Source: Mytilus edulis (lineage: Eukaryota). Taken from it: 64,000 bases of DNA. The notes beneath the pieces are model-generated. The model did no database searches, was not told the origin of the DNA, and was given only the letters and a program-made list of their open reading frames with translations. The stretch spans positions 74,586,001 through 74,650,000 of the forward strand of contig NC_092356.1 in assembly GCF_963676685.1 (NCBI RefSeq), written 5' to 3'. The stretch's first letter is position 1. Every line of letters starts with the position of its first letter. A program made the position numbers and the translations under genes. This document shows positions 1-64,000 of this stretch, piece by piece.

Positions 1-471
1 AGTGTCTTGATCATTGTAGAACAGCTTCGATTGGTGAGTTATAGTAATATAAAAATGTCTTAAGAAATAAAAGCATATTTGCTGTTTCTCAGATCTCAGT
101 TTAACAATTATGTAGTTAATAATAATAATAATAATAATGATAATATTTTATTCAGGTAAAGGCAATATTTAGAATTACATAATACAACCTTAAGGGGGCT
201 CACGGGTCTAATTCATTTTTTTTTTTATTAAATATAGGATTTCGCTATATTTTTCTATAAATGAACTTTATCTAATACTTAATAGAAAAATAAAATAAAA
301 AAATGGGGTCACCGTTCATTTATGCTCACAATCTGCCTTTGCAAGAAACACATTTTTGGAGAAAAAGCGGTAATATAGAAATTAAAAAAAGAACTAAATT
401 ACAGAAATCGCTTAAATTTTAAAACTATTTAGTTTTGTACAACGTATTTGAACACAACAATATAAAATATA

Positions 472-1927
472 CAGATGGGTGCAGTCTTAACCTGTTCAAC
501 AAGTTAACTTGATAACTAGTCATTTGGACTAGTCAAATTAACCTGTGACCGGATGTAGGACTGCTCTGACCAAAAAATAGTTAACTTGAAAAGCGGACTT
601 GGTCCTAGGACTAATTTTATGTCTGCCAAAAAGTTAACTTCGAAACAGGTCCGCTATTGATATAAGTTAACTTCGAACCAGTCCTGTCGTAAAGTTAACA
701 TAAGTTAACTTCAAAACCAGTCCTGCCACAAAGTTAACATAAGTTACCTTTTGCTTTGACAAATCCGATGGAAACCAGACCTGTTCCCAAGTTAACTTTT
801 GACTGGTCTGCTCACCACTAAGTTAACTTGTAACCTGGACCGCTCTACATCGATTTTTAAAAAAATATTTCTTAATATCTTTTTTTCGTAGTATAAACAT
901 CAAAAATAAAGTAAAATAAATACTTCTGTTATATAAACAGGATGTAATACAAATATTTGAAAATAAAGTACGCATAAAACGTTGCTTGTAACACAAATTT
1001 ATCTGTGATCTGCCAATCTTTAGATTAAATGAAACGATCTTGGTTACAATGGTAACGGGCACTGAATATATATTCCAATACCTATCAAATTCAACCATAT
1101 TTGCACTTTATTTATATGTATATCTATGAAAGGACGTATTTTTGATGTCAGTTATACGTCCTTGTTAGTTATATGTCCTTGATCTATGTAGCCACAATCA
1201 GCAATATTTTAAATTTAGGATATAATTTACTATACAAAATAAAAGCATCATTTTAACCATGTTAACATATGACTACAAATTTTTGATCGCATAAATTTAG
1301 GGTGCCAGCATGTCCTCCTTTTATTCATAATATTGATACGCAACAAAATTTCAAAAGTTTTGTTACCTCATGCTAACTTGTACAACAAAATTATTTGACC
1401 GCATTGACCAAAACTGACTATATGTGCACTTTAATTTGTAAATCTATATACCCTCATAGTAAATCAGCCCATTTTTGTTATGTCAGGATTCAATGTATAA
1501 TACAATTGACAGCAATATTGCAATACAATAACAACAATTTTCTGTTCGCATAAACTTAGGGTGCCAGCATGTCCTCCTTTTATTCAAAATTTTGATACAG
1601 AACAAAATTTCAGTAGTTGTGATACCTCTTGCTGACTTGTACAACACAATTATTTGACCGCCTTGACCAAAACTGACTACATGAGCACTTTAATTTGTAA
1701 ATCTATATACCCTCATAGTAAATCAGCCCATTTTTGTTATGTCAGGATTCAATGTATAATACAATGGACAGCAATATTGCAATACAATAACAACAATTTT
1801 CTGTTCGCATAAATTTAGGGTGCCAGCATGTTCTCCTTTTATTCAGAATTTTGATACAGAACAAAATTTCAGTAGTTGTGTTACCTCTTGCTGACTTGTA
1901 CAACACAATTATTTGACCGCCTTGACC
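472..1927. mobile_element. Second copy of the CAGATGGG element in opposite orientation; its satellite array resumes at ~14020
   Basis: TA|CAGATGGGTGCAGTC at 470-487. 472-~1440 is the reverse complement of ~16195-17174. Confidence 0.78.
1285..1927. repeat. ~258-bp tandem repeat, about 2.5 units
   Basis: CCAGCATGT at 1306, 1564 and 1823. Confidence 0.9.
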
Positions 1928-3342
1928 GTCTAAAAATTGACGTTTTGTTTGACAGGACGCAAATTTCATTTAATATCACTAGTAGCACGATTTCAGTCTG
2001 AAAAGGTCATTTTGGTCTGATCACATCTTGATTGAATGGATTTACCGCTATAGGAAATCGTCCAGACTTTTTAGACCGTTAAGACTCCGTTACGATCGAT
2101 AGTCTCATCAGGTATATCAGTCCGTTAAGGCATGTCAAGATTATCAAGACTGAATATCCTAGCGAGCTGTTAAGATCCGTTACGACAGTGTCAGACCAAA
2201 ACAGACCATGGATACAAAATTACGTTAAGAATTTGTCAGATCGTGTTCAGTCGTGTTCCGATTTTATTAATTTGGACAGAAAACGGGTAAAACTTTCCCA
2301 GTGTTTATCAGGGGTTGCTCCCCTTTTAAGAATAAAATTAAAATTAAAACGAAGACGGTTTATGTTAACTGAAAGTCTGCCATGTTGTAATTAAATAAAG
2401 AAAATAATCAATTCTAATGCATACCTCTTCCTATTTAATTATTCAACATTTTCTATATTAAAAAAAAACCATAAGTGGTTCAAAGTCATACTTCTGCGCA
2501 AACCGTGGCGAATTGAGTTCAAAATCAACAGATTGCCGAAATTACATTTAATAATTATTCATTGAATATAAACATCAAAAACTTTATATTTAATGGTTTA
2601 CAAGTGATTATAAATAAATATTTATGCAATTACAGACTGGTGTCATGGGGGGAAATGTGTCAACTTGACGTTACAGATAATTTGTATACCCTTAAAACTT
2701 ACGGATGTCGGGATTAACACTTGAAAACGTAATCTAAATATGTGATTTTTTTTAAATTGTTGATGTTTCTTTTCTTTAATAGTGTTAATAATATGAATTA
2801 TCATTTAACTTTTCATGTTTTCAATATAAATTTCATTTAAGTTATTGTAAACTTAAGACAGGGAAAAACTATAACAGTAATATGTATGTCTTTTGTCGTT
2901 TTCTGTTTATTGTGATAGCATTGTCCGTTCATTTTTGCCAGACTTGTGCATTTGATTTCCATATTTTTTTTATTGTGTCTATAATCCAAAAACCATTTAT
3001 AACTTTCTTACATCCCAGATTTAGAAGCGTTCGTTAAAAAATAAAGGTTTAATATTATTGCAAAAGTCTGTGAATTATTGAAAATATGACGTTTCAAAAA
3101 CACAAGTTGCTATATTAAATGCTTGTAAATCTCTGTTACATGGGGTGCACTCTTATTTAAATACCTTTCTGTTAAATAAAAAAAGTGTAAAAACAGTTAT
3201 TGGAATCCAGCTGAAAAAAAGGGAAAACAAATAGAGACTATCTAACTTATTTTTCAAATATCGAATACACAAATAAATCTCTAACCATCAACGCTTGCAA
3301 TTTGTTTTTACTGACAGGGGTCTGTTGTTCAACTTGTCGTTA

Positions 3343-3550
3343 TTTTAACGATTGATTAAATTTAACGAGTCATTAAATCTTTTAACCAGTCGTTACATAA
3401 CGAGTCGTTTATTTTCTGTTGTTCAACAATATTTAACGTGTCGATTAAATAATCAATGAATTAAAATTTAATCAACTGATTAATCAATGCGTTAAAATTT
3501 AATCAACTGATTAATCAATGCGTTAAAATTTAATCAACTGATTAATCAAG
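3343..3550. repeat. Left subterminal repeats of the Harbinger (palindromic AACGAGTCGTT, TTAAATTTAA, AATCAACTGATT; three ~30-bp tandem units at ~3460-3548)
   Basis: Directly visible. The same motifs are mirrored at 12085-12252. Probable Myb-protein binding sites (inference). Confidence 0.75.
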
Positions 3551-3607
3551 TGATTAGATAAAACCTACCCATCATGCATTGTTCTGGAGCATCCTGTCTG
3601 TAAAACA

Positions 3608-5823
3608 ATGGCTGAATCTACTGAACCAAACCCAAGCAAACTAAAAAGACTGAAAAAGACCAACTTCACTGTGGCAGAGGAAGACCTGATCCAACAACTA
3701 GTTGAGAAACACTCCAGTATAATTAATGGAAAACTTACAAATACAGTGACCAACCAATTGAAAAAAAAGGTATGGGATGACATAGCCATCAAAGTCAATT
3801 CTCTTGGAGTTGCCATCCGTACAGCCACAGAAGTTAGGAACAAGTGGAGGAATACCACAAGAGTGGCCAAGGCTGTGTACACAACTCACAGGAGTGAGTT
3901 GTTCAAAACTTGGGGAGGACCAGCTCCAAAACAACCTAGCTCTGCAGTAGAGAAAGTTATCCATCTTATGAAGGACACCACCAGCTTCAGGGGGATTCAG
4001 GGTGGACTTGAAACTGAATCATTCCAGACAAGTAAATATTTTTTAACACTTTGAAATAAATCCCCAAATGTGTTTTCCCCTTAATTAGAACTTCTCAAGG
4101 CTCTACCCTTCTTATTGAACTTTGTAAAAAGTAACTTGATCAGTTTCACTTAACATGTTTTTATTTATCATATAAAAACAAACATTTTTGGCAAAATTTT
4201 GTTTTGAAGGTTCTTTTTATTGTTATTGTTAATTTTCAATGAAATTAACATAAATATTTGTATCCTTTTTAATACCGGGATACATAGTTTCCTTTATTAA
4301 ATTTTGGTTAAAGTTTCGTCTGCTCCGCCGTCACAACAAGTAGGGGAATTCCCAACTGATATCACGTGACTGATAACAATTTATTTTAACCAATATTTTC
4401 CATCATTAAATGATTGCCAACGTGTTTCTTGTTGGTTTGAAGGTTTTCCACTTGATATAATATTGAAAGATTGCATTTGCTTAAACTGATAACAGTTTTA
4501 AAGTATTATTTTTAACATTAGTTCACAAGTGGCTGTAGGTGCCCGCCAAGTCGTCTTTAAACTGGTATCTGTTGATTGATTAAAGGGAACCGCAATAGCT
4601 AATTTCGACCGAAAACCAGTCATGATTTATATTATTAAAACAGATACGGACTGGTTGTCATAAATCCGGAATAAAGTTGATCAATTTGTTGTTGCAGACT
4701 GAACCTAGACAGGAACACATATTAGTTTATAGCTGAGACCCTTGATAATCTGAAAAGGGTTGAAATAGGGTCTTATTTAGTCTTGTGCAATATTTTTTAT
4801 CTTGCAATTTAAAGTAATTGTATCTGAATTTAATTGAATGATGATATATATATATATATATAGTATGCCTTTTCAATTGCCCCCCCCCCCCCCCCCTTTT
4901 ATAATTAATAAAATATACCCAAACACAGTATCAACGAATAATTTTGTTCTCATTTATTACAGATCAACCATCTATCAATGCCACTTTGCCGGAAGAAGAT
5001 GCCAGCCAGGATTTGTATGAATCTGCAGCATCTCTGATAAGGGACAGTCCACCCCCCTCCAGTCCACCAAGTCCGTCTCTGCTTTCAGGATATGACCCCA
5101 TCCTGACACAAACAGTCGTACCACATATTCAAGAACAAACAGATAGGACAGATAAGCAGAAGTAAGTTGTAAATGTAAAAAAAGAAGATGTGGTATAATT
5201 GCCAATGAGACAGCTCCCCACAAGAGACCAGAAATTAACAACTGAAGGTCACCGTAAGCCACCTTCAACACAAACGATTTTTAGTTCACAAGTAGAATGA
5301 ATATTTTCCCGAAATTTTAGATTTAAAAAAAAATAATTCTACCGTACTATGGGGATGTATACAAGAACTCTATAAAAATGTGTTGTGGAAACAGGTTCCG
5401 CTAGATTATTTGGTCAATACTTCAAGTTTTCTTTTTTTACCTTTTCATATATTTCTGGCAGTTTCCCCCACCTATTCACATATTTCAAGCCGGAAAACGT
5501 GACAAATTCTGACTGGCTATTTCATGGAACTATGACATTGAATCGATCAATAAAAAGAGATGTAAAATTAATCGATCTTTTACAGAATTCATTATGTTTT
5601 TATTATTTGTAGGACAGTGAGAACACCTTTGAAAAAGGTAACAGTGCAGGATATTCACGACATGCAGTATCGTGCACTGCAAGGTAAACTCCAAGAGAAG
5701 CAGAAAGTGCATATGGACTTGGAGAGGAACAAACTGGAACTACAAATTGAGCTGTTGCAGAAGTTAGTGGGTGGCAATTCTGAACCAGTAACACTCTCTC
5801 AGGCACTTGCCTCTATGTATTAA
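3608..5823 (+). CDS. Myb/SANT-like (trihelix, NAIF1/MSANTD-like) DNA-binding protein of the Harbinger; exons 3608-4031, 4963-5161, 5613-5823; 277 aa
   Basis: Motif 'NFTVAEEDLIQQLV...KKKVWDDIAIKVNSLGVAIRTATEVRNKWRN'. GT-AG introns with matching phases (A|AT, AA|G) join three ORF-track pieces into 834 nt without stops. C-terminal coiled-coil-like 'LERNKLELQIELLQK'. Confidence 0.9.
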
Positions 5824-6357
5824 ATTCATTGTTATATTGTTGATTTGTATTTCAGAAATTACTATGAGGCCAACACATTCTTTAATTTTGTGTGCACACT
5901 CCTATGTAAAAGAAAATAGACCAGTAATTACAATTTAGCCACACATATTGCACCTCCATCATTCAAAAAATAATAAGTGATACACGGATCAAAAATTTTA
6001 AATGACCTTGCTTGGCTGTACAGTCCTTGCACTGTCGGCCATGGCTTGTGCCTTTTTGGGGCATTTAAATAAAAAAAAATTCCATATGGTAATTGATATA
6101 ATCAATTGGCAATCATACCACATATTCTTATTCTTGTACTGAAAAACAGTTGCCTGGCTACTGGTTTTTTTTATTTCATAGGCGACTAACTGCTCACCAT
6201 TTACTATACCAGTATTGTAGTCGCGAAAATGCAAACTTCCTCTCTCAACACATTGTCAAACTGATCATACAAAGGTTTGTTACTATTTTCAAATTTCCTC
6301 ATTTTTTTAATGAAAGACAATTTATGAAAATATGAAAAAATAAAAACATGCAATTTA

Positions 6358-9300
6358 TTAGGCAAAAAAAGTGGTAGCAAAATGATCCCGTATGCCTTTT
6401 CCGTCCTGTGGACCATTATAGGGTGGCATCTGAGGTTGATTGTCAAACAATTGTTCTTCTGCAACTTCAGGTTCATTCCTCATGATGGCAATATTGTGCA
6501 GAATACCACAAGCAATGATAATTCGGCAAGCTTTATCAGGTTTCATTCGGATCTGGAATACAATTAAAAAACATTTATTTTAAAGTGTGATAGAAATACT
6601 ATTTGTTTGTAGCATGAATTAACCTTGCTCATGAATAAGTCTGAGATTAAGTAAATCTATTACAAAAACGTTAACACTATAATTTAATTAAACAAGAGTG
6701 CACACACTGAAATGTCTCGCCTTCTTTACTAATCATTGATACTATCTTGATAGACCTAAATATAAAGCTTTTATTACAACTGTCACATAAACTCAACATA
6801 AACCAAGAAAATGAAACATTGATCAATGAACCATGAAAATGAAACATTGATCAATGAACCATGAAAATGAAACATTGATCAATGAACCATGAAAATGAGG
6901 TCAAGGTCAGATGAACCATGCAAGGCAGACATGTACAGCTAACAATTCTTCAATACAACAAATATAGTTGACTTATTCCTTATAAAAAAAGAAAAACAGA
7001 CCAAAACACAAACACTTTTATAAACTTAGCAATGGACCGTGAAAATGAGGTCAAGGTCAAATAAAACCTGCTTAACGGACATATAGATCATAAAATATTT
7101 CCATACACCAAATATAGTTTATCTAATGCATAAAGTATTAGAAAAATAAACCAAAACTAACTTTGACCACTGAACCATGAAAATGAGGTCAAGGTCAGAT
7201 GACACCTGTCAACTAGACATGAACACCTTACAATCATTCCATACATCAATTATAGTAGACCTATTGCATATAGTATAAGAAAAACAGACCAAAACACAAA
7301 AACTTAACTATAACCACTTAACCATGAAAATGAGGTCAAGGTCAGATGACACCTGCCAGTTGGACATGTACACCTTAGAGTCCTTCCATACACCGAATAT
7401 ACTAGACCTATTGCATATAGTATCAGAAATATGAACTTGACCACCAAAACTTAACCTTGTTCACTAATCCATGAAATGAGGTCGAGGTCAAGTGAAAACT
7501 GTCTGACAGGCATGAGGACCTTGCAAGGTAGGCACATACCAAATATAGTTATCCAATTACTTATAATAAGAGAGAATTTAACATTACAAAAAGTCTTAAC
7601 TTTTTTTTCAAGTAGTCACAGAACCATGAAAATGAGGTCAAGGACATTGGACGTGTGACTGACGGAAAGTTCGTAACATGAGGCATCTATATACAAAGTA
7701 TGAAGCATCCAGGTCTTCTACCTTCTAAAATATAAAGCTTTTAAGAAGTGAGCTAACACCGCCGCCGCCGCCGGATCACTATCCCTATGTCGAGCTTTCT
7801 GCAACAAAAGTTGCAGGCTCGACAAAAAGGGACCAAATCAAACATAAAGCTGAACAAACAGTCCAACAACTGATGATGTACTGTTACATTCACGATTTAA
7901 TAAAGTTATTGTAATGACTAACTTTGAGCAGTTACCCCAACATGACTACATAATTTGGTTGGTTGTTGGTTGCTTAACGTCCAGTGGCAAATATTTCATG
8001 CATATTCAGGCCGAGAACAAGTTCACAATAAATGCAATAGGTAGATCTTGTCATAATAGAGGCCATTTGGGATGATGGTCGGAGAAGTTTGGACTGCCAC
8101 TGGAAAATGAGGGTATATTGGATAGGGACAGAAATTGTGCCTTGCAACAGGCCACTTACGGGCCCTCAATGAGTCGTTGCACAGGTTCTTAACGTGCTCA
8201 GAGCGTGGCACTCTCTTTACTCGAGACTTGGATTCAACGTCCACATTCTGACCGGACGTGACTGCGAACTTATACATCCCGCACAGCCAAACGGACGCTC
8301 CACTTCAGCAAGCGTTTTACTGTCGGTCGGAAGAAGACCACGTGACCATATTTCTATTCCCCATTCACCCTTGGAGTACATTAAGTTACCGGACTAACAT
8401 CACCAATTTTCCAACTGGATACCTGTTATCAGTACATGTATAATTTTCGGGTTTTGATCTGTGTGCAGATGAATTGTCGATCATTGTGTTCTTGTCCTGG
8501 CTTGATATTTAACGTGTTTCTGATGTCAGCTTTATCAGCCCTTAAATATACAACTGATTTTTCATTTTTTTCCGAGTTTTATTACGTGATAAAAATAAGG
8601 AGAGTTGGTGTGATTGTTAATTTTATAACTAAAATGTATGTATCCTGCAAAGTTAAAATGAAGTCGATGTAAGCAATTATAGGCAACCATACTGTGGTCA
8701 GCAAAAAAAAAAACACCAAAAAACGTATAGTAGCTACATGTATAAAGAAAAGATAGAGAAGGGGACCATTAATACCTTAACCGAAATTTAGAGAAATCGA
8801 AAAATGTACTAATGAAAGATTTAGTAGACAGCCGTCTCACAAGAAAAAAAAAACATGACTTTTAAAATATAAGGGCATACATGGCATATATCATGTCAAA
8901 TATTCATGTTACTATACTGTGATTATTTGTAAAGAATTAATTGTACCTCTGATCCTAGAATGTGAAAGCGCTTCTTCCATATTCCAAATGTCCTTTCTAT
9001 TGTCGACCTTGTTGAGCAATTTCTTCTGTTAAACCTTGCTTGACCTCTACCAGCAGCTGGTTGTCTGTATGGTGTCAGCAAAAACTGTCTGCAGGGATAG
9101 CCACTATCTCCTAACAATACACCTTGTCCAATTCCTTGATATACATTCTCAAGATGTTGTCCTATGGCTGAGGTTCTGAAAACGTGAGAATCATGTGCTG
9201 ATCCTGGCCACCTAGCACTGATGTTGGTGAATCTACCTTTAAACAAAAATATGATAGTTACAAAAGTTAAAAAAGTAGTTCCATAATTCATTAGTCAAGG

Positions 9301-12073
9301 CAAAGCAAATCAGTGATTGTGATTAAGTATGGTGACCCAAGCTGTTTATTTCCGTGTCATTTAATTTCTTGTGATTTGTCCCATTTAAGCAATCATTACC
9401 ACATCTTCTTTTATGTGCATACATATAGTTTGTCCATTATAGTTCTAGTCATTAAAATGTTAGCTGAATTTGCAATGTGATGAAAGCAAAATATAAAATT
9501 GAGAAAGGAAATGGTGAATATGTCAAAGCGACAACCACCCGACCATAGAGCAAACAACAGCCGAAGGCAACCAATGGGTCTTCAATGTAGCGAGAATTCC
9601 CGCACCCGTAGGTGTCCTTCAGCTGGCCCCTAAAATATGCATAATAGTACAGTGATAATGGACGTCATACTAAACTCCGAATTATACACAAGAAACTAAA
9701 ATTTAAAATCATACAAGACTAACAAAGGCCAGAGGCTCCTGACTTGGGACAGGCGCAAAATTGCGGCGGGGTTAAACATGTTTATGAGATCTCAACCCTC
9801 CCCCTATACCTCTAGCCAATGTAGAAAAGTAAAAGAATAACAATACGCACATTAAAATTCAGTTCAAGAGAAGTCCGAGTCTGATGTCAAAAGATGTAAC
9901 AAAAGAACATAAATAAAATGACAATAATACATAAATAACAACAGACTACTAGCAGTTAACTGACATGCCAGCTCCAGACCTCAATTAAACTGATTGAAAG
10001 ATTATGTCTTCATCATATGAATATCAGGTACAATCCCTCCCGTTAGGGGTTTAGTATCATACTATCATAAAATATATGAGAAGAACATAACCCGTGTCAT
10101 GCCAACAACTGTTATTTTTTTAAAGAAATAAATGTGTTTAGTTCCGATGCAAAGACCCTATCAGTGAATCAATGTTAAAGCCAAAATATGCAATCTTTAA
10201 TGACCTGACAACAGTATCGTAACTATATCCCCTTTTAATAAGTCTATTTAAAGGTTTTGTTAGTTTCTGAGGAGAATACTGACATTTTTGTGCTTTATAA
10301 AGAATATTTCCATAAAATTTTGGATGTGAAATACCTGAACGTATAAGATGTCTGCATGTTGAGTTATATTTACGAATTATTTCCTTATACCGGTGATAAA
10401 ATTTAGTAAATGTTTTGACCAGTTTGTGATATCGAAAACCCTGGTGTAATAATTTTTCAGTAATACATAAATTTCTCTCGCTAAAATCTAATACATTGTT
10501 ACATACACGAGCGAATCGTACAAGTTGAGATATATAAACACCATAAGATGGTGACAAGGGAACGTCACCATCTAAAAATGGATAATTAACAGTAGGAAAT
10601 GAAAAATCATCTCTTTTATCATAAATTTTTGTATTAAGCTTCCCGTTTATGATATAGATATCAAGATCGAGGAAAGGGCAGTGGTCATTGTTATCATTAG
10701 CTTTATTTAAAGTAAGTTCTACAGGATAAATTTCTTTAGTATACATACTGAAGTCGTCATTATTTATGTATAGTTTTATAAACAATCAGTCAGATAAACA
10801 ATACATCGGGGATCAAAGCAGTTAATTATATATATGCTCCCTTAACATTTAAAAAAAAAAATATTTTGAACAATGACTGGCTTATTTTCCAATCAAAAAG
10901 AATGGGGGAGGCGAACTTGATATTTGGATGACAGATTGGACACTTATTTTTTGTTCAGTTGTCACGTTTTTCAGTTTTGTATGGGTTTTTTTCAAGTACG
11001 TGTTGTTGTTGTTTTTTTTTTTTGTTTTTTTTTTTTGGGGAGGGGGGGGGTCTTCTCACTGAAACATTTAGAGGTAGATCTAGAATTTCTTCAAACTGCA
11101 AGGGGCACACTTTTTGTTGACGTTTCAAAGTTTATAAGCCTGACTGTGACAAATTCTACCTAAAGATAAGGGTTGGCAAAATCTATATAACTATTTTGAT
11201 CAATAAATTTATGTTCATTAACTCTTAGCAGTTCACTCGATCCAGCATATTTAAAAGTGAAACAGTAAAAACAGAAAAGTGAAACGGTAAAATTAGAGAC
11301 ACATTATATGTATATGTCTCTGGTAAAAAACAATGAGTCTACGGATCCAATAGAAAGTATGACAAGATTGAGTTGTCTTTCTTTTTCCATCGATTTTCAA
11401 ATTAGCTGAAAAGCAGTTCAACAGAAAACCAGCCATGTGTATGGTCAAGGACGATTGAAGATGTCAAGAAAAAGCACGCACACAAAGCATGTTGTAAATA
11501 TAAAATAGGTATAATACAGTGTTTTAAATTACCTTCATGGTCACAAATGGCTTGTACGTTGATGCTGTGGAACCCCTTTCGGTTAACAAATGCTGGTTCA
11601 TCAATGCTAGGCCCAGTAATCCGTATGTGAGTCCCATCAATGCATCCAACCACGTTTGGAAAACCAGCCTTTTCATAAAACCCAGCCCTTATTACGTTCT
11701 TCCTCTGATTATCTGGCCACGATATGAAATCATCTTTCATGGCAACTAATGAATCCGTCACACGGTTAATCACCCGAGATACAGTTGATTTGTCAAATCC
11801 CATTGTGTCCCCAACTACTTGCAAGTGTGATCCACTTCCATAAAATCTCAAGGCAATCATAATCTGTTGTTCCACTGAAAGGGCTGTCTCCTTGTTTGTC
11901 CCACGCTCAAGATCCCCTCTCATTAAATCTGACAGGTATGCAATAGTCTCCCTGCCAAATCTATATCTCTGCCTTAGCTCCTCATCAGAAAATTCCCTTT
12001 CTAGAGGGTCAAAACCGCGAAAATGTCGCTCTCTTCTTACAACAGGTGGTTGAAACAAAACATTGACAGCCAT
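6358..12073 (-). CDS. Harbinger (HARBI1-like) DDE transposase; exons 12073-11533, 9236-8947, 6552-6358; 341 aa
   Basis: Catalytic motifs GCIDGTHI (D), LGDSGYP (D), [12 protein letters not shown] (E), plus [23 protein letters not shown] and [14 protein letters not shown] splice sites in phase (G|GT, then phase 0) give 1026 nt uninterrupted. Confidence 0.93.
6690..7826. mobile_element. Non-autonomous Helentron/HINE-like element with central ~146-bp tandem repeats, in transposase intron 2
   Basis: AACAAG at one end; about 6 units marked by ACCATGAAAATGAGGTCAAGG; (CCG)n microsatellite; terminal hairpin GTCGAGC-TTT-CTGCAAC-AAAA-GTTGCAG-GCTCGAC followed by an A-run. Confidence 0.75.
7955..8400 (-). 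mobile_element. SINE, probably with a Deu/Nin-like central domain; 5' boundary approximate
   Basis: Minus-strand tail ...ATATTTGCCACTGGACGTTAAGCAACCAACAACCAACC. The segment TTCTTAACGTGC...GGATTCAACGTCCACATTCTGA resembles the Deu/Nin domain as recalled. Confidence 0.5.
9727..9817 (-). ncRNA. Twister ribozyme, P5-type permutation, core intact
   Basis: GGCUAGAGG-UAUA-GGGG-GAGGG-[UUGAGAUCUCAUAAACAUGUU]-UAA-CCCC-GCC-GCAAUUUUGC-GCCUG-UCCCAAGU-CAGG-AG-CCUCUGGCC. Matches the twister core (UAA, P2, GCC, P4 with UCCCAAG loop, GAGGG). Predicted cut between 9774 and 9773. Confidence 0.8.
10013..10079 (-). promoter_or_regulatory. Type II eukaryotic SECIS element
   Basis: Minus strand: helix I UCAUAU/AUAUGA; core AUGAU...UGAU; 11-bp helix II AGUAUGAUACU/GGGAUUGUACC (2 mismatches); apical AAA; mini-stem CCC/GGG. 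About 60 nt after the RT stop codon. Confidence 0.8.
10138..10766 (-). pseudogene. Reverse transcriptase C-terminal (RT motifs 6-7/thumb) fragment of the Penelope-like element
   Basis: EIYPVELTL...CPFLDLDI...[10 protein letters not shown]...[15 protein letters not shown]...KLLHQGF. The fragment starts just after the position expected for YxDD, so it is truncated. The frame is open to TAA at 10138. Confidence 0.88.
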
Positions 12074-12084
12074 CTTAGATTGAG

Positions 12085-12252
12085 GTTAATCAACTGATTA
12101 AAATTTAATCACCCTCAATGAGGTCGATTAAATATAACGACACTTTGACATTTTTAAACGACTCGTTAAATTTAACGACAAGTTGAACAACATGATAATG
12201 GACTGATTAAATTTAACGCAGTGATTAGTAAAATTTAACGACTCGTTTAATT
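12085..12252. repeat. Right subterminal repeats of the Harbinger
   Basis: Repeated TTAAATTTAACGAC / AACGACTCGTT / AATCAACTGATT motifs, including a partial second TIR copy at ~12172-12190. Confidence 0.75.
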
Positions 12253-12674
12253 TAACGACAAGTTGAACAACAGACCCCAGGTGTCTGCTGGCATTGAATT
12301 GGATACCAGTTTTATGTAGGCGTAACAATTCATCACATTTATCCAATCAGCTGTCTTGTGTGCGATCTCATAAGGTCCACATAGTTTAGTTTTTATGCCC
12401 CACCTACGATAGTAGAGGGGCATTATGTTTTCTGGTATGTGCGTCCGTTCGTTGTACCGTCTGTACCGCTTCAGGTTTTCCAAATAAGAGATTGTACCCC
12501 AATTTCACGTTCCACTGAACATAGAAAATTATAGTGCGAGTGGAGCATTCGTGTACTGAGGAAACATTCTTGTTTATACATGTTATGGTAGCGATAAAAA
12601 ATATTCGTGCAGAATATACATATACTATGAAACAAACAATATCCTGTCCTGTGCATATGTCGTGTACAAGTTGC

Positions 12675-13833
12675 GATTTTGTACAGGTTATAACATGTAC
12701 AATGCAAAAATACAAGTTATAACATGTACAAAAGTACCTCATACATGTTATAACCTGTACAAAATATTGCTTATCAATGGTTTTAACTTGTACAAAATTT
12801 CAAATAAATATTAATGAAGTAAAATATACATTTAAATTTACCAATGCATAAAGAACAACAATAAATAGGCCAGAAAGTGTCTTTTTCGGTAAAGGACAAT
12901 GATCACAAACTTTCAGAAATATGTTTCATGACTTATGTTGGCAAAACGTGTGTTCATGTAATTGTATGTTTTATGCAGTCCCTCATGGCTTAAATACGTG
13001 TGAAACTATTTACTAAAAGCTTGCATTCCTCAATGACAATTATAATTAGATGCTAGTAACTAAATTCTTCCAAAAATTTAAGAACGATTCCTAATAATTT
13101 TGGGAAAAACTCCTCCCTCTCGATTTTATAGCATGCAAAGACTAAAACAATGTCATATATGCTTACTCTGTAAAAGCAAGAGAGAGCTAAAATAGTTTTC
13201 ATTGGACCACGCTTCATTATCAATATCTTCGGATCTACTCTTCAACATTTTTGGCCTTCAGCATGACTAATGTAAATTTATAACTCAATTTTTTTTATAA
13301 ACTATAAGATCATTGCATGAGGCGAATGGAATTGTGATGTTTTAAATATATATCCTCTACTTTGAAAGCATGTATTTGTTGCCTTTGGATCCAATGTTGT
13401 CTGCTTCATGGGCGGGTTGTTGTCTTTTAGACACATACCCCATTTCAATTCCAAATTTTATTTGTAGACACATCTGTCCTGGCTATCCTCTTATGTCTTT
13501 TAGTGTCAACTAGAATAAAAGTATTTTACTATTGCCTTCAAAGTGGACACTTACAATTATGATTCATCAAATAAAGATCTGTCCATAGATAGTCATAGGA
13601 GGATCAAAAAAGGACAAAACACACTAACATGAGTAATAATAAAAAAAGTTATGAAAATGTAATTGAGGTCAATATCATCTGCTGCGATAATAGGAAAATA
13701 TCCTTATTTTTCGATTTTGTACAAGTTAAAACCATTTTTAAGCAATATTTTGTACAGGTTATAACATGTATGAGGTACTTTTGTACATGTTATAACTTGT
13801 ATTTTTGCATTATACAAGTTATAACATGTACAA
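12675..13833. mobile_element. Foldback-like element with ~125-bp inverted repeats of TTATAACATGTACA units
   Basis: 12680-12800 is the reverse complement of 13712-13833; exact termini and TSD unresolved. Confidence 0.6.
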
Positions 13834-14687
13834 TATTTTTAATACTTAATATAAAACCATGTTAAAATTCTTTAAATATTCATTTATTTTTGCTTCTAAT
13901 TTATTTCTAACTCAACCCAGTAATTCTGTTTGCAATTATGATAAAAAGTGGCAAAACAAAACTAAATATTGTATGACGGCAGATCGTAAAGTTACTTTAG
14001 CCTATCATATGTGAACTATAAATTGTAAATCTATATACCCGAATAGTAAATCAGCCATATCTTTTTATGTCAGGATTCAGTGTATAAAACAATGGATTGC
14101 AATATTGCAATACAATAAGAACAAATATTTGTTCGCATAAATTTAGGGTGCCAGCATGTCCAATTAAAATACTGATACGTAACAAAATTTCAGTAGTTTT
14201 GATACCTCATGCTGACTTGTACAACAAAATTATTTGACCGCATTGACCAAAACTGACCATATGTGCACTTTAATTTTTAAATCTTTATACCCGCATCGTA
14301 AATCAGCCATATCTTTTGTGTCAGGATTCAATGTACAATACAATGGATAGCAATATTGCAATATAATAAGAACAGATTTTTGTTCACATAAATTTAGGGT
14401 GCAAGCATGTCCTAAATACCCAAAATACTGATACGTAACACAATTTCAGTAGTTTTGATACGTCATGCTGACTTGTACAACAAAATTATTAGACCGCATT
14501 GACCAAAACTGACCATATGTGCACTTTAATTTGGAAATCTATATACCTGCATAGTAAATCAGCCATATTTTCTATGTCAGGATTCAATGTATAATACAAT
14601 GGACAGCAATATTGCAATATAATGAGAACAAAATTTTGTTCGCCAAAAATTTAGGGTGCCAGCATGTCCTCTTTTTTCTCCAAAATC

Positions 14688-17174
14688 CAGATGGGTGCGG
14701 TCCTAACCTTGACAAAAGTTAACTTAGAGTTAACTTGTTGACTGCTTTCTGAGTTAACTTGAGAATATTTAAGCAGTCAAGCAAGTTAACTTCCTCGTTG
14801 GTGGACCAGACCTACGGTCTGCTTTTTTAGGACCGCTGCAGACCTATCGACAAGTCTGCTTTTAACCAGTCCTGAGGACAGGTCTGCCCCAGACCAGACC
14901 TGTGGACAAGTCTGCTTTTGACCAGTGCTGAGGACAGGTCTGCCTCAGACCAGAACTGTGGATAGGTCTGCTCCTGACCAGACCTGAGGACAGGTCTACT
15001 TTTGACCAGACCTGTGGACAAGTCTGGTATTGACCAGACCTGAGGACAGGTCTGCTTATGACAGTATATCGTTATAATTGTCTTCATATCAGACTTGAAC
15101 ATGTTGAACTTTAATTAAAATACGGAAACAACATTCGCATTGTTTTTCCACAGATATCACTTATTATTTACTCGCTAGACTCTACTAGATATTATAAAAA
15201 TTCTCTTTTTTTTATTTGATATACATGTATTCTTAAATAAATAAAAAAAATGCCTATACAATTACATAGAGTGAGTTTTTTTTATTAGAAGGCGGATAGA
15301 AAGGTTGTCCAACGCTTCGGAGCAATATTCACGGGATATCAACAACATTGTCGACGTTGCTTCGTTCCCCGTTTTTTACCTGTCCCTTCCTTAATTTAAC
15401 TTTATGCCTAAATTTGTACATGCATGGATATTTCATTGTTATTCAACTTGTTTGCATTGAATTAGTATTCTATTTTCCGCAGAATATTCTAACAGAAATT
15501 GTACAGTGTCCGTAAGCATACGTTGTGGTAAAACTATCAACAATCTCATCAAATTCGTCAGATTGGTCAAGAGATTTGTCTTTGCCGATTAATTGAGATA
15601 TGGGAAGTCCCAGAATTATACTCAATGCGCACTTTAATGAAATGGTTGCCACTTGAGGTTTAACTATAAGCAAAATCAATCAACCGACATAATAGATAAG
15701 TAGTATACTATTCCCAGAAGAAAACCTTTTTTTATTTAATCATTGTATTAAATTAGGGTAGTATTTGCAAATGAATACACCTTAATATCGCTATTTGTCC
15801 GCCATTGTTGGATATCAGACAGGTTGTCGTAAAAATTTGGATGTCATCAAAAAAAATATCTGACGCCACAATGGAAAAGTGATTGTTGTATGCGTCAAAA
15901 GTTCAATCGGCTGGGTCAGCCGGGATTAGCTATAAGTTGTATTCAGACATGTCAGTGTTGGTACTTTGATGATGCCGCATAATAGTTTTGTATAACACAC
16001 CAACATGAACTACTATATATGATGTAACTGTTATTTTGAATAAAGAGATGAAATGCTGACACTCTCATTTTATGTGAAATTTTTTTTGCATTTATATAGT
16101 TTTCCAATATTATTGATTACATGTACATTTATGGTCCTACTAAAAACTTCTGATTTTAAAAAAATTGCTGATTAACTATTCAGGTATATAGACTTACAAT
16201 TTAAAGTTCACATATGGTCAGTTTTGGTCGATGCGGTCAAATAATTTTGTTGTAAAGTCAGCATGAGGTATCAAAACTACTGAAATTTTGTTACATATCA
16301 ATATTTTGAGTAAAAGGAGGACATGCTAGTATCCTAAATTTATGCGAACACAAATTTGTAGTCATGTGTGTAAATGAATTAAACTATTGCAGATTGTGAC
16401 TGCATAGTTCAAATATGTATTACTAATAAGGACGTATACAACTAACATCAACTATACTTCTTTCCAAAGATATACATGATCATACATAATAAAGTGCAAA
16501 TATTTTTGAATATGATAGGTAATGGAATATATATATATTCAGTGCCCGTTATCATTGTAGCCAAGATCGTTTTTATAATTGATAGATAGTCAGATCACAG
16601 ATCAATTTGTGTTACAAGCAACGTTTTATGCGTACTTAATTTTCAAATAATTCATTTTGTATTTAATACTGTTTATAAAAAGGAAGTATTAATTTTACTT
16701 TATTTTCGATGTTTACACTACAAAACAAAGATATTAAAAATATTTTTAAAAAATCGTATAAGCGGTCCTGGTTACAAGTTAACTTAGTGTTGAGCAGACC
16801 AGTCAAAAGTTAACTTGGGAACAGGTCTGGTTTTCATCGGATTTGTCAAAGCAAAAGTTAGCTTATGTTAACTTTGTGGCAGGACTGGTTTCGAAGTTAA
16901 CTTATGTTAACTTTATGACAGGACTGGTTCCGAAGTTAACTTTTGACAGGACTGGTTCGAAGTTAACTTATGTCAATAGCGGACCTGTTTCCAAGTTAAA
17001 TTTTTGGCAGACATAAAAACAGTCTGTGGACCAAGTCCCCTTTTCAAGTTAACTAGATTTTGGTCCCAGGACTGGTCAGAGCAGTCCTAATTTCGGTCAC
17101 AGGTTAACTTTGACCAGTCCAAATGGCTGATTATCAAATTAACTTGCTGTAAAGGTTAGGACTGCACTAATCTG
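14688..17174. mobile_element. Complete non-autonomous TIR element (CAGATGGGTGCRGTCCTAACCT termini, TA target; Tc1/mariner-like ends)
   Basis: Termini at 14688 and 17174 split a satellite monomer at CAAAA-TA-CTGATAC (left copy reads TC). AAGTTAACTT repeats near both ends; GACCAGACCTG(A/T)GGACAGGTCTGC repeats at 14830-15060. Confidence 0.8.
15773..15944. mobile_element. Small MITE
   Basis: GAATACACCTTA..ATCGCTA / TAGCTATAAGTTGTATTC inverted ends; absent from the paralog at ~27628. Confidence 0.55.
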
Positions 17175-17780
17175 TACTGATACATAACAAAATTTTAGTA
17201 GTTTTGATACCTCATGCTGACTTGTACAACAACATTATTTGACCGCATTGACCAAAACTGACCATATGTGCACTTTAATTTGTAAATTAATATACCCGCA
17301 TAGTAAATCAGCCATATTTTTTTATGTCAGGATTCAATGTATAATACAATGGACAGCAATATTGCAATATAATAAGAACAAGTTTTTGTTCGCATAAATT
17401 TAGGGTGCTAGCATGTCCTCTTTTTACTCAAAATACTGATACGTTACAAAATTTCAGTAGTTTTCATACCCCAAGCTGACTTGTACAACAAAATTATTTG
17501 ACCGCATTGACCAAAACTGACCATATGTGAACTTTAAATTGTCAATCTATATACCGGCATAGTTAATCAGCCATATTTTTAATGTTGGGATTCACTTATA
17601 ATTACAATCAACAGCAATATTGTAATATGATAAAAACAAATTTTTGTTCGCATGAATTTTATAGAATACCAGCATGTCCTTTTTTTATTCAAAATATTGA
17701 TACGTAACAAAATTTTAGTAGTTTCCATACCTCAAGCTGACTTGTATTACAAAATTATTTGACCGCATTGACCAAAACTG

Positions 17781-19896
17781 CCCGTACGGAAAAAAACATG
17801 ACACGTACTTCAGCCGGACAGTAGCCGTACTGTAGCCGTACTGAGAACTGTACTTATAATTATCATTTGGACTTTTCTTTGAATGTCTTATAATGGATAA
17901 CCCGACTGGACTTTCCGCGAAATTAGCCGTAAACCGGCTCGAAATATTTAAATTAGCAGGAGTCCGGTTCAGAAAGTCCAGCTGAACTTTCATAAAAGTA
18001 CGTCTCAAAAATTCCAGCCGGCATTTCTGGCAAACATTTGGCCTCTATAAAGTTCAACCGTACTTCTGTAAAGTCCAGCTGAACTCGCAAAAGTCCAGCT
18101 GGAGTTCAAAAAGTTCTGTTTGACCTTTAAAGATGATCTCAGCAGGGGCTGATCCACAAAAAATGGGTGGGGTCCACCCTGCAGAACCCTCCCTCTTGAT
18201 CCACTACTGCTTAGTTTTTCTTCAGATGGTGGATTCTACTGATTTGATATGAATCCCTTGTTACAATCGGAAAATTAAAAAAAAACAAGATGTCATTATG
18301 CATATACTGCTTATTTCTTTTTCTTTTTTCTTCTGTCTTACTGGCAAAATCAAGAAATGGAGAACTGTGAAGCAAAATGCTTACTCCTAAAAAGGTGTGG
18401 TTATAACCATCATGATTATATATTAAGACTAAATAAATTCAAAGTGCATAAAATAAAGTTAAGCTTTGAAAATCACTTAAACTAATTTGTTTTGCATAAT
18501 TAGTATTTAATGTAGTTTTTCTTTATTCTTTTTACTTTTCAAAAATAAGAATTAATTTATTAATTATTTCATCAATATGTTGAAGAAATAAGAGCATATC
18601 AGATAATATCACCAAAATGGTGGAATTCAATTACATTGTACTTACCAGAATATGCAATCCAAAATATATGCAAACAGCAATCTTCCTAAATTTTCCTTGA
18701 TGCCAGTCAGAAGGATCCTTCTTCCCTAATATAATGTGAAAAGAACTTCCAAACACTTGCTTTACATCCAATGTAAATTCCTCATTTTCATGATTTTGTT
18801 CAAGAAAGACACATCTTCCTGTTTATTCCAAATTCAAGTTTTGTTGTATTGCAATACATGAGGTTGTTTATTAGGAGCTGTGAAAATTTTTCTTGCATAT
18901 GTCTTAATTTTGAATATGTGATATATTGAAAAAAAAGAAAATCAATTATTAATTTGTTCGATTATGAAATGTTTAATAAACGTTATAGGAATTGCAGATA
19001 TAAGTATTTAGAAATGTGTTATCCTTTAAATGGCCTCATGATCAACCTCTGTGTAGATGCTACTTCCAGTGACCTGTCCAGACTGCGGTTGATTGAAAAT
19101 CGATGGCACTTTCTACAACACTACTGCTATTAAATCACTGTTATGGCTCAAATTTCTAATTGATATTATAGAATGATGATAATTATTTATTCTATGCATT
19201 CATCTTATTAAATATAAATATACCAGAAAATGTATAAATTCAACCTATTATTAGATGAAATTTTGCTAGGGATTTTATTTCATGAATATAGTAAAATGTT
19301 AAATAATTGTTGAAAACATATTAAGTGGGATATAATTCAATCAAAATTCAGTCACCTACATTAAATTTCAACTTTCCATTTGCAGTCTATGTTAAATATT
19401 TTATAATGGAATTGAAAATCTAGGGAAAAGATCTCATCTTATAGTGTAGTATATTGTAAAAAATATGATATCAATTTTATAACTTGCAAATTTTCATTTA
19501 TAACTCTTTTCCATTTTGAAAAAGATTGTTCTTTCAAAGAACAGAATCTTAAGTGGCAAAGTTTTTATTTCTGTAAGGACAGATTTGGCTGATGAAAATG
19601 TTCTAAGTCTAAATTCCTGCTCATAAATGACTGTAAAATTTTCTAAGACAAATATCCTGCAGATCATTCTACAGTAATTTTTTTTTTCAAAAGTCCAGCC
19701 ATCTTTTTTTTCTTGTCAGAATTACAAAAAGTGCAGTTAGTTGGACTTTTAAGAAAATACCGGCTGGCAAATTACTGAAGTATAAAAAAAAGTACGTGTA
19801 CGGATCATGTCAGACTGGACTTTTCAAAGTCAGACTGGGGTACGTCTCAAGTCCAGCTGAAGTCCAGTTGAAGTCCTGTTGAAATTTTCGTACGGT
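17781..19896. mobile_element. Non-autonomous CMC/EnSpm-like element (CCCGTACG termini, 2-bp TG TSD)
   Basis: CCCGTACGGAAAA at 17781 and TTTTCGTACGGT ending 19896. The satellite AAAAC-TG-ACCATA is split with TG on both sides. AGTCCAGCTG subterminal repeats at both ends. Confidence 0.75.
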
Positions 19897-21894
19897 TGAC
19901 CATAACAAAAGTGTTATCAAGCGTCTTAGTGATCGTCATTGTTCAGGACAAACTAGAATTAATGGTTGTTCTGTAGGTACTTAATGACAATTCCCTAATG
20001 ACAGCATTGCTGATTGTCAATTTTGAGAATTCAATTTGCCGAATAATTCGTACAATATAGAATTATAGTTTTCCAACCACTCGATCAACATTGGAATGGA
20101 AGTGACGACGCCCCTAAACGCACAAATGACGTTCACTAAATCCATAGTTTTTGACGGAAATGCATCGAACTCGAATGTTGTCTATTATATCCACACAGAC
20201 AAAAAACCTACTTGATCATTCAAATATTCACTATTTTTGTTTATCTTATTTTGAAAATATGTTTCAAAGGACAAGGTACGATAAGCTTTTGCAACTGTCC
20301 CCCTTTTATCGTTGAAATAAGAATGAATAATATCCAGGAAACAAGGCTATTACAAAAGTATAGTGTCTCATCTTACAACAAATCAATACAACTTTTCTTT
20401 TTACGTGTGTGAAAATTATTTAATACCCCTCTCATTCTCTTGAAAACCGTAAATTTTATGAAAATCAGAAGTGTTAGCGTCCGTTTTGTCAATTTTAACT
20501 ATAAGAGGACGCGAGTATCACGAAGATATTTCAATGTGTTGTTTGTTGTAAGAAAATAATATACTGTTTTAAATATATATGTGGTACGGGCGTCCGCTCA
20601 TGTTCAAAATTCAATAATTCAACACTGAAAATTCCTTGTTTAACGGGTAAGTCGATAATATGTGAACTTGTATTTCCAAATCTGCTCGAGTATCTTGTTT
20701 TAACTGAGGTAATCTTGATTGAGCTACAAAACTTTAATGCCAGGGAAAAAATATTTTCCGTTCTTTATCATGTTTATATAATTTTTGAAGTCGGGGGAAA
20801 GTAACATGTGATTTTGCAACATTTTTTCTAAAGTGACAATGTCAGTGTTGTCAATGAACAGCTAGCAAACTGTATATTTAACAAAATTAAATGAATGTAG
20901 ACCCTGTAAAATAATAACCCTTTTTATCCGTGTACAAACGTAAATGATATGCAACTGGAAATTGAAATCGATTTTAAGTGGAAACAAACTTAAAATCGAG
21001 ATTACCTCCCCTGTCAATGGATTTTTAAGGAAATTACTTGAAAAACATCTTTTTAAATAATTTTAAAGGTAAAAAATCTCCATTTATTAAATTAATGATC
21101 AATATTTTATTATTTAATATGTCTTTAAAAGAAATTCTGTGATATTTAAATGGTTTTGAAAATTTAATAAAGTGTATGCAACTGTTGTCAACCTTTGGAA
21201 AAATACGTAGTCAAATAATATAAGACTAATTATTAATCCCAACAAGGCTGGATTTTCAAGATCCAAAGATACATTGCAGTTGAAGGCTTCATTGAATTTA
21301 AACGAACATGCATGCGTTTCCTCGTATATAAGCTGATCAGCTGTTACTCGCAAAAAGCTCACATTACAACATGATAGAATATTCATTTTATAAAAAATAC
21401 TATCTCTTCCGCGACTCTTTTATTCCATTTCATTGTATTTTTTTTTCACTTTTTCATTTTTAGCATCTTTTCTCTCTAAAAAAAATTGAAGAAGTAGCTA
21501 TATGTGACCTTAAATCCATAAAAGGGTAATATAAATAATACATTTGTAAAAGAAATAAGTTGTCTTTTTGACACATGCTTTCCCTAATCAGACCATTCCA
21601 ATGGTACACAATATATAACTTGTATTTTGTGTATCTTCTAAAGGGATGTAGAAAAGACTTGTCTTTACTTAAAAGAAGCACACAATGGACCTGTTAGATA
21701 ATACGTTTAGTGTCTTTTCTTGTTGTTTGGATGTACCAGTATCCGACCACGTCCACTTATTTTTATCAATCCGATGAGTTAGGCCTTTTTCAAATGATTT
21801 TGATAATTCGTTCTTATGTTTTACTGTTACACCACTGTCCAAGGTAAGAGTGAGGGTTGGGATCCCGCTAACATTTCAAACTCCGCCACATTCT

Positions 21895-22360
21895 GTCCGT
21901 CCGTTCGTTGGAACTTTGCAAAATTGGTTTCCGATTTCTAACTTTAGGTTGCCTCAAACACATGTTTTTAAACTTATACGCAATGCTTATGACCACAAAA
22001 CACAGGTCAAGTCAGATTTTGGTGGCGTCACTTTTACCATCCTAGTGTTAAGCTCCTTTACAAAAGGAAAAAAATACTGATTTTGTTTTTCTAACTTTTG
22101 TTTGTTTCTACCAAATGATATGTAACTTATACACATTGCGTATTACCACATATAGAGTTTGAATGCTGGTGGCACCACATTACCAGTTCAAGAGTAATGT
22201 ATGCCCCTTTACCAAAGAAAAATTGCTGAAGTTTTCGTTTCCATTTTCAAACTTTAGTTTGCTTCAACCTAATTTGATGAAACTTAAACACAATGCTAAG
22301 TAACACAAAACACAGACCAAGATATGCATTTTGGTGATGTTTTGTTTCTTTCTTAGAGTA
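21895..22360. repeat. Degenerate ~150-bp tandem repeats of Helentron/HINE type
   Basis: Three units of AACTTATACRCAATGC...ACCACAAAACACAG...GGTGGC following a GTCCGTCCGTTCGT microsatellite. A hairpin plus microsatellite end of the same type lies at 12390-12485. Confidence 0.55.
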
Positions 22361-23599
22361 ATGCTCCTTTTCTTTTTTGGGTGGGTGTAAGTGGGGGGAG
22401 GGGGGATAAACATGTCATAAGACTGTTGATAGCAACAAAGAATCTCAGATTATTATACAGTTTGCAAAAAAAGGAATCTGTTGTCTCTATTTTAAAGGAA
22501 AATACATACTTAGATATATATATTGATATTAATATATCTGATTTGAGATGGTTGCTAAGCAAAATATAATATCATTGATACGTTCCTGTGTTACCATGCA
22601 AACACATTGAATTAAGAATTATATAAAACTTGCACATATGCACTAAAGGTACTGATATATATCTCTTAATTCCTCGTTTCAAGCTTAAAGATTACACTCA
22701 GTGATATTAAATCATCTTTTAAAATGTTCTTCAACTGTTAACTTAAATATTACTTTGCGTTGCTAAAAAAAATCTGGTTGAAATATCAGGTTAAATAGAT
22801 ACAAAATCAACTTTTTTTGTTGTTGCAAACATTGGTTTTTTAATATATAAATTTAGGAATCGACTGAATTTGACTTTCATGAAAATAATTGATTTTTTTC
22901 AATTTTTGTTTATAGATGATATTGGATAAAAAGGTCCTTTTGAGGTCACTAGGCGACATTGTGTTTGCTAGGTTTCTATTTAGAAGTTCTCAAAATGATA
23001 GATCCAACAATAATAAATATTCAAGTAGTTGGTAACACATTACCTGTAATTTAAATGAATTCAGAAGTCTTTTTTCAGGGCAAATGCATTAAAGATGGAT
23101 ATTATTTTCATTTTATAAAACCCGTTGCTAGGAAACCAAAGACTCACATAAACACAAAATGTTCGAAACTTTTTTTAGTCACTATGCATAGACTAATGAT
23201 GGATTGAATATGAAGTCATTTGTAGAGGGGGCAAAGAGTGCCTCGTATCATACCTTGTCATTTGGGCTAAAATATAAAGGTATTATTCATTTAACATAGA
23301 AATTACAGACACATTTACATTCAAAGTAAATATGTCAAACAAATCTATGTTATCAAATAATACAAAAATTACACTGCTACTATTCTTACTTATTATAAAT
23401 AACAAGTTTATATTCAAATATCAAAATCACATTTTTCACTCAGATTAACTTATTTATGTGAAAATTTAATGTTTGATTTTTTTTTTGCAATACCACACTA
23501 TACAATCTAATCATAAGTAATCGTAGGTAATCATGATTATTTTATGGTAAAATATTCTAATGTAATCGACTCCATCCCTGATGTTTGAACAATACAACG

Positions 23600-24700
23600 A
23601 AACTAACTTGGAGGACTGACTTTCACATTTGTATCTTTGAAAAATTTACATAGTTTTTCTAATATTACAATATTTGATGATTTAAACAGTTGACCAAATT
23701 TAGAGATATTACGGTTTGACAAACAGTATGTAGGTACATATTTTTTTCTTTCAAACTAAAAAAATCCACAATTCATAATAAAATGGTACTCGTCACCAAT
23801 AACGTTTGAGTCACAGAAACGGCCGATTTGTCTTCTCTCGGTAAACCCTGTCAACATTGATAAAAAGGATCAACTTCTAGAAAATAAAATACCTACATAT
23901 TTGTATTTTTTTACGATTTCAATATCGTTAAAATTAACTGTGAACTTGAGATTTTCTGGCATTCTGCAACTCGAAAAGATCGAAATTTTATTTGTATTTG
24001 TATTTGTTTTCATTTTCTATCCTTCAAAATTTTCGTAAAAGCTATTTATTATGTATTGATGATCAGTGCTATTGTCTACTAATAAAACAGTATCATCTGC
24101 AAATAAAAGTAAAAACAATTTCAAAAATACTGTCAGCTCGTTTTCGATTTCTTTTGATATAGATTTTTACCCTGTTATATTTTCGGTTCAAAAAAAGTTT
24201 GAAGATCATTAAAACATGTAGAAAACAAAGAAGGTGAAAGGTTTTTCCCTTGCCGCACCTCCATCTAACAAGGGAAGAAATCAGATTGTTTACCCTGATG
24301 TTAAATACGAGATTTGATCATCACTAGGTGTCTTACTATTTTTCAGGCTTTTTATGGCCTTCACTATTTCATCATTAGTGATACAAGCATTATGAAATAC
24401 ATTTAATGAATGTTCGTTAACATCATGTTTTAAAATGTACTGGTCTTCTGTGTCGTTGTTTTTATTCAGGTCCTTAACCAAAAAAAAAAAACAAATCTTC
24501 AATGTTGATATCATTTTTCCCTTTGTCTACTTTGATTTATAATGTTCAAAAATTCGTTCGGGTTTTTTATCGCAACTTTTTCATTTTTGAACGTATATCA
24601 ACATTAAATAATCTAATATTTGTATCCATAGTTTTTTATAAGCTTTAAAAAACTTGGAATAGATCTACGAAGAATAATGAACGGTATTTTGTGGTTTGGC
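23600..24700 (-). pseudogene. Heavily deleted non-LTR retrotransposon (RTEX-like) ORF2 relic
   Basis: Minus-strand peptides EIVKAIKSLKNSKTPSDDQI, VRQGKNLSPSLFS..NDL, LFLLLFADDTVLL and the C-terminal FCDSNVIGDEYHFIMNC. Clade assignment tentative. Confidence 0.75.
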
Positions 24701-25793
24701 ATTTTTTACGCGTCCACCGTTCGAAACATATTTTGAGAAAGTACCGGATATAGATCTTTTTTTCTTTTCTATTATGAAAAATCAAACTGTTGCAGCATAT
24801 AATAAAACACAAAACTGAAAATATTTGCTATACATACAAATATAAAGCTAAAGTCGGTTGAATTAAAGCTAGAAATTCCAATCTCCCGGCATCAAATCAT
24901 ATAAAAAACATATGACCGTTAACATTAAAGGTCAAAACTTGCAATGAGCCGTGTCCATGCCCTTAATAGAAAATAAAAAGATGTGGAATATACGTGCATT
25001 CGACAAAATCGCACACAAAAAACACAGAAACATACAAATTATAAATGAATAGGGCTTTTATTCTTGTTCTTCATCTTGCTTCAACGAGGAAGTGAACCAT
25101 TCACACCTAAAAAAATAACAGCCACACACGATGTGGATGACAATGTTTTGCTTTTCTCTACATATGTGTCTTTTGATGTTGTTTCTAAAACAAATTATTT
25201 TACATTGAATCTATAAATATTGCTCTAAGACCAAAAATAATATAAAAACTTTTGTTTTAGATTAAAAAAGGTCCAAACAAAACGTTCAGAATGCAATGTA
25301 GCACACCCTTACTGTTCGGGTTGATTATTCATCCGTCGATCTAATCTTGGATCTAATCTTCGATTTCAATACTATTTTGACATGTCCTGAGAACAGGTCT
25401 GCCCTATACCAGACCTGAAGACAAGTCAGCTACTGACCTGACATGTGGACATGTTTGCTTCTGACAAGACATGTGGACAAGTCTGCTATTGACCAGACCT
25501 AAGTACAGGTCTTCTTATAACATATTATCGTATTTAAGAGTTTTTATATCAGACTTTAGCTTTAATTAAAATATGAAAACAACAATCGCATTGTTTTTCC
25601 CCAGATAGCAAATTTATTTACTCGCTACACTTTACAAGATATTACACATATTATCAAAATTCCTTTTTTTATTTGAAATATCCTTATATACATAAAACAA
25701 TGGCTATACAATCATATAGAGCTTTCGTAAGAAATGAGAGGGTTTTTGTATTATAAGAAGGCGGATAGAAAGGTTATCCAACGTATCGGATTA

Positions 25794-27159
25794 CACTAAT
25801 GACTGTATCGGTTGACAGGACCAAATGAAAATGCTTATTACTTTTTCATTTTTCAAAGGATTGATCTCAAATTTAAAATATACTGAACGACTTTAGAAAC
25901 GCAACACTCGTTTTGTTGATTTTTTTTACCAAATCTTTTTTGATTCTCTTAAAAATACTTTTCATGCTTATCATGCTTCTTTCAATTTACAAAAAAACAA
26001 AATCTGACTCACCTGTGGTTATTGAACATACCGAATTTTTGAAGTCGCACGAATTTCTTGAAGCGAAATTTTGGTCCTATGAAAGATTGTTTCAGTTTTT
26101 TTTTGCTTTGTGAAAGAGTTCATTCAATCCTTTGCCTTACTTTTTTTTTTAAATGTTGCATCTCCATTTTGCCAAGTCTGAGAAATAAATAAAAACAAAG
26201 AACTGAATTAGCCCTTAAGAATACTGCAAACATGAAACATAAATGTGCTGCAACCATACCGTATGACTTCAGAAACTCGTCCTACTGTCCTTCCGACAAC
26301 GATACAAGTAGACAAGATTTGTTGCTGGCCATCAATGAACAGATCAACGTATAGTGACAATGAAACATCAACAGAATTTGATTATGCAACGTCATTTGTC
26401 AATCATGTTTACGGCCGCAACGTCAATTTCTAACCAAATTTTCGAGTGCCATTGAGTACAGATTCATGCAATAAATGTTTCCCATGAACTGCATTGCCAA
26501 AGAATTGATTGAAGGAAAACCTGTAAAGCCCTCAAGTTCCAACCGCATACTTGCCAAAACTAATCAATGGGTTAAACAAATGCAAAATCATAAGGAGTAA
26601 AACAGAACTCAAAAAATGTCAGACAGAATTTGTTGACCTTTCTGACAATCATTTGTTTGCATTTGTAACAGGCAGTCATCGCTTTTGACGTTGACACATT
26701 CATTCAAAAATAACACAAAAATAATCTAGTGTTGCGTTTCTAAAGTCGGTCAGTATATAATAAGATTTAATCATTTGATATATAGATCTAAGAAAAAAAA
26801 TGAAAAAAAAATATATGAAACTTACAAAAACGTGACATGACCAACTCTGATAATGACATGACCTACATTGACAATGACAGGATTAAATAAAAATGCTAAT
26901 ATTTTTTCTATTTTTCAAAGGAATTATCTCAGATTCAAAATATAAATGATATATGATATTTTGAATCTTAAATGTTATAAAAAATATAGATTTTTTTTCA
27001 AAAACATTCGAAAACGCTAACTGACCGGACCAAACTCGACAATGTCAGAACCAAATGAATTTGCTAATTACTATTTATTTCTCTAAATATTTTTCTGAAA
27101 TTTGAAATGTGTTGTTTGGTACTGTCATTCGGACCTGTATTTCGGTCGAGTCGTTAGTG
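25794..27159. mobile_element. Non-autonomous CACTA element (TA TSD)
   Basis: CACTAATGACT... / ...AGTCGTTAGTG, flanked by TA; GACAGGACCAAAT-like subterminal repeats; absent from the paralogous position at ~15320. Confidence 0.72.
25881..26755. mobile_element. Tc1/mariner-like TIR element nested in the CACTA element
   Basis: 28-bp TIR TACTGA(A/C)CGACTTTAGAAACGCAACACT at both ends, flanked by TA. Confidence 0.75.
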
Positions 27160-28817
27160 TATCCCACAATATTGCTATACATATTGGATATCAACATCAT
27201 TGTCGACGTTGCTTCGTTCCCCTATTTTTTACATGTCTCTTCCTAAATTTTACTATTTGCATTTATACATGCATGGATATTTCAAGGTTATTCTACTTGT
27301 TTGCATTGGATTTATTATTCTTTTTTGCCGCAGAATATTCTACAAAAATTGTACAGAGTCCGGATACATAAGGTGTGGTAAAACTATCAACACTCTCGTC
27401 GATTTCGTCAGATTTGTCAAGATATTTGTCTGGCTTGTCTTTGCCGATTAAAATTGATGTATGGGACGTCTCAAAAATATTCTCAATGTGCATTTGCATG
27501 AGATAGTTGCCACTTGACGTTTAACTACAAACAAAATCAATCAACCGACATAATAGATTAACAGTATTCTATTTCCAGAAGAGACACTCATATACTTTTT
27601 GTTTTTATTAAAAAGTACAAATAAATTAAGACATGTCAGTGTTGGTACCTGGATGATGCGGCCTAATTGTTATGTTTTAAACAGCATCCTGAACTACTAT
27701 CTCTAGTGACTGTTCAATGTTATAATTATGAATACAGAGATGAAATGCTGACACTCTCAATTGATGCGGATGCAAATTGTTTTCCAAAGTTATTGCCTAC
27801 ATTTGCGGTCATACTGAAAAGTGCACAGGATCGCCAGAAGAAGATATGTACAATCCATCGCAACATTTAAAAAGACCTCTGATTTATAATGCAGTCATAT
27901 AGAATTACATACTAAAGTGCACACATGGTCAGTTTTGATTCTTTCAAATAATTGTGTTGTACAAATCAGCATGAGGTATCAAGATTACTGAAATTTGTTT
28001 GAAATTGTTACGTATCAATATTTTTATTAAAAGGAGGACATGCTGGCCCCCCAAATTTATGCGAACAATTATTTGTTATTGTATTGTAATATTGCTGTCC
28101 ATTGTATTATACATTGAATCCTTACATTACAAAATATGGCTAATTTACTTAGCAGGTATATAGATTCACAAATTAAAGTGCACATATGGTCAGTTTTGGT
28201 TGAATGGTCAAATAATTTTGTTGTTTAAGGCAGTAAAAGGTATCAAAACTACTGAAATTGTCCTTCGCATGTTACGTATCAATATTTTGAATAAAGGACG
28301 ACATGCTGGCACCGTAGATTTATGCAAACAAATGGGACCGTTAATGTATGCAAACAAAAATTTGTTGTTATTGTATTGCAATATTGCTGTCCAATGATTA
28401 TACATTGAATCCTATCATTAAATATAAGGTTCATTTACTATAGATGCGGGTACATTTTTGTATATAGATTTACAAATAAAGTGCACATATGGTCAGTTTT
28501 GGTCGATGTGGTCAAAAAATTGTGTAGTACAAGTCAGCATGAGGTATCAAAACTACTGAAATTTGTTACGTATCAATACTTTGAATAACAGGAGGACATA
28601 CTGGCCCCCTTAATATATGCAAACAAAAAATGTTGTTATTGTATTGCAATATTGCTGTCCATTGTATTATACATGTGGTACATTGAATCCTGACACAAAA
28701 AAAATATATCTGTTTTACAATGCGGGTATAATGATTGACAAATTAAAGTTCACATAAGTAGTTATCAAAGGTACCAGGATTATAATTTAGTACGCCAGAC
28801 GCGCGTTTCTACTAATT

Positions 28818-31800
28818 AGAGATTTCCAATAAAATGACTTTACTCGACAAAACCGACCTAACTCAACGTATTTCGTCCTACTACATTGAAGCATGACGGA
28901 GGGGAGCATACACTGTATATAGATATAGGAAGATGTAGTCTGAGTGCCAATGTATACATGTTTTGCTCTTTGAACACGCATTGTTGCTGAAATATGCCTT
29001 CAGTAAAAAACAACCCCAGCTATTTTTTTTAACTCTTTAAATATTTTGTCATTAAACTTTGAATGATTTTTTTTACATAAATACTATAATGGAACAAGTA
29101 AATTAGCAACTTCTTATCAAACACACCATCATTTCTTGTCACTTCACTTGACCCATATTTAAGTTCTTCTCACATTATGAATTTTAAAAACTACCAGACG
29201 ACATTTAGCATACAAATATTAAAATAACGAAATCCGAAGCGAGAAGGTTGCCTTTTTATTGTTTTAAAAAGATTTAACGTTTAGAGTAAATTCCAACACA
29301 CCCGGATGTAAAAGGTGTACTCGACTTTTAAAACAAAATAATATTTTTCTATAATTTAATTGAAGATAATTTGATATGGGCAGAAATTCATATCAATGAT
29401 ATATTTTTCAAAAGTACTTTCTCGTCTTTACCTATACCAAATTATGGGGCGAGGTTTTTGTTCAAGTATACCTAAACTTGCATAAGAGGATACAGGGGAA
29501 GAGGGCGTACTCCCCCTTTTCGATCGTTAAATAAGTTTTAATTAAAATATCATGTTTTCCACAATATCATTTTTAGCGTATCATTGTCTAAATTGTTTTT
29601 TGCATTGCTTCGCTCGTCAGAGTAAATTCAATTATCGAAAACTACACCCTCTTTCAAATATCTTGGATCCGGCCATAATCACGAACTGTATTGCACGAAA
29701 AAAAAACTGAAATGATTGTCGTTTGACTTTGATAAATACTTTTTAAAAACAACAGTATCTGAAAATTAGGCATCTCGCATGTGATTTAAAAGTTTAAGAC
29801 TACAAACTGAATTAGATTTTTTTCCCGTGATTTAGTAGCTCACTCAATACATAAAATCTGCTATACAATTATGACCACTAATGGTCCTACAGATACTCTG
29901 TACTTTTGACATGACATAAGGTCTCGTTTTTCTAGACTGTCTATGATTTTTGTATTCTTAATTTGTGATATATACAAAAATCAAGGTGTAGTATGATTTT
30001 CAATGAAACAGCTCTTCACAAAAGAAAAAATGTCACAGAAATTATAACAACTTTTCTCCAACGAAGGGGTTTCAACAATGAGCAAAGCCTATACAGCATA
30101 GTCAGCTATAAGAGGCTCCAAAATTACAAATGTAAAACAACAAAAACTAACAGCCAAATAAATGTTAAAAAAACCAACGAAAACACAACAACAAACGATA
30201 AGCACTGAATTAAAAGCTTCTGACTTGAGACAGTCACATCCGTACAACGGCAATTGGTGTAACAGTACGAAATCAATATTATGAACGGGATAATTATTCT
30301 TTATTTATTAGTTTTAGTTGTTTTAAAGATAGTGTTCAGCATATGTGGATACTATCATTTCGGTACATGGAGCTTATTTGGAAATACTAGAAATGGCTAG
30401 CTGTTTTTATGCTTCGTTTCAGTCTCACGAGTCAATCCCTTTCTATCTGTTTTAATTGTGATCGTGATTATTCGATAAACATACGTCTATGATCTCAAAT
30501 GGCTATAGCTTGGTTATTTATAAAAACTATGTATCATAGATATGCATGCGTAAAATAAGTTCTCGACATAAACTGGCTAAAATATAAAATAAGAATTAAA
30601 CCTCACGTTATACTTACGACGAAGAAGCCTCAAGCTATATATAAGACATGTACTCACGACGAAGATTATGCCTCAAGCTATAGTACTTATGCTGATGATG
30701 ATACTGATGTATGTCTTATATCCAGCGACAAATATAACATATATATTGAGGATGATGAAAATTAATTATAATGATAAATACATAAACCTTTTTAAACATG
30801 CCCGACAATTAAGAGTCGCATTTTCATATGCTAGCTAACAAGAGAGCGTTACCACTATAAAGAAACACTTGTCTTTCTACGAGTAAACCAATACCTGCTC
30901 TTGCTCCTGTATGCATCATGCTTGGTGGAGAAGCCGAAAAATACAGTCTTAAAGTCATTCGACAAGGGGTCCAATAGAATAATTGAATTTGTATTAGAGA
31001 TTAGCCTGCTACCAGTCAATCCCATATACAAGTATATAATTATGAATATAAAATGTTTTTTTTGTCAGTCGTATAACACCTTCACTGGTGATCCTGTCAT
31101 TGGATCTGTCGCATAGTTGTCACTTTTATATATACCTCCAAAGCGAGACAAAATTTGAAACTTAAAATTTTAGTCAACCCAATCAATATATCATATGCGA
31201 TAGCTTTAGAATCTACTTTTAATTGAATAAATACGAGTAAAGAAAATTCCCGTAAAGACTGAAGTAACATTATAGTTGTCTCAAAAATGTGTAAAAACTA
31301 TGTAAATTGACATTCTCATCCACTTTAAATTGGAAATACTTGGGGACAGGATATTTTTAGCCAATTACTATAATAAGTTGATAGTTTACTATCCACAGTG
31401 GTCAATGCAGGTTATTAGTCATCAATATTATTGATAATCAAGTACACCTTCTAAATTACAATCTATATAACGAATTGGTGTACACATTTATTTACACACA
31501 TTATTATCAACTACAATTTTCTCTTTTTAATGTTCGTTGACTTTCATTTGAAAGAAAAGTATATGTCAACTACTAAATATTAAAGATGTACATGACCTGT
31601 AATGTTTTTTTTAAATATTAACTTCCCGTTGACGTACGTTTTCCCTGTTGAATTTGTTTTTACAAGATTGTAAATTGAGGAGATCAAGTGCAGAAGAAGA
31701 GAACGTTTGAAATGATACTTAATAAAGAATTATGCAAGCACAGTTTTCAACTTTAACTGAGACACGTTATGATAGTAACATTTTTTTTCTGAAATAACAA

Positions 31801-32282
31801 CAAAATCTATATAAATTAATATAAATTAATACCCGCGGACATTAAATATTATAAAACATTGAAAATCGAAAAGAAGAATCTATCTGATCACGACAAACAA
31901 AATCAATACAAATATCAAATAATATGTTCATTAAATTTTGCAATTATATCTGAAAAGCAAAGTCTTTGTCAAAACCATGAAAGACAACTTCCATGAATCG
32001 TATGATAGGTAACGATACGTATATATACGTGGTCTTATGTCAGTGAAGTTAGGCGGGAATCTCACTAATCACGTGATATATAAAAATCATGATTTCTTTC
32101 GTTTTTCATCATCTTAGAAATATTGATATTGATAAAATTTATTATGAATGGGTTTCATAGTTGAGGAATACTTAGTTAAAACTTCAGTAACGCTTTTAAC
32201 AAAATTAATTGGTTAGCAATAACCGGTCCCGTTACGTGCGTACGTCGAGTTAGGTACGTATGTCATTTTATTGGAAATCTCT
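28818..32282. mobile_element. Non-autonomous TIR DNA transposon (21-bp TIR, ATT TSD; possibly PHIS group)
   Basis: AGAGATTTCCAATAAAATGAC at 28818 and its reverse complement ending 32282. ATT at 28815-28817 and 32283-32285. Shared subterminal ACCTAACTCRACGTA. No convincing ORF. Confidence 0.82.
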
Positions 32283-32604
32283 ATTAAGACTCATCAGTGA
32301 CGCTCATATCAAAATATTTATAACCCAAACAAATACAAAGTTGAAGAGCATTGAGGATCCAAAATTCCAAATAAGTTGTGCTAAAAAAGGCTAAGGTAAT
32401 CTATGCCTTGTATAAGAAAATCCTTAGTTTTTCGAAATATTCAAAGTTTTGTAAACAGGAAATTTATAAAGATGACCACATAATTGATATTCGAAGTGCT
32501 GACTACTGGGCTGGTGATACCCTCGGGGACGAAACGTCCACCAGCAGAGGCATCGACCCAGTGGTGTAAATAGTTATCAAAGGTATCAGGATAATAATTT
32601 GGTA

Positions 32605-32646
32605 CGCCAAACGCGCGTTTCGTCTACATAAGACTCATCAGTGACA
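32605..32646 (-). ncRNA. Minimal type I hammerhead ribozyme with palindromic stem III
   Basis: UGUCA-CUGAUGA-GUCU-UAUGU-AGAC-GAAA-CGCGCG-UU-UGGCG. Core intact; GUU cleavage triplet; cut between 32610 and 32609. Confidence 0.88.
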
Positions 32647-35605
32647 CTCATATCAAAATAGTTATAATACATAAGGTCAGTTTTGATTGAAGCGGTCAAA
32701 TAATTTTGGTGTACAAGTCGGCATAAGGTATATAAAGTAATGAAATGTGTTACGTCTAAATTTTTTGAATAAAAGGAAAACATGCTGGCATTGTGAATTG
32801 ATAAGAACACAATTGTGTTGTTATTGTATTGCAAAATTGCTATCCATTGTATTATACATTTAATCGTGACAAAAAAATATGGCTGATTTACTACATTTAC
32901 TTGCGGGTATATAAAATTACAAATTAAACATATGGTCAGTTTCTTTCGACGGGTTCAAATAATTTTGTTGTACAAGGTAGCATGAGGTATCAAAACTACT
33001 GAAATGTGTTACGTATCAATATTTTGAATAAAAAAAAAAACATGCTTGCATTGTAAATTTATGCAAACATAAATGTGTCAATATTGCTGTCCCTTGTGTT
33101 TTGCATTGAATCCTGACAACTAAAATATGGCTGATTTACTTTGTTGGTATATAGATTTACAAATTACACATATTGTTAGTTTTTATCTACAGGGTCAACT
33201 ATTTGTGTTTTACAGGTCAGCATGAGGTATTAAAACTACTGAAATTTTGCTGCGTATCTAAATTTTGAATAGAAGCTGCACATGCTGGCACCGTAAATTT
33301 ATTTTAACATAAATTTATTGTTATTTCATTGTAATATTGCTGTCCATTGTGTTATACATTGAATTCTGACATAAAAAAATATGGCTGATTTACTATGATG
33401 GTATATAGATTTACAAATTAAAGTGCACATATAGTAAGTTTTGATCGATAGGGTCAAATCATTGTGTTGTACAAGTAAGCATGAGGTATCAAAACTACTG
33501 AAATTGTGTCACGTATTAATACTTTGAATAACAGAAGGACATTCTGGCACCTTTATTGTATGCAAACAAAAATTGTTGTTATTGTATTGCAATATTGCGG
33601 TTCATTGTATTCTATAATGAATCCTGACATTAAAAATATGGCTGATTTACTAGCCGGGTCTCTAGATCTAAAAATTAAAGTGCACATATGGTAAGTTTTG
33701 GTCTATGCGGTCCATTAAACTTTGTTGTAAAAGTCAGCATGAGGTTTCAAAACTACAGAAATTTTGTTACGTATCATACTTTGAATAACAGGAGGACATT
33801 CTGGCACCTTAAGTTTATGCGATCAAAATTTGTTGTTATTTTATTGCAAAATTGCTGTCCATTGATTATATGTTGTATCCTGATATAAACAATATGGCTG
33901 ATTTACTATTTGTGTATATAGATTTACAAATTAAAGTGCACATATCGTCAGTTTTGATCGACAGGGTCAAATAATTTTGTTGTACAAGTCAGCATGAGCA
34001 AACAAAACTACTGAACTTTTGTTACGTATTGATACTTTCAATGTCAGGAGGTCATGCTTGCAGCCTAAATGTTTGTTGACAAAAATCTGTTGTAACTGTA
34101 TTGCAATATTGCTGTCGTTTATATTATATATTGTTTTCTGACATATAAAAATATTAATGATAAATTTACTATGTGGGTATCAATATTTACAAATCAAAGT
34201 GCACATATGATCAGTTTTTATTGAAGCAGTGAAGTAATTGTGTTGTAGAAGTCAGCTTAAGGTATCAAAACTACTGAAATTTGTTACGTATCTATATTTT
34301 GAATAAAAGGGAAAATGCTGGCACCCAAAATTTATGAAAACAAACATGTGTTGATATTGTATTGGAAAATTGCTGTTCATTGTATTATAAATTGAATCCT
34401 GACATAACAAATATGACTGATTTACTACATGTACTATGCGGGTATATAGAATTACAAATTAAAGTGCAGATATGGTCAGTTTTGGTCGATGTGTTTAAAA
34501 ACAATTATTGTATGAGTCAGCATGAGGTATCATAACTAATAAAATTGTGTTACAAATCAATATTTTGAATAAAAGGAGGACATGTTAGCACAGTAAATTT
34601 ATGCATACAAAAATGTGTTTTTATTTTATTGCAATATTGCTGTCCATCGTATTATGTATTAAATCATGACATAAAAATATGGCTGATTTACTATGTGGTT
34701 ATATAGATTTACAAATTACAGTGCACATATGGTCAGTTTTGATTGAAGCCGTCAAACAGTTTTGTTGTACAAGTCAGCATAAGGTATTAAAACTATTAAA
34801 ATTTGTTACGTATCAATAAATTGAATAAAAGGAGGACATGCTGGCACCCAAAATTTATGGGAACAAAAATTTGTTGTAATTGTATTGCAAAATTGCTGTA
34901 CATTGTATTATAAATTGAATCCTGACTTAACAAATATGACTGATTCACTATAGCTACATGTACTATGCGGGAATATAGAATTACAAATTAAAGTGAACAT
35001 ATGGTCAGTTTTGGTCAATGTTTTTTAAATAATTTTATTGTATCAGTCAGCATGAGGTATCAAAACTAATGATACTGTGTTACGAATCAATATTTTGAAT
35101 AGAAGGAGGACATGCTAGCACAGTAAATTTATGCAAACAAAAATGTGTTGATATTTTATTGCAATATTGCTGTCCATCGTATTATGTATTGAATCCTGAC
35201 ATAAAAATATTACTGATTTACTATGTGGGTATATTGATTTACAAATTAAAGTGCACATATGGTCAGTTTTGATTGAAACAGTCAAATAATTTTGTTGTAC
35301 AAGTCAGCTTGAGGTATCAAAACTACTGAAATTTGCTACGTATCAATATATTGAATAAAAGAAGGACATGATGGCACCCTTAATTTATGAGGAAAAAAAT
35401 TTGTTGTTATTGTATTGCAATACTGTTGTCCATTGTAGTTTATATTAAATTATGACATAAAAAATATGGCTGATTTACTATGTGGGTATACAGATTTAAA
35501 ATTAAAGTGCACATACATTTTTATGGTCAGTTTTGGTCGATGACGTCAAATAATTTTGTTGTATAAGTCAGCATGAGGTATCAAAACTACTGAATTTTTG
35601 TTACA

Positions 35606-35988
35606 TATAAAAAAGTAGATGTGGTATGATTGCCAATGAGACAACTATCCATAAAAGACCAAAATGACACAGACATTAACAACTATAGGTCACCGTACGG
35701 CCTTCAACGATGAGCAAAGTCCATACCGCATAGTCAGCTATAAAAGGCCCCGATAAGACAATGTAAAATATTCAAACGAGAAAATTAACGGCCTTATTCA
35801 TTGTTATTTATGTGAAAAAATGAAAGAAAAAACAAATATGTAACACATAAACAAACGACAACCACTGAATTACAGGCTCCTGACTTGGGACAGGCACATA
35901 CATAAATAATGTGACGGGATTAAACATGTTAGCGGGATCCCAACCATCCCCCTAACCTGGGACATTGATATAACAGTACAGCATAAGA
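35606..35988 (-). mobile_element. Short twister-bearing retroelement (family 2)
   Basis: Reverse complement of 59935-60302. Tail-only fragments at ~5176-5270, 6090-6130, 28920-28950, 29975-30240 and 54430-54528. Confidence 0.75.
35873..35959 (-). ncRNA. Twister ribozyme copy (repeat family 2), partly mutated
   Basis: CAGGUU-AGGGG-GAUGG-UUGGGAUCCCGCUAACAUGUU-UAA-UCCC-GUC-...-GCCUGUCCCAAGUCAGG-AGCCUG. GAGGG is mutated to GAUGG. Confidence 0.7.
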
Positions 35989-36935
35989 ATATCAATATAT
36001 TGATCAAAAGGAGGACATGCTGGGACTCTTGACTGGTGCAGACAAAATTTTGTAGTCATGTGTTTTAATAATGCTTTCATTTTGTAAGAATATCAATATA
36101 TTTATCAAAAGGAGGACATGCTGGGACTCTTGACTGGTGCAGAAAATTTTTTGTAGTCATGTGTTTTAATGATGCTTTAATTTTGTATAATAAATTCTAT
36201 CCTGAAAATAAAATATTGCTGATTGTATCTACATAAATCAAGGTCGTGTAACTAATAATGATGTATTTATGTAACTAACATTTTATATACGTCCTTGCAT
36301 AGATATACATAATTAAGTTAACAGTTAATTTAATAAAATGACTATATAATAGATATACATGATTAAACTGCAGTTTTGAGTAGCTATAGATGAAAAATTA
36401 ATACATTACGAAATCACAGCCCTGTAAGCCATAGTCAATGTAACGCCCAATGTGACGTCACATGTAAATTTCTAAAATGTGTTCCGAAAATTCATAGAAT
36501 TTGGATGAAATTCAAGATTATATTTGTATGACTCATCTAACTTATATTAATAACAGTGAAAATTATAATACTAATTAATATTTAATTGAAGTAGTTATTA
36601 GATAATTAATTGTATTATCTAGCTTTGTGGTTGTTTCTTCTGATCAAACTGTGAACCATTTATGACTGGTTCGAAGTTAACTTATTGCAATAGCGGACCT
36701 GTTTCCATGTTATTCTTATGGAAGACATAAAAACAGTCCTAGGATCAAGTCCGCTAGATTTTGGTCCTATGGCTGGTCAGAGCAGTCCTAAATCCGGTCA
36801 CTGGTTAACTTTGACCTGTCCAAAATGACTGGTTATCAAGTACAATTGCTGTACAGGTTCGGACTGCACCCATCTATATATTTGTATTGTAGTCCTGTCA
36901 TGTAATATTGTCATTTAAATGATGATATCAACATT

Positions 36936-37027
36936 GGCATTAAAGCGGGAGGTTTGGCATTTCACAAAACCAGGCTCAACCCACCCTTTTTATTTCAAAA
37001 TGCCCTGTACCCAGTCAGGGAAATGGC
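36936..37027 (+). ncRNA. Twister-like ribozyme copy (family 3), degenerate
   Basis: AAAGCGGGAGGU...CAACCCACC...CCUGUACCCAGUCAGG; L4 and the palindromes are mutated. Confidence 0.55.
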
Positions 37028-37577
37028 CATTGCTATATTTCAGTTTCTGTATGTGTTACATTTTAATGTTGTGTTTCTATTTTGTCGTAGTAATCATAGA
37101 TTTGATGCGTTTCCCTCAGTTTTAGTTTGTTACCCGGCTTTGTTTTTTGTCTGTCGATTTATGAATTTTGAACAGCGGTATACTGATGTGGCCTTTGTTT
37201 GTATAATATTATATACGTCATATTAATTAATTATCGTAGTTCAATTTAAAAGTTAAGCGTTTTATTTCGTCTACATTGATATAAAAGAACACCGGGGTAT
37301 TAAGATTGACAATATCTTAGATCAATGAATTTGAAACAAGAAAGGAAACATTGTACATTACAATACGATAAATAATTAAAATAAAATATAAAATTCCCCT
37401 TTCGAGAAATTAAAAAGCAAATACTAAAACACGTTCTTTTTCCGTTTTTGGTTTTCGAGAAATCATAAACGATAAACGGAAACAGTCTTTTTTTTTTTAT
37501 TTCAAAAAGAAAAACAAAGAATGGACACAATTGTACCATGAATACAAGGACCATTAAGACGATTTAATATTTCGAAA

Positions 37578-38154
37578 GGAGTAGGTCCGGTAAGAACTCA
37601 TTTTGGCCTCAAATTTCAGTTTCATCTGACGAAAGATTTTGACCCCTTTTTAAACACTTAAGTGTCTATTTTACTTGATTCAATTAGTTTTTGTGAAAGA
37701 TTTTAACTAATTAAGTCATTGAAAACGATCCGATTCAAGCTCAAATATGAAAAATCTCTCAAATATGTCAAAAAACGTCACTTTTCAGATGGTTTTTGTC
37801 AAAAATGAAAGTGGCCGCATCCTGTTCATCCACAATGTTTATATATGTTATGTATTATTATAAAATATGGCTTACATTTCAATATTATGGATGAACACGA
37901 ATGCGGCCACTTTCGTTTTACACGGAAACCGTCTAAAATTTAATTAAAATGATAGAGTTTTGAAGATTTCAGTAATTTAGCATGACTTAATGGTGCTACA
38001 AGCCGATATTTGTGCATTGTATTGTCAAAAACAGCCCATATTCATGTAGCAGAAGCATTCAACTGTCCAATAAATAACTAAAAATTTACATTTTAACAAT
38101 TTTGTAAAACTGCCATATATTGGGGCCAAAAAGGGGTCTTACCGGACCTACTCC
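37578..38154. mobile_element. Spy-like MITE (no TSD, AAA|TTT target)
   Basis: TIR GGAGTAGGTCCGGTAAGA, flanked by AAA and TTT. The paralogous empty site reads AAATTT at 49827-49832. Confidence 0.82.
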
Positions 38155-38868
38155 TTTGTTTTTAAAGAAAAATTATCGTTCACTAGAAGTGCGGACAGTT
38201 ATTGTCTTTTTTTATTATATATTTTAAAAAATACTGACATTGTGAAAAAAAGCAAAAAACATAAACGTACGTATAGTCTTAGAATGGTGATGTCACATAT
38301 CCTAGACTAATGTATGATACCCTTATCATATAGTTTATGGTATTTTTAGAAACACAATTGCGTCTAACTAAACAGTGCACCAAATCTAGCAACTGATTAT
38401 CCTTAATTATGTTACTTGTGTTACTTATGTTGATGCAGAAATGCAGGCAGATAACATGTGTCCTTTTTATAGTCAGGATCATAACGATACCATTTAACAT
38501 TTGTACTCTGAACATTTTTGAGCTCTTCAAACGTCAAGTTTCAAAGGATTTGATGACAACAAAATACCAAGACTGTTATACAAAAATTGCACAAAATCCC
38601 TTCATAGCATTCATAAGCAGTCACGCTACACATTCAATGAAAATCTGTAAAATGATTGTTCAAGATGAGAATTAACTCATATGCCTATAATTGATATTAG
38701 AATGTTCAGTGTTATTAAACTTTAAAGAAGACTATGTATCGCAATTCACCATAATAATTGCTTTTGCAAATTTCCTCCCAATTCGTTCCAACATATCACA
38801 GTCCAGATTATTGGACAACCTATTGTTGATACAGAAAATATTCCGTTCCAACCATAATGCCTATGTGT

Positions 38869-40285
38869 ACTAGATATCATTGAGATGGAAGCCATCTCTG
38901 TGGGCCCCGCTGTCAATAATGTGGGGTAAATAAGTTGTATGGATAATCTGCTATGAAGCATTATTTGAAGTTATTACATAGTCTCATGTGTGATTTTAAT
39001 CTAAGATTTTAACTTAAAACTGATAAATATTCTCAACTTACTTTCATAGTATAATAGTGATATGACTGCATGATGTGAACTCATTGTTGACTACTCTAAG
39101 GTGACTTCTGGATATATGGAATGATGTTTTTGAACAATATGTTTAAAGGTGCTGCCCAATTGATATTTGTCACATATTTTTAGATTTATGCCTTCAATAG
39201 AGCGGACACAATTTGTTAAGAACAACAAACGGATGGACAGACTGACGGACTGACCTTTGACCTAGGATGCATACATTATGACACATTCTCTGGTGTTGGT
39301 TAATATATATGTTAAGTTGAAAATGTTTGTCAGGTATAAAGTATGAAATAATAACAGCTGTCCTCTCAAAATATAGTATGTATCAAATTTGTTAGCGATG
39401 GACAGACCAACAGACAGACAGACCTTTGACCTAGGAAGTGGTACATACATCATGACACACCCTCTGGTGTTGGTTAAAATGGATGTCAAGTATAATATTT
39501 GAAATCATAACGGTTCTCGAGATATAGAGCGGACACAATCTTCAACACAGGACTTGGTTGTCAACTGAAACCAAAGTTTTTTTGACGTTGACCTTTGACC
39601 TAGGAAGTTGTACATACATCATGACACGCCCTCTGGTGGTGGTTAAAATGGATGAAAGTATAAACTTTGAAATCATAACGGTTATCTAAATATGGAGCGG
39701 ACACGATCTTCACCCCAGGAACCGGGGTTGTCAACTGAAACCAAAGTTTTTGACCTTGACCTTTGATCTAGGAAGTTGTACATACATCATGACACACCCT
39801 CTGGTGGTTGTTAAAATGGATGTCAAGTATAAACTTTGAAATCATAACGGTTATCTAGATATGGAGCGGACACGATCTTCATCACAGGACACGGGGTTGT
39901 CAACTGAAACCAAAGTTTTTGACCTTGACCTTTGACCTAGGAAGTTGCACATACAACATGACACACCCTCTGGTGTTTGTTAATAATCATGTTAAGTATT
40001 TAGTATAAAATCATAACGGTTATCTAGATATGGAGCGGACACTATCTTCACCAAAGGACATGGGGTTGTCAACTGAAACCTAAGTTTTTTTACCTTGACC
40101 TTTGACCTAGGAAGTTGTACATACATCATGACACACCCTCTGGTGGTGGTTAATATTCATGTAAAGTATAAAGTATGAAATCATAATGGTTCTCTAGATA
40201 TGGAGCGGACACGAAAGTGTTAAGAACGGACAGACGGACGGACAGACTGATCACTATAGGGCGACCCGCCTAAAGGCGGGGCCCT
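38869..40285. mobile_element. Non-autonomous Helentron/HINE-like element with six ~169-bp central repeats
   Basis: ACTAG at one end; CCTAGG-like marker at 39261, 39430, 39599, 39767, 39936 and 40106; GACG/GACA microsatellite; terminal hairpin GGGCGACCCGCC-TAAA-GGCGGGGCCC. Absent from the paralog at ~50563. Confidence 0.82.
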
Positions 40286-42696
40286 AATTATCTGCTGAGT
40301 ATAGCAAAACATCTAGGCGATCAATCAGTTAGAAACAAGTTTCAATCATTCCTAACATAACAGAATTATGAATATAAAAAAATTGATAACTCATAGTAGA
40401 CGGCCTGTAAACTACAAGATTAAATTAGCTAACTTGATCTACAAAAACATTTGATCAGATTAGGGACTTTAACTTTAAAAAACGATATAGAGACAAACTA
40501 AATTAACGGTGTTCAATCAATCAAACTAAAATCAGGGGAACACAAGAAATACTGAACTGCAGAAAAAAAAAAACAAACGCCATCATACATCAATGTTTAT
40601 TTTGCTGCTTTTTGTATGATTTATTCATATTTTATTACTTTTAAAGAGACGCTACATGTTTGTATTAATGTTGCAACTCGATATCCAGTATTTTGTTTCA
40701 TTGAGAGAATACAACACAATCCGCATACAACAAAAAGAATAATTAATGCATACATATTTAAATGAACGAGTTGATATCCATTCAAAGTTTCTGTTTAAAG
40801 GTATGCAAATGTTATTTTTCATAATATGCAAGGTAAGACATATTCGACTAAAAATAAATTAGTAGCCATGCTGAATCATCTATTTATAAACTTGCAATTG
40901 CCCGTTGTGGTGTTTTTGTGGCAAATTAAAAAAAAGACGAACATCCCTACTTGTTCCTAATAATCTCGTTTTGAGAAGAAAATTGATTTTTTTTGTAATC
41001 GAATATGGCTACAAGGATATATGTAAACCTCAAAAGACAGCAACGTAAGAACACCAAAAAAAAAAAAAACAAACACAAAACACAATTAAAACAAAACGTA
41101 AAAAATGTATAATGTAAAAAAGGAAAATGTTGGTAATAATCAAGATGCATAAGTTATCATACTTCGTAAGTTGTTGCACCTTGTTTGCACCTTTATTACT
41201 GTTGTAGTTATATTATTTATCTATGAAGTTTGATTCAATAAACATTGAATTCCTACAGTAAAATTTAGGAAAGTATAGTTTATATTTTTTGTTTGACCTT
41301 TTATCCTATGTTTTGGGTTAAAGGCCCAATAAAACATATAAACTATAACTTTATTTTCAACCTGGCGTAGGGTAACGGTAAGTAGTAGAGACTGCTTTAT
41401 GAGCATGCATTACACTAAAATAAAAATCACACAGTCATGTCATAGCATAATCAGCAGACAAACAAACTACCCCTACAAATGTTTGTTAGTATAATGATTA
41501 TCTAAAATAAATTATGTTATGGTCAGTTTGACACTCCAATTTTATAAAAATAACCTTTTATATTGTTGTTTTCGAAAAATTTGTATGGAGACTATAAACG
41601 TATTGCTATTCATTTTAGACCTCTCCTCCAAATTATTCCCCACAAGCGCCAGTCAAGACTATTGATTATATCATCCGGGAGATCAATCAATTAAAAACAG
41701 GCTCCAATTATTCATAAAAGTACCAATGTAATACAAGCGGGAACTCATTTACACAGTGGTTAAAATCAATTTAATAGCTTAAGTTATCTACCAAAAATAT
41801 GTGTAATATTTAGTTTTTTTAATTCTTACAAATGGAACATATATAAATTTTACAACTCAATGATTATTTTCACATTTGTTTGTTAGTTTACTTCATGTAA
41901 ATATTGTTATTCAGACTATGTTCCTTAAAATGTGCTTAAATCGCCTAGTATGTTATTTTGAAAGAGGGAAACAAGACTTACCTGGACTTCTGTAATAAAC
42001 TAAATCCGACAACAATTCAGACTATTTATTGATACGTCTGTTTATTTAAATCCTGTTTGATAGTTTTCTATGGTAAGAAAATTCTCCAGAAAGTGATTAT
42101 TTTACATACGAGACTCAGTATTTAAATCAATTATGTTATGAGTGCATGCGTGTTAGGTACTAACGAATGTATTGGACATCAAGATCACATGTCGTTATAA
42201 CTCACTACCCTAGTTTCAATAGATGATACTGTATAAATAACTAAACTCTGACCTTGTCAAAAATAAAAGTCTTAGTGGTGTACATTATACTGCACCTGAT
42301 GTTCATTAACAAACTGTAATTCTCTTCAGTGATTTTCCAGATCGGCACTTAAAGTTAACCTCTTAGGAACATTAACCAACTCGGGTAGTTATTAGTTATT
42401 CATCGTTACTTGATGATGCCACCGATGTAAATAAAACCAGGTTTGTCATCGTCAAAGCACAGTAGTTCATTTTAATAGTTAGGAATCATTTGTTTTTGCT
42501 TTAAATTTAAAAAGAAATGAAATTGAAATTGAATTGAATTGAATTGAGCTATGTACAATACAATAGCAATTACATTAATCCCTGTCTTGGCCTGATGCCT
42601 TTAGTTTTCTATTATTCTTGTGTTTCTTTGTCGAATACGTTCTCCTATTTATTTGTATTGTAGTCCTGTAATATTATGTTGTCATTTTAATGTTAT

Positions 42697-42910
42697 TGTG
42701 ACGGATGGGTTAACTAAAAGTCTAGAAGGCAGTAAAACAACGTCTGGTTCGTTTGATCGTATAATCTCAACTCAATATAGTAACATGATATATAACAATA
42801 GCACAACGTTAACAGAAGATAATGATGACGTTAACAATGTGAATGGAAACGGCGTTAAAAGTAGTGTTAACGTTTGACGCGTAAGTTAAACTGTCTCTAA
42901 ATCACCGACA
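42697..42910 (-). repeat. 3' LTR of the BEL element
   Basis: Direct repeat of 48305-48518. Confidence 0.95.
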
Positions 42911-43093
42911 TACTCGGGGCCACCAGATGCAATGTCCATTAGCTGTGATATGTAGTGGCATGCGGAAAGAACAAAAATAGATTGATCTCACAAATAATGA
43001 AAAAAGGATTAAATTATTAAATTACGTAAAAAACTCTTTGAATTTACATTCTTTTCACAAATAAGAAAAAAATAACAAGTCTGTTCACACACG

Positions 43094-46000
43094 TTAGTTT
43101 CTTCGTTCACTTCGTCTCAGATAATAGTGCATGCTGTTGACTTCTAATGGGTAGAGTTTTGTCACGGGTCGATTTGTAATTCCTGATTTGGTACGCACCA
43201 TAGCGACGCGTACTAAGCCGTCCTTGCCTTTAATAGTGTCCTGCACAACTCCAAGTTTCCAATGCACGCGCTTTGATTCGTCGTGTATCTGAACGACATC
43301 GCCTTCTTTGATCTTCCGAACGTCGACTCCAGCTCTTTTATGATATTCTCGCAATGAAGTAAGGTATTCTCCTTTCCATCTTGTCCAGAAGTTCTCAATC
43401 AATTGTCTCTGTCGTATCGCTTGATTGTTCAAGTTTGTGTGTGTTAATTCACAAATATTTAGATTGTCAATAGCAGCTTTTTGACGATCCATACGATAAA
43501 GTTGTTATCCTTCGTCCATGTATAAGATGGGATGGTGTAAGCGGCTCCGGATCTCTGATATCTGTTGAAATATACGTTACTGGTCGATCGTTGAGTGTGG
43601 CTTCGATCTCTCTTAATACAGTCCTTAGAGTCTCATTGTTGACATGTGCACTTCCTAATACTTTCTTAAGTGATATTTTTGTTAAGCCAATCATTCTTTC
43701 CCACATGCCTCCGAACCATGGAGCTCTATTTGGGATGAACTTCCATTCAATGCCATAATTCTGAATATTTTCTTTAACTTTTCTAGAATTGCAAAGTCAT
43801 GAAATTTCGTTTGAATCAGCTTTAAATGTTAGCGCATTATCTGACATCATTATTTTCGGCACTGATCGTCGACTTACAAATCTCCGGAAACACAATAAAA
43901 AAGATTCTTCGCTGAGATCGTAAACTAATTCCAAATGTACGGCTCGAGTGACAGCACATGTAAATAGGCAAATGTAAACCTTCGATTCTTCGTTGTTTCT
44001 GTTTCTTGTCGTTAGCGCACCTGTGAAGTCTACACCGGTTATGCTAAAGGGTGTGGCATCTTGAACTCTCTCTTTTGGTAATGGTGGAATTTCTGGTGCG
44101 GGATAAGATTTTCCGATTACTTTTCGGCACGTTACACATTTCATCAATATAGATTTGACGCACTGTCTTAATTTCGGAATCCAAAATGTTTGTTGTATGT
44201 ATGCTAGAGTGATATTTATTCCTGAATGTAGTGTATTCTCATGTGCTTCTAACACTATCAAATGTGTGAGACGGTTCTTTGCCGGTAACAGATATGGAAA
44301 CTTGACTGTTTCTCCCACTGTCGCATTGTCTATCCGGCGGCCACCACATCGTAACAATTGCTTTTCGTCTAGAAAGAGCTTTAATTGTCGCACAAGTGTT
44401 TTACGTTTTGTAGAATTATCTATACAATTTATTTCGTCACTAAATATTTTACCTTGTGTATATCTTATCCATAGGAATTTTGCATTTTTAATTTCATCAC
44501 TACGTAACAAATCTTTCTTTCGTTCAGTTTCTGTTGCTCTGCAGTTTGTTGCGAATCACATTACATATGCGTTAATGCGGGTTAGTTTTCTATAAGAATT
44601 GTACCGTTCAATATCTATGATTTCTCCTATACCAATACATACATTTTGATTTTTCTCCATAGACTCAATTTTGTCATCGTTCTCCGACATAGACTACACT
44701 AGACGTTACGTTGTCTCCGTTCCATGTCGACCAATCTTCTTTGCTGTTTAACCATTTAGGTCCACTAAACCACATTTCATTCTGTTGCAGTTCTTCAGAT
44801 GTTATACCACGTGTAAGCAGATCTGCGGCGTTGTCTTTTGTAGGGCAGTATCTCCATACATTATCTCCACACACACTTTTAATTTCTTCAATTCTATTTC
44901 TGATAAATTGTCTCTGTGGTTTTAAGGATGTAAGCCAACTTAGTACGACTTGACTATCACTCCAAAATTGTATTTCACTGAAAGTTTCTGGAAAGTTTTT
45001 GCAGATATGATCAGCAAGCCTCGCTCCAATTACAGCCCCCATGAGCTCTAGTTTTGGTAAAGTTATAGTCTTGATAGGCGCAACTCGATTCTTTGCCATT
45101 ACTATTGTTGGTTTTCTGTCATACATGATGTACGCGCATGCACCATACGCATGAGTTGAAGCATCGGTAAATACATGAAGAGTTGGTAAATTTCTGTTAT
45201 TCTCGTTTTGTGTTTGAGTACTTCGATGAATCTCTGTTTCTAAGCTCGTTGCTAGATCTCGTGAAATTAATATCCATTTTGATTGGATATCTTCCGGTAA
45301 TATTTCGTCCCACTCCAAGTTTAGTTTCCAAAGTGATTGCATAAAGATTTTCGCTTTTACAGTAACTGGGCTTAATAGTCCTAACGGATCGAAAATCTTG
45401 GATGATAGCCGTGAAATATATCTTTTAGTCAGTTTTCCTTTTTTGTCCATCTCGAACGTGTTACTTTGATAAAACAACTTGTCCGATTTAGCGTTCCATT
45501 GCATACCAAGAATTTTAGTAAGCTCATCTTTGTCTAAGGTTTTTTCTTTGCTAGCGTTTTCTTGTAATTTTGGACTGTTTGAATTCCATGAGCGTAGGTT
45601 TAATCCGCCTTTCGTAAGTAATTCTCTCGATCTCCTGTAATAATCTATTACGTCATTTTCGTTATCAAAGCTAGTTAAAATGTTGTCCACATATAACCCA
45701 TTTTCAAGTGTATCTGAAAGTTTCCCCGGATTTTCCTTAAAATGCTTGAGAAGTGTGGCGCTCAAAATGAATGGCGAACATGTAGCTCCGAAGAGTACGG
45801 ACTTGAAGCGATATGTTATTCGCGGGTGTGTTTGTAGGATCGCTAAGCCATAAGAACCTCGTTGCATCTCGGTCTTTCTCGTCGAGCTGTTTTTGTAGAA
45901 ATGCCTTTTCTAAATCTGATGTTGTAGCATATTTCTTAGCGCGAAATCTCACAAGTATTCCCGTAATATCATTCATAACAGTTAAGTGTGATTCTTAGCA

Positions 46001-48280
46001 TTCATTTAGACTTGAATTATCTCTTCCATCTTTGCAGCTACAATCATAAACAATGCGTATTGGCGTAGTAGATGATTCCTTGGCAACAGGATGATGCGGG
46101 ATATAGTGCACTGGTCGATCGGTAGGAAGTTTTGTTTCCTCAACCTTTTCAATAAAATGTCTTCTCTCCTGCTCCCTTATGATATCTCCATACATTTTTA
46201 ATAAATCGGGTTTGTTTGCTAAACGCCTAATAACGCTACTTGTCCTCTGTTTAACCAATTCCATGTTATGTGGTAGCGGAAGGAAATCTGGTTTCCATGG
46301 TAACTTAGCTGTGTACTTTCCATCTTCTAGTATTATAGACTTTTCTCCGTATTCTCGTACAACTTCCGACTGACTTTTAATGGTATCGCTTCCTGAAACC
46401 CCCAACGCTTCTAAGTTCCAAAACTTTTCCAAGTCGCAAACAACGGCTCTGTGATCAGTCAAAATATTCAACATTGCTGATTGTTTTGAACTACTTCCGT
46501 TTTTAGTTAGTACGGGTCCCGACAAGAGATAACCTATTTTCGACTTTACTGCGGTCGGTCCATTTCCTCTTATTATTTCGTCTTCAACTATTGACCAGTA
46601 ATAGTCTGCACCAATCAATAAAGATATGTTAAACTTGTCTTCTGCCCATATCGGATGTGCGAGTCGTAAACCACGTAAGTATGGCAGTGCTTTGATTTCC
46701 TTTTGTGATTTTGTCTGAATAGGAGCGGCAATTTTCAGTACTATTATTACTTCTATTTCTATTCTTTGATTATCAACTGTTTCAATAGCTATGTTTGCTT
46801 TATCAAGATGACGAACTTGTCCTTCGTTTCCTCCAAATCCCGATATTTCCAGTGCAATCTTTTCGGTGGATTCAATTCCTAGTTTTCTAGCTAAATCTTC
46901 AGTTATGAATGAGTTTTGTGCTCCCTCGTCAAGTAGAATATTTGTCATGATAGATCGATTTTCGGACCAAACTGGAGTTACGGCAGTTTTCAGTAAAACA
47001 TCTGTATGTGCAGTAACAGTAGAATGTAAGGATGTGGTTAGCTCCAGTGGCGTTTCCTCTACGGCGGTATGTGCGACGGTCTTTTGTGTACTATACTGGT
47101 TTTCGGTTAAGCTCTTTGGTTCTGTGTTATGTACTTGTACATGTATACTCGTGTGATGTCTCTTTCCGCACTGGCGGCACTTATTTTGTTCCCCTGGTTT
47201 TAGTTTGATTAATTAAACACCGTTAATTTAGTTTGTCTCTATTTTGACAATAAACGAAGCGGTCGGTAAAATTTATAAATCTTCATTACTTTGACCTGTA
47301 GATTGTACTGCGACCTGTACGCATACTTCCCTTTTAATTGCTGTTCGCAATGATTCGATGTTCCAGTCGTCGTTTCCGCGATCTCGGGTTGTGTTTTTTC
47401 GTACGTCGGACGGCAATTTATTGTATATAATAGGCGTAAGAATGGCTCCAAATGTACTCTCGTTTGTTCCTAGCGATTCTAATCCGCGTATGCTACACTC
47501 AATTCTGTCGGAAAAGTTTCTCAAACTGTCTGCGTTTGACCTCGGTGCGGGTAAATCAATTAAATTCTGAATATATGCGTTCGTGATTTTGTGGTTCTGA
47601 CCAAACCTCTCTCTCAGTATTGATACGGCTTGATAGTAATTTGCACTTATGAGTGGTAAACCGGCGATACATTGCGCGGCTATTCCCTGAATTTGATTTT
47701 GCAAATACGTAAATTTCTGCACGTCTGTTAATGTTTGGTTATCGTGTATTGCTGATTGATACGCATCCAAGAAAGGTTGCCAGTTTAACAAATTGCCATT
47801 AAAATATGGAAGATTCAATTTTGGTAGCTTGTGGTAGATGCTTGAATTTGTTGCGTTCATTGACGATCTGTATTGCATATCATTATTCTGCATGGGATGT
47901 GGAGTAGTACATGTAGATGTGGAGTTGATAAACACAAACTCTGCTGCATTTGGATTTAAGTTCTGATTAGAGCTAGTTTCATTTGATTTGTTTTTCTGTT
48001 TTGAATTTGATGAATTGCGTACTTTTGTCATAGTTCGTTCTATATCTAAAACATACCGATCTGAGTCTTCTATCTCTGCTTCCATGTTTTCCTCTGCAAT
48101 CTCCTCTAATATTTCATTATCAAGTTCCGAAAGAATATCCCTCTTTTTCTTCAAGGTTTCACATAGGCTTTCTATTTCGTCGCGTTGTGTTGTTTCTTTC
48201 TCTAATTCCTCTTCAATCTTTGAAATTAATCTCCATGCGGCTCCTCGATGGCCCACTCTAATGGCTTTCTTTTTCGTCAT
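43094..48280 (-). pseudogene. BEL/Pao gag-pol polyprotein broken by frameshifts and stops (Gag, protease, RT, RNase H, integrase in that order)
   Basis: KLPKLNLPYFNG (Gag/DUF1759-like), ILLDEGAQNSFIT (protease), DLEKAFLQ and LYVDN (RT), LHVFTDAS and LPKLELMGA (RNase H), H-H-C-C plus GVDFTG, SDNA and WERMIG (integrase). Confidence 0.93.
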
Positions 48281-48304
48281 TATATCCTCTGGTCACAGCA
48301 CCAA

Positions 48305-48518
48305 TGTGACGGATGGGTTAACTTAATGTCTAGAAGGCAGTAAAACAACGTCTGGTTCGTTTGATCGTATAATCTCAACTCAATATAGTAACATGATACC
48401 TAACAATAGCACAACGTTAACAGAAGATAATGATGACGTTAACAATGTGAATGGAAACGGCGTTAAAAGTAGTGTTAACGTTTTACGCGTAAGTTAAACT
48501 GTCTCTAAATCACCGACA
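48305..48518 (-). repeat. 5' LTR of the BEL element
   Basis: Adjacent to the PBS and the gag start at 48280. Confidence 0.95.
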
Positions 48519-48534
48519 GTTATATTTAACATTT

Positions 48535-48625
48535 CCATTAAAGTGCGAGGTTTGGCATGCCACAAAACCAGGTTCAACCCACCATTTTTTCTTTAAAAAT
48601 GTCCTGTACCAAGTCAGGAAAATGG
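48535..48625 (+). ncRNA. Twister-like ribozyme copy (family 3; paralog of 52967-53060)
   Basis: Near-identical to 52967-53060; lies just right of the BEL insertion site. Confidence 0.62.
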
Positions 48626-49277
48626 CCATTGTTATATCATAGTTCGTTTCTGTGTGTGTAACATGTTAACGTTATGTTTCCGTTGTGTCGTTTGTTTTCT
48701 CTTATATTTGAGTGTGATTTCACATTACTAAAAGACGTGTCACGGTACTTTTCTATCCCAAATTCATGTATTTGGTTTTGAAGTTATATTTGTTATTCTC
48801 ATCTTGAAAATAAAGGAAAGAGAAATAAACGAATGATAGCCATTCAAAGGTAACAAGTTAATAATATTTTTATACACCATACGCACGCTACATCCACACA
48901 AAACTATGCTCAGATGTAAAAAGTTTGAAAGCCATAATAACTACCATGTTGACGATCGTCGAGGACCAAAAGTTCCAAAAAGTTGTGAGGCCAGGGGTAT
49001 CCTTCTTGGACAAAACCATCGTTATTATCAAGAATAATTCATAGTTTTGCAAACAGTAAATTTAGTTGGATGGCTATTTAATAGATATACATATACATAG
49101 ATTTTGGTCCTATGGCTGGTCAGAGCAGTCCTAAATCCGGTCACTGGCTAACTTTGACAAGATCAAATGACTGGTTATCAAGTTAATTTGCTGTACAGGT
49201 TCGGACTGCACCCATCTGTATATTTGTATTGTAGTCCTGTCATGTAATATTGTCATGTTAATGTCTTAATCAACATT

Positions 49278-49369
49278 GCCATTCAAGCGAGAGGTTTGGC
49301 ATTTCACAAAATCAGGCTCAACCCACCATTTTTATTTCAAAATGCCTTGTACCCAGTCAGGGAAATGGC
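49278..49369 (+). ncRNA. Twister-like ribozyme copy (family 3), degenerate
   Basis: Paralog of 36936-37027 in the segmental duplication. Confidence 0.5.
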
Positions 49370-52300
49370 CAATATTATATTATTTTTTTCTGCGTGTGTT
49401 ACATTTTAATGTTGTGTTTCTATTTTGTCGTAGTTATCTTAGATTTGATGCGTTTCCCTCAGTTTTAGTTTCTAACCCGGCTTTGTTTTTTTGTCTATCG
49501 ATTGATGAATTTCGAACAGCGGTATACTGCTGTTGTCTTTATTTATAATACCGGGGTATTAAGATTGACAATATCTTTGATCAATGAATTTGAAACAAGA
49601 AAGGATACATTGTACATTACAATACGATAAGTAATTAAAATGAAATATAAAATTCCCCTTTAGAGAAATTAAAAATCAAACATTACATTCTTTTTCCGTT
49701 TTTGCTGTTCGAGAAATCATAAACGATAAATGGAAACAGTCTTTTTTTTTTATTTCAAAAAGAAAAAAAAGAATGGACACAATTATACCATGTAAACAAG
49801 GACCATTAATACGAATTAATTTTTAAAAATTTGTTTTAAAGAAAAATTATCTTCCACTAGAAGAGCGGACAGTTATTGCCTTTTTTATTAATATTTTATT
49901 AAGAATACTGACATTGTGAAACAAACAAAAAATAAATTAACATACGTATAGTCTCAGAATGGTGATGCCACATATCCTAGACTAATTTATGATACCCTTA
50001 TCACATAGTTTATGGTATTTTTAGAAACACAATTGAGTCTAATTAAACAGTGCACCAAATCTAGCAACTGATTACCCATAATTATGTTACTTATCAATAC
50101 AGTCCCGATGCAGAAATGCAGGCAGATATCTGAAGTAATCACAGATAACATGTGTACTGTATATATTCAGGACCATATCAATTCCATTTGACATTTAATA
50201 CATTTGTACATTTTTGAGCTCTTCAAACGTCAAGTTTCAAAGGATTTGATGACAACAAAATACTAACACTGTTATACAAAAATTGCACAAAATCCCTTCA
50301 TAGCATTCATATGCAGTTACGCTACACCTTCAATGAAAGTCAGTATAATGATTGTTCAAGATGAGTATCAACTCGTATGCCTATAATTGAAATAAGAATT
50401 TTCACTGTTATAAAATTTTAAAGAAGATTATGTATCACAATTCGCCATAATAATTGCTTTTGCAAATTTCCTCCTAATTCGTTCCAACATATCACAGTCC
50501 AGATTATTGTACAACCTATTGTTGATACAGAAAATATTCCTTTCGAACCATAATGCCTATGTGAATTAGCTGCTGAGTATAGCAAAGCATCTAGGCGACC
50601 AATCAGTTAGAATCAGGTCTCAATCATTCTTCACATAACAGAATTATGAATATAATACAATTGATAATTCATAGTAGACGGCCTGTAAACAACAAAATTA
50701 AAGTAGCCAACTTGATCTACAAAAAACATTTGGTCAAATTAGGGACTTTAACTTTTACAATCAAAATAGAGACAAACTAAATTAACGGTGTTTAATTAAT
50801 CAAACTAAAACCAGGCGAACAAAATAAATACTGAACTGCAGAAAAAAACAAACTCCGTCATACATCTATTTTTATTTTACTGTTTTTTGTATGATTTATT
50901 TATTCATATTTTATTACTTTTAAAGAGAAGCTACATGTTTGTATAAATGTTGAAACTCGATATCCAGTATTTTGTTTCATTGAGAGAATACAACACAATC
51001 CGCATACAACATAAAGAATAATTAATGCATACATATTTAAATGAACGAGTTGATATCCATTCAAAGTTTCCGTTTAAAGGTATGCAAATGTTATTTTTCA
51101 TAATATGCAAGGTAAGACATATTCGACTAAAAATAAATTAGTAGCTATGCTGAATCATCTATTTATAAACTTGCAATTGCCCGTTGTTGTGTTATTGTGG
51201 CAAATTCAAAAAAAGGCGAACATTCCTGCTCGTTCCTAATAATCTCGTTTTAAGAAGAAAATTGAGTTTTTGTAATCGAATATGGCTACAAGGATGTATA
51301 TAAACCTCACAAGACACCAACGTAAGAACACAAAACAAAACAAAACAAAACACAAAACAAAACAAAACAAAACATAATAATGTATAATGAAAAAAAGGAA
51401 AATGTTGGTAATATTCAAGATGCATAAGTTATCATACTATGTAGGTTGTTGCACCTTGTGTGCACATGTATTACTGGTGTAGTTATATTACTTATCTATG
51501 GAGTTAGATTCAATACACATTGAATTCCTACAGTAAAATTTTGGAAGTTATAGTTTATATTTTTTGTTTGACCTTTTACCCTATGTTTTGGGTTAAAGGC
51601 CAAACAAAACATATAAACTATAAAATCATTTTCAATCTGGCGTAGAGTAACGGTAAGTAGTAGATGCTGCTTTATGAACATGCATTACACTGAAATTAAA
51701 ATTACACAGTCAGTTCATAGCATACATCAGCAGACAAACAAACTATCCCAACATATGTTTGTTAGTATAATGATTGAATAAGATAAAGTATATTATGGTC
51801 AGTTTGACACTCCAATTTTATAAAAATAACAATTTATATTCAATTTGTTGTTTTCCAAAAGTGTGTATGGAGACTATAAACGTATTACTATTCATTTTGG
51901 ACCTCTCCTCCCAATTATTTCTTACAAGCGCCAGTCAAGACTATTGATTATATCATCCGGGAGATCAATCAATTAAAAACAGGTTCCAATTATTCATAAC
52001 AGTACTAATGTAATACAAGCGGGAACTCATTTACACAGTGGTTAAAAATCAATTTAATAGCTAAAGTTATAATATATGTAAGATTTAGTTTTTTTTTATT
52101 TTAACAAATGGAACATATATCAATTTGACAACTCAATGATTATTTTCACATTTGTTTGTTAGTTTACCTTCATGTAAGTATTGTTATTCAGACTATGTTC
52201 CTTAAAATGTGCTTACATCGCCTATGTAATTGTGAAAGAGGGAAACTAAACTTACCTGGACTTCTGTAATAAACTTAATCTGACAACAATTGCTACTATT

Positions 52301-52859
52301 TATTGATACTTATGTTTATTTAAATCCTATTTGATAGTTTTCTATGGTAAGAAAATTCTTCAGAAAGTGATTATTTTACATACGAGACTCGGTATTTAAA
52401 TCGATTATGTTATGAGTGCATGAGTGCATGATAGATACCCACGGATGTAGTGGACAACAAGATCACATGTTGTTACTACCCTAGTTTGAATACATGATAC
52501 TGTATAAATAACTCAACTCTGACCTTGTCAAATATAATAGTCTTAGTGGTGTACATTATACTGCACCTGATGTTCATTAACAAACTGTAATTCTCATCAG
52601 TGATTTTCCAGATCGGCACTTAAAGTTAACCTCTGAGGAACGTTAACCAACTCGGGTAGTTATTAGTTATTCATCGTTAATTGATGATGCCACCGATGTA
52701 AATAAAAACATGTTTGTCAAATTCAAAGCACAGTAATTAATAGTGAGGAATCATTTGTTTTTGCTTCAAATTAAAAAAGAAATGAAATTGAAATTGAATT
52801 GAATTGAGCTATGTACAATATAACAGCAATTACATTAATCACTGTCTTGGCCTGATGCC

Positions 52860-53410
52860 TTTTATTATCTATTATTCTTGTGTTTCTTTGTCGAATACGT
52901 TCTCCTATTTATTTGTATTGTAGTCCTGTAATGTTATGTTGTCATTTTAATGTTAAATTTAACATTGCCATTAAAGTGCGAGGTTTGGCATGCCACAAAA
53001 CCAGGTTCAACCCACCATTTTTTTCTTTAAAAATGTCCTGTACCAAGTCAGGAAAATGGCCATTGTTATATCATAGTTCGTTTCTGTGTGTGTAACATTT
53101 TAACGTTGTGTTTCCGTTGTGTCGTTTGTTTTCTCTTATATTTGAGTGTGAATTCACATTACTAAAAGACGTGTCACGGTACTGTTCTATCCCAAATTCA
53201 TGTATTTGGTTTTGATGTTATATTTGTTATTCTCATCGGATTTTGTCTAATGCTTAGCCTGTTTCTTTGTGTGTTACATTTTAATGTTGTGTCGTTGTTC
53301 TCCTCTTATATTTCATGCGTTTCCCTCAGTTTTAGCTTTTTATCCCGAATTTGCTTTTTGTCAATAGATTTAAAAGTGTTGAACAGCGGTATACTACTGT
53401 TGCCTTCATT
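52860..53410 (+). mobile_element. Short twister-bearing retroelement (family 3)
   Basis: Other copies at 36880-37200, 42600-42696 + 48519-48803 (split by BEL) and 49220-49545. Common 3' end GAACAGCGGTATACTRCTGTTGCCTT. Confidence 0.7.
52967..53060 (+). ncRNA. Twister-like ribozyme copy (repeat family 3)
   Basis: GCCAUU-AAAGUGC-GAGGU-UUGGCAUGCCACAAAACCAGGUU-CAA-CCC-ACC-AUUUUU..AAAAAU-GUCCUG-UACCAAGU-CAGGA-A-AAUGGC. Compensatory changes relative to family 1; P2 imperfect. Confidence 0.65.
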
Positions 53411-53879
53411 TTGGACCATGCTAAATTAATTTTACATGCATACTTGGTAACACTATGTAGATATTGTTTTACTTATAGTTAATGTTCAAATAAGACTCAT
53501 ATGGGATACATATATATCAGATCAATATACTTGAATAATGTGGATTCAACAGTTGTAATCCATTCGTTTTTTATGTGTTTTGTCACGTGATTTTGTGATG
53601 TTATTAGGGACTTTCCGATTTTATTTTCCACTGAGTTCAGTATTTTTGTGATTTTCCTTTTTCATACAGGATCATACAGTTAACGATTTTATACGAAAAA
53701 AAATCGTACGAAAGTTTATACTTCAATACTGTTTCTCAGTAATCAACTTGTATCGATCGCTCAATGTTGCCATGTCACATCGTTTTTCAATGAACGATAA
53801 CAAGTTCTGGCCACATTAGTTTTAACTCGGATATGGAAAAGCTGTGAATTCCCAAACATTGTCACTTGCAGTATAAGAG

Positions 53880-56740
53880 ACAATATCCCTAATGCGCCTT
53901 GAAATGAGGAACTCAAAATTCACGTGTAAACAAACACATTCTGTGAGTGATATTGGACATGTTTCTATAATAAACAAGTGTCTGAGCTTAACCATTTGTG
54001 TTAATTTAGAAAGTAGGGGAACACATAATAAATGTGTAAAATCTGTGTAGCTATTAAATGTGTCAAAGTATTTAATTTTCAAAATTTAAAAAGAACGTAT
54101 TGTGTAATAAATGGGATTGTTTACCATGAGGAGCCGCATCACAAAAGGATACCCCGAAAATTTGACCACATATGTTAAAATGTCTCAGCAGTGAAACAAG
54201 CCATCAAAATTAACGATATGGACTGAGCAACAGACGAAAACGTTACCATTACCGCCTATGGATAAACTATTACGCATCTTCACCCAATTTAAAAGATAAA
54301 TTTCAGAAGTTTTCAGACTGATCTATGAATGATATCATCTTGTACACTACAAAAAAATTGTAAAAATCATGCTTTTAAAATGCATTACTGGCACGGAGCT
54401 GAACACTTTTTTAGGCACAATCATAATTAGATATAGGAAGATGTGGTGTGAGTGCCAATGAGACAACTCTCCATCCAAATAACAATTTAAAAATTAAACC
54501 ATTATAGGTTAAAGTACGGCCTTCAATAACTTTGTTAACCCTCGAAATATCCGAAAGGAATTTAATTTGTTTACTATATTGAAAAAGGCAAGAAATAACT
54601 TTAGAATATTTTTAAATTGTAAGTAAATATGACACCATATTGTCTTTGTTATGTAAATATCACTCTGGTCTACAAGAATACCTGATAATCAAGGGAGATA
54701 ACACACTTCATACGAGTAAAGTGAGATCCATCATCACATGTGCTTTTATCGAATGATTTGACCCCTGGTCAATAGATACCATATGCAAATCAACAGAAAA
54801 AAACATTAACATGTATTAAGAAAATCATGAATTATTTTTTTAATGCACTCGAGCAAAACTAAACATATTGTCATTTCTCAGTGAAAAGGGGGAGGGTCAA
54901 ACCTTTTTGAAAACAATATTTCTGCACCTATTCAACTATTAAGCTAGTTAACTACTACTCCTTTCTTCTAATATAAAAGGTTTAAATGAAGGTGGCTAAG
55001 CCACAAGGGAGAAGCATTTGTCTTTCTTTCGTATAAAATTTTATGACGTCAGACACACAAATCAATGAATGTGTTTGTATATAGATGTTTTTGTTTTCTG
55101 TGAAATTGTTCCTTTTAAAATTGATATACGATGATGACTGATGTAACAATATTCTGACTATTTTATTTATTGTGTCTGTTTAGTTAACGCATCAATGTAA
55201 ATGTAACGGAATTTGATGAGACTGTCATCAAAGTGAGAATGTTAGCGCTATAAACATGATAAAAACTGGTTTAATCCATCATTTTCTACATTTGAAAATG
55301 CCTGTACCAAGTTTTTTTTTGTCATATTTCAGTTCCAGACATATCATTACTTTTTAATCTGAGATGGCAAACTAGAGGTTTTAAAAAGTACTGAATAACA
55401 GGTAAACATTATGTTTTATTAGGCAAGCTCTAAATTATTTATTTATGGTATTTATGCAATTGAAATTAAAGTATGTATGTTAAAAATATGCTAATATGAA
55501 AACTGTTGCTACGGTCTTGATATTATATGAAAATGATTGGTTACTGATCTTTTCGACTCAATATTTCGTGTTTAATTTTGCAGCAACTGTTTCACACGTT
55601 ACACTACAAACTATATTAAGCACTATTTTGATCTGTATTTAATGACGCCATAAAACATGTGATGTCACAATGTTTCCTTTAAAACCTCATATGGATTTCT
55701 TACTGATAAAAGGTTTTCACTGAATTACATGTAAAAACCATGTTTTGTCTCAAATAGAATTATGTGAAAGGACAAGTTTTGAAAATTTACACTTCATTGC
55801 ACTCTAATTATATGATAAGAATGACTTGTCCAGTAGTTTAGAGTGGTTACCAAAGTATTAGATACCAGATTTTCACTAGTAAGAATAATTATTTTGGTGT
55901 TGTATTTTTTATGAAATCTTCATGTTTGCATAATTTCTCTGTCAACATGCACTTTTAGGCACGAAAAAAAATTATAGGATGCTTTAACAGGGTCGGTGTA
56001 TTGTAATTTAAGTTTATCATCAGAAGTTTCGTCCTTGTTTTGACTAGTGAAGATAAACTGGAAGAAATTAATTATACATACACATTGTATTCAAAATAAA
56101 TGAATATGGCGACAAAAATGTCATTGCCTTATAGTGCTTAAACAACTTAATTTTTTTTTTAGAAATGGACAAAAATACACAGATTTGTTAAACATGTTAT
56201 ACCGATGAAGATCACATAAAAATGTTTGGAAAAATCAGAACAATGGATTTCAATATGGGACAATATCCCTAATGCGCCTTGAAATGAGGAACTCAAAAGT
56301 CACGTGTAAACAAAAAATCTCTGTGTAGTGATATTGGACATGTGTCTATGATAAACAAGTGACTGAGCTTAACCATTTGTGTTAATTTGGTAAGTAGGGA
56401 CACAGAATAAATGTGTAAAATCTATGAAGCTATGAAATGTGTGTAAGTACTAAATTATAATCCTGGTACCTTTGATAACTTTTTAAAGTATTAAATTTTC
56501 AAAGAACTTATTGTGTTAAAAATGGTTTTTTTTTACCATGAGTAGCCTCATCACAAATTAATAGTCGGGGTTTGCTGATTTACCGGAAAAGAAATCTCAC
56601 TTCATACCCCGAAAATTTGACCACATATGTGAAAATGTCTCAGCTTCGAAACGAGCCGTCACACATATCCAAGTTAACGATATGGACTGAGCAACATACC
56701 ATTCCCGTCTATGGAGAAACTTATACGCATCTTGACCCAT
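53880..56740. repeat. ~400-bp dispersed direct repeat (53880-54290 and 56260-56740)
   Basis: Both copies start CAATATCCCTAATGCGCCTTGAAATGAGGAACTCAAAA. Confidence 0.85.
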
Positions 56741-57178
56741 ATGAGACGCACCAAAAAATTAAAAAATATCAATAAGTTAAAAAAAAAACCTCTGAGGAAC
56801 ATTTTGACGTAAGTGCTTAAATGTAACAACATTTTGTAAGGTGATCTTGAAACTAATAAAAATAGACAATAGTCAAATTGTCACTTAAAGGGAAAATTCG
56901 CAAAAAAATAAAAAAAAGGATATTATGTGAATCCTAAATAAATAAGCATATTCTCAAGATAGTAAAGGTTTATTCGTCTTGATAACTGAGTTATAAGATT
57001 TTTTTTTAAATCGATTTGCAATTCTCTAGTAGACTCCATTTTGAAAACTAATGACCACAGATATCTAATTACGACAAAGTCCTAGTACCCAGCATGACAT
57101 GTCCGTTAATGAGTGTTAAAATGACTTGTAAAGCTGATTTATGTTCTACCCGACCAGGAAATGGAAAAAGTCTACATA

Positions 57179-57625
57179 CACTACTGGACGAAAAAACGTC
57201 TGTCCATACCAGTAACAGTCGTTCTAAGACTGATAATGTTTGTTAAAGTTGTAACAGTTGTTAAATTTCACTGCTGCAGTTTTTTTGTAACTGTCCCAAC
57301 TTTAAAAGTGTTTGTCTACAACATAAATCGACTGTTACAACGCAAGAAATAACTGTCATAGTTAATGAAGGACTGATACAACTATTTCAAAGTTGTAACA
57401 GTTGATTTACAACTGTCCCAACTCGAAAAACGTTGCAACAGTCATAAATAAACTGATTAAACGCCTTAAGGGTTGTCACAGTCGTAATAAAACTGATGCA
57501 ACCATTTGAAAGTTGTAACAGTCATTTAATTACTGTACCAACACGGAAAACGTTGAAACAGTCATAAATAAACTGTTTAAACGCAGAAAAAGTTGTAACA
57601 GTTAAAATATGATAGCTACAACCAT
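57179..57625. mobile_element. One end of a CACTA element with GTTGTAACAGT subterminal repeats (~120-bp higher-order period)
   Basis: CACTACTGGACGAAAAAACG at 57179. No matching end found in the window. Confidence 0.6.
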
Positions 57626-58015
57626 TGTATAGGCATAGCTAATTTATAAGCGTAGCAACTTCCAAACATTGATCTTCATGTACACTTAAAAGTCACGGAT
57701 ACAAAATGTCTAACAGTCAGGGATATAGGTTCAATTATTTGTAAAAAAAAATTACTGTGTGAAATATAAGGTTGTGACAAAGAGAAACAACTATCACTCC
57801 AATGTAATACATTAATTTTAGATAGATATTGATTTAAAAAAAAAAGTATTTTGAAATATTTGCCGCTGAACAAATTTTTGTATTCCTCGGTTATTTAGTG
57901 AATGTGCTGAATTTATATATATTTTTAAACACTTCCTCGGCCTTATCTCTTCGAACCAATAAAATCGGAACCAGTACTAGATACCTGCAATTTCACTAGA
58001 TAAAAGATAACTTCT

Positions 58016-58179
58016 AACAGAAAAATCGAAAAACGTTACCCAATATATTTGTTACCAAATGTATCTTTATAACTGAATTAAAAGTTGACAATTTCTACTA
58101 ACAGAAAAATCGAAAAACATTACCCAATATATTTGTTACCAAATGTATCCCTATTACTGAATTAAAAGTTGACAATTTT
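58016..58179. repeat. ~83-bp local tandem duplication
   Basis: AACAGAAAAATCGAAAAAC.TTACCCAATATATTTGTTACCAAATGTATC occurs twice. Confidence 0.85.
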
Positions 58180-59247
58180 TATATCATCTAAATAACAATT
58201 TAATAATTTTTTTAATTAAATTAGTTAGGTGTAAAATCATTCATGCATACACGGTTGTTTTCAATATCCGTAGTTTTACGAATCACATCACTTCATAATA
58301 ACGCTGAATATACATGATATACTCTAAACCTAGCGAGGAACTCCTAGTAATACACACACTTGTCAAACTTATCCCCATATAAAACTGCTTTATATTTTCT
58401 TGAGGGCTTATTTCACACACTAATTTTTGGGGGGCTACATGTTTTTCTTGTAAAATTATAAATATTACCGTATAATCATTTTGATTTATATACACGTAAA
58501 AAAAAATCAGACATTTAACACATCTTTTGCGGCTATGGAAAACAAATCTTAAATCTATCTGAATTTAATTTATTTTATTTTACCGTATTTTATTTTTGAA
58601 TAGTTCAATATTAACTCGACTTTGTATTGTACATTGTACGGAATGGTCTATTTGAAGTTCAATTGTAATTGATACACATGATACAGGTAAATAGTACGTC
58701 AGCATTCATGATTGAGGTAAAAAAAATATTATCACTCGCGAGAAAAATTCATATTTTCACCGGATTTTTCGCAAAGAATTTACCATACATATGTAAATAC
58801 TAGTAGATGGACGTACTGTTCAAGACCCGACAAAATAACTAGCGCAAGTGAAAGTTCAAATGTTCAAAACATGAAAACTCGCATTGTTTAAGACAGGGAA
58901 ATCAAATCTTAATTCTTTTATTTTTTTCACATCACTTTTTAGAACTTGATGTATTCTTTAGACTCCGGTCTTATTAAATTTTAAAGACTGACATCGGATT
59001 CTCTTATGTGGTTTCAGTTGATCAGATGTACTAACGTTTATCCAAAATATTTTCCCATTTCAATTGTTCAAATTCAAATTATTTAATCCCATAAATGCTT
59101 GTACAATAATGACATATTATTCAATCAGTAAAGAAAACTAACAATGTTACTAGATAGATAGATAGATAATTATGTACAGACAATATTTTGGGTCCCTTTT
59201 TATTTTTTTGTTCGGTGTACGTGAGCCGAGGCTCCATGTTGAAGGCT

Positions 59248-59395
59248 AAGGAGCGGATCCAGCCATTTAAAAAAGGGGTTGTTACTAACCCAGGACAAAG
59301 GGGGGTTCCAATTACATGTACCCATTCAAATGCCTTGATCGTCCAAAAAAAAGGGGGGTTCAAACCCCCAGACCCCCCCCCTGGATCCGCGCCTG
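59248..59395. mobile_element. Small MITE with (C)AGG.GCGGATCCAG termini
   Basis: AAGGAGCGGATCCAG / CTGGATCCGCGCCTG; flanks AGGCT / AGGCC. Related relic at 18143-18209. Confidence 0.6.
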
Positions 59396-59934
59396 AGGCC
59401 ATACATTGACCTATAATGGTTTAGTGCGTTATACATGTATGACTTTGTAATGCTTATTGTGTTTATGGAAAACAATGGGAAAATGTTGCTTAACATCTTG
59501 GGATATATATTTAGAAGGCATTTATTCAAAAGCAGATATAATTGATTTGTAGAAAAACATGAATAAGGGCAGATGATCAACCATTATAGTACAAGTCTTT
59601 GATAAACCACAATATATTTGTCATCACTGACGTATCAATGTTGCTTTTGTATACATGGTATAAAAATCCAACTTGGGTTTCTCATCTAAACTTGTTTACA
59701 TCGTGTTACATTATCCAATATAGCTAGGCCTGTTATAGGTTTTTCATTATCACACTTATGGGGAACTGATTTTGCTCATTGGTGAAGGATGTACAGTTAC
59801 TAACAATTACATCACTTCACTTGAAGTTCCTATATCGTTCAATTTTCATCCATGGAGATCCCTGTCTTGGTTTACGGTTGATGGTTGTCTTATTGAAATT
59901 CATACCACATCTCCTTATTCTGGTTATCATACAG

Positions 59935-60302
59935 TATACATGTTATACCAATGTCCCAGGTTAGGGGGAGGGTTGGGAACTCGCTAACATGTTTAACCCC
60001 ACCACATTATTTATGTATGTACCTGTCCCAAGTCAGTAGCCTGTAATTCAGTGGTTGTCATTTGTTTATGTGTTACATATATTTGTTTTTTGTTCATTTT
60101 TTTACATAAATAAGGCCTTTAGGTTTCTCGTATGAATTGTTTTACATTGTCTTATCAGGGCCTTTTATAGCTGACTATGTGATATGGGCTTTGCTCATTG
60201 TTGAAGGCCGTACGGTTACCTATAATTGTTAATTTTTGTGTCATTTTTGGTCTTTTGTGGATAGTTGTCTCATTGGCAATCATACCACATCTTCTTTTTT
60301 AT
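59935..60302 (+). mobile_element. Short twister-bearing retroelement (family 2)
   Basis: Ends in GTTGTCTCATTGGCAATCATACCACATCTTCTTTTTTAT; homologous to 35606-35988. Confidence 0.75.
59957..60043 (+). ncRNA. Twister ribozyme copy (repeat family 2)
   Basis: CAGGUU-AGGGG-GAGGG-UUGGGAACUCGCUAACAUGUU-UAA-CCCC-ACC-...-ACCUGUCCCAAGUCAGU-AGCCUG. Confidence 0.7.
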
Positions 60303-60435
60303 GTTATACAAGGCTAAAATACCTAGTATTATCAAATGAATTATAACAATTGTTAATAGTTGTCAGACTTTTGTTATCAAAAAGCAGCTACATATGTATA
60401 ATCAAGATGTAGACATGATCACTGGTGTCAGATGT

Positions 60436-61260
60436 AAACAAGAGTGACTGTGCAAATGCTGAAATGTCATCTCTGCTTTGCCTACATGTATGAAGGTTTT
60501 ACTACATGTACAAGTATCACACAAACTTTCAATTTTCATTAACCTTTGAAAATGAAGTTGCAGTCAAATTAACCATGCCAGACAGATGATGTACACCCTA
60601 CAAACTGACATTCCATACCCATGATACCCAATTGCCCAAAATTTAGTGATTTATACTGTCTGTGAAATAGACTTAACATTCTTAACATCCAAACCATGAA
60701 AACTAACTTATGAATATCCAATAATATGCCAAAAATAGTGATCCTATACATGTCATGCATGTACATGTAGTTTATACTGTAGCATCTGAGAAACATTTGG
60801 AAATAGATCAAACCACAAAAACTAAGCATTGTTCAATGAGCCATGACATTTTCATTGGGGTCAAAGTCTGATGTAAGTCTTGCAATTAGACATATTCACC
60901 TTACACTCATTTCATAAACCAAATATAGTTGACCTTCTTTTCCTACTGCTTGTAGTATTTTTAAACATGTGTGAGAAACAAACTTGACAAATTACATGTA
61001 ACTAAAGTAACCTTAATCACATGAAATGAAGTCAGGATCAGGCCAACCCTACCTGACAGACACTGAGACATGTACACCTTTCAAGATATCATAACAATTA
61101 ATCCAGTAACTCAATTAATATACATACATGTATGTTATACATTTAAGACTTCGAGTGTATTTCACTGTGACTGTTCAAACAGTAATATTTTTTTGTAAAC
61201 AGTTACATGTACATGTAGTGTACCATGAAAACTAGGTGAAGTGCAATGGACAAATCAATA
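60436..61260. mobile_element. Old degenerate relative of the HINE-like element at 6690-7826
   Basis: AAACAAGAGTG...GCTGAAATGTC start and decayed CCATGAAAATGARGTCA repeats. Confidence 0.5.
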
Positions 61261-64000
61261 ACAGAAACTTCATAACATAAGGAAGAATCCAGGCATTTCA
61301 GCTTCTAAAATGTATCTGGTGAAGCTTAAATACAAAACGGTACGCTGTAGCCACTGCCAGATTGTAATACATATTTCTTGGCTTGCATGCATGTACTTCA
61401 ACTTTTGTTTTTTATACTTTAATGTACGTGCATGGTTTATTTGTTTCAAAAACCATGAATACTTGGCCACTAACATGACTAATCATGCTAATTAAGATTT
61501 TTATTTAATTATAATTCAGACTTTAATAATTTAAGTACAGCAAACAGTCATTTGACTCTATTAAAACTATGACACGGACTGCACGAGACCCTCATAGTTG
61601 GTTAAGATCTTTTTACACACCCTGGACATGCTGGCGGTAGTTAACAATTGCAATGCCAACATAAACTTCAGATGTGATATACATGTACTGTTTTGTAAAT
61701 TTCACTGAAACTAGAAATTCACATTATCCATATTGTTATTATACATGTTATATTAAAATGACTGATTATCCACTAATTAAAAGTATTCATGAATTCAGAT
61801 ATGATGCACTATTATTAGTAGTATTCACTGAAACTATGCATTTTCATTATTCCAAATTGCTATTTCAAATGAATAGTTATCCTGGGTATTCATGGAATTC
61901 AGAAATAATGTACATGTATGATTGCACTATAATATTCACTGCAACTACGAAATTTTGTTATTCCAAATTCACAATTGATCATGATAATCCAAGGTAATTA
62001 GTCCTCCAGTAATGTGGTCCTCCTTTAATACAATTTGTAATTTTCCTATTAGTACAAGGCACAATTTTCTTCTTGTCCAATTTGATCAGAACATCACATT
62101 ATCATCATGGAATAATGCTGCACGCCATATTCATAATTTCCCAAAACAATAGATAACTAGCATTAAATAATGAATTAATCCATTGTTTCACAATTTGCAG
62201 CTATACGAGCGACTCAGTGACATCTATATTTTATATGCATCAAAGTGCACATGTACTAGCAGGTGTCATATTCTAAGTGGGAATCATGGTCAAACCAATA
62301 CATATTCAGTATGATTCTACAAAATAAAATATACATTTAGACTCAAGTACAGTAAATGTTTAACTAATAATAAATATATAATACTACATGTATATACATT
62401 GTGCAATAATAAGAAAGTTAAATACAATAACTGTATTTACCTAGATAAAACTAGCACTTCTCATTTGATTGACCAAAACATTCTAGCACTAATACAATTC
62501 TATTTTCAAGTCCCTATTAACAAGAAAAATAAATCTTTTAATTGGGGGTCTAAATTCTATATAGTGTTGTCTTTTTTCCTGCATTAATGATTTGTTAAGT
62601 GTGATTGTGTACTTTCATTGAAGGGTTACTGTCTCATTGAGGCTCACATCATACTTTATTTCATCAATTCTTTATAGTCAGATATCATGGACATAGTTAT
62701 TCCTCTCCAAAACACAACAGGTTATTTCTTTTGTTCATTTTAATTATGTTTATCATTTAATACGAAATATATTGATACTACAAACATGACAAAGAAAAGT
62801 TTAAGGAACGAAAAAATAAAATAAATAAATGCCCTGTTACTATATACATGTAGATGATATTGACTTTACCTTTGTCATGTTTGTCCAGTGCATATAATGA
62901 ATAAACCTTTGTGATGTAAAAATATTGTTCCAAGACTTAACCATCCCAGTTAATGTTTTAAACATGTTAAATCCTTGAGTTTAATAATTTTTACATATTT
63001 TGTGTTACCCTGAATACTTTTTACTTATCCATTTGTTATAACAGCTTGCATTAAATAATGCTTTTTAATTTTATTTTAATAAATCAATATTCAGATTACT
63101 TTTAAAATTTGCATTTTAATATATCCAAAGTAATATATATCCTGTGGTTTCATATTTTTCTTAAATTATAATTTGTTTTGAAAAAGTTATCAAAATTTTG
63201 AAGAGGACAATTTTAATCATGATAATTTGTGAACATTATTATAAAATCGTATCATTATACCAATGACAGATTAAATATCATCCCCCAGGGCAATAAACTA
63301 TTGTGTCTTAATTTGTATATTAGCTACATCATGTATATAAGAATTTCTGATTATTACCTATCGCATATCCAGTGTTAACATCCTGATTATTACCTATTTT
63401 AATGTCACATTTGCATGGTCATATTCAGTAAATACAAATATTTTAATTGTTAATTTTGAATTTAAATTAAAAAAATTTGTTTTAGACTAAATTAGTAGAT
63501 ACAACACATACAATGCAGTTAACACAGTAAATTTTTTGAGAACTTACTGGATAATACTATATCTATAAAAATATTTTGAGCTTCATAAAATACTTTAAAA
63601 AAGTTTATACCATGTAAACATAAAAAAATATGCATACAGATAGATTTTTTTGTTATGTTTTCCTGACATATTGAATGTTAACATAAAATAATTATCATGA
63701 TTATGTAAAAAATGCAAATAATCTGCAGACGTATGTGAATGCACATGATCAAAGGAGATGTGGGATATATCAATGATGCATCAACCCAACAGTTAGGCAA
63801 CAATAAAGTAACCAAAACACAATTGAATGCGTGTCGAAAAATATATATGACTTATGATTAGAAGGTCCTTAATTATATAATCATTGCGGAATAAATATAA
63901 TGACCATTGAATGTTACTACTTGTAAGTTAGATAACATGTATGCATGGCACAAATGAATTTTGAAAAAAATGCTAACAGGGCACAATTTATATAAAAATT

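Follow-up and report, generated by a model that had tools for sequence, protein, structure and literature searches.

The locus and the Naiad copy

We analysed a stretch of 64,000 nucleotides of the Mytilus edulis genome (the window; contig NC_092356.1, positions 74,586,001 to 74,650,000), and all coordinates below are positions within it. The minus strand carries a copy (9493..10766) of a Naiad, a clade of Penelope-like elements; the element is young, and the copy has lost its 5' part. This copy is 99.2% identical to a full unit and represents the 3' 1274 nt of that 4031-nt unit; the family to which it belongs is called family A here. The copy contains, likewise in minus-strand orientation, the last part of the RT frame (10138..10766; about aa 794-1002, with the TAA stop at 10140-10138), a type II SECIS (10013..10079), a twister-like motif (9727..9817) and, within 140 nt of the element's 3' end, a GC-rich hairpin (9558..9630; folding z -2.22 for 9540-9640). 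The copy is located in a GT-AG intron (9237..11532, minus strand) of a multi-copy Harbinger transposase gene and has the same orientation as this host gene. The intron is assigned based on the Pfam match of the transposase (DDE_Tnp_4, PF13359, E 3e-6), the splice sites and the empty insertion site present in seven other Harbinger copies; no clear target-site duplication was seen when the insertion was compared with these seven empty sites.

Candidate copies in the mussel's own genome number 1271, and the 40 that were scored are all 99-100% identical. The copies of family A share one 3' end but differ in where they start at the 5' side. The same genome also contains 2334 occurrences of a 23-mer taken from the Naiad_Mgal consensus in the literature (control 0).

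The full-length element and its protein

Among 30 loci which contain the 5' end of the element, a 3' part precedes this end in 19, always at the same exact junction, and in one further locus the preceding part is inverted. Loci L068 and L070 contain a pair of complete 4031-bp units each, in head-to-tail order and with flanking parts. Between the tandem units of one locus there are 0-1 substitutions in 3600 nt, versus 8-13 between loci; this near-identity fits repeated copying of one template, and read-through transcripts or a duplication at the locus would explain it as well. Past the fixed 3' end the tandems have a hairpin, whose predicted fold is the same in family A and in a second family, B. 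A candidate splice in the 5' UTR (both families have a pyrimidine tract and CAG at the junction) was rejected, as no supporting joint was found in RNA reads, which are of low depth. The partial tandems (pLTR), the 5' truncation and the unit length of 4031 bp, within 3.4-4.4 kb, are structural marks of Naiads.

All four full frames of L068 and L070 have 1002 codons, a TAA stop, and TGA at codons 55, 86, 97 and 522. The protein contains a GIY-YIG motif N-terminal to the RT (IIYLLT-U-NKPG-C-GIQYVGET, aa 91-110, read from the sequence), and the frame ends at the RT with nothing after it. Concerning the UGA-encoded positions, U55 belongs to a Zn finger (C50-x4-U55-x2-C58), U86 precedes the GIY-YIG core and U97 lies within it, as does C102; of the CCHH residues, the two Cys positions could be placed (U97/C102). 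A KR-rich block (RKNRSHGRRKNRNQRK) and a CxC motif (C385-x-C387) are also present, and a DKA motif lies eight residues before U522. Pfam gave no GIY-YIG or RT match for the 1002-aa protein, only a sub-cut-off match to ATE_N, and a PDB search with it gave no match. The earlier note had asked whether full-length relatives combine an N-terminal GIY-YIG with in-frame TGA at Cys sites, and both are present in four of four full frames; it had also placed the UGA codons in the missing 5' part, and all four indeed fall in the part which the window copy has lost.

The SECIS element

The SECIS begins at 10079, 58 nt past the TAA stop, in agreement with the roughly 60 nt given in the earlier note. Its core on the minus strand consists of AUGA (10068-10065), 12 nt, AAA (10052-10050) and, on the 3' side, UGAU (10026-10023), with an apical ministem of CCC/GGG. 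The Rfam model SECIS_1 matches 10014-10078 over its full length (model 1-64/64; 30.9 bits, E 0.0011). This score is below the Rfam gathering score of 35, and a scan of the whole window at gathering thresholds gave no Rfam match. The AUGA/AAA/GA core is kept in family A, family B and a third family, C. In addition, 11 of the 22 predicted stem pairs change on both sides with pairing kept (nine sequences from the three families). Based on the SECIS_1 match and the compensatory changes across three families, comparison of sequences confirms the SECIS of the window as real. The AUGA/AAA/ministem/UGA fold described earlier is thus borne out, and the conservation of the AUGA/AAA/GA positions has passed the comparison that had been suggested for it. 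The 'AUGA-11 bp-AAA' spacing holds as a fold, but the 11 bp are nominal, as the 12 nt of helix II include two mismatches (A-C and A-G) and three G-U pairs in the window copy; the A-C mismatch is G-C in the 92% subfamily.

SECIS_1 matches families B and C weakly (E 0.097 and 0.88) and none of five Naiad_Mgal-type loci, which are mostly short and may stop before the RT stop. The exact 22-mer of the SECIS occurs 1830 times in the mussel's own genome (control 0). Concerning stability, the 67-nt element folds no better than its shuffles (z -0.04), while the SECIS together with a long basal stem (106 nt) has a z of -2.51. A long stem around the SECIS is predicted at 9937..10116 (minus strand) by the minimum-energy fold, and its flanks look conserved by eye in A, B and C. 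The 3' UTR contains neither AATAAA nor ATTAAA, and 30 genomic copies show no evident poly(A) tail past their 3' ends. The SECIS of the window copy itself is most likely an inert passenger, because this copy lacks the endonuclease and all of the UGAs and lies inside an intron.

Selenocysteine codons in three families

In family A, TGA is present at sites 55, 86, 97 and 522 in 38/38, 38/38, 39/39 and 57/57 alignments, respectively, counts which come from overlapping loci picked by similarity and so from copies that are not independent; one 92% copy of the family has TTA at site 522. Family B, with 63% amino acid identity to A, has TGA at all four sites and a fifth TGA at the first Cys of CxC (site 385), which is TGT in A. 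Between A and B, pS is 0.72 (synonymous sites near saturation) and pN 0.24, and pN is also 0.24 around the three N-terminal UGAs. Family C is older; it has TGA in 5/6, 5/6 and 6/6 loci at sites 55, 86 and 97, and Cys (TGC/TGT) at site 522 in 16 of 20 loci. Among database relatives, site 522 is Cys in P0003 and P0010 and Trp in P0065. Judged from these sequences, Cys and selenocysteine appear to be exchanged at single sites, for example at 385 and 522.

At least three UGA-bearing Naiad families are present in this one genome, and one of them is very young. The earlier proposal of a selenocysteine-recoding parent Naiad is supported at the sequence level by the four TGA codons at Cys sites, the GIY-YIG and the SECIS in three families. 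From established biology, the four UGAs of the full copies are very likely read as selenocysteine via the SECIS.

The twister-like motif

The twister-like motif was assigned element by element from the pairing in families A, B and C, using pseudoknot registers and details of the type-P5 consensus which we take to be those of the class. It begins at 9817, about 195 nt past the SECIS end at 10013 (the earlier note gave about 200 nt), and is a permutation open at P5. Along the minus strand it consists of P5 (9817-9808/9736-9727), P2' (9804-9801), GAGGG (9800-9796), UAA (9774-9772), P2 (9771-9768), and then P3 and P4 with its loop (9749-9742). In the window copy P2 is CCCC/GGGG, the P4 loop is UCCCAAGU, and both pseudoknots pair. 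Pairing is seen in all three families for P2, P4, P5, the foot of P3 and both pseudoknots; these pairs were counted by script, the MAFFT alignment being out of register for family B. Compensatory changes in family B affect P2 (UCCC/GGGA), the second pseudoknot T2 (CCU/AGG), the Y-R pair (U-A) and the P3 foot, and family C keeps all twister elements with a different P3. The U^A site and the G of GAGGG are kept in all three family representatives. UAA and GARGG are found in 23 distinct sequences, both being demanded by the search pattern, so this is no independent count. The list of twister elements used for the comparison was taken from PMC11662667.

Rfam twister models gave no match in the region up to E 10, and a scan of the mussel's own genome with Twister-P5 (RF02684) gave no match either, with the controls equally silent. 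In the minimum-energy fold the cut site is paired with GGGUUGAG, which is an inactive shape.

Eight published bivalve Naiad consensus ends were compared by eye, out of 11 bivalve rows (Naiad_Mcor stops early), and the twister layout is found in five of the eight: Mgal, Bpla, Mphi, Scon and Mmer. By the same inspection it is absent from Naiad_Pmar and the record before it, and the Mgal, Bpla and Mphi types have only a short or imperfect P2. These last three are cysteine-type Naiads, and since they make up three of the five twister-bearing published types, the twister and the SECIS are independent features. The tandem of SECIS and twister pointed out in the earlier note is therefore present here, but it is not specific to SECIS-bearing elements as far as these published ends go.

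Palindromes in place of P1

No P1 stem, which is reported to be dispensable in twisters (PMC11662667), was found: the 21 nt between GAGGG and UAA fold as a monomer at 0 to -0.8 kcal/mol. They contain two palindromes of 10 nt each on the minus strand, namely palindrome 1 in the P1 position (9785..9794; predicted self-duplex -15.6 kcal/mol) and palindrome 2, whose last base is the U before the cut (9774..9783; predicted self-duplex -8.6 kcal/mol). Both are present between GAGGG and UAA in A, B, C and every family compared, and two palindromes of 8 nt or more arise in this region in 24-205 of 100000 shuffles. The ends of Naiad_Mgal, Bpla, Mphi, Scon and Mmer, as published, each have their own palindrome 1 (by eye).

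The palindrome centres vary yet stay self-complementary (GATC, GGCC, GCGC and CTAG in the mussel's own genome; TGCA and GCGC in published elements). Symmetric double changes are found both between and within families: GGATCC has become GGGCCC in three family-B loci, and CGAGCGCTCG and TAGCTAGCTA are further symmetric variants in other lineages of the genome, found with a relaxed pattern whose reach ends short of family B. Some genomic copies have broken palindromes. A self-complementary centre is required for a duplex of two molecules and not for a hairpin. Taken as a pattern in the comparison, the two palindromes in place of P1 suggest cleavage as a dimer, and we consider the prediction of dimer-dependent cleavage to be evenly balanced.

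Cleavage site and RNA read ends

The predicted cleavage site is U9774^A9773 (9773..9774, minus strand). When raw RNA reads were placed on the permuted unit, 49 molecules of run X23 ended at the predicted cut base (L069:1783) at a depth of 203. None of the other pile-ups among the 22 listed is as large (the second has 21), and the strand is the one on which most stranded libraries would show the 5' end of a sense RNA; the pile-up may stem from duplicates or from cutting while the library was prepared. Among the pile-ups listed, the cut site is represented in one of three RNA-seq runs (X23, from one study) and in none for X21, X22 and the small-RNA run X24; the source organism of X21-X23 is possibly other than the species of the window. 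The twister likely cuts at U9774^A9773, and we predict with good confidence that the motif is active as a ribozyme.

A cut at this position would leave the SECIS 239 nt from the end of the RNA. Together with the lack of AATAAA or ATTAAA and of an evident poly(A) tail, this distance is consistent with the earlier suggestion that twister cleavage leaves the SECIS near a non-polyadenylated 3' end.

Fate of the cut RNA

Insertions were sampled as the first 30 exact matches by position along contig C1. All 30 have an intact cut site and 29 of them run 278-290 nt past the cut, so the insertions cannot simply have been copied from the cut RNA. Because all sampled insertions have an intact twister, the template is either the uncut precursor or a re-ligated circle. 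A circular template for reverse transcription comes close to an even chance in our view; such a circle would have the same sequence as a genomic tandem, and reads therefore cannot reveal it.

Short copies beginning at the cut were looked for in the same sample and none was found (0/30), the shortest 5' ends being at -41, -47, -56 and -59. Two of 36 incidental short matches start near the cut, at -1 and at +8, and each is about 86% identical. Exact half-site matches at the cut number 3449 upstream and 2461 downstream in the mussel's own genome, counts which depend on subfamily variants and were left out as a truncation profile.

Comparison with known systems

Selenoprotein Naiads were published in 2021 from clams (Naiad_Scon, Naiad_Mmer) and spiders (Naiad_Sdum, Naiad_Smim) (Craig et al. 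2021, PMC8557442). The present families have in common with them the N-terminal GIY-YIG, CxC, DKA and the 3' UTR SECIS, as well as three UGA sites (the first Cys of CCHH, DKA+8 and the Cys that precedes GIY-YIG); 5' truncation and partial tandems are likewise shared with published Naiads (PMC8557442). The present families are selenoprotein Naiads of a mussel, whereas the two Mytilus families given in PMC8557442 have different sequences and are unmarked as selenoproteins there. The SECIS is of type II and lies about 60 nt after the stop, in contrast to type I at 1-21 nt in the published Naiads (PMC8557442). Family A combines the spider-type UGA (second Zn-finger Cys) with the clam-type one (first CCHH Cys), and families B and C have an extra UGA at the first CxC Cys, a site outside the list in PMC8557442. 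The selenocysteine families described here are new members of a published group, marked by the type II SECIS and by one additional selenocysteine site.

Concerning ribozymes, Craig et al. 2021 reported no canonical hammerhead in Naiads and argued from this absence that the ribozyme may be dispensable or parasitic; the word 'twister' is not in the main text (PMC8557442). The pLTRs of canonical Penelope-like elements carry minimal type-I hammerheads with a palindromic short stem, which are probably cut as dimers and have been proposed to give circles and tandem insertions (PMC6765202). A ribozyme in the terminal repeat, a palindrome instead of a proper stem and tandem units are common to both, but the ribozyme here is of an unrelated class (twister), has two palindromes and not one short loop, and is predicted to be cleaved as a dimer. 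With type-P5 twisters (RF02684), as described in PMC11662667 and PMC10085705, the motif shares the UA cut, P2, P4, two pseudoknots, an auxiliary P3 and ends joined at P5; it differs in having no intramolecular P1 and 21 nt with two palindromes instead, and in being missed by the Rfam models. Twister T-variants are also found on a retrotransposon in the non-LTR element Perere-3 of Schistosoma, where the twister is at the 5' end and the cut is the start of the element (PMC8501958); in the Naiad, 281 nt separate the cut from the 3' end of the element, and insertions start elsewhere. No literature linking the twister with Naiads was found in a search which mostly covered papers outside subscription, and the word 'twister' does not occur in a 2026 preprint that came up there; supplements of twister surveys may list such sequences without context.

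Interpretation

The copy in the window is the 3' third of a young Naiad, probably a selenocysteine-recoding one with a tail twister that likely cuts. In the proposed mechanism, a transcript would start in an upstream partial copy (pLTR) and run through the full unit, so that it contains two twisters, and these would pair via the palindromes in place of P1. Paired cutting would release a unit-length, non-polyadenylated RNA with a 5'-OH and a 2',3'-cyclic phosphate, carrying the SECIS 239 nt from its end, while the uncut precursor or a re-ligated circle would serve as the template for reverse transcription; the tail twister would thus fill the role that the hammerhead has in other Penelope-like elements. 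Extended to the group, a tentative picture is that many bivalve Naiads carry a so far unrecognised two-palindrome twister which cuts as a pair, excising unit-length RNA for circularisation and sparing host RNAs with a single copy. In the selenoprotein families, an uncapped RNA, non-polyadenylated or circular, may then be decoded at 4-5 UGAs by one SECIS. The whole would be a convergence with the dimeric hammerheads of other Penelope-like elements.

Cutting as a monomer, with the SECIS reading holding and the palindromes serving RNA dimerisation for RT packaging or as a protein site on DNA, is less likely than not. P1 is reported to be dispensable: in a large in vitro screen of type-P1 twisters, imperfections in P1 did not lower cleavage (PMC11662667). 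In X23, moreover, the cut is the end point of 49 out of 203 molecules, although the expressed copies are probably mostly solitary. Against this, both palindromes are placed exactly between GAGGG and UAA in every family compared, all 30 sampled insertions derive from uncut or re-ligated RNA, and fast cutting by thousands of copies, some of them intronic, should harm host transcripts.

A structural role of the motif (RT binding, 3' end protection or an aid to translation), with no cleavage in vivo and uncut read-through RNA being copied, is improbable. It would agree with the silence of the Rfam twister models, with the finding that none of 30 sampled copies starts at the cut and no pile-up is listed for X21 or X22, and with the absence of the layout, by eye, from Naiad_Pmar and the preceding record, so that Naiads can manage without it. 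It does not account for the U^A, the G of GAGGG and both pseudoknots being kept in A, B and C with covariation, or for the largest listed read-end pile-up falling on the predicted base. That the UGAs are real stops (of a dead or leaky element, or with a downstream start) and the SECIS-like fold a chance likeness or a relic is most improbable: the SECIS_1 score below the gathering threshold and the 67-nt fold no more stable than shuffles would suit it, but TGA is fixed at four Cys sites, both among young copies that are nearly identical and in a family with 37% divergence, purifying selection acts on both sides of each TGA codon, the sites match the selenocysteine sites given in PMC8557442, and the SECIS stem covaries.

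The preferred reading, a selenocysteine-recoding Naiad with a tail twister, has several consequences. Selenoprotein Naiads, an oddity in 2021, are widened to at least three UGA-bearing families in one genome. With about 1800 exact copies of the SECIS core genome-wide, the route by which a transposon donates a SECIS to a host gene becomes testable. A natural dimer-dependent twister, if true, would be a new ribozyme architecture. The presence of the twister also bears on the point left open by Craig et al. 2021 of whether the ribozyme is dispensable or parasitic (PMC8557442): if many Naiads use it, cleavage of the terminal repeat by its own ribozyme would appear to be a functional component of Penelope-like transposition.

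UGA placement and unit boundaries in the Naiad families

In families B and C, two of at least three UGA-bearing Naiad families of the genome searched (G000), UGA stands at the first Cys position of CxC, a motif diagnostic of Naiads (L126 for family B, L134-L153 for family C). Within the family C loci, TGC and TGA are mixed at site 522, one of the four UGA positions of family A, eight residues after DKA.

Other features of the window

Three further Naiad fragments are found in the window. Two are short family C 3' ends, at 35617-35989 (-) and 59941-60294 (+), each with 89% identity; they start 68 and 54 nt, respectively, before the predicted twister cut site (U^A), and both contain degenerate twisters. 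The third is an 86-nt terminal fragment of family B at 54441-54526 (-), with 97.7% identity. The Harbinger transposase element, with its intron, lies at about 8373-12275 (-), and similar sequence occurs at 13 or more places of G000; the element contains a short repeated block near 12150-12275. A short-period tandem repeat at about 14827-15114 is seen in ORF translations.

Termini with and without a twister

In part 21 of the PMC8557442 supplement, inspected by eye, the twister is absent from the 3' ends of Naiad_Pmar and the preceding record. Both ends share a different conserved motif with a palindrome at its start, which is possibly another, unrecognised ribozyme. L165-L167 (G000:C1:5262334-5262770) are three near-identical tandem units of 207 bp each with the Naiad_Mgal-type twister motif; the RT protein gave no match to them in tblastn, and the array looks like a twister-bearing retrozyme.

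At the unit start, a pyrimidine tract and CAG are found in family A (L068, about 5664-5745) and at the family B junction (L126), together with a hairpin whose predicted fold is identical in both families. This block, which directly follows the fixed 3' end, may serve as a splice acceptor or as a signal that the RT recognises.

What the first reader, a model, noticed from the sequence alone, without database searches (positions are those of the whole stretch)
9772..9795. Twister P1 is replaced by two adjacent palindromes: candidate dimer-dependent twister variant
Seen: where P1 should form, the strands do not pair (UU opposite UU). Every family instead has two loopless palindromes whose sequence changes while self-complementarity is kept. 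Family 1: UGAGAUCUCA + AAACAUGUUU. Family 2: GGGAUCCC + AACAUGUU. Family 3: UGGCAUGCCA + AACCAGGUU. Family 4 (~55243): UAGCGCUA + AAACUGGUUU. Established: minimal hammerheads of Penelope-like elements use a palindromic stem III to cleave as dimers. Inference: loopless palindromes fold poorly in cis, so two twisters (tandem repeats or two transcripts) may pair through them, making cleavage depend on copy number or concentration. I do not know of this architecture being described, but cannot check the literature.
Basis: partly seen in the sequence, partly recalled or inferred. Interest (0 to 1): 0.92.

Follow-up and report, generated by a model that had tools for sequence, protein, structure and literature searches.

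The report
Twister ribozyme with self-pairing palindromes
A very abundant retrotransposon of this animal genome carries a twister-type self-cutting RNA whose first stem is replaced by two short self-complementary tracts, and these stay self-complementary as their letters change, so two copies of the RNA almost certainly pair with each other; whether cutting depends on that pairing is untested.

Summary
Window 9727-9817 (minus strand) is a type-P5 twister-like core (Rfam RF02684, 23.4 bits, below the 37.6 cut-off). It lies in the 3' UTR of a 5'-truncated, 99%-identical copy of a Naiad-type Penelope-like element (4031-bp tandem units, selenocysteine codons, SECIS-like hairpin). No P1 helix can form. 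In its place are UGAGAUCUCA and AACAUGUU.

One such pair of palindromes is not rare by chance. What matters is that the same two positions hold different palindromes in at least nine lineages. These include elements from metagenome contigs whose reverse transcriptases are only 40-84% identical. There are compensatory double changes at every pair position, central pairs included, and central pairs cannot form within one strand.

The monomer segment is unstructured (0 to -1.7 kcal/mol). Self-duplexes reach -11 to -18 kcal/mol and are family-specific. Pairing between two copies is therefore well supported.

Dimer-dependent cleavage remains inference. RNA-seq shows no pile of ends at the cleavage site, P1-less twisters can cleave, and two separate palindromes cannot rebuild P1. 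I found no paper that links twister to Penelope-like elements. First-stage readers of this scan noted the same motif on other windows of this genome; none of those notes was followed up.

The parts
9727..9817 (-). Type-P5 twister-like ribozyme core. Layout: P5 5' strand 9817-9808; P2 3' strand 9804-9801; GAGGG 9800-9796; P1-position insert 9795-9774; AA 9773-9772; P2 5' strand 9771-9768; GCC 9767-9765; P3 9764-9755; P4 and loop 9753-9738; P5 3' strand 9736-9727.
   Evidence: Rfam RF02684 scores 23.4 bits with E 0.0025 when only this region is searched. There is no hit when the whole window is searched. Read directly from the sequence. P3, P5 and pseudoknot T1 covary between families.
9785..9794 (-). 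palA: the 10-nt self-complementary tract UGAGAUCUCA, starting one base after GAGGG.
   Evidence: It is 93.7-96% paired across alignments A1-A3, with compensatory changes. The self-duplex is -14 kcal/mol against 0 for the monomer.
9774..9783 (-). palB: AAACAUGUUU. The conserved core is AACAUGUU at 9775-9782, ending directly 5' of the base before the cleavage site.
   Evidence: Four self-complementary versions exist across lineages, with double changes. The self-duplex is about -7 to -8 kcal/mol.
9773..9774 (-). Predicted scissile bond, U(9774)^A(9773).
   Evidence: Taken from alignment to the twister-P5 consensus UAA. It is not supported by read ends.
9488..10766 (-). 5'-truncated copy of the Naiad-type Penelope-like element. 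It holds the last 988 nt before the cleavage site plus a 286-nt tail.
   Evidence: blastn gives 99.06% identity to the 4031-bp tandem unit of L063. ORF remnant at 10138-10785.
10014..10078 (-). SECIS-like hairpin between the ORF stop codon and the twister.
   Evidence: RF00031 scores 30.9 bits against a gathering score of 35. The same element is found in L055 and L063. The ORF has in-frame TGA codons.
35855..35989 (-). Family-2 copy, decayed (GAUGG; UAAUCCCGUC), with GGGAUCCC + AACAUGUU.
59927..60061 (+). Family-2 copy with palA mutated to GGGAACUC.
48508..48642 (+). Family-3 copy: GAGGU, UGGCAUGCCA + AACCAGGUU, loop UACCAAGU.
52942..53076 (+). Family-3 copy. It is an independent insertion: only 286 bp are shared with the copy at 48.5 kb.
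55200..55320 (+). Family-4 copy, decayed: an insertion lies between the palindromes and the 3' strand of P4 is lost.
36909..37043 (+). Decayed family-3 copy with broken palindromes. It is duplicated at 49251-49385 by a segmental duplication, so the two are not independent.

Best explanation
The site is the P1 position of a twister-type ribozyme module in the 3' UTR / pseudo-LTR of Naiad-clade Penelope-like retroelements.

Shown:
- The core has the twister-P5 sequence and helices.
- P1 is absent.
- Two self-complementary tracts take its place in a fixed register. palA starts one base after GAGGN, and palB ends at position -2.
- Both tracts are kept self-complementary through compensatory changes. 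These include central pairs, which cannot form within one strand.
- Each tract occurs once per 4031-nt unit.

Inferred:
- Each tract pairs with its counterpart in a second copy. That copy is either the neighbouring unit of a tandem transcript or another RNA molecule.
- palA acts as a strong, family-specific dimerisation helix.
- palB acts as a weak helix that puts the strand 5' of the scissile bond into a duplex, a trans substitute for P1.
- This couples folding and cleavage of the ribozyme to the presence of two copies, as proposed for the dimeric hammerheads of other Penelope-like elements.
- Tandem transcripts would then be cut to unit length, while a lone copy or a circularised unit would stay intact.
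For: Twister core.

Naiad context:
- Tandem units of 4031 bp, and about 150 hits at 99% identity.
- ORF with an N-terminal GIY-YIG-like motif, a CxC motif and a DKA motif, plus in-frame TGA codons. These are the diagnostic motifs named in PMC8557442.
- No hammerhead in the unit.

Abundance: 11,499 and 2,774 exact pattern hits.

Covariation:
- palA is 95.1% paired with 4 of 5 pairs doubly changed, then 96% and 93.7% in the other two alignments.
- palB is 97.5% and 96.4% paired. Its central pair reads AU:6 / UA:4 and another pair reads CG:9 / UA:4.

Same architecture in elements with 40-84% reverse-transcriptase identity from metagenome contigs.

Energetics: monomer 0 to -1.7 kcal/mol, palA self-duplex -11 to -18 kcal/mol, cross-family pairing much weaker.

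One copy of each palindrome per unit.

Precedent: hammerheads of Penelope-like elements with a palindromic stem III act as dimers, and the tandem layout is thought to help this (PMC6765202).
Against: - There is no experimental or read evidence of cleavage. RNA-seq run X24 covers both orientations in proportion to DNA copy number and shows no pile of ends at the site.
- Only 1.9% of copies have a non-T base at -1, so there is no class of copies truncated at the site.
- Twisters lacking P1 still cleave, if inefficiently (PMC8501958), so dimerisation may not be needed.
- Pairing of palA with palA and of palB with palB between the same two molecules is a crossing topology with 1-6-nt linkers. Its geometry is unproven.
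- The most abundant family in the JYMV01 contigs has only GGCGCU, which is 6 nt with G-U ends.
- Families 3 and 4 have an imperfect P2 and may not be active.
Confidence: 0.42

Rival explanations
1. The palindromes are an RNA dimerisation signal of the retroelement, like a retroviral dimer initiation site. They would serve template switching, tandem formation or co-packaging, and merely sit in the tolerant P1 position. The twister would cleave, or not, independently of them.
For: The covariation evidence for trans pairing is the same. The palindromes are family-specific codes. P1 is dispensable in twisters. Penelope-like elements form partial tandems.
Against: The core-proximal ends of both tracts keep an exact register in lineages with only 40% reverse-transcriptase identity, while the linker between them varies from 1 to 6 nt. 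This argues for structural coupling to the core. palB abuts the scissile bond.
Confidence: 0.3
2. The twister core is an inactive relic, or a structural or protein-binding module of the 3' UTR. The palindromes would be binding sites for a dimeric element-encoded protein, and each family would co-evolve with its own site.
For: There is no sign of cleavage in the reads. P2 is imperfect in families 3 and 4. The Rfam score is below the cut-off.
Against: Catalytic-core nucleotides and the T1 pseudoknot are conserved, with a compensatory change (GAGGG/UCCC against GAGGU/UACC). G-U pairs are accepted in the palindromes (UGGGAUCCCG, GGCGCU), which fits RNA pairing rather than a DNA or protein site. 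The sequence changes freely as long as pairing is kept.
Confidence: 0.13
3. The palindromes are a mutational by-product at DNA level: quasi-palindrome correction by template switching, or chance in AT-rich DNA, with no selected function.
For: Short palindrome pairs are common in this window (40 observed, about 21 in shuffles).
Against: The same two positions are self-complementary in at least nine lineages from several hosts. Central adjacent pairs are swapped (AU to UA), which hairpin-templated correction cannot do. Central insertions and deletions are symmetric. Decayed copies lose the palindromes.
Confidence: 0.05
4. The insert folds in cis into two mini-hairpins or an alternative P1-like helix, so no partner is needed.
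For: RNAfold finds 3-bp hairpins with a GAUC or CAUG loop in some families (-0.7 to -1.5 kcal/mol). The minimum-free-energy fold of the whole RNA pairs UUGAG with UUUAA.
Against: These energies are near zero. Compensatory changes fall in what would be the loops (pairs 4-7 and 5-6 of palA, and the central pair of palB). The alternative cis helix is not conserved in family 3 or in the metagenome families.
Confidence: 0.05

Closest known systems
Type-P5 twister ribozyme (Rfam RF02684; Roth et al. 2014, cited from my own knowledge)
   Same: The conserved GAGGG, UAA, GC(C) and GUCCCAAG; helices P2, P3, P4 and P5; pseudoknot T1; the circular permutation that opens in P5.
   Different: There is no P1 hairpin. 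Its 20-odd positions hold two loopless palindromes. The score is 23.4 bits against a cut-off of 37.6. It resides in a eukaryotic retroelement.
Minimal type-I hammerheads of Penelope-like elements that cleave as dimers (Cervera and de la Pena 2014; Lunse et al. 2017; summarised in PMC6765202)
   Same: The host superfamily is the same (Penelope-like elements, tandem copies, 3' / pseudo-LTR position). A palindrome takes the place of a helix-closing loop. Dimer logic is proposed. This genome also holds such hammerheads (window 32604-32647; L044; L036).
   Different: The ribozyme class is different. There, one palindrome extends stem III into a continuous intermolecular helix and restores the fold. 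Here, two separate palindromes cannot restore P1 connectivity.
T-variant twisters at the 5' end of Perere-3 in Schistosoma (PMC8501958)
   Same: Twisters with a weakened or absent P1, associated with retrotransposons.
   Different: Those are type P1 and sit at the element's 5' end. Their P1 5' strand comes from the target-site duplication. They have no palindromes.
Naiad clade of Penelope-like elements (Craig et al. 2021, PMC8557442)
   Same: N-terminal GIY-YIG, CxC and DKA motifs, 3.4-4.4 kb body, tandems, very high copy number in bivalves, selenocysteine codons with a SECIS in some.
   Different: That paper reports no canonical hammerhead and mentions no twister. Here a twister-type module occupies the equivalent 3' position.
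Retroviral dimer initiation site palindromes and the double hammerheads of ASBVd and newt satellite 2 (Forster et al. 1988; cited from my own knowledge and from PMC6765202)
   Same: Self-complementary RNA tracts that make two copies pair. Cleavage or packaging is tied to multimers.
   Different: Those sit in hairpin loops or in hammerhead stem III, not in a twister.

Membership tests
Twister ribozyme, type P5 (RF02684) | Conserved core nucleotides (GAGGG, UAA, GC, GUCCCAAG) | tested here: met
   All are present in the cmscan alignment. Families 3 and 4 have GAGGU with UACCAAG, which is a compensated T1.
Twister ribozyme, type P5 (RF02684) | Helices P2 and P4, optional P3, open P5 | tested here: met
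   Families 1 and 2 have perfect helices. P3 and P5 covary. P2 of families 3 and 4 is imperfect: it needs a bulged C and has 78.6% of cells paired.
Twister ribozyme, type P5 (RF02684) | P1 helix flanking the cleavage site | tested here: not met
   UU lies opposite UU. The 21-25-nt insert has no cis helix, with a minimum free energy of 0 to -1.7 kcal/mol.
Twister ribozyme, type P5 (RF02684) | Score at or above the Rfam gathering threshold | tested here: not met
   23.4 bits against 37.6. It is not reported on larger stretches.
Twister ribozyme, type P5 (RF02684) | Site-specific self-cleavage at N^A | tested here: inconclusive
   RNA-seq X24 shows no accumulation of ends at the site, but coverage runs in both orientations and tracks DNA copy number. 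No biochemical test is possible with these tools.
Naiad-clade Penelope-like element | GIY-YIG endonuclease N-terminal to the reverse transcriptase, CxC linker motif, DKA in place of DKG | tested here: met
   Read in the L063 ORF pieces against the criteria quoted from PMC8557442. Pfam finds no domain. The Atlas neighbours are RVT_1 / HTH_animal clusters, which is a lead only.
Naiad-clade Penelope-like element | Partial tandems / pseudo-LTRs, and no canonical hammerhead | tested here: met
   Many pairs and triplets of copies spaced 4031 bp apart. No hammerhead hit in the unit at E up to 5.
Dimer-dependent self-cleaving ribozyme (as in hammerheads of Penelope-like elements) | Self-complementary element conserved by covariation | tested here: met
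Dimer-dependent self-cleaving ribozyme (as in hammerheads of Penelope-like elements) | Cleavage requires, or is accelerated by, a second copy | not testable with these tools
   This needs kinetics against RNA concentration and trans-rescue experiments.

The most novel reading that the evidence does not exclude
Naiad retroelements use an obligate-dimer twister, which would be the first natural twister whose active fold needs two copies. Family-specific palindromes would act as dimerisation codes. Only tandem or multi-copy transcripts of the same family would then be cut to unit length, perhaps to be circularised as templates. This would mirror, with a different ribozyme class, the dimeric hammerheads of other Penelope-like elements.
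Probability: 0.3. Interest if true: 0.85.

Novelty: new variant of a known kind. Interest (0 to 1): 0.72.

Why it matters
Naiads are among the most abundant retroelements of bivalves, and they were described as lacking the hammerhead that marks other Penelope-like elements. A twister-type module at the same position suggests that a self-cleaving ribozyme is a general requirement of this superfamily, met by two unrelated ribozyme classes.

The covarying palindromes give sequence-level evidence for RNA-RNA pairing between copies. They also offer a clean, testable system, with natural 'codes' that differ between families, for asking why ribozymes of Penelope-like elements are built to work in pairs.

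For annotation, these modules score below Rfam's gathering cut-off and so are not reported. This genome holds well over 10,000 of them (11,499 and 2,774 exact pattern hits for two of the motif families).

Tried and rejected
- Rfam on the whole window, with both the gathering and E-value thresholds, found no twister. Only a 121-nt search did.
- A search of the whole genome with RF02684, and one with the DNA itself, returned nothing. The words are too common or the filters too strict.
- RNA-seq (one raw-read run, X24, plus contig runs) gave no pile of ends and no joints at the cleavage site. Coverage follows DNA copy number on both strands. This is no support for cleavage, but it is not evidence against it.
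- Test for copies 5'-truncated at the cleavage site: 146 non-T against 7,434 T at position -1, which is the level of point mutation.
- Pfam and PDB sequence searches of the ORF pieces found nothing useful.
- The apparent 'broken-palindrome subfamily' at 36.9 kb and 49.3 kb is one decayed copy inside a segmental duplication.
- The single copy with UGACAUGUCA (L025) is within what neutral decay of about 2,800 copies can give, so I did not count it.
- A second copy of either palindrome elsewhere in the unit, as a long-range cis partner, does not exist.
- A search for papers joining twister ribozymes with bivalves found nothing relevant.
- After no further loci could be cut from the genome, so the 207-bp tandem of family 4b could not be read.
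Full report
WHAT IS AT THE SITE

Read on the minus strand, window 9817-9727 has the following order.
- P5 5' strand, GGCUAGAGGU.
- AUA.
- P2 3' strand, GGGG.
- GAGGG.
- U, then UGAGAUCUCA, then U, then AAACAUGUUU.
- The predicted cut.
- AA.
- P2 5' strand, CCCC.
- GCC.
- P3 hairpin.
- P4, as CCUG / UCCCAAGU / CAGG.
- A.
- P5 3' strand, GCCUCUGGCC.

Rfam's Twister-P5 model aligns end to end with every conserved nucleotide in place. It scores only 23.4 bits against a gathering score of 37.6, and it matches only when the 121-nt region is searched alone. Whole-window and multi-kilobase searches miss it.

The roughly 20 model positions of the P1 hairpin are filled by 21 nt that cannot pair as P1, because UU faces UU.

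WHAT CARRIES IT

The copy in the window is a 1,279-bp, 5'-truncated insertion at 9488-10766 (minus strand). It is 99.06% identical to a 4031-bp unit that occurs in head-to-tail tandems. It lies inside a Harbinger-type DDE_Tnp_4 gene.

The unit encodes an ORF of about 1000 aa.
- It has an N-terminal GIY-YIG-like motif, a CxC motif and a DKA motif upstream of the reverse-transcriptase blocks.
- It has in-frame TGA codons.
- A SECIS-like hairpin of 30-31 bits follows the stop codon.

These are the diagnostic features of Naiad-clade Penelope-like elements, including the selenoprotein-type Naiads of clams (PMC8557442). Pfam does not recognise the domains. ESM Atlas neighbours are reverse-transcriptase / HTH_animal clusters.

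That paper states that Naiads lack canonical hammerheads, and it does not mention twister. My searches found no paper that joins twister with Penelope-like elements. No hammerhead is found in the unit.

The twister lies about 320 nt after the stop codon and 286 nt before the element's 3' end. That is the position the hammerhead holds in other Penelope-like elements (PMC6765202).

ABUNDANCE AND FAMILIES

Exact core patterns hit 11,499 times for families 1 and 2 and 2,774 times for family 3. Family 4 adds more.

The flanks of the families are unalignable, but the core is kept. P5 has four different helices. P3 covaries. The T1 pseudoknot switches from GAGGG/UCCC to GAGGU/UACC. DNA and RNA depth both peak on the roughly 130-nt module, so it is shared by subfamilies whose flanks differ.

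P2 of families 3 and 4 is imperfect. It needs a bulged C, and family 3a has a C-C mismatch next to the cleavage-site AA. Their catalytic competence is uncertain.

THE PALINDROMES

A single pair of short palindromes is not significant here. There are 40 such pairs in the window and about 21 in shuffles. The evidence is comparative.

palA always starts one base after GAGGN. It reads:
- UGAGAUCUCA (family 1)
- UGGGAUCCCG (family 2)
- UGGCAUGCCA (family 3a)
- UGGCUAGCCA (family 3b)
- UAGCUAGCUA (family 4b)
- UAGCGCUA (family 4a)

A scan of metagenome contigs found the same module downstream of Naiad-like ORFs. Their reverse transcriptases are 79-84% (L103, L155) and about 40-46% (L122, L087) identical to the one here. 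In those contigs palA reads:
- UGGGAUCCCA (L103, L155)
- UGAGUACUCA (L090)
- GGCGCC or GGCGCU (L122 and about 80 JYMV01 contigs)
- GGCGCGCC (L087)

palB always ends at position -2. It reads AACAUGUU, AACUAGUU, AACCAGGUU or AAUCUGAUU.

Counted formally:
- In A1, palA is 95.1% paired with 4 of 5 pairs changed on both sides.
- In A2, palA is 96% paired and palB 97.5%. The central palB pair reads AU:6 / UA:4.
- In A3, palA is 93.7% paired and palB 96.4%. One palB pair reads CG:9 / UA:4.

These figures match or exceed those of the accepted helices P3 and P5 in the same alignments.

Along a parsimonious chain there are at least six double substitutions and two symmetric central insertions or deletions in palA, and two to three double changes in palB. 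Several affect the two central, adjacent bases or the next pair out. Those bases cannot pair within one strand. G-U is tolerated, as in UGGGAUCCCG and GGCGCU, which points to RNA rather than DNA.

The linker between the palindromes varies from 1 to 6 nt. The core-proximal ends of both tracts never move.

The palindromes decay in dead copies. Window 59.9 kb is one example. The 36.9 kb and 49.3 kb pair is another, and those two are one copy in a segmental duplication.

ENERGETICS

- The insert alone folds at 0 to -1.7 kcal/mol.
- palA self-duplexes are -11 to -18 kcal/mol.
- palB self-duplexes are -7 to -10 kcal/mol.
- Cross-family palA pairing is far weaker, so the matrix is dominated by its diagonal.
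- Neither palindrome, nor even its central 6-mer, occurs elsewhere in the 4031-nt unit.

The partner must therefore be another copy: the neighbouring unit of a tandem transcript, or another molecule.

HOW IT MOST LIKELY WORKS

Trans pairing of the two tracts between copies is, in my judgement, about 80% likely.

The next steps are inference.
- palA would be the strong, family-specific dimerisation helix.
- palB would put the strand 5' of the scissile bond into a duplex, a trans stand-in for P1.
- Folding and cleavage would thereby be tied to the presence of two copies.
- Tandem transcripts would be cut to unit length, giving a 4031-nt RNA that starts at AACCCC and could be ligated into a circle. 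A lone copy or a circle would be spared.

This is the logic already proposed for the dimeric hammerheads of Penelope-like elements and for double hammerheads (PMC6765202; PMC7761336).

I give the full chain, including dimer-dependent cleavage, about 0.4.

The main rival (0.3) is that the palindromes are a dimerisation signal for template switching or packaging, and that cleavage does not depend on them.

EVIDENCE AGAINST, AND GAPS

- One raw-read RNA run shows coverage on both strands in proportion to DNA copy number, with no pile of ends at the site.
- Only 146 copies against 7,434 have a non-T base at -1, so copies do not start at the cleavage site.
- P1-less twisters can cleave inefficiently (PMC8501958).
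- Pairing of both palindromes between the same two molecules is a crossing topology. I could not model whether it is feasible.
- The most abundant family in the JYMV01 contigs keeps only a 6-nt palA with G-U ends.
- The copy in the window itself is a solo, truncated fossil. No same-family partner lies nearby.

VERDICT

I class this as a new variant of a known kind. It is a twister variant lacking P1, carrying covarying palindromes, in Naiad Penelope-like elements.

Many first-stage notes of this scan on other windows of the same genome describe the same motif. None had been followed up.

Noticed in passing
window 32604-32647 (-), and about 32300 (-): A minimal type-I hammerhead of the Penelope-like-element type (27.1 bits; gathering score 34) with the palindromic stem III ACGCGCGU. 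A second, truncated hammerhead box lies about 340 nt downstream, so this looks like a retrozyme-like tandem unit.
   Followed up: partly
L036 1681-1724 (-) and 1454-1555 (-); alignment of family-3 flanks: Family-3 elements carry a hammerhead of the Penelope-like-element type about 130 nt upstream of the twister-like motif. One short element therefore holds two ribozyme classes.
   Followed up: partly
L063 5317-8460 (-); window 10014-10078 (-): The Naiad ORF has five in-frame TGA codons. One lies in a CHAKK-U-LTCP zinc-finger-like motif and one lies where a GIY-YIG cysteine would be. A SECIS-like hairpin of 30-31 bits lies about 60 nt after the stop codon. This is a selenoprotein-type Naiad, as described for clams.
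   Followed up: partly
G000:C1:5262284-5262770 (-): Three family-4b twister-like motifs are spaced exactly 207 bp apart. This may be a small tandem 'twister retrozyme'.
   Followed up: no
window 8923-9291 (-) and 11402-12073 (-): The two halves of a Harbinger-type DDE_Tnp_4 transposase ORF are separated by the Naiad fragment and other inserted DNA.
   Followed up: no
window 33079-35608; also 1278-1927, 14006-14670, 17175-17780: A satellite with a period of about 257-259 bp. The main array has 9.7 copies at 77% identity, and shorter arrays lie elsewhere in the window, some inverted.
   Followed up: no
window 40286-42695 vs 50564-52955; about 36.7-38.5 kb vs about 49.1-50.1 kb: A segmental duplication at about 88-91% identity, which also duplicated a decayed family-3 twister copy.
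   Followed up: partly
L063 848-984 (read laying bins): DNA and RNA depth peak 2-4 fold on the roughly 130-nt twister module relative to its flanks. Loose ends at 849 and 981-983 show other subfamilies that share only this block at 95% identity or more.
   Followed up: partly
L122 3340-3520 (+): In the divergent Naiad-like element from a metagenome contig, sequence outside P5 (CAGUGACAGCCGGAA ... UUCCCGGUUGUUGACUG) could extend P5 into a longer stem.
   Followed up: no
window 51552-51619 (+): A hairpin that matches mir-552 at 34.7 bits, far below its gathering score of 100. It is probably an inverted repeat of a transposon.
   Followed up: no

What the first reader, a model, noticed from the sequence alone, without database searches (positions are those of the whole stretch)
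9727..60043. A family of permuted twister ribozymes shared by four different short retroelement families, with compensatory base changes
Seen: the module [stem]-RRR-P2'-GAGG(G/U)-...-(U/C)AA-CCC(C)-(G/A)CC-hairpin-CCUG-U(C/A)CCAAGU-CAGG-A-[stem] occurs at 9727-9817(-), 35873-35959(-), 59957-60043(+), 36936-37027, 48535-48625, 49278-49369 and 52967-53060, with truncated copies at ~21845-21890 and ~55220-55312. The flanking sequences are largely unrelated. The closing stem covaries (GGCUAGAGG/CCUCUGGCC; CAGGU/GCCUG; GCCAUU/AAUGGC), the P3 hairpin differs but pairs, and the pseudoknot covaries (GAGGG with UCCC; GAGGU with UACC). Established: this is the twister core (UAA cleavage loop, UCCCAAG L4, GAGGG), and Penelope-like elements normally carry hammerheads. 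Inference: a Penelope-like element and several non-autonomous partners use twister in the role hammerheads usually play.
Basis: partly seen in the sequence, partly recalled or inferred. Interest (0 to 1): 0.9.

Follow-up and report, generated by a model that had tools for sequence, protein, structure and literature searches.

The report
Twister ribozyme in Naiad retroelement tails
A rearranged (type-P5) twister-class ribozyme motif, unproven as a self-cutter, sits in the 3' untranslated tail of several Naiad-type Penelope-like retroelements and is copied tens of thousands of times in this invertebrate genome, which matters because Naiads were reported to lack the ribozyme that other Penelope-like elements carry.

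Summary
An exact core pattern matches about 26,000 times in the 1.37 Gb genome; the reversed pattern matches 0 times.

The motif has every twister core element in type-P5 order. Changes on both sides preserve P5, P3, one P2 pair and pseudoknots T1 and T2. Rfam's twister models do not recognise it, and the usual P1 hairpin is replaced by two self-complementary segments.

The "four short retroelement families" are mostly 5'-truncated tails of distinct Naiad-clade Penelope-like elements:
- Copy 9727-9817 lies about 320 nt after the stop of a Naiad ORF remnant and about 200 nt after a SECIS-like element.
- Full-length relatives have an N-terminal GIY-YIG domain, the CxC and DKA motifs, in-frame TGA codons and 4,031-bp head-to-tail tandems.
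- The same linkage appears in metagenome contigs from other organisms.
- Only family B looks non-autonomous.

Self-cleavage is inferred, not shown.

I found no paper linking twister to Penelope-like elements. First-stage readers of this scan noted the motif 31 times elsewhere in this genome.

The parts
9727..9817 (-). Family A twister-like ribozyme. Order on the RNA: P5a, UAUA, P2b GGGG, GAGGG, Pal1 UGAGAUCUCA, UAA, Pal2 AACAUGUU, U|AA, P2a CCCC, GC, P3, P4 with loop UCCCAAGU, P5b. Predicted cut between 9774 and 9773.
   Evidence: 99.5 bits; P2 4/4, T1 3/3, T2 2/2 paired.
9488..10766 (-). 5'-truncated copy of a selenoprotein-type Naiad Penelope-like element (family A): ORF C-terminus, SECIS-like element, twister, tail.
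   Evidence: 99% identical to the 4,031-bp tandem unit in L068; tblastn match to the Naiad C-terminus, 40% identity, E 5e-32.
10138..10785 (-). 215-aa open frame, the C-terminal part of the Naiad reverse-transcriptase protein. Its stop lies about 320 nt upstream of the ribozyme.
   Evidence: No Pfam hit.
10014..10078 (-). SECIS-like element between the ORF stop and the ribozyme.
   Evidence: Rfam SECIS_1 at 30.9 bits (below the gathering score of 35), E 9e-4. The same element in L020 scores 41.4 bits, above gathering.
35858..35974 (-). Family B ribozyme at the 5' end of a roughly 385-bp non-coding element (35598-35978). Predicted cut 35922|35921. This copy reads GAUGG in place of GAGGG.
   Evidence: (80.6 bits).
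59942..60058 (+). Family B ribozyme at the 5' end of a roughly 375-bp element (59937-60311). Predicted cut 59994|59995. P4 is weakened (CAGU).
   Evidence: (77.1 bits).
36923..37040 (+). Family C ribozyme (GAGGU with UACC; P2b CGG). The element fragment spans 36876-37204. Predicted cut 36977|36978.
   Evidence: (97.1 bits).
48521..48639 (+). Family C ribozyme of the UGC subfamily (P2 paired at only 1 of 3 positions). Predicted cut 48575|48576.
   Evidence: (114.2 bits).
49265..49382 (+). Family C ribozyme, a decayed copy (L4 reads UACCCAGU). Predicted cut 49319|49320.
   Evidence: (91.9 bits).
52954..53073 (+). Family C ribozyme within a 559-bp Naiad-tail fragment (52853-53411). Predicted cut 53008|53009.
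   Evidence: (122.2 bits).
55030..55312 (+). 3'-truncated fragment of a family D/E Naiad 3' UTR. The ribozyme copy (55211-55329) breaks off inside loop L4 and is followed by a T run.
   Evidence: (33.3 bits).
21824..21934 (+). B-like 5' half of the ribozyme, lost from P3 onward.
   Evidence: 20.4 bits.
29963..30329 (-).
   Evidence: 16.7 bits, E 0.04; 77% identity to the B 3' part at 29963-30140.

Best explanation
The module is a circularly permuted (type-P5) twister-class self-cleaving ribozyme. It is a conserved part of the 3' UTR of Naiad-clade Penelope-like retroelements. In the selenoprotein-type family A the order is ORF stop, SECIS, ribozyme, then a tail of 190-270 nt; the SECIS was detected only in that family.

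Shown here:
- The motif, its abundance and its covariation.
- Its physical link to Naiad ORFs in this genome and in other organisms.
- Frequent head-to-tail tandems of 4,031 bp.
- Most copies in the window are 5'-truncated Naiad insertions. Family B is a short derivative that begins with the ribozyme.

Inferred:
- The RNA cuts itself at Y|AA next to P2, for example between 9774 and 9773.
- Transcripts that run through tandem or partly tandem copies are thereby trimmed to unit length, the job proposed for hammerheads in other Penelope-like elements.

More speculative: the normal P1 hairpin is replaced by two self-complementary segments (Pal1 and Pal2). Two ribozyme copies would then have to pair for P1 to form, as in the dimeric mini-hammerheads of Penelope-like elements.
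For: Core elements. All elements in the published twister layout (table in PMC8501958) are present in type-P5 order: UAA, P2, GC, P3, P4, loop UCCCAAG, an A-rich joiner, P2', GAGGG.

Covariation:
- On 94 copies from several organisms, 83.7% of cells pair against 73.0% in shuffles (0 of 500 shuffles reach it).
- The covariation score is 0.307 against 0.134 in shuffles and at most 0.083 when partners are slid.
- T1 is 96% paired, with UA:73 and GC:14 at its third pair.
- T2 is GU with AC in 105 copies and GU with GC in 16. The P2 pair next to L1 is G-C or A-U.
- P5 and P3 are unrelated in sequence between families yet always pair.

Naiad link:
- L062 has a 1053-aa frame with an N-terminal GIY-YIG domain and the CxC and DKA motifs. 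Craig et al. give CxC and DKA as Naiad diagnostics.
- Ribozymes lie about 300 nt to 1 kb 3' of Naiad C-termini in the window and in L010, L012, L020, L026, L030, L062, L065-L068.
- The same holds in 15 sites on metagenome contigs, for example L110, L085 and L096.

Tandems: the ribozyme recurs every 4,031 bp.

Palindromes:
- Pal1 is a different perfect palindrome in each family of this genome. The most numerous metagenome family (G) is self-complementary only if G.U wobble pairs are allowed (GGCGCU).
- Pal1's central adjacent pair is complementary in 33 of 35 sequences.
- Pal2 has four covarying self-complementary forms.
- The P1 region has no monomer structure but a homodimer of -12 to -19 kcal/mol in the main families.

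Twisters with poor or absent P1 still cut in vitro (PMC8501958).
Against: - No cleavage data.
- Rfam finds no twister at gathering score. There is only a 12.9-bit partial twister-P1 hit, E 9.
- Copies that start exactly at the predicted cut site are not enriched: 32 against 55 at a control site 10 nt downstream.
- P2 is only 2 of 3 pairs in families D, E and G, and 1 of 3 in the commonest C subfamily, which still amplified.
- One young Naiad subfamily has a G.A mismatch in T1.
- A competing helix, GGKUU with AAYCC, is possible in every family.
- The covariation alignments were fitted to the model, and the copies are related by descent.
Confidence: 0.65

Rival explanations
1. The module descends from a twister but no longer cuts. 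It is kept as a folded 3'-UTR element, for example as a recognition or priming structure for the Naiad reverse transcriptase, or as an RNA dimerisation and packaging signal acting through the palindromes.
For: - P2 is weak or broken in abundant subfamilies.
- P1 is missing.
- Rfam models fail.
- Copy 5' ends are not enriched at the cut site.
- The strong palindromes favour dimer formation as such.
Against: - The nucleotides that matter only for catalysis and the double pseudoknot stay fixed or covary across Naiad families whose proteins are only 37-59% identical and whose UTRs no longer align. These are Y-A-A, GAGG, the loop CCAAG, and T1 and T2.
- A plain binding hairpin would not need them.
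Confidence: 0.22
2. The shared block is a SINE-type conserved core or an internal pol III promoter, since GGTTCAACCC resembles a B box. The carriers would then be tRNA-derived SINEs.
For: - In families C to E the stretch GGTTCAA(C/T)CC looks like the B-box consensus, which I recall from memory and did not check.
- The copies are short and very numerous.
Against: - Families A and B read ATGTTTAACCCC at that place.
- No A box or tRNA-like head was seen.
- The block sits 0.3-1 kb after long ORFs in roughly 4-kb elements.
- The short copies are 5' truncations.
Confidence: 0.03
3. The palindromes act at the DNA level, for instance as protein-binding or recombination sites, and the similarity to twister is incidental.
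For: In the families of this genome Pal1 is a restriction-site-like perfect DNA palindrome.
Against: - In the commonest metagenome family Pal1 is GGCGCU. That is self-complementary only with G.U wobble pairs, so only as RNA.
- The reversed pattern gives 0 hits.
- Five further helices and pseudoknots covary.
Confidence: 0.03

Closest known systems
Twister ribozyme, type P5 permutation (Roth et al. 2014, cited from memory; Rfam clan CL00120)
   Same: - Same core elements in the same order.
- The same two pseudoknots.
- The same predicted cut site, U|A next to P2.
- The open end is at P5.
   Different: - P1 is not a hairpin. It is replaced by two self-complementary segments separated by YAA.
- Loop L4 ends in U instead of C, with L2 changed from GC to AC to match.
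- T1 is often GGU/ACC.
- P2 is only 2-4 bp.
- Rfam models do not score it.
T-variant twisters at the 5' end of Perere-3 (RTE-clade LINE) in Schistosoma mansoni (PMC8501958); truncated twisters at the 5' end of RTE elements (PMC7761336)
   Same: - A twister carried inside a retroelement.
- GAGGG followed by UUGG-like bases.
- A P1 that is poor or supplied from outside.
   Different: - Those are type P1, at the 5' end of a LINE, and they release the element RNA from upstream transcript.
- Here the ribozyme is type P5, in the 3' UTR of a Penelope-like element, about 200-270 nt before its 3' end.
Hammerhead ribozymes of Penelope-like elements, which cut as dimers (Cervera & de la Pena 2014; Lunse et al. 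2017; as cited in PMC6765202)
   Same: - The same host class of element.
- The same 3' or pseudo-LTR location.
- The same tandem arrangement of elements.
- A closing helix replaced by a palindrome that suggests dimers.
   Different: - A different ribozyme class.
- Dimer action is shown for those hammerheads and only inferred here.
Naiad clade of Penelope-like elements (Craig et al. 2021, PMC8557442)
   Same: - N-terminal GIY-YIG domain, CxC and DKA motifs.
- Very high copy number in bivalves.
- Selenoprotein versions with a SECIS just after the stop.
- Partial tandems.
   Different: That paper reports that Naiads lack canonical hammerheads, and it does not mention twister.
Animal non-LTR retrozymes (PMC7229834; bioRxiv 10.64898/2026.07.22.740005)
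   Same: - Family B is a short non-coding element that carries the ribozyme of a Penelope-like element.
- It occurs in partial tandems.
   Different: - Retrozymes carry hammerheads and form regular tandem arrays and circular RNAs.
- For family B neither regular arrays nor circles were shown.

Membership tests
Twister ribozyme | Conserved core nucleotides in order: U-A-A, P2, G-C, P4 with loop (G)UCCCAAG(C), an A-rich joiner, P2', GAGGG | tested here: met
   Compared with the published layout. Fully met in families A and B. In families C to G there are three changes: UAA to CAA, GAGGG to GAGGU, and UCCC to UACC.
Twister ribozyme | Double pseudoknot: T1 (GGG of L1 with CCC of L4) and T2 (L2 with the end of L4) | tested here: met
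   T1 is 96% paired, with UA:73 and GC:14 at the third pair. T2 pairs in all 128 parsed copies: AC/GU 105, GC/GU 16 (one G.U), AU/GU 5, GU/GU 2.
Twister ribozyme | P2 helix next to the cut site | tested here: inconclusive
   4 of 4 pairs in families A and B, and 3 of 3 in some C and G copies. Only 2 of 3 in D, E and most G copies, and 1 of 3 in the main C subfamily.
Twister ribozyme | P1 helix closing the cut site | tested here: not met
   No intramolecular P1: the monomer folding energy of the region is about 0. Only self-complementary segments that could pair between two copies are present.
Twister ribozyme | Score at or above the gathering score of an Rfam twister model | tested here: not met
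   No hit at gathering score. The best is a 12.9-bit partial match to twister-P1 against a gathering score of 67.2.
Twister ribozyme | Site-specific self-cleavage at U|A | not testable with these tools
The genomic 5'-end test was negative.
Naiad clade of Penelope-like elements | GIY-YIG endonuclease N-terminal to the reverse transcriptase, with the CxC linker and DKA in place of DKG | tested here: met
   In L062 the GIY-YIG domain is at aa 179-269 of 1053, with TCDCSH, PADKAS and YIDDVL. Criteria are from PMC8557442. In family A the L068 frame aligns to aa 145-1051 at 37% identity, E 5e-180; the motifs themselves were not read there.
Naiad clade of Penelope-like elements | Selenoprotein versions: in-frame TGA codons plus a SECIS just 3' of the stop | tested here: met
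   Family A has four in-frame TGA codons and a terminal TAA. SECIS_1 scores 41.4 bits in L020 and 30.9 bits in the window.
Naiad clade of Penelope-like elements | Partial or full head-to-tail tandems (pseudo-LTRs) | tested here: met
   A 4,031-bp period recurs in many places. A truncated tail sits directly upstream of the ORF in L062.
Retrozyme (non-autonomous, ribozyme-bearing) | Short non-coding units in tandem, each with a ribozyme, that give circular RNA | tested here: inconclusive
   Family B is about 385 bp, non-coding, starts with the ribozyme and occurs in partial tandems (L064, L043). No regular arrays were seen, and circular RNA could not be tested.

The most novel reading that the evidence does not exclude
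Naiads have swapped the hammerhead of other Penelope-like elements for an obligate-dimer twister. Under this reading a self-cleaving ribozyme is an essential but interchangeable part of Penelope-like element replication, not a passenger.

The two palindromes would make two ribozyme copies pair, either neighbouring units of one tandem transcript or two separate RNAs. Both copies would then cut, and the unit-length RNA would be ligated into a circle. The circle would serve as a rolling-circle template for reverse transcription, which would explain the 4,031-bp tandem arrays.
Probability: 0.3. Interest if true: 0.9.

Novelty: new variant of a known kind. Interest (0 to 1): 0.78.

Why it matters
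Penelope-like elements are the retroelements closest to telomerase, and how they replicate is poorly understood. Their hammerheads have no proven role. Craig et al. 2021 took the apparent lack of ribozymes in the hugely successful Naiad clade as a hint that the ribozymes may be dispensable parasites.

If Naiads carry a twister at the equivalent place, two unrelated ribozyme classes have been recruited to the same position. That argues that self-cleavage is needed. It also offers a natural pair of systems for testing what the cut is for.

The finding would add tens of thousands of twister-like sequences per genome that current Rfam models miss. It would also add a natural twister without a P1 hairpin that may work as a dimer.

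Tried and rejected
1. Rfam on the whole window and on 19 loci at gathering score: no twister. Permissive scans give only a 12.9-bit fragment.
2. BLAST of a copy against its own genome: empty, because the tool skips very common words. I replaced it with pattern searches.
4. Genomic footprint of cleavage. A first look at 100 listed copies suggested truncations clustering at the cut site. A controlled count did not confirm it: 32 at the site against 55 at a control site. I dropped the idea.
5. SINE or B-box reading: rejected, because the B-box-like bases are absent from families A and B and the carriers are ORF-bearing elements.
6. Canonical Penelope-like elements with a C-terminal endonuclease (about 25 loci) show no twister in the 1.5 kb held downstream. 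The B-type twister 1.8 kb downstream of one such ORF (L064) is a separate element, because the tandem period of that element is 3,177 bp. Their expected hammerheads were not found at Rfam gathering score either, so the contrast with hammerheads rests on the literature.
Smaller fetches were used instead.
8. One paper search with loose terms returned only noise. My recalled PMC id for Roth et al. 2014 is not held, so statements about that paper are from memory.
9. Early in the work I computed majority profiles of repeat tails to find element ends. None is reproduced here.


Full report
OBSERVATION

I built a covariance model, R1, from 29 copies. In the window it finds:
- seven full copies at 77-122 bits,
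- the two truncated copies,
- one weak extra hit at 30198-30329(-).

The exact core pattern occurs 15,274 + 10,669 times in the window's 1.37 Gb genome. The same pattern read backwards occurs 0 times. A-type copies can be counted twice through a nested GAGG, so the true figure for exact cores is somewhat lower, and decayed copies are not counted. Between families only the 86-90 nt module aligns.

WHAT THE MODULE IS

The published twister layout is P1, UAA, P2, GC, P3, P4, loop GUCCCAAGC, GUAAA, P2', GAGGG, P1' (table in PMC8501958). Family A matches it in the circular permutation that opens at P5:
- P5a
- UAUA
- GGGG
- GAGGG
- a 21-nt P1 region
- U|AA
- CCCC
- GC
- P3
- CCUG-UCCCAAGU-CAGG
- A
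- P5b

I parsed 128 distinct copies from this genome and from metagenome contigs:
- T1 is GGG/CCC (19 copies) or GGU/ACC (99 copies), a true change on both sides. Five copies of one Naiad subfamily have GGG/ACC.
- T2 is GU with AC (105 copies) or GU with GC (16 copies). Canonical twisters have GC with GC, so this is a matched change.
- The P2 pair next to the cut site is G-C or A-U.
- P5 and P3 have unrelated sequences in each family and always pair.

On 94 model hits, 83.7% of cells pair against 73.0% in shuffles (0 of 500 shuffles reach it). The covariation score is 0.307, against 0.134 in shuffles and at most 0.083 when partners are slid (one search gives similar numbers on 51 hits).

Two caveats apply to these numbers. 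The alignments were fitted to the model, and the copies are related by descent.

Four points weigh against a plain twister:
- Rfam's twister models do not score it.
- P2 is only 2 of 3 pairs in most copies of families D, E and G, and 1 of 3 in the commonest C subfamily.
- There is no P1 hairpin.
- A competing helix, GGKUU with AAYCC, is possible in every family.

THE P1 REGION

Between GAGGK and the cut site lie Pal1, then YAA, then Pal2.

Pal1 is a perfect palindrome that differs between families: UGAGAUCUCA, GGGAUCCC, UGGCAUGCCA, UAGCGCUA, UAGCUAGCUA, GGCGCGCC. In one abundant family it is GGCGCU, which is self-complementary only as RNA, through G.U pairs.

Pal1's central adjacent pair could not form in a hairpin. 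It is nevertheless complementary in 33 of 35 sequences.

Pal2 has four covarying self-complementary forms: AACAUGUU, AACUAGUU, AACC-A-GGUU and AAUC-U-GAUU.

As a monomer the region has no structure, at 0 to -1 kcal/mol in the main families. As a homodimer those families reach -12 to -19 kcal/mol. Whole ribozymes prefer dimers by 7.6-17 kcal/mol.

This parallels the palindromic helix III of the mini-hammerheads of Penelope-like elements, which cut as dimers (PMC6765202). Dimer action here is my inference. Twisters with a poor or absent P1 still cut in vitro (PMC8501958), so a monomer may also work.

WHAT CARRIES IT

The window has no full Penelope-like element. However, tblastn with a Naiad protein hits 10773-10330(-) at 40% identity, E 5e-32. 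This is the 215-aa frame 10138-10785(-), which ends about 320 nt before ribozyme A.

The stretch 10766-9488(-) is 99% identical to a 4,031-bp unit found elsewhere in the genome. It is a young, 5'-truncated insertion. A SECIS-like element lies between the stop and the ribozyme: 30.9 bits in the window and 41.4 bits, above gathering, in L020.

The full unit (L068) shows:
- two ribozymes exactly 4,031 bp apart;
- a frame that aligns to Naiad aa 145-1051, E 5e-180;
- four in-frame TGA codons with a terminal TAA.

Many genomic neighbours are 4,030-4,033 bp apart.

A second family (D/E, L062) has an uninterrupted 1053-aa frame with an N-terminal GIY-YIG domain, the CxC motif, DKA and YIDDVL. CxC and DKA are the Naiad diagnostics of Craig et al. 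2021. Its ribozyme lies about 1 kb after the stop and about 190 nt before the 3' end. A truncated tail sits directly upstream of the ORF.

Families C and C' also follow Naiad C-termini, at 56-59% identity (L030, L026).

Family B is about 385 bp, has no ORF remnant, begins with the ribozyme and occurs in partial tandems. It looks non-autonomous.

Canonical Penelope-like elements with a C-terminal endonuclease, in about 25 loci, have no such motif in the 1.5 kb held downstream.

OTHER ORGANISMS

One scan of metagenome contigs found at least 120 contigs with the motif. They include new families with new P5, Pal1 and Pal2 sequences. Fifteen sites have a Naiad C-terminus 160-680 nt upstream on the same strand. 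Examples are a nearly full ORF at 74% identity in L110, 67% in L085 and 40% in L096. These are presumably host DNA from other invertebrates. I did not identify the hosts.

HOW IT LIKELY WORKS

Shown: the anatomy, the linkage to Naiads and the tandems.

Inferred: self-cleavage at Y|AA. In a transcript running through tandem or partly tandem copies, this would release unit-length RNA with 5'-OH and cyclic-phosphate ends. That is the role proposed for hammerheads in other Penelope-like elements.

In such a unit RNA the ORF and the SECIS stay together upstream of the cut.

Circularisation and rolling-circle reverse transcription would explain the constant-period arrays, but this is speculation.

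A genomic footprint of cleavage, namely copies that begin at the cut site, was sought and not found: 32 against 55 at a control site. No read-level test was possible.

KNOWN OR NEW

Twisters are known at the 5' end of RTE-clade LINEs (PMC8501958; PMC7761336). Hammerheads are known in Penelope-like elements. Craig et al. 2021 report that Naiads lack canonical hammerheads and do not mention twister.

Searches for twister together with Penelope-like, retrozyme, SINE or mollusc terms found no paper that links them. A November 2026 paper still cites only earlier twister-retrotransposon links. The library does not hold most subscription journals.

Within this scan, 31 first-reader notes on other parts of this genome mention the motif. 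They gave me the Naiad and SECIS leads, which I then tested on my own loci.

VERDICT

This is a real, very abundant, structurally well-supported twister variant that belongs to Naiad retroelements. Catalysis and dimer action are unproven.

Noticed in passing
window 43797-48280 (-), with 300-nt direct repeats at 40619-40918 and 50898-51197: A BEL/Pao LTR retrotransposon with DUF1759, DUF1758/aspartyl protease, Peptidase_A17 and integrase zinc-binding domains. It is flanked by 97%-identical repeats 10.3 kb apart, which are probably its LTRs. Twister copies 48521-48639 and 49265-49382 lie inside this span.
   Followed up: partly
window 11402-12073 (-): A 223-aa frame with a DDE_Tnp_4 (Harbinger/PIF-type transposase) match lies just upstream of the truncated Naiad copy. 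It is unrelated to it.
   Followed up: no
window 32650-35610; also 1270-1940, 14000-14730, 17140-17790 (opposite orientation): Arrays of a satellite-like tandem repeat of about 259 bp, 60-90% identical between units. They recur in four places in the window.
   Followed up: no
window 39400-40215; 14804-15100 and 25347-25531; 6871-7452: Further tandem repeats with periods of about 169 bp, 28 bp and about 147 bp.
   Followed up: no
L020:2106-2149 (-) (G000:C1): A type I hammerhead ribozyme at Rfam gathering score (34.5 bits). It is on the strand opposite to a Naiad tail, so both ribozyme classes coexist in this genome.
   Followed up: no
G000:C1:6000970-6001128 (+): A 40-nt tandem repeat whose unit runs exactly from the predicted cut site (AAUCC...) to the end of loop L4 (...CCAAGU). 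The 3'-truncated copy at window 55211-55312 ends at the same L4 position.
   Followed up: no
G000:C1:4122336, 5287289, 14006657, 11852753 (listed): Some D/E copies have clean internal deletions of the Pal1/Pal2 region that join GAGG directly to the YAA-P2 part.
   Followed up: no
window 53549-53662: A 114-nt stretch about 490 nt after the C-type ribozyme is 84% identical to the segment that directly follows the ribozyme in the D/E Naiad tail. This could be module exchange between families, or an adjacent truncated insertion.
   Followed up: no
all families, e.g. window 9796-9800 with 9769-9773 (-): GGKUU (the end of GAGGK plus UU) can pair with AAYCC (the cut-site AA plus P2a). This alternative helix excludes the twister fold and appears in minimum-energy folds. 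It may be an off state.
   Followed up: partly
G000: Two Naiad families are very young (93-99% identity between copies), with 44,844 and 56,201 first-look candidates. Many family A copies share an identical 480-aa frame that begins just after an in-frame TGA (seen in L068).
   Followed up: partly
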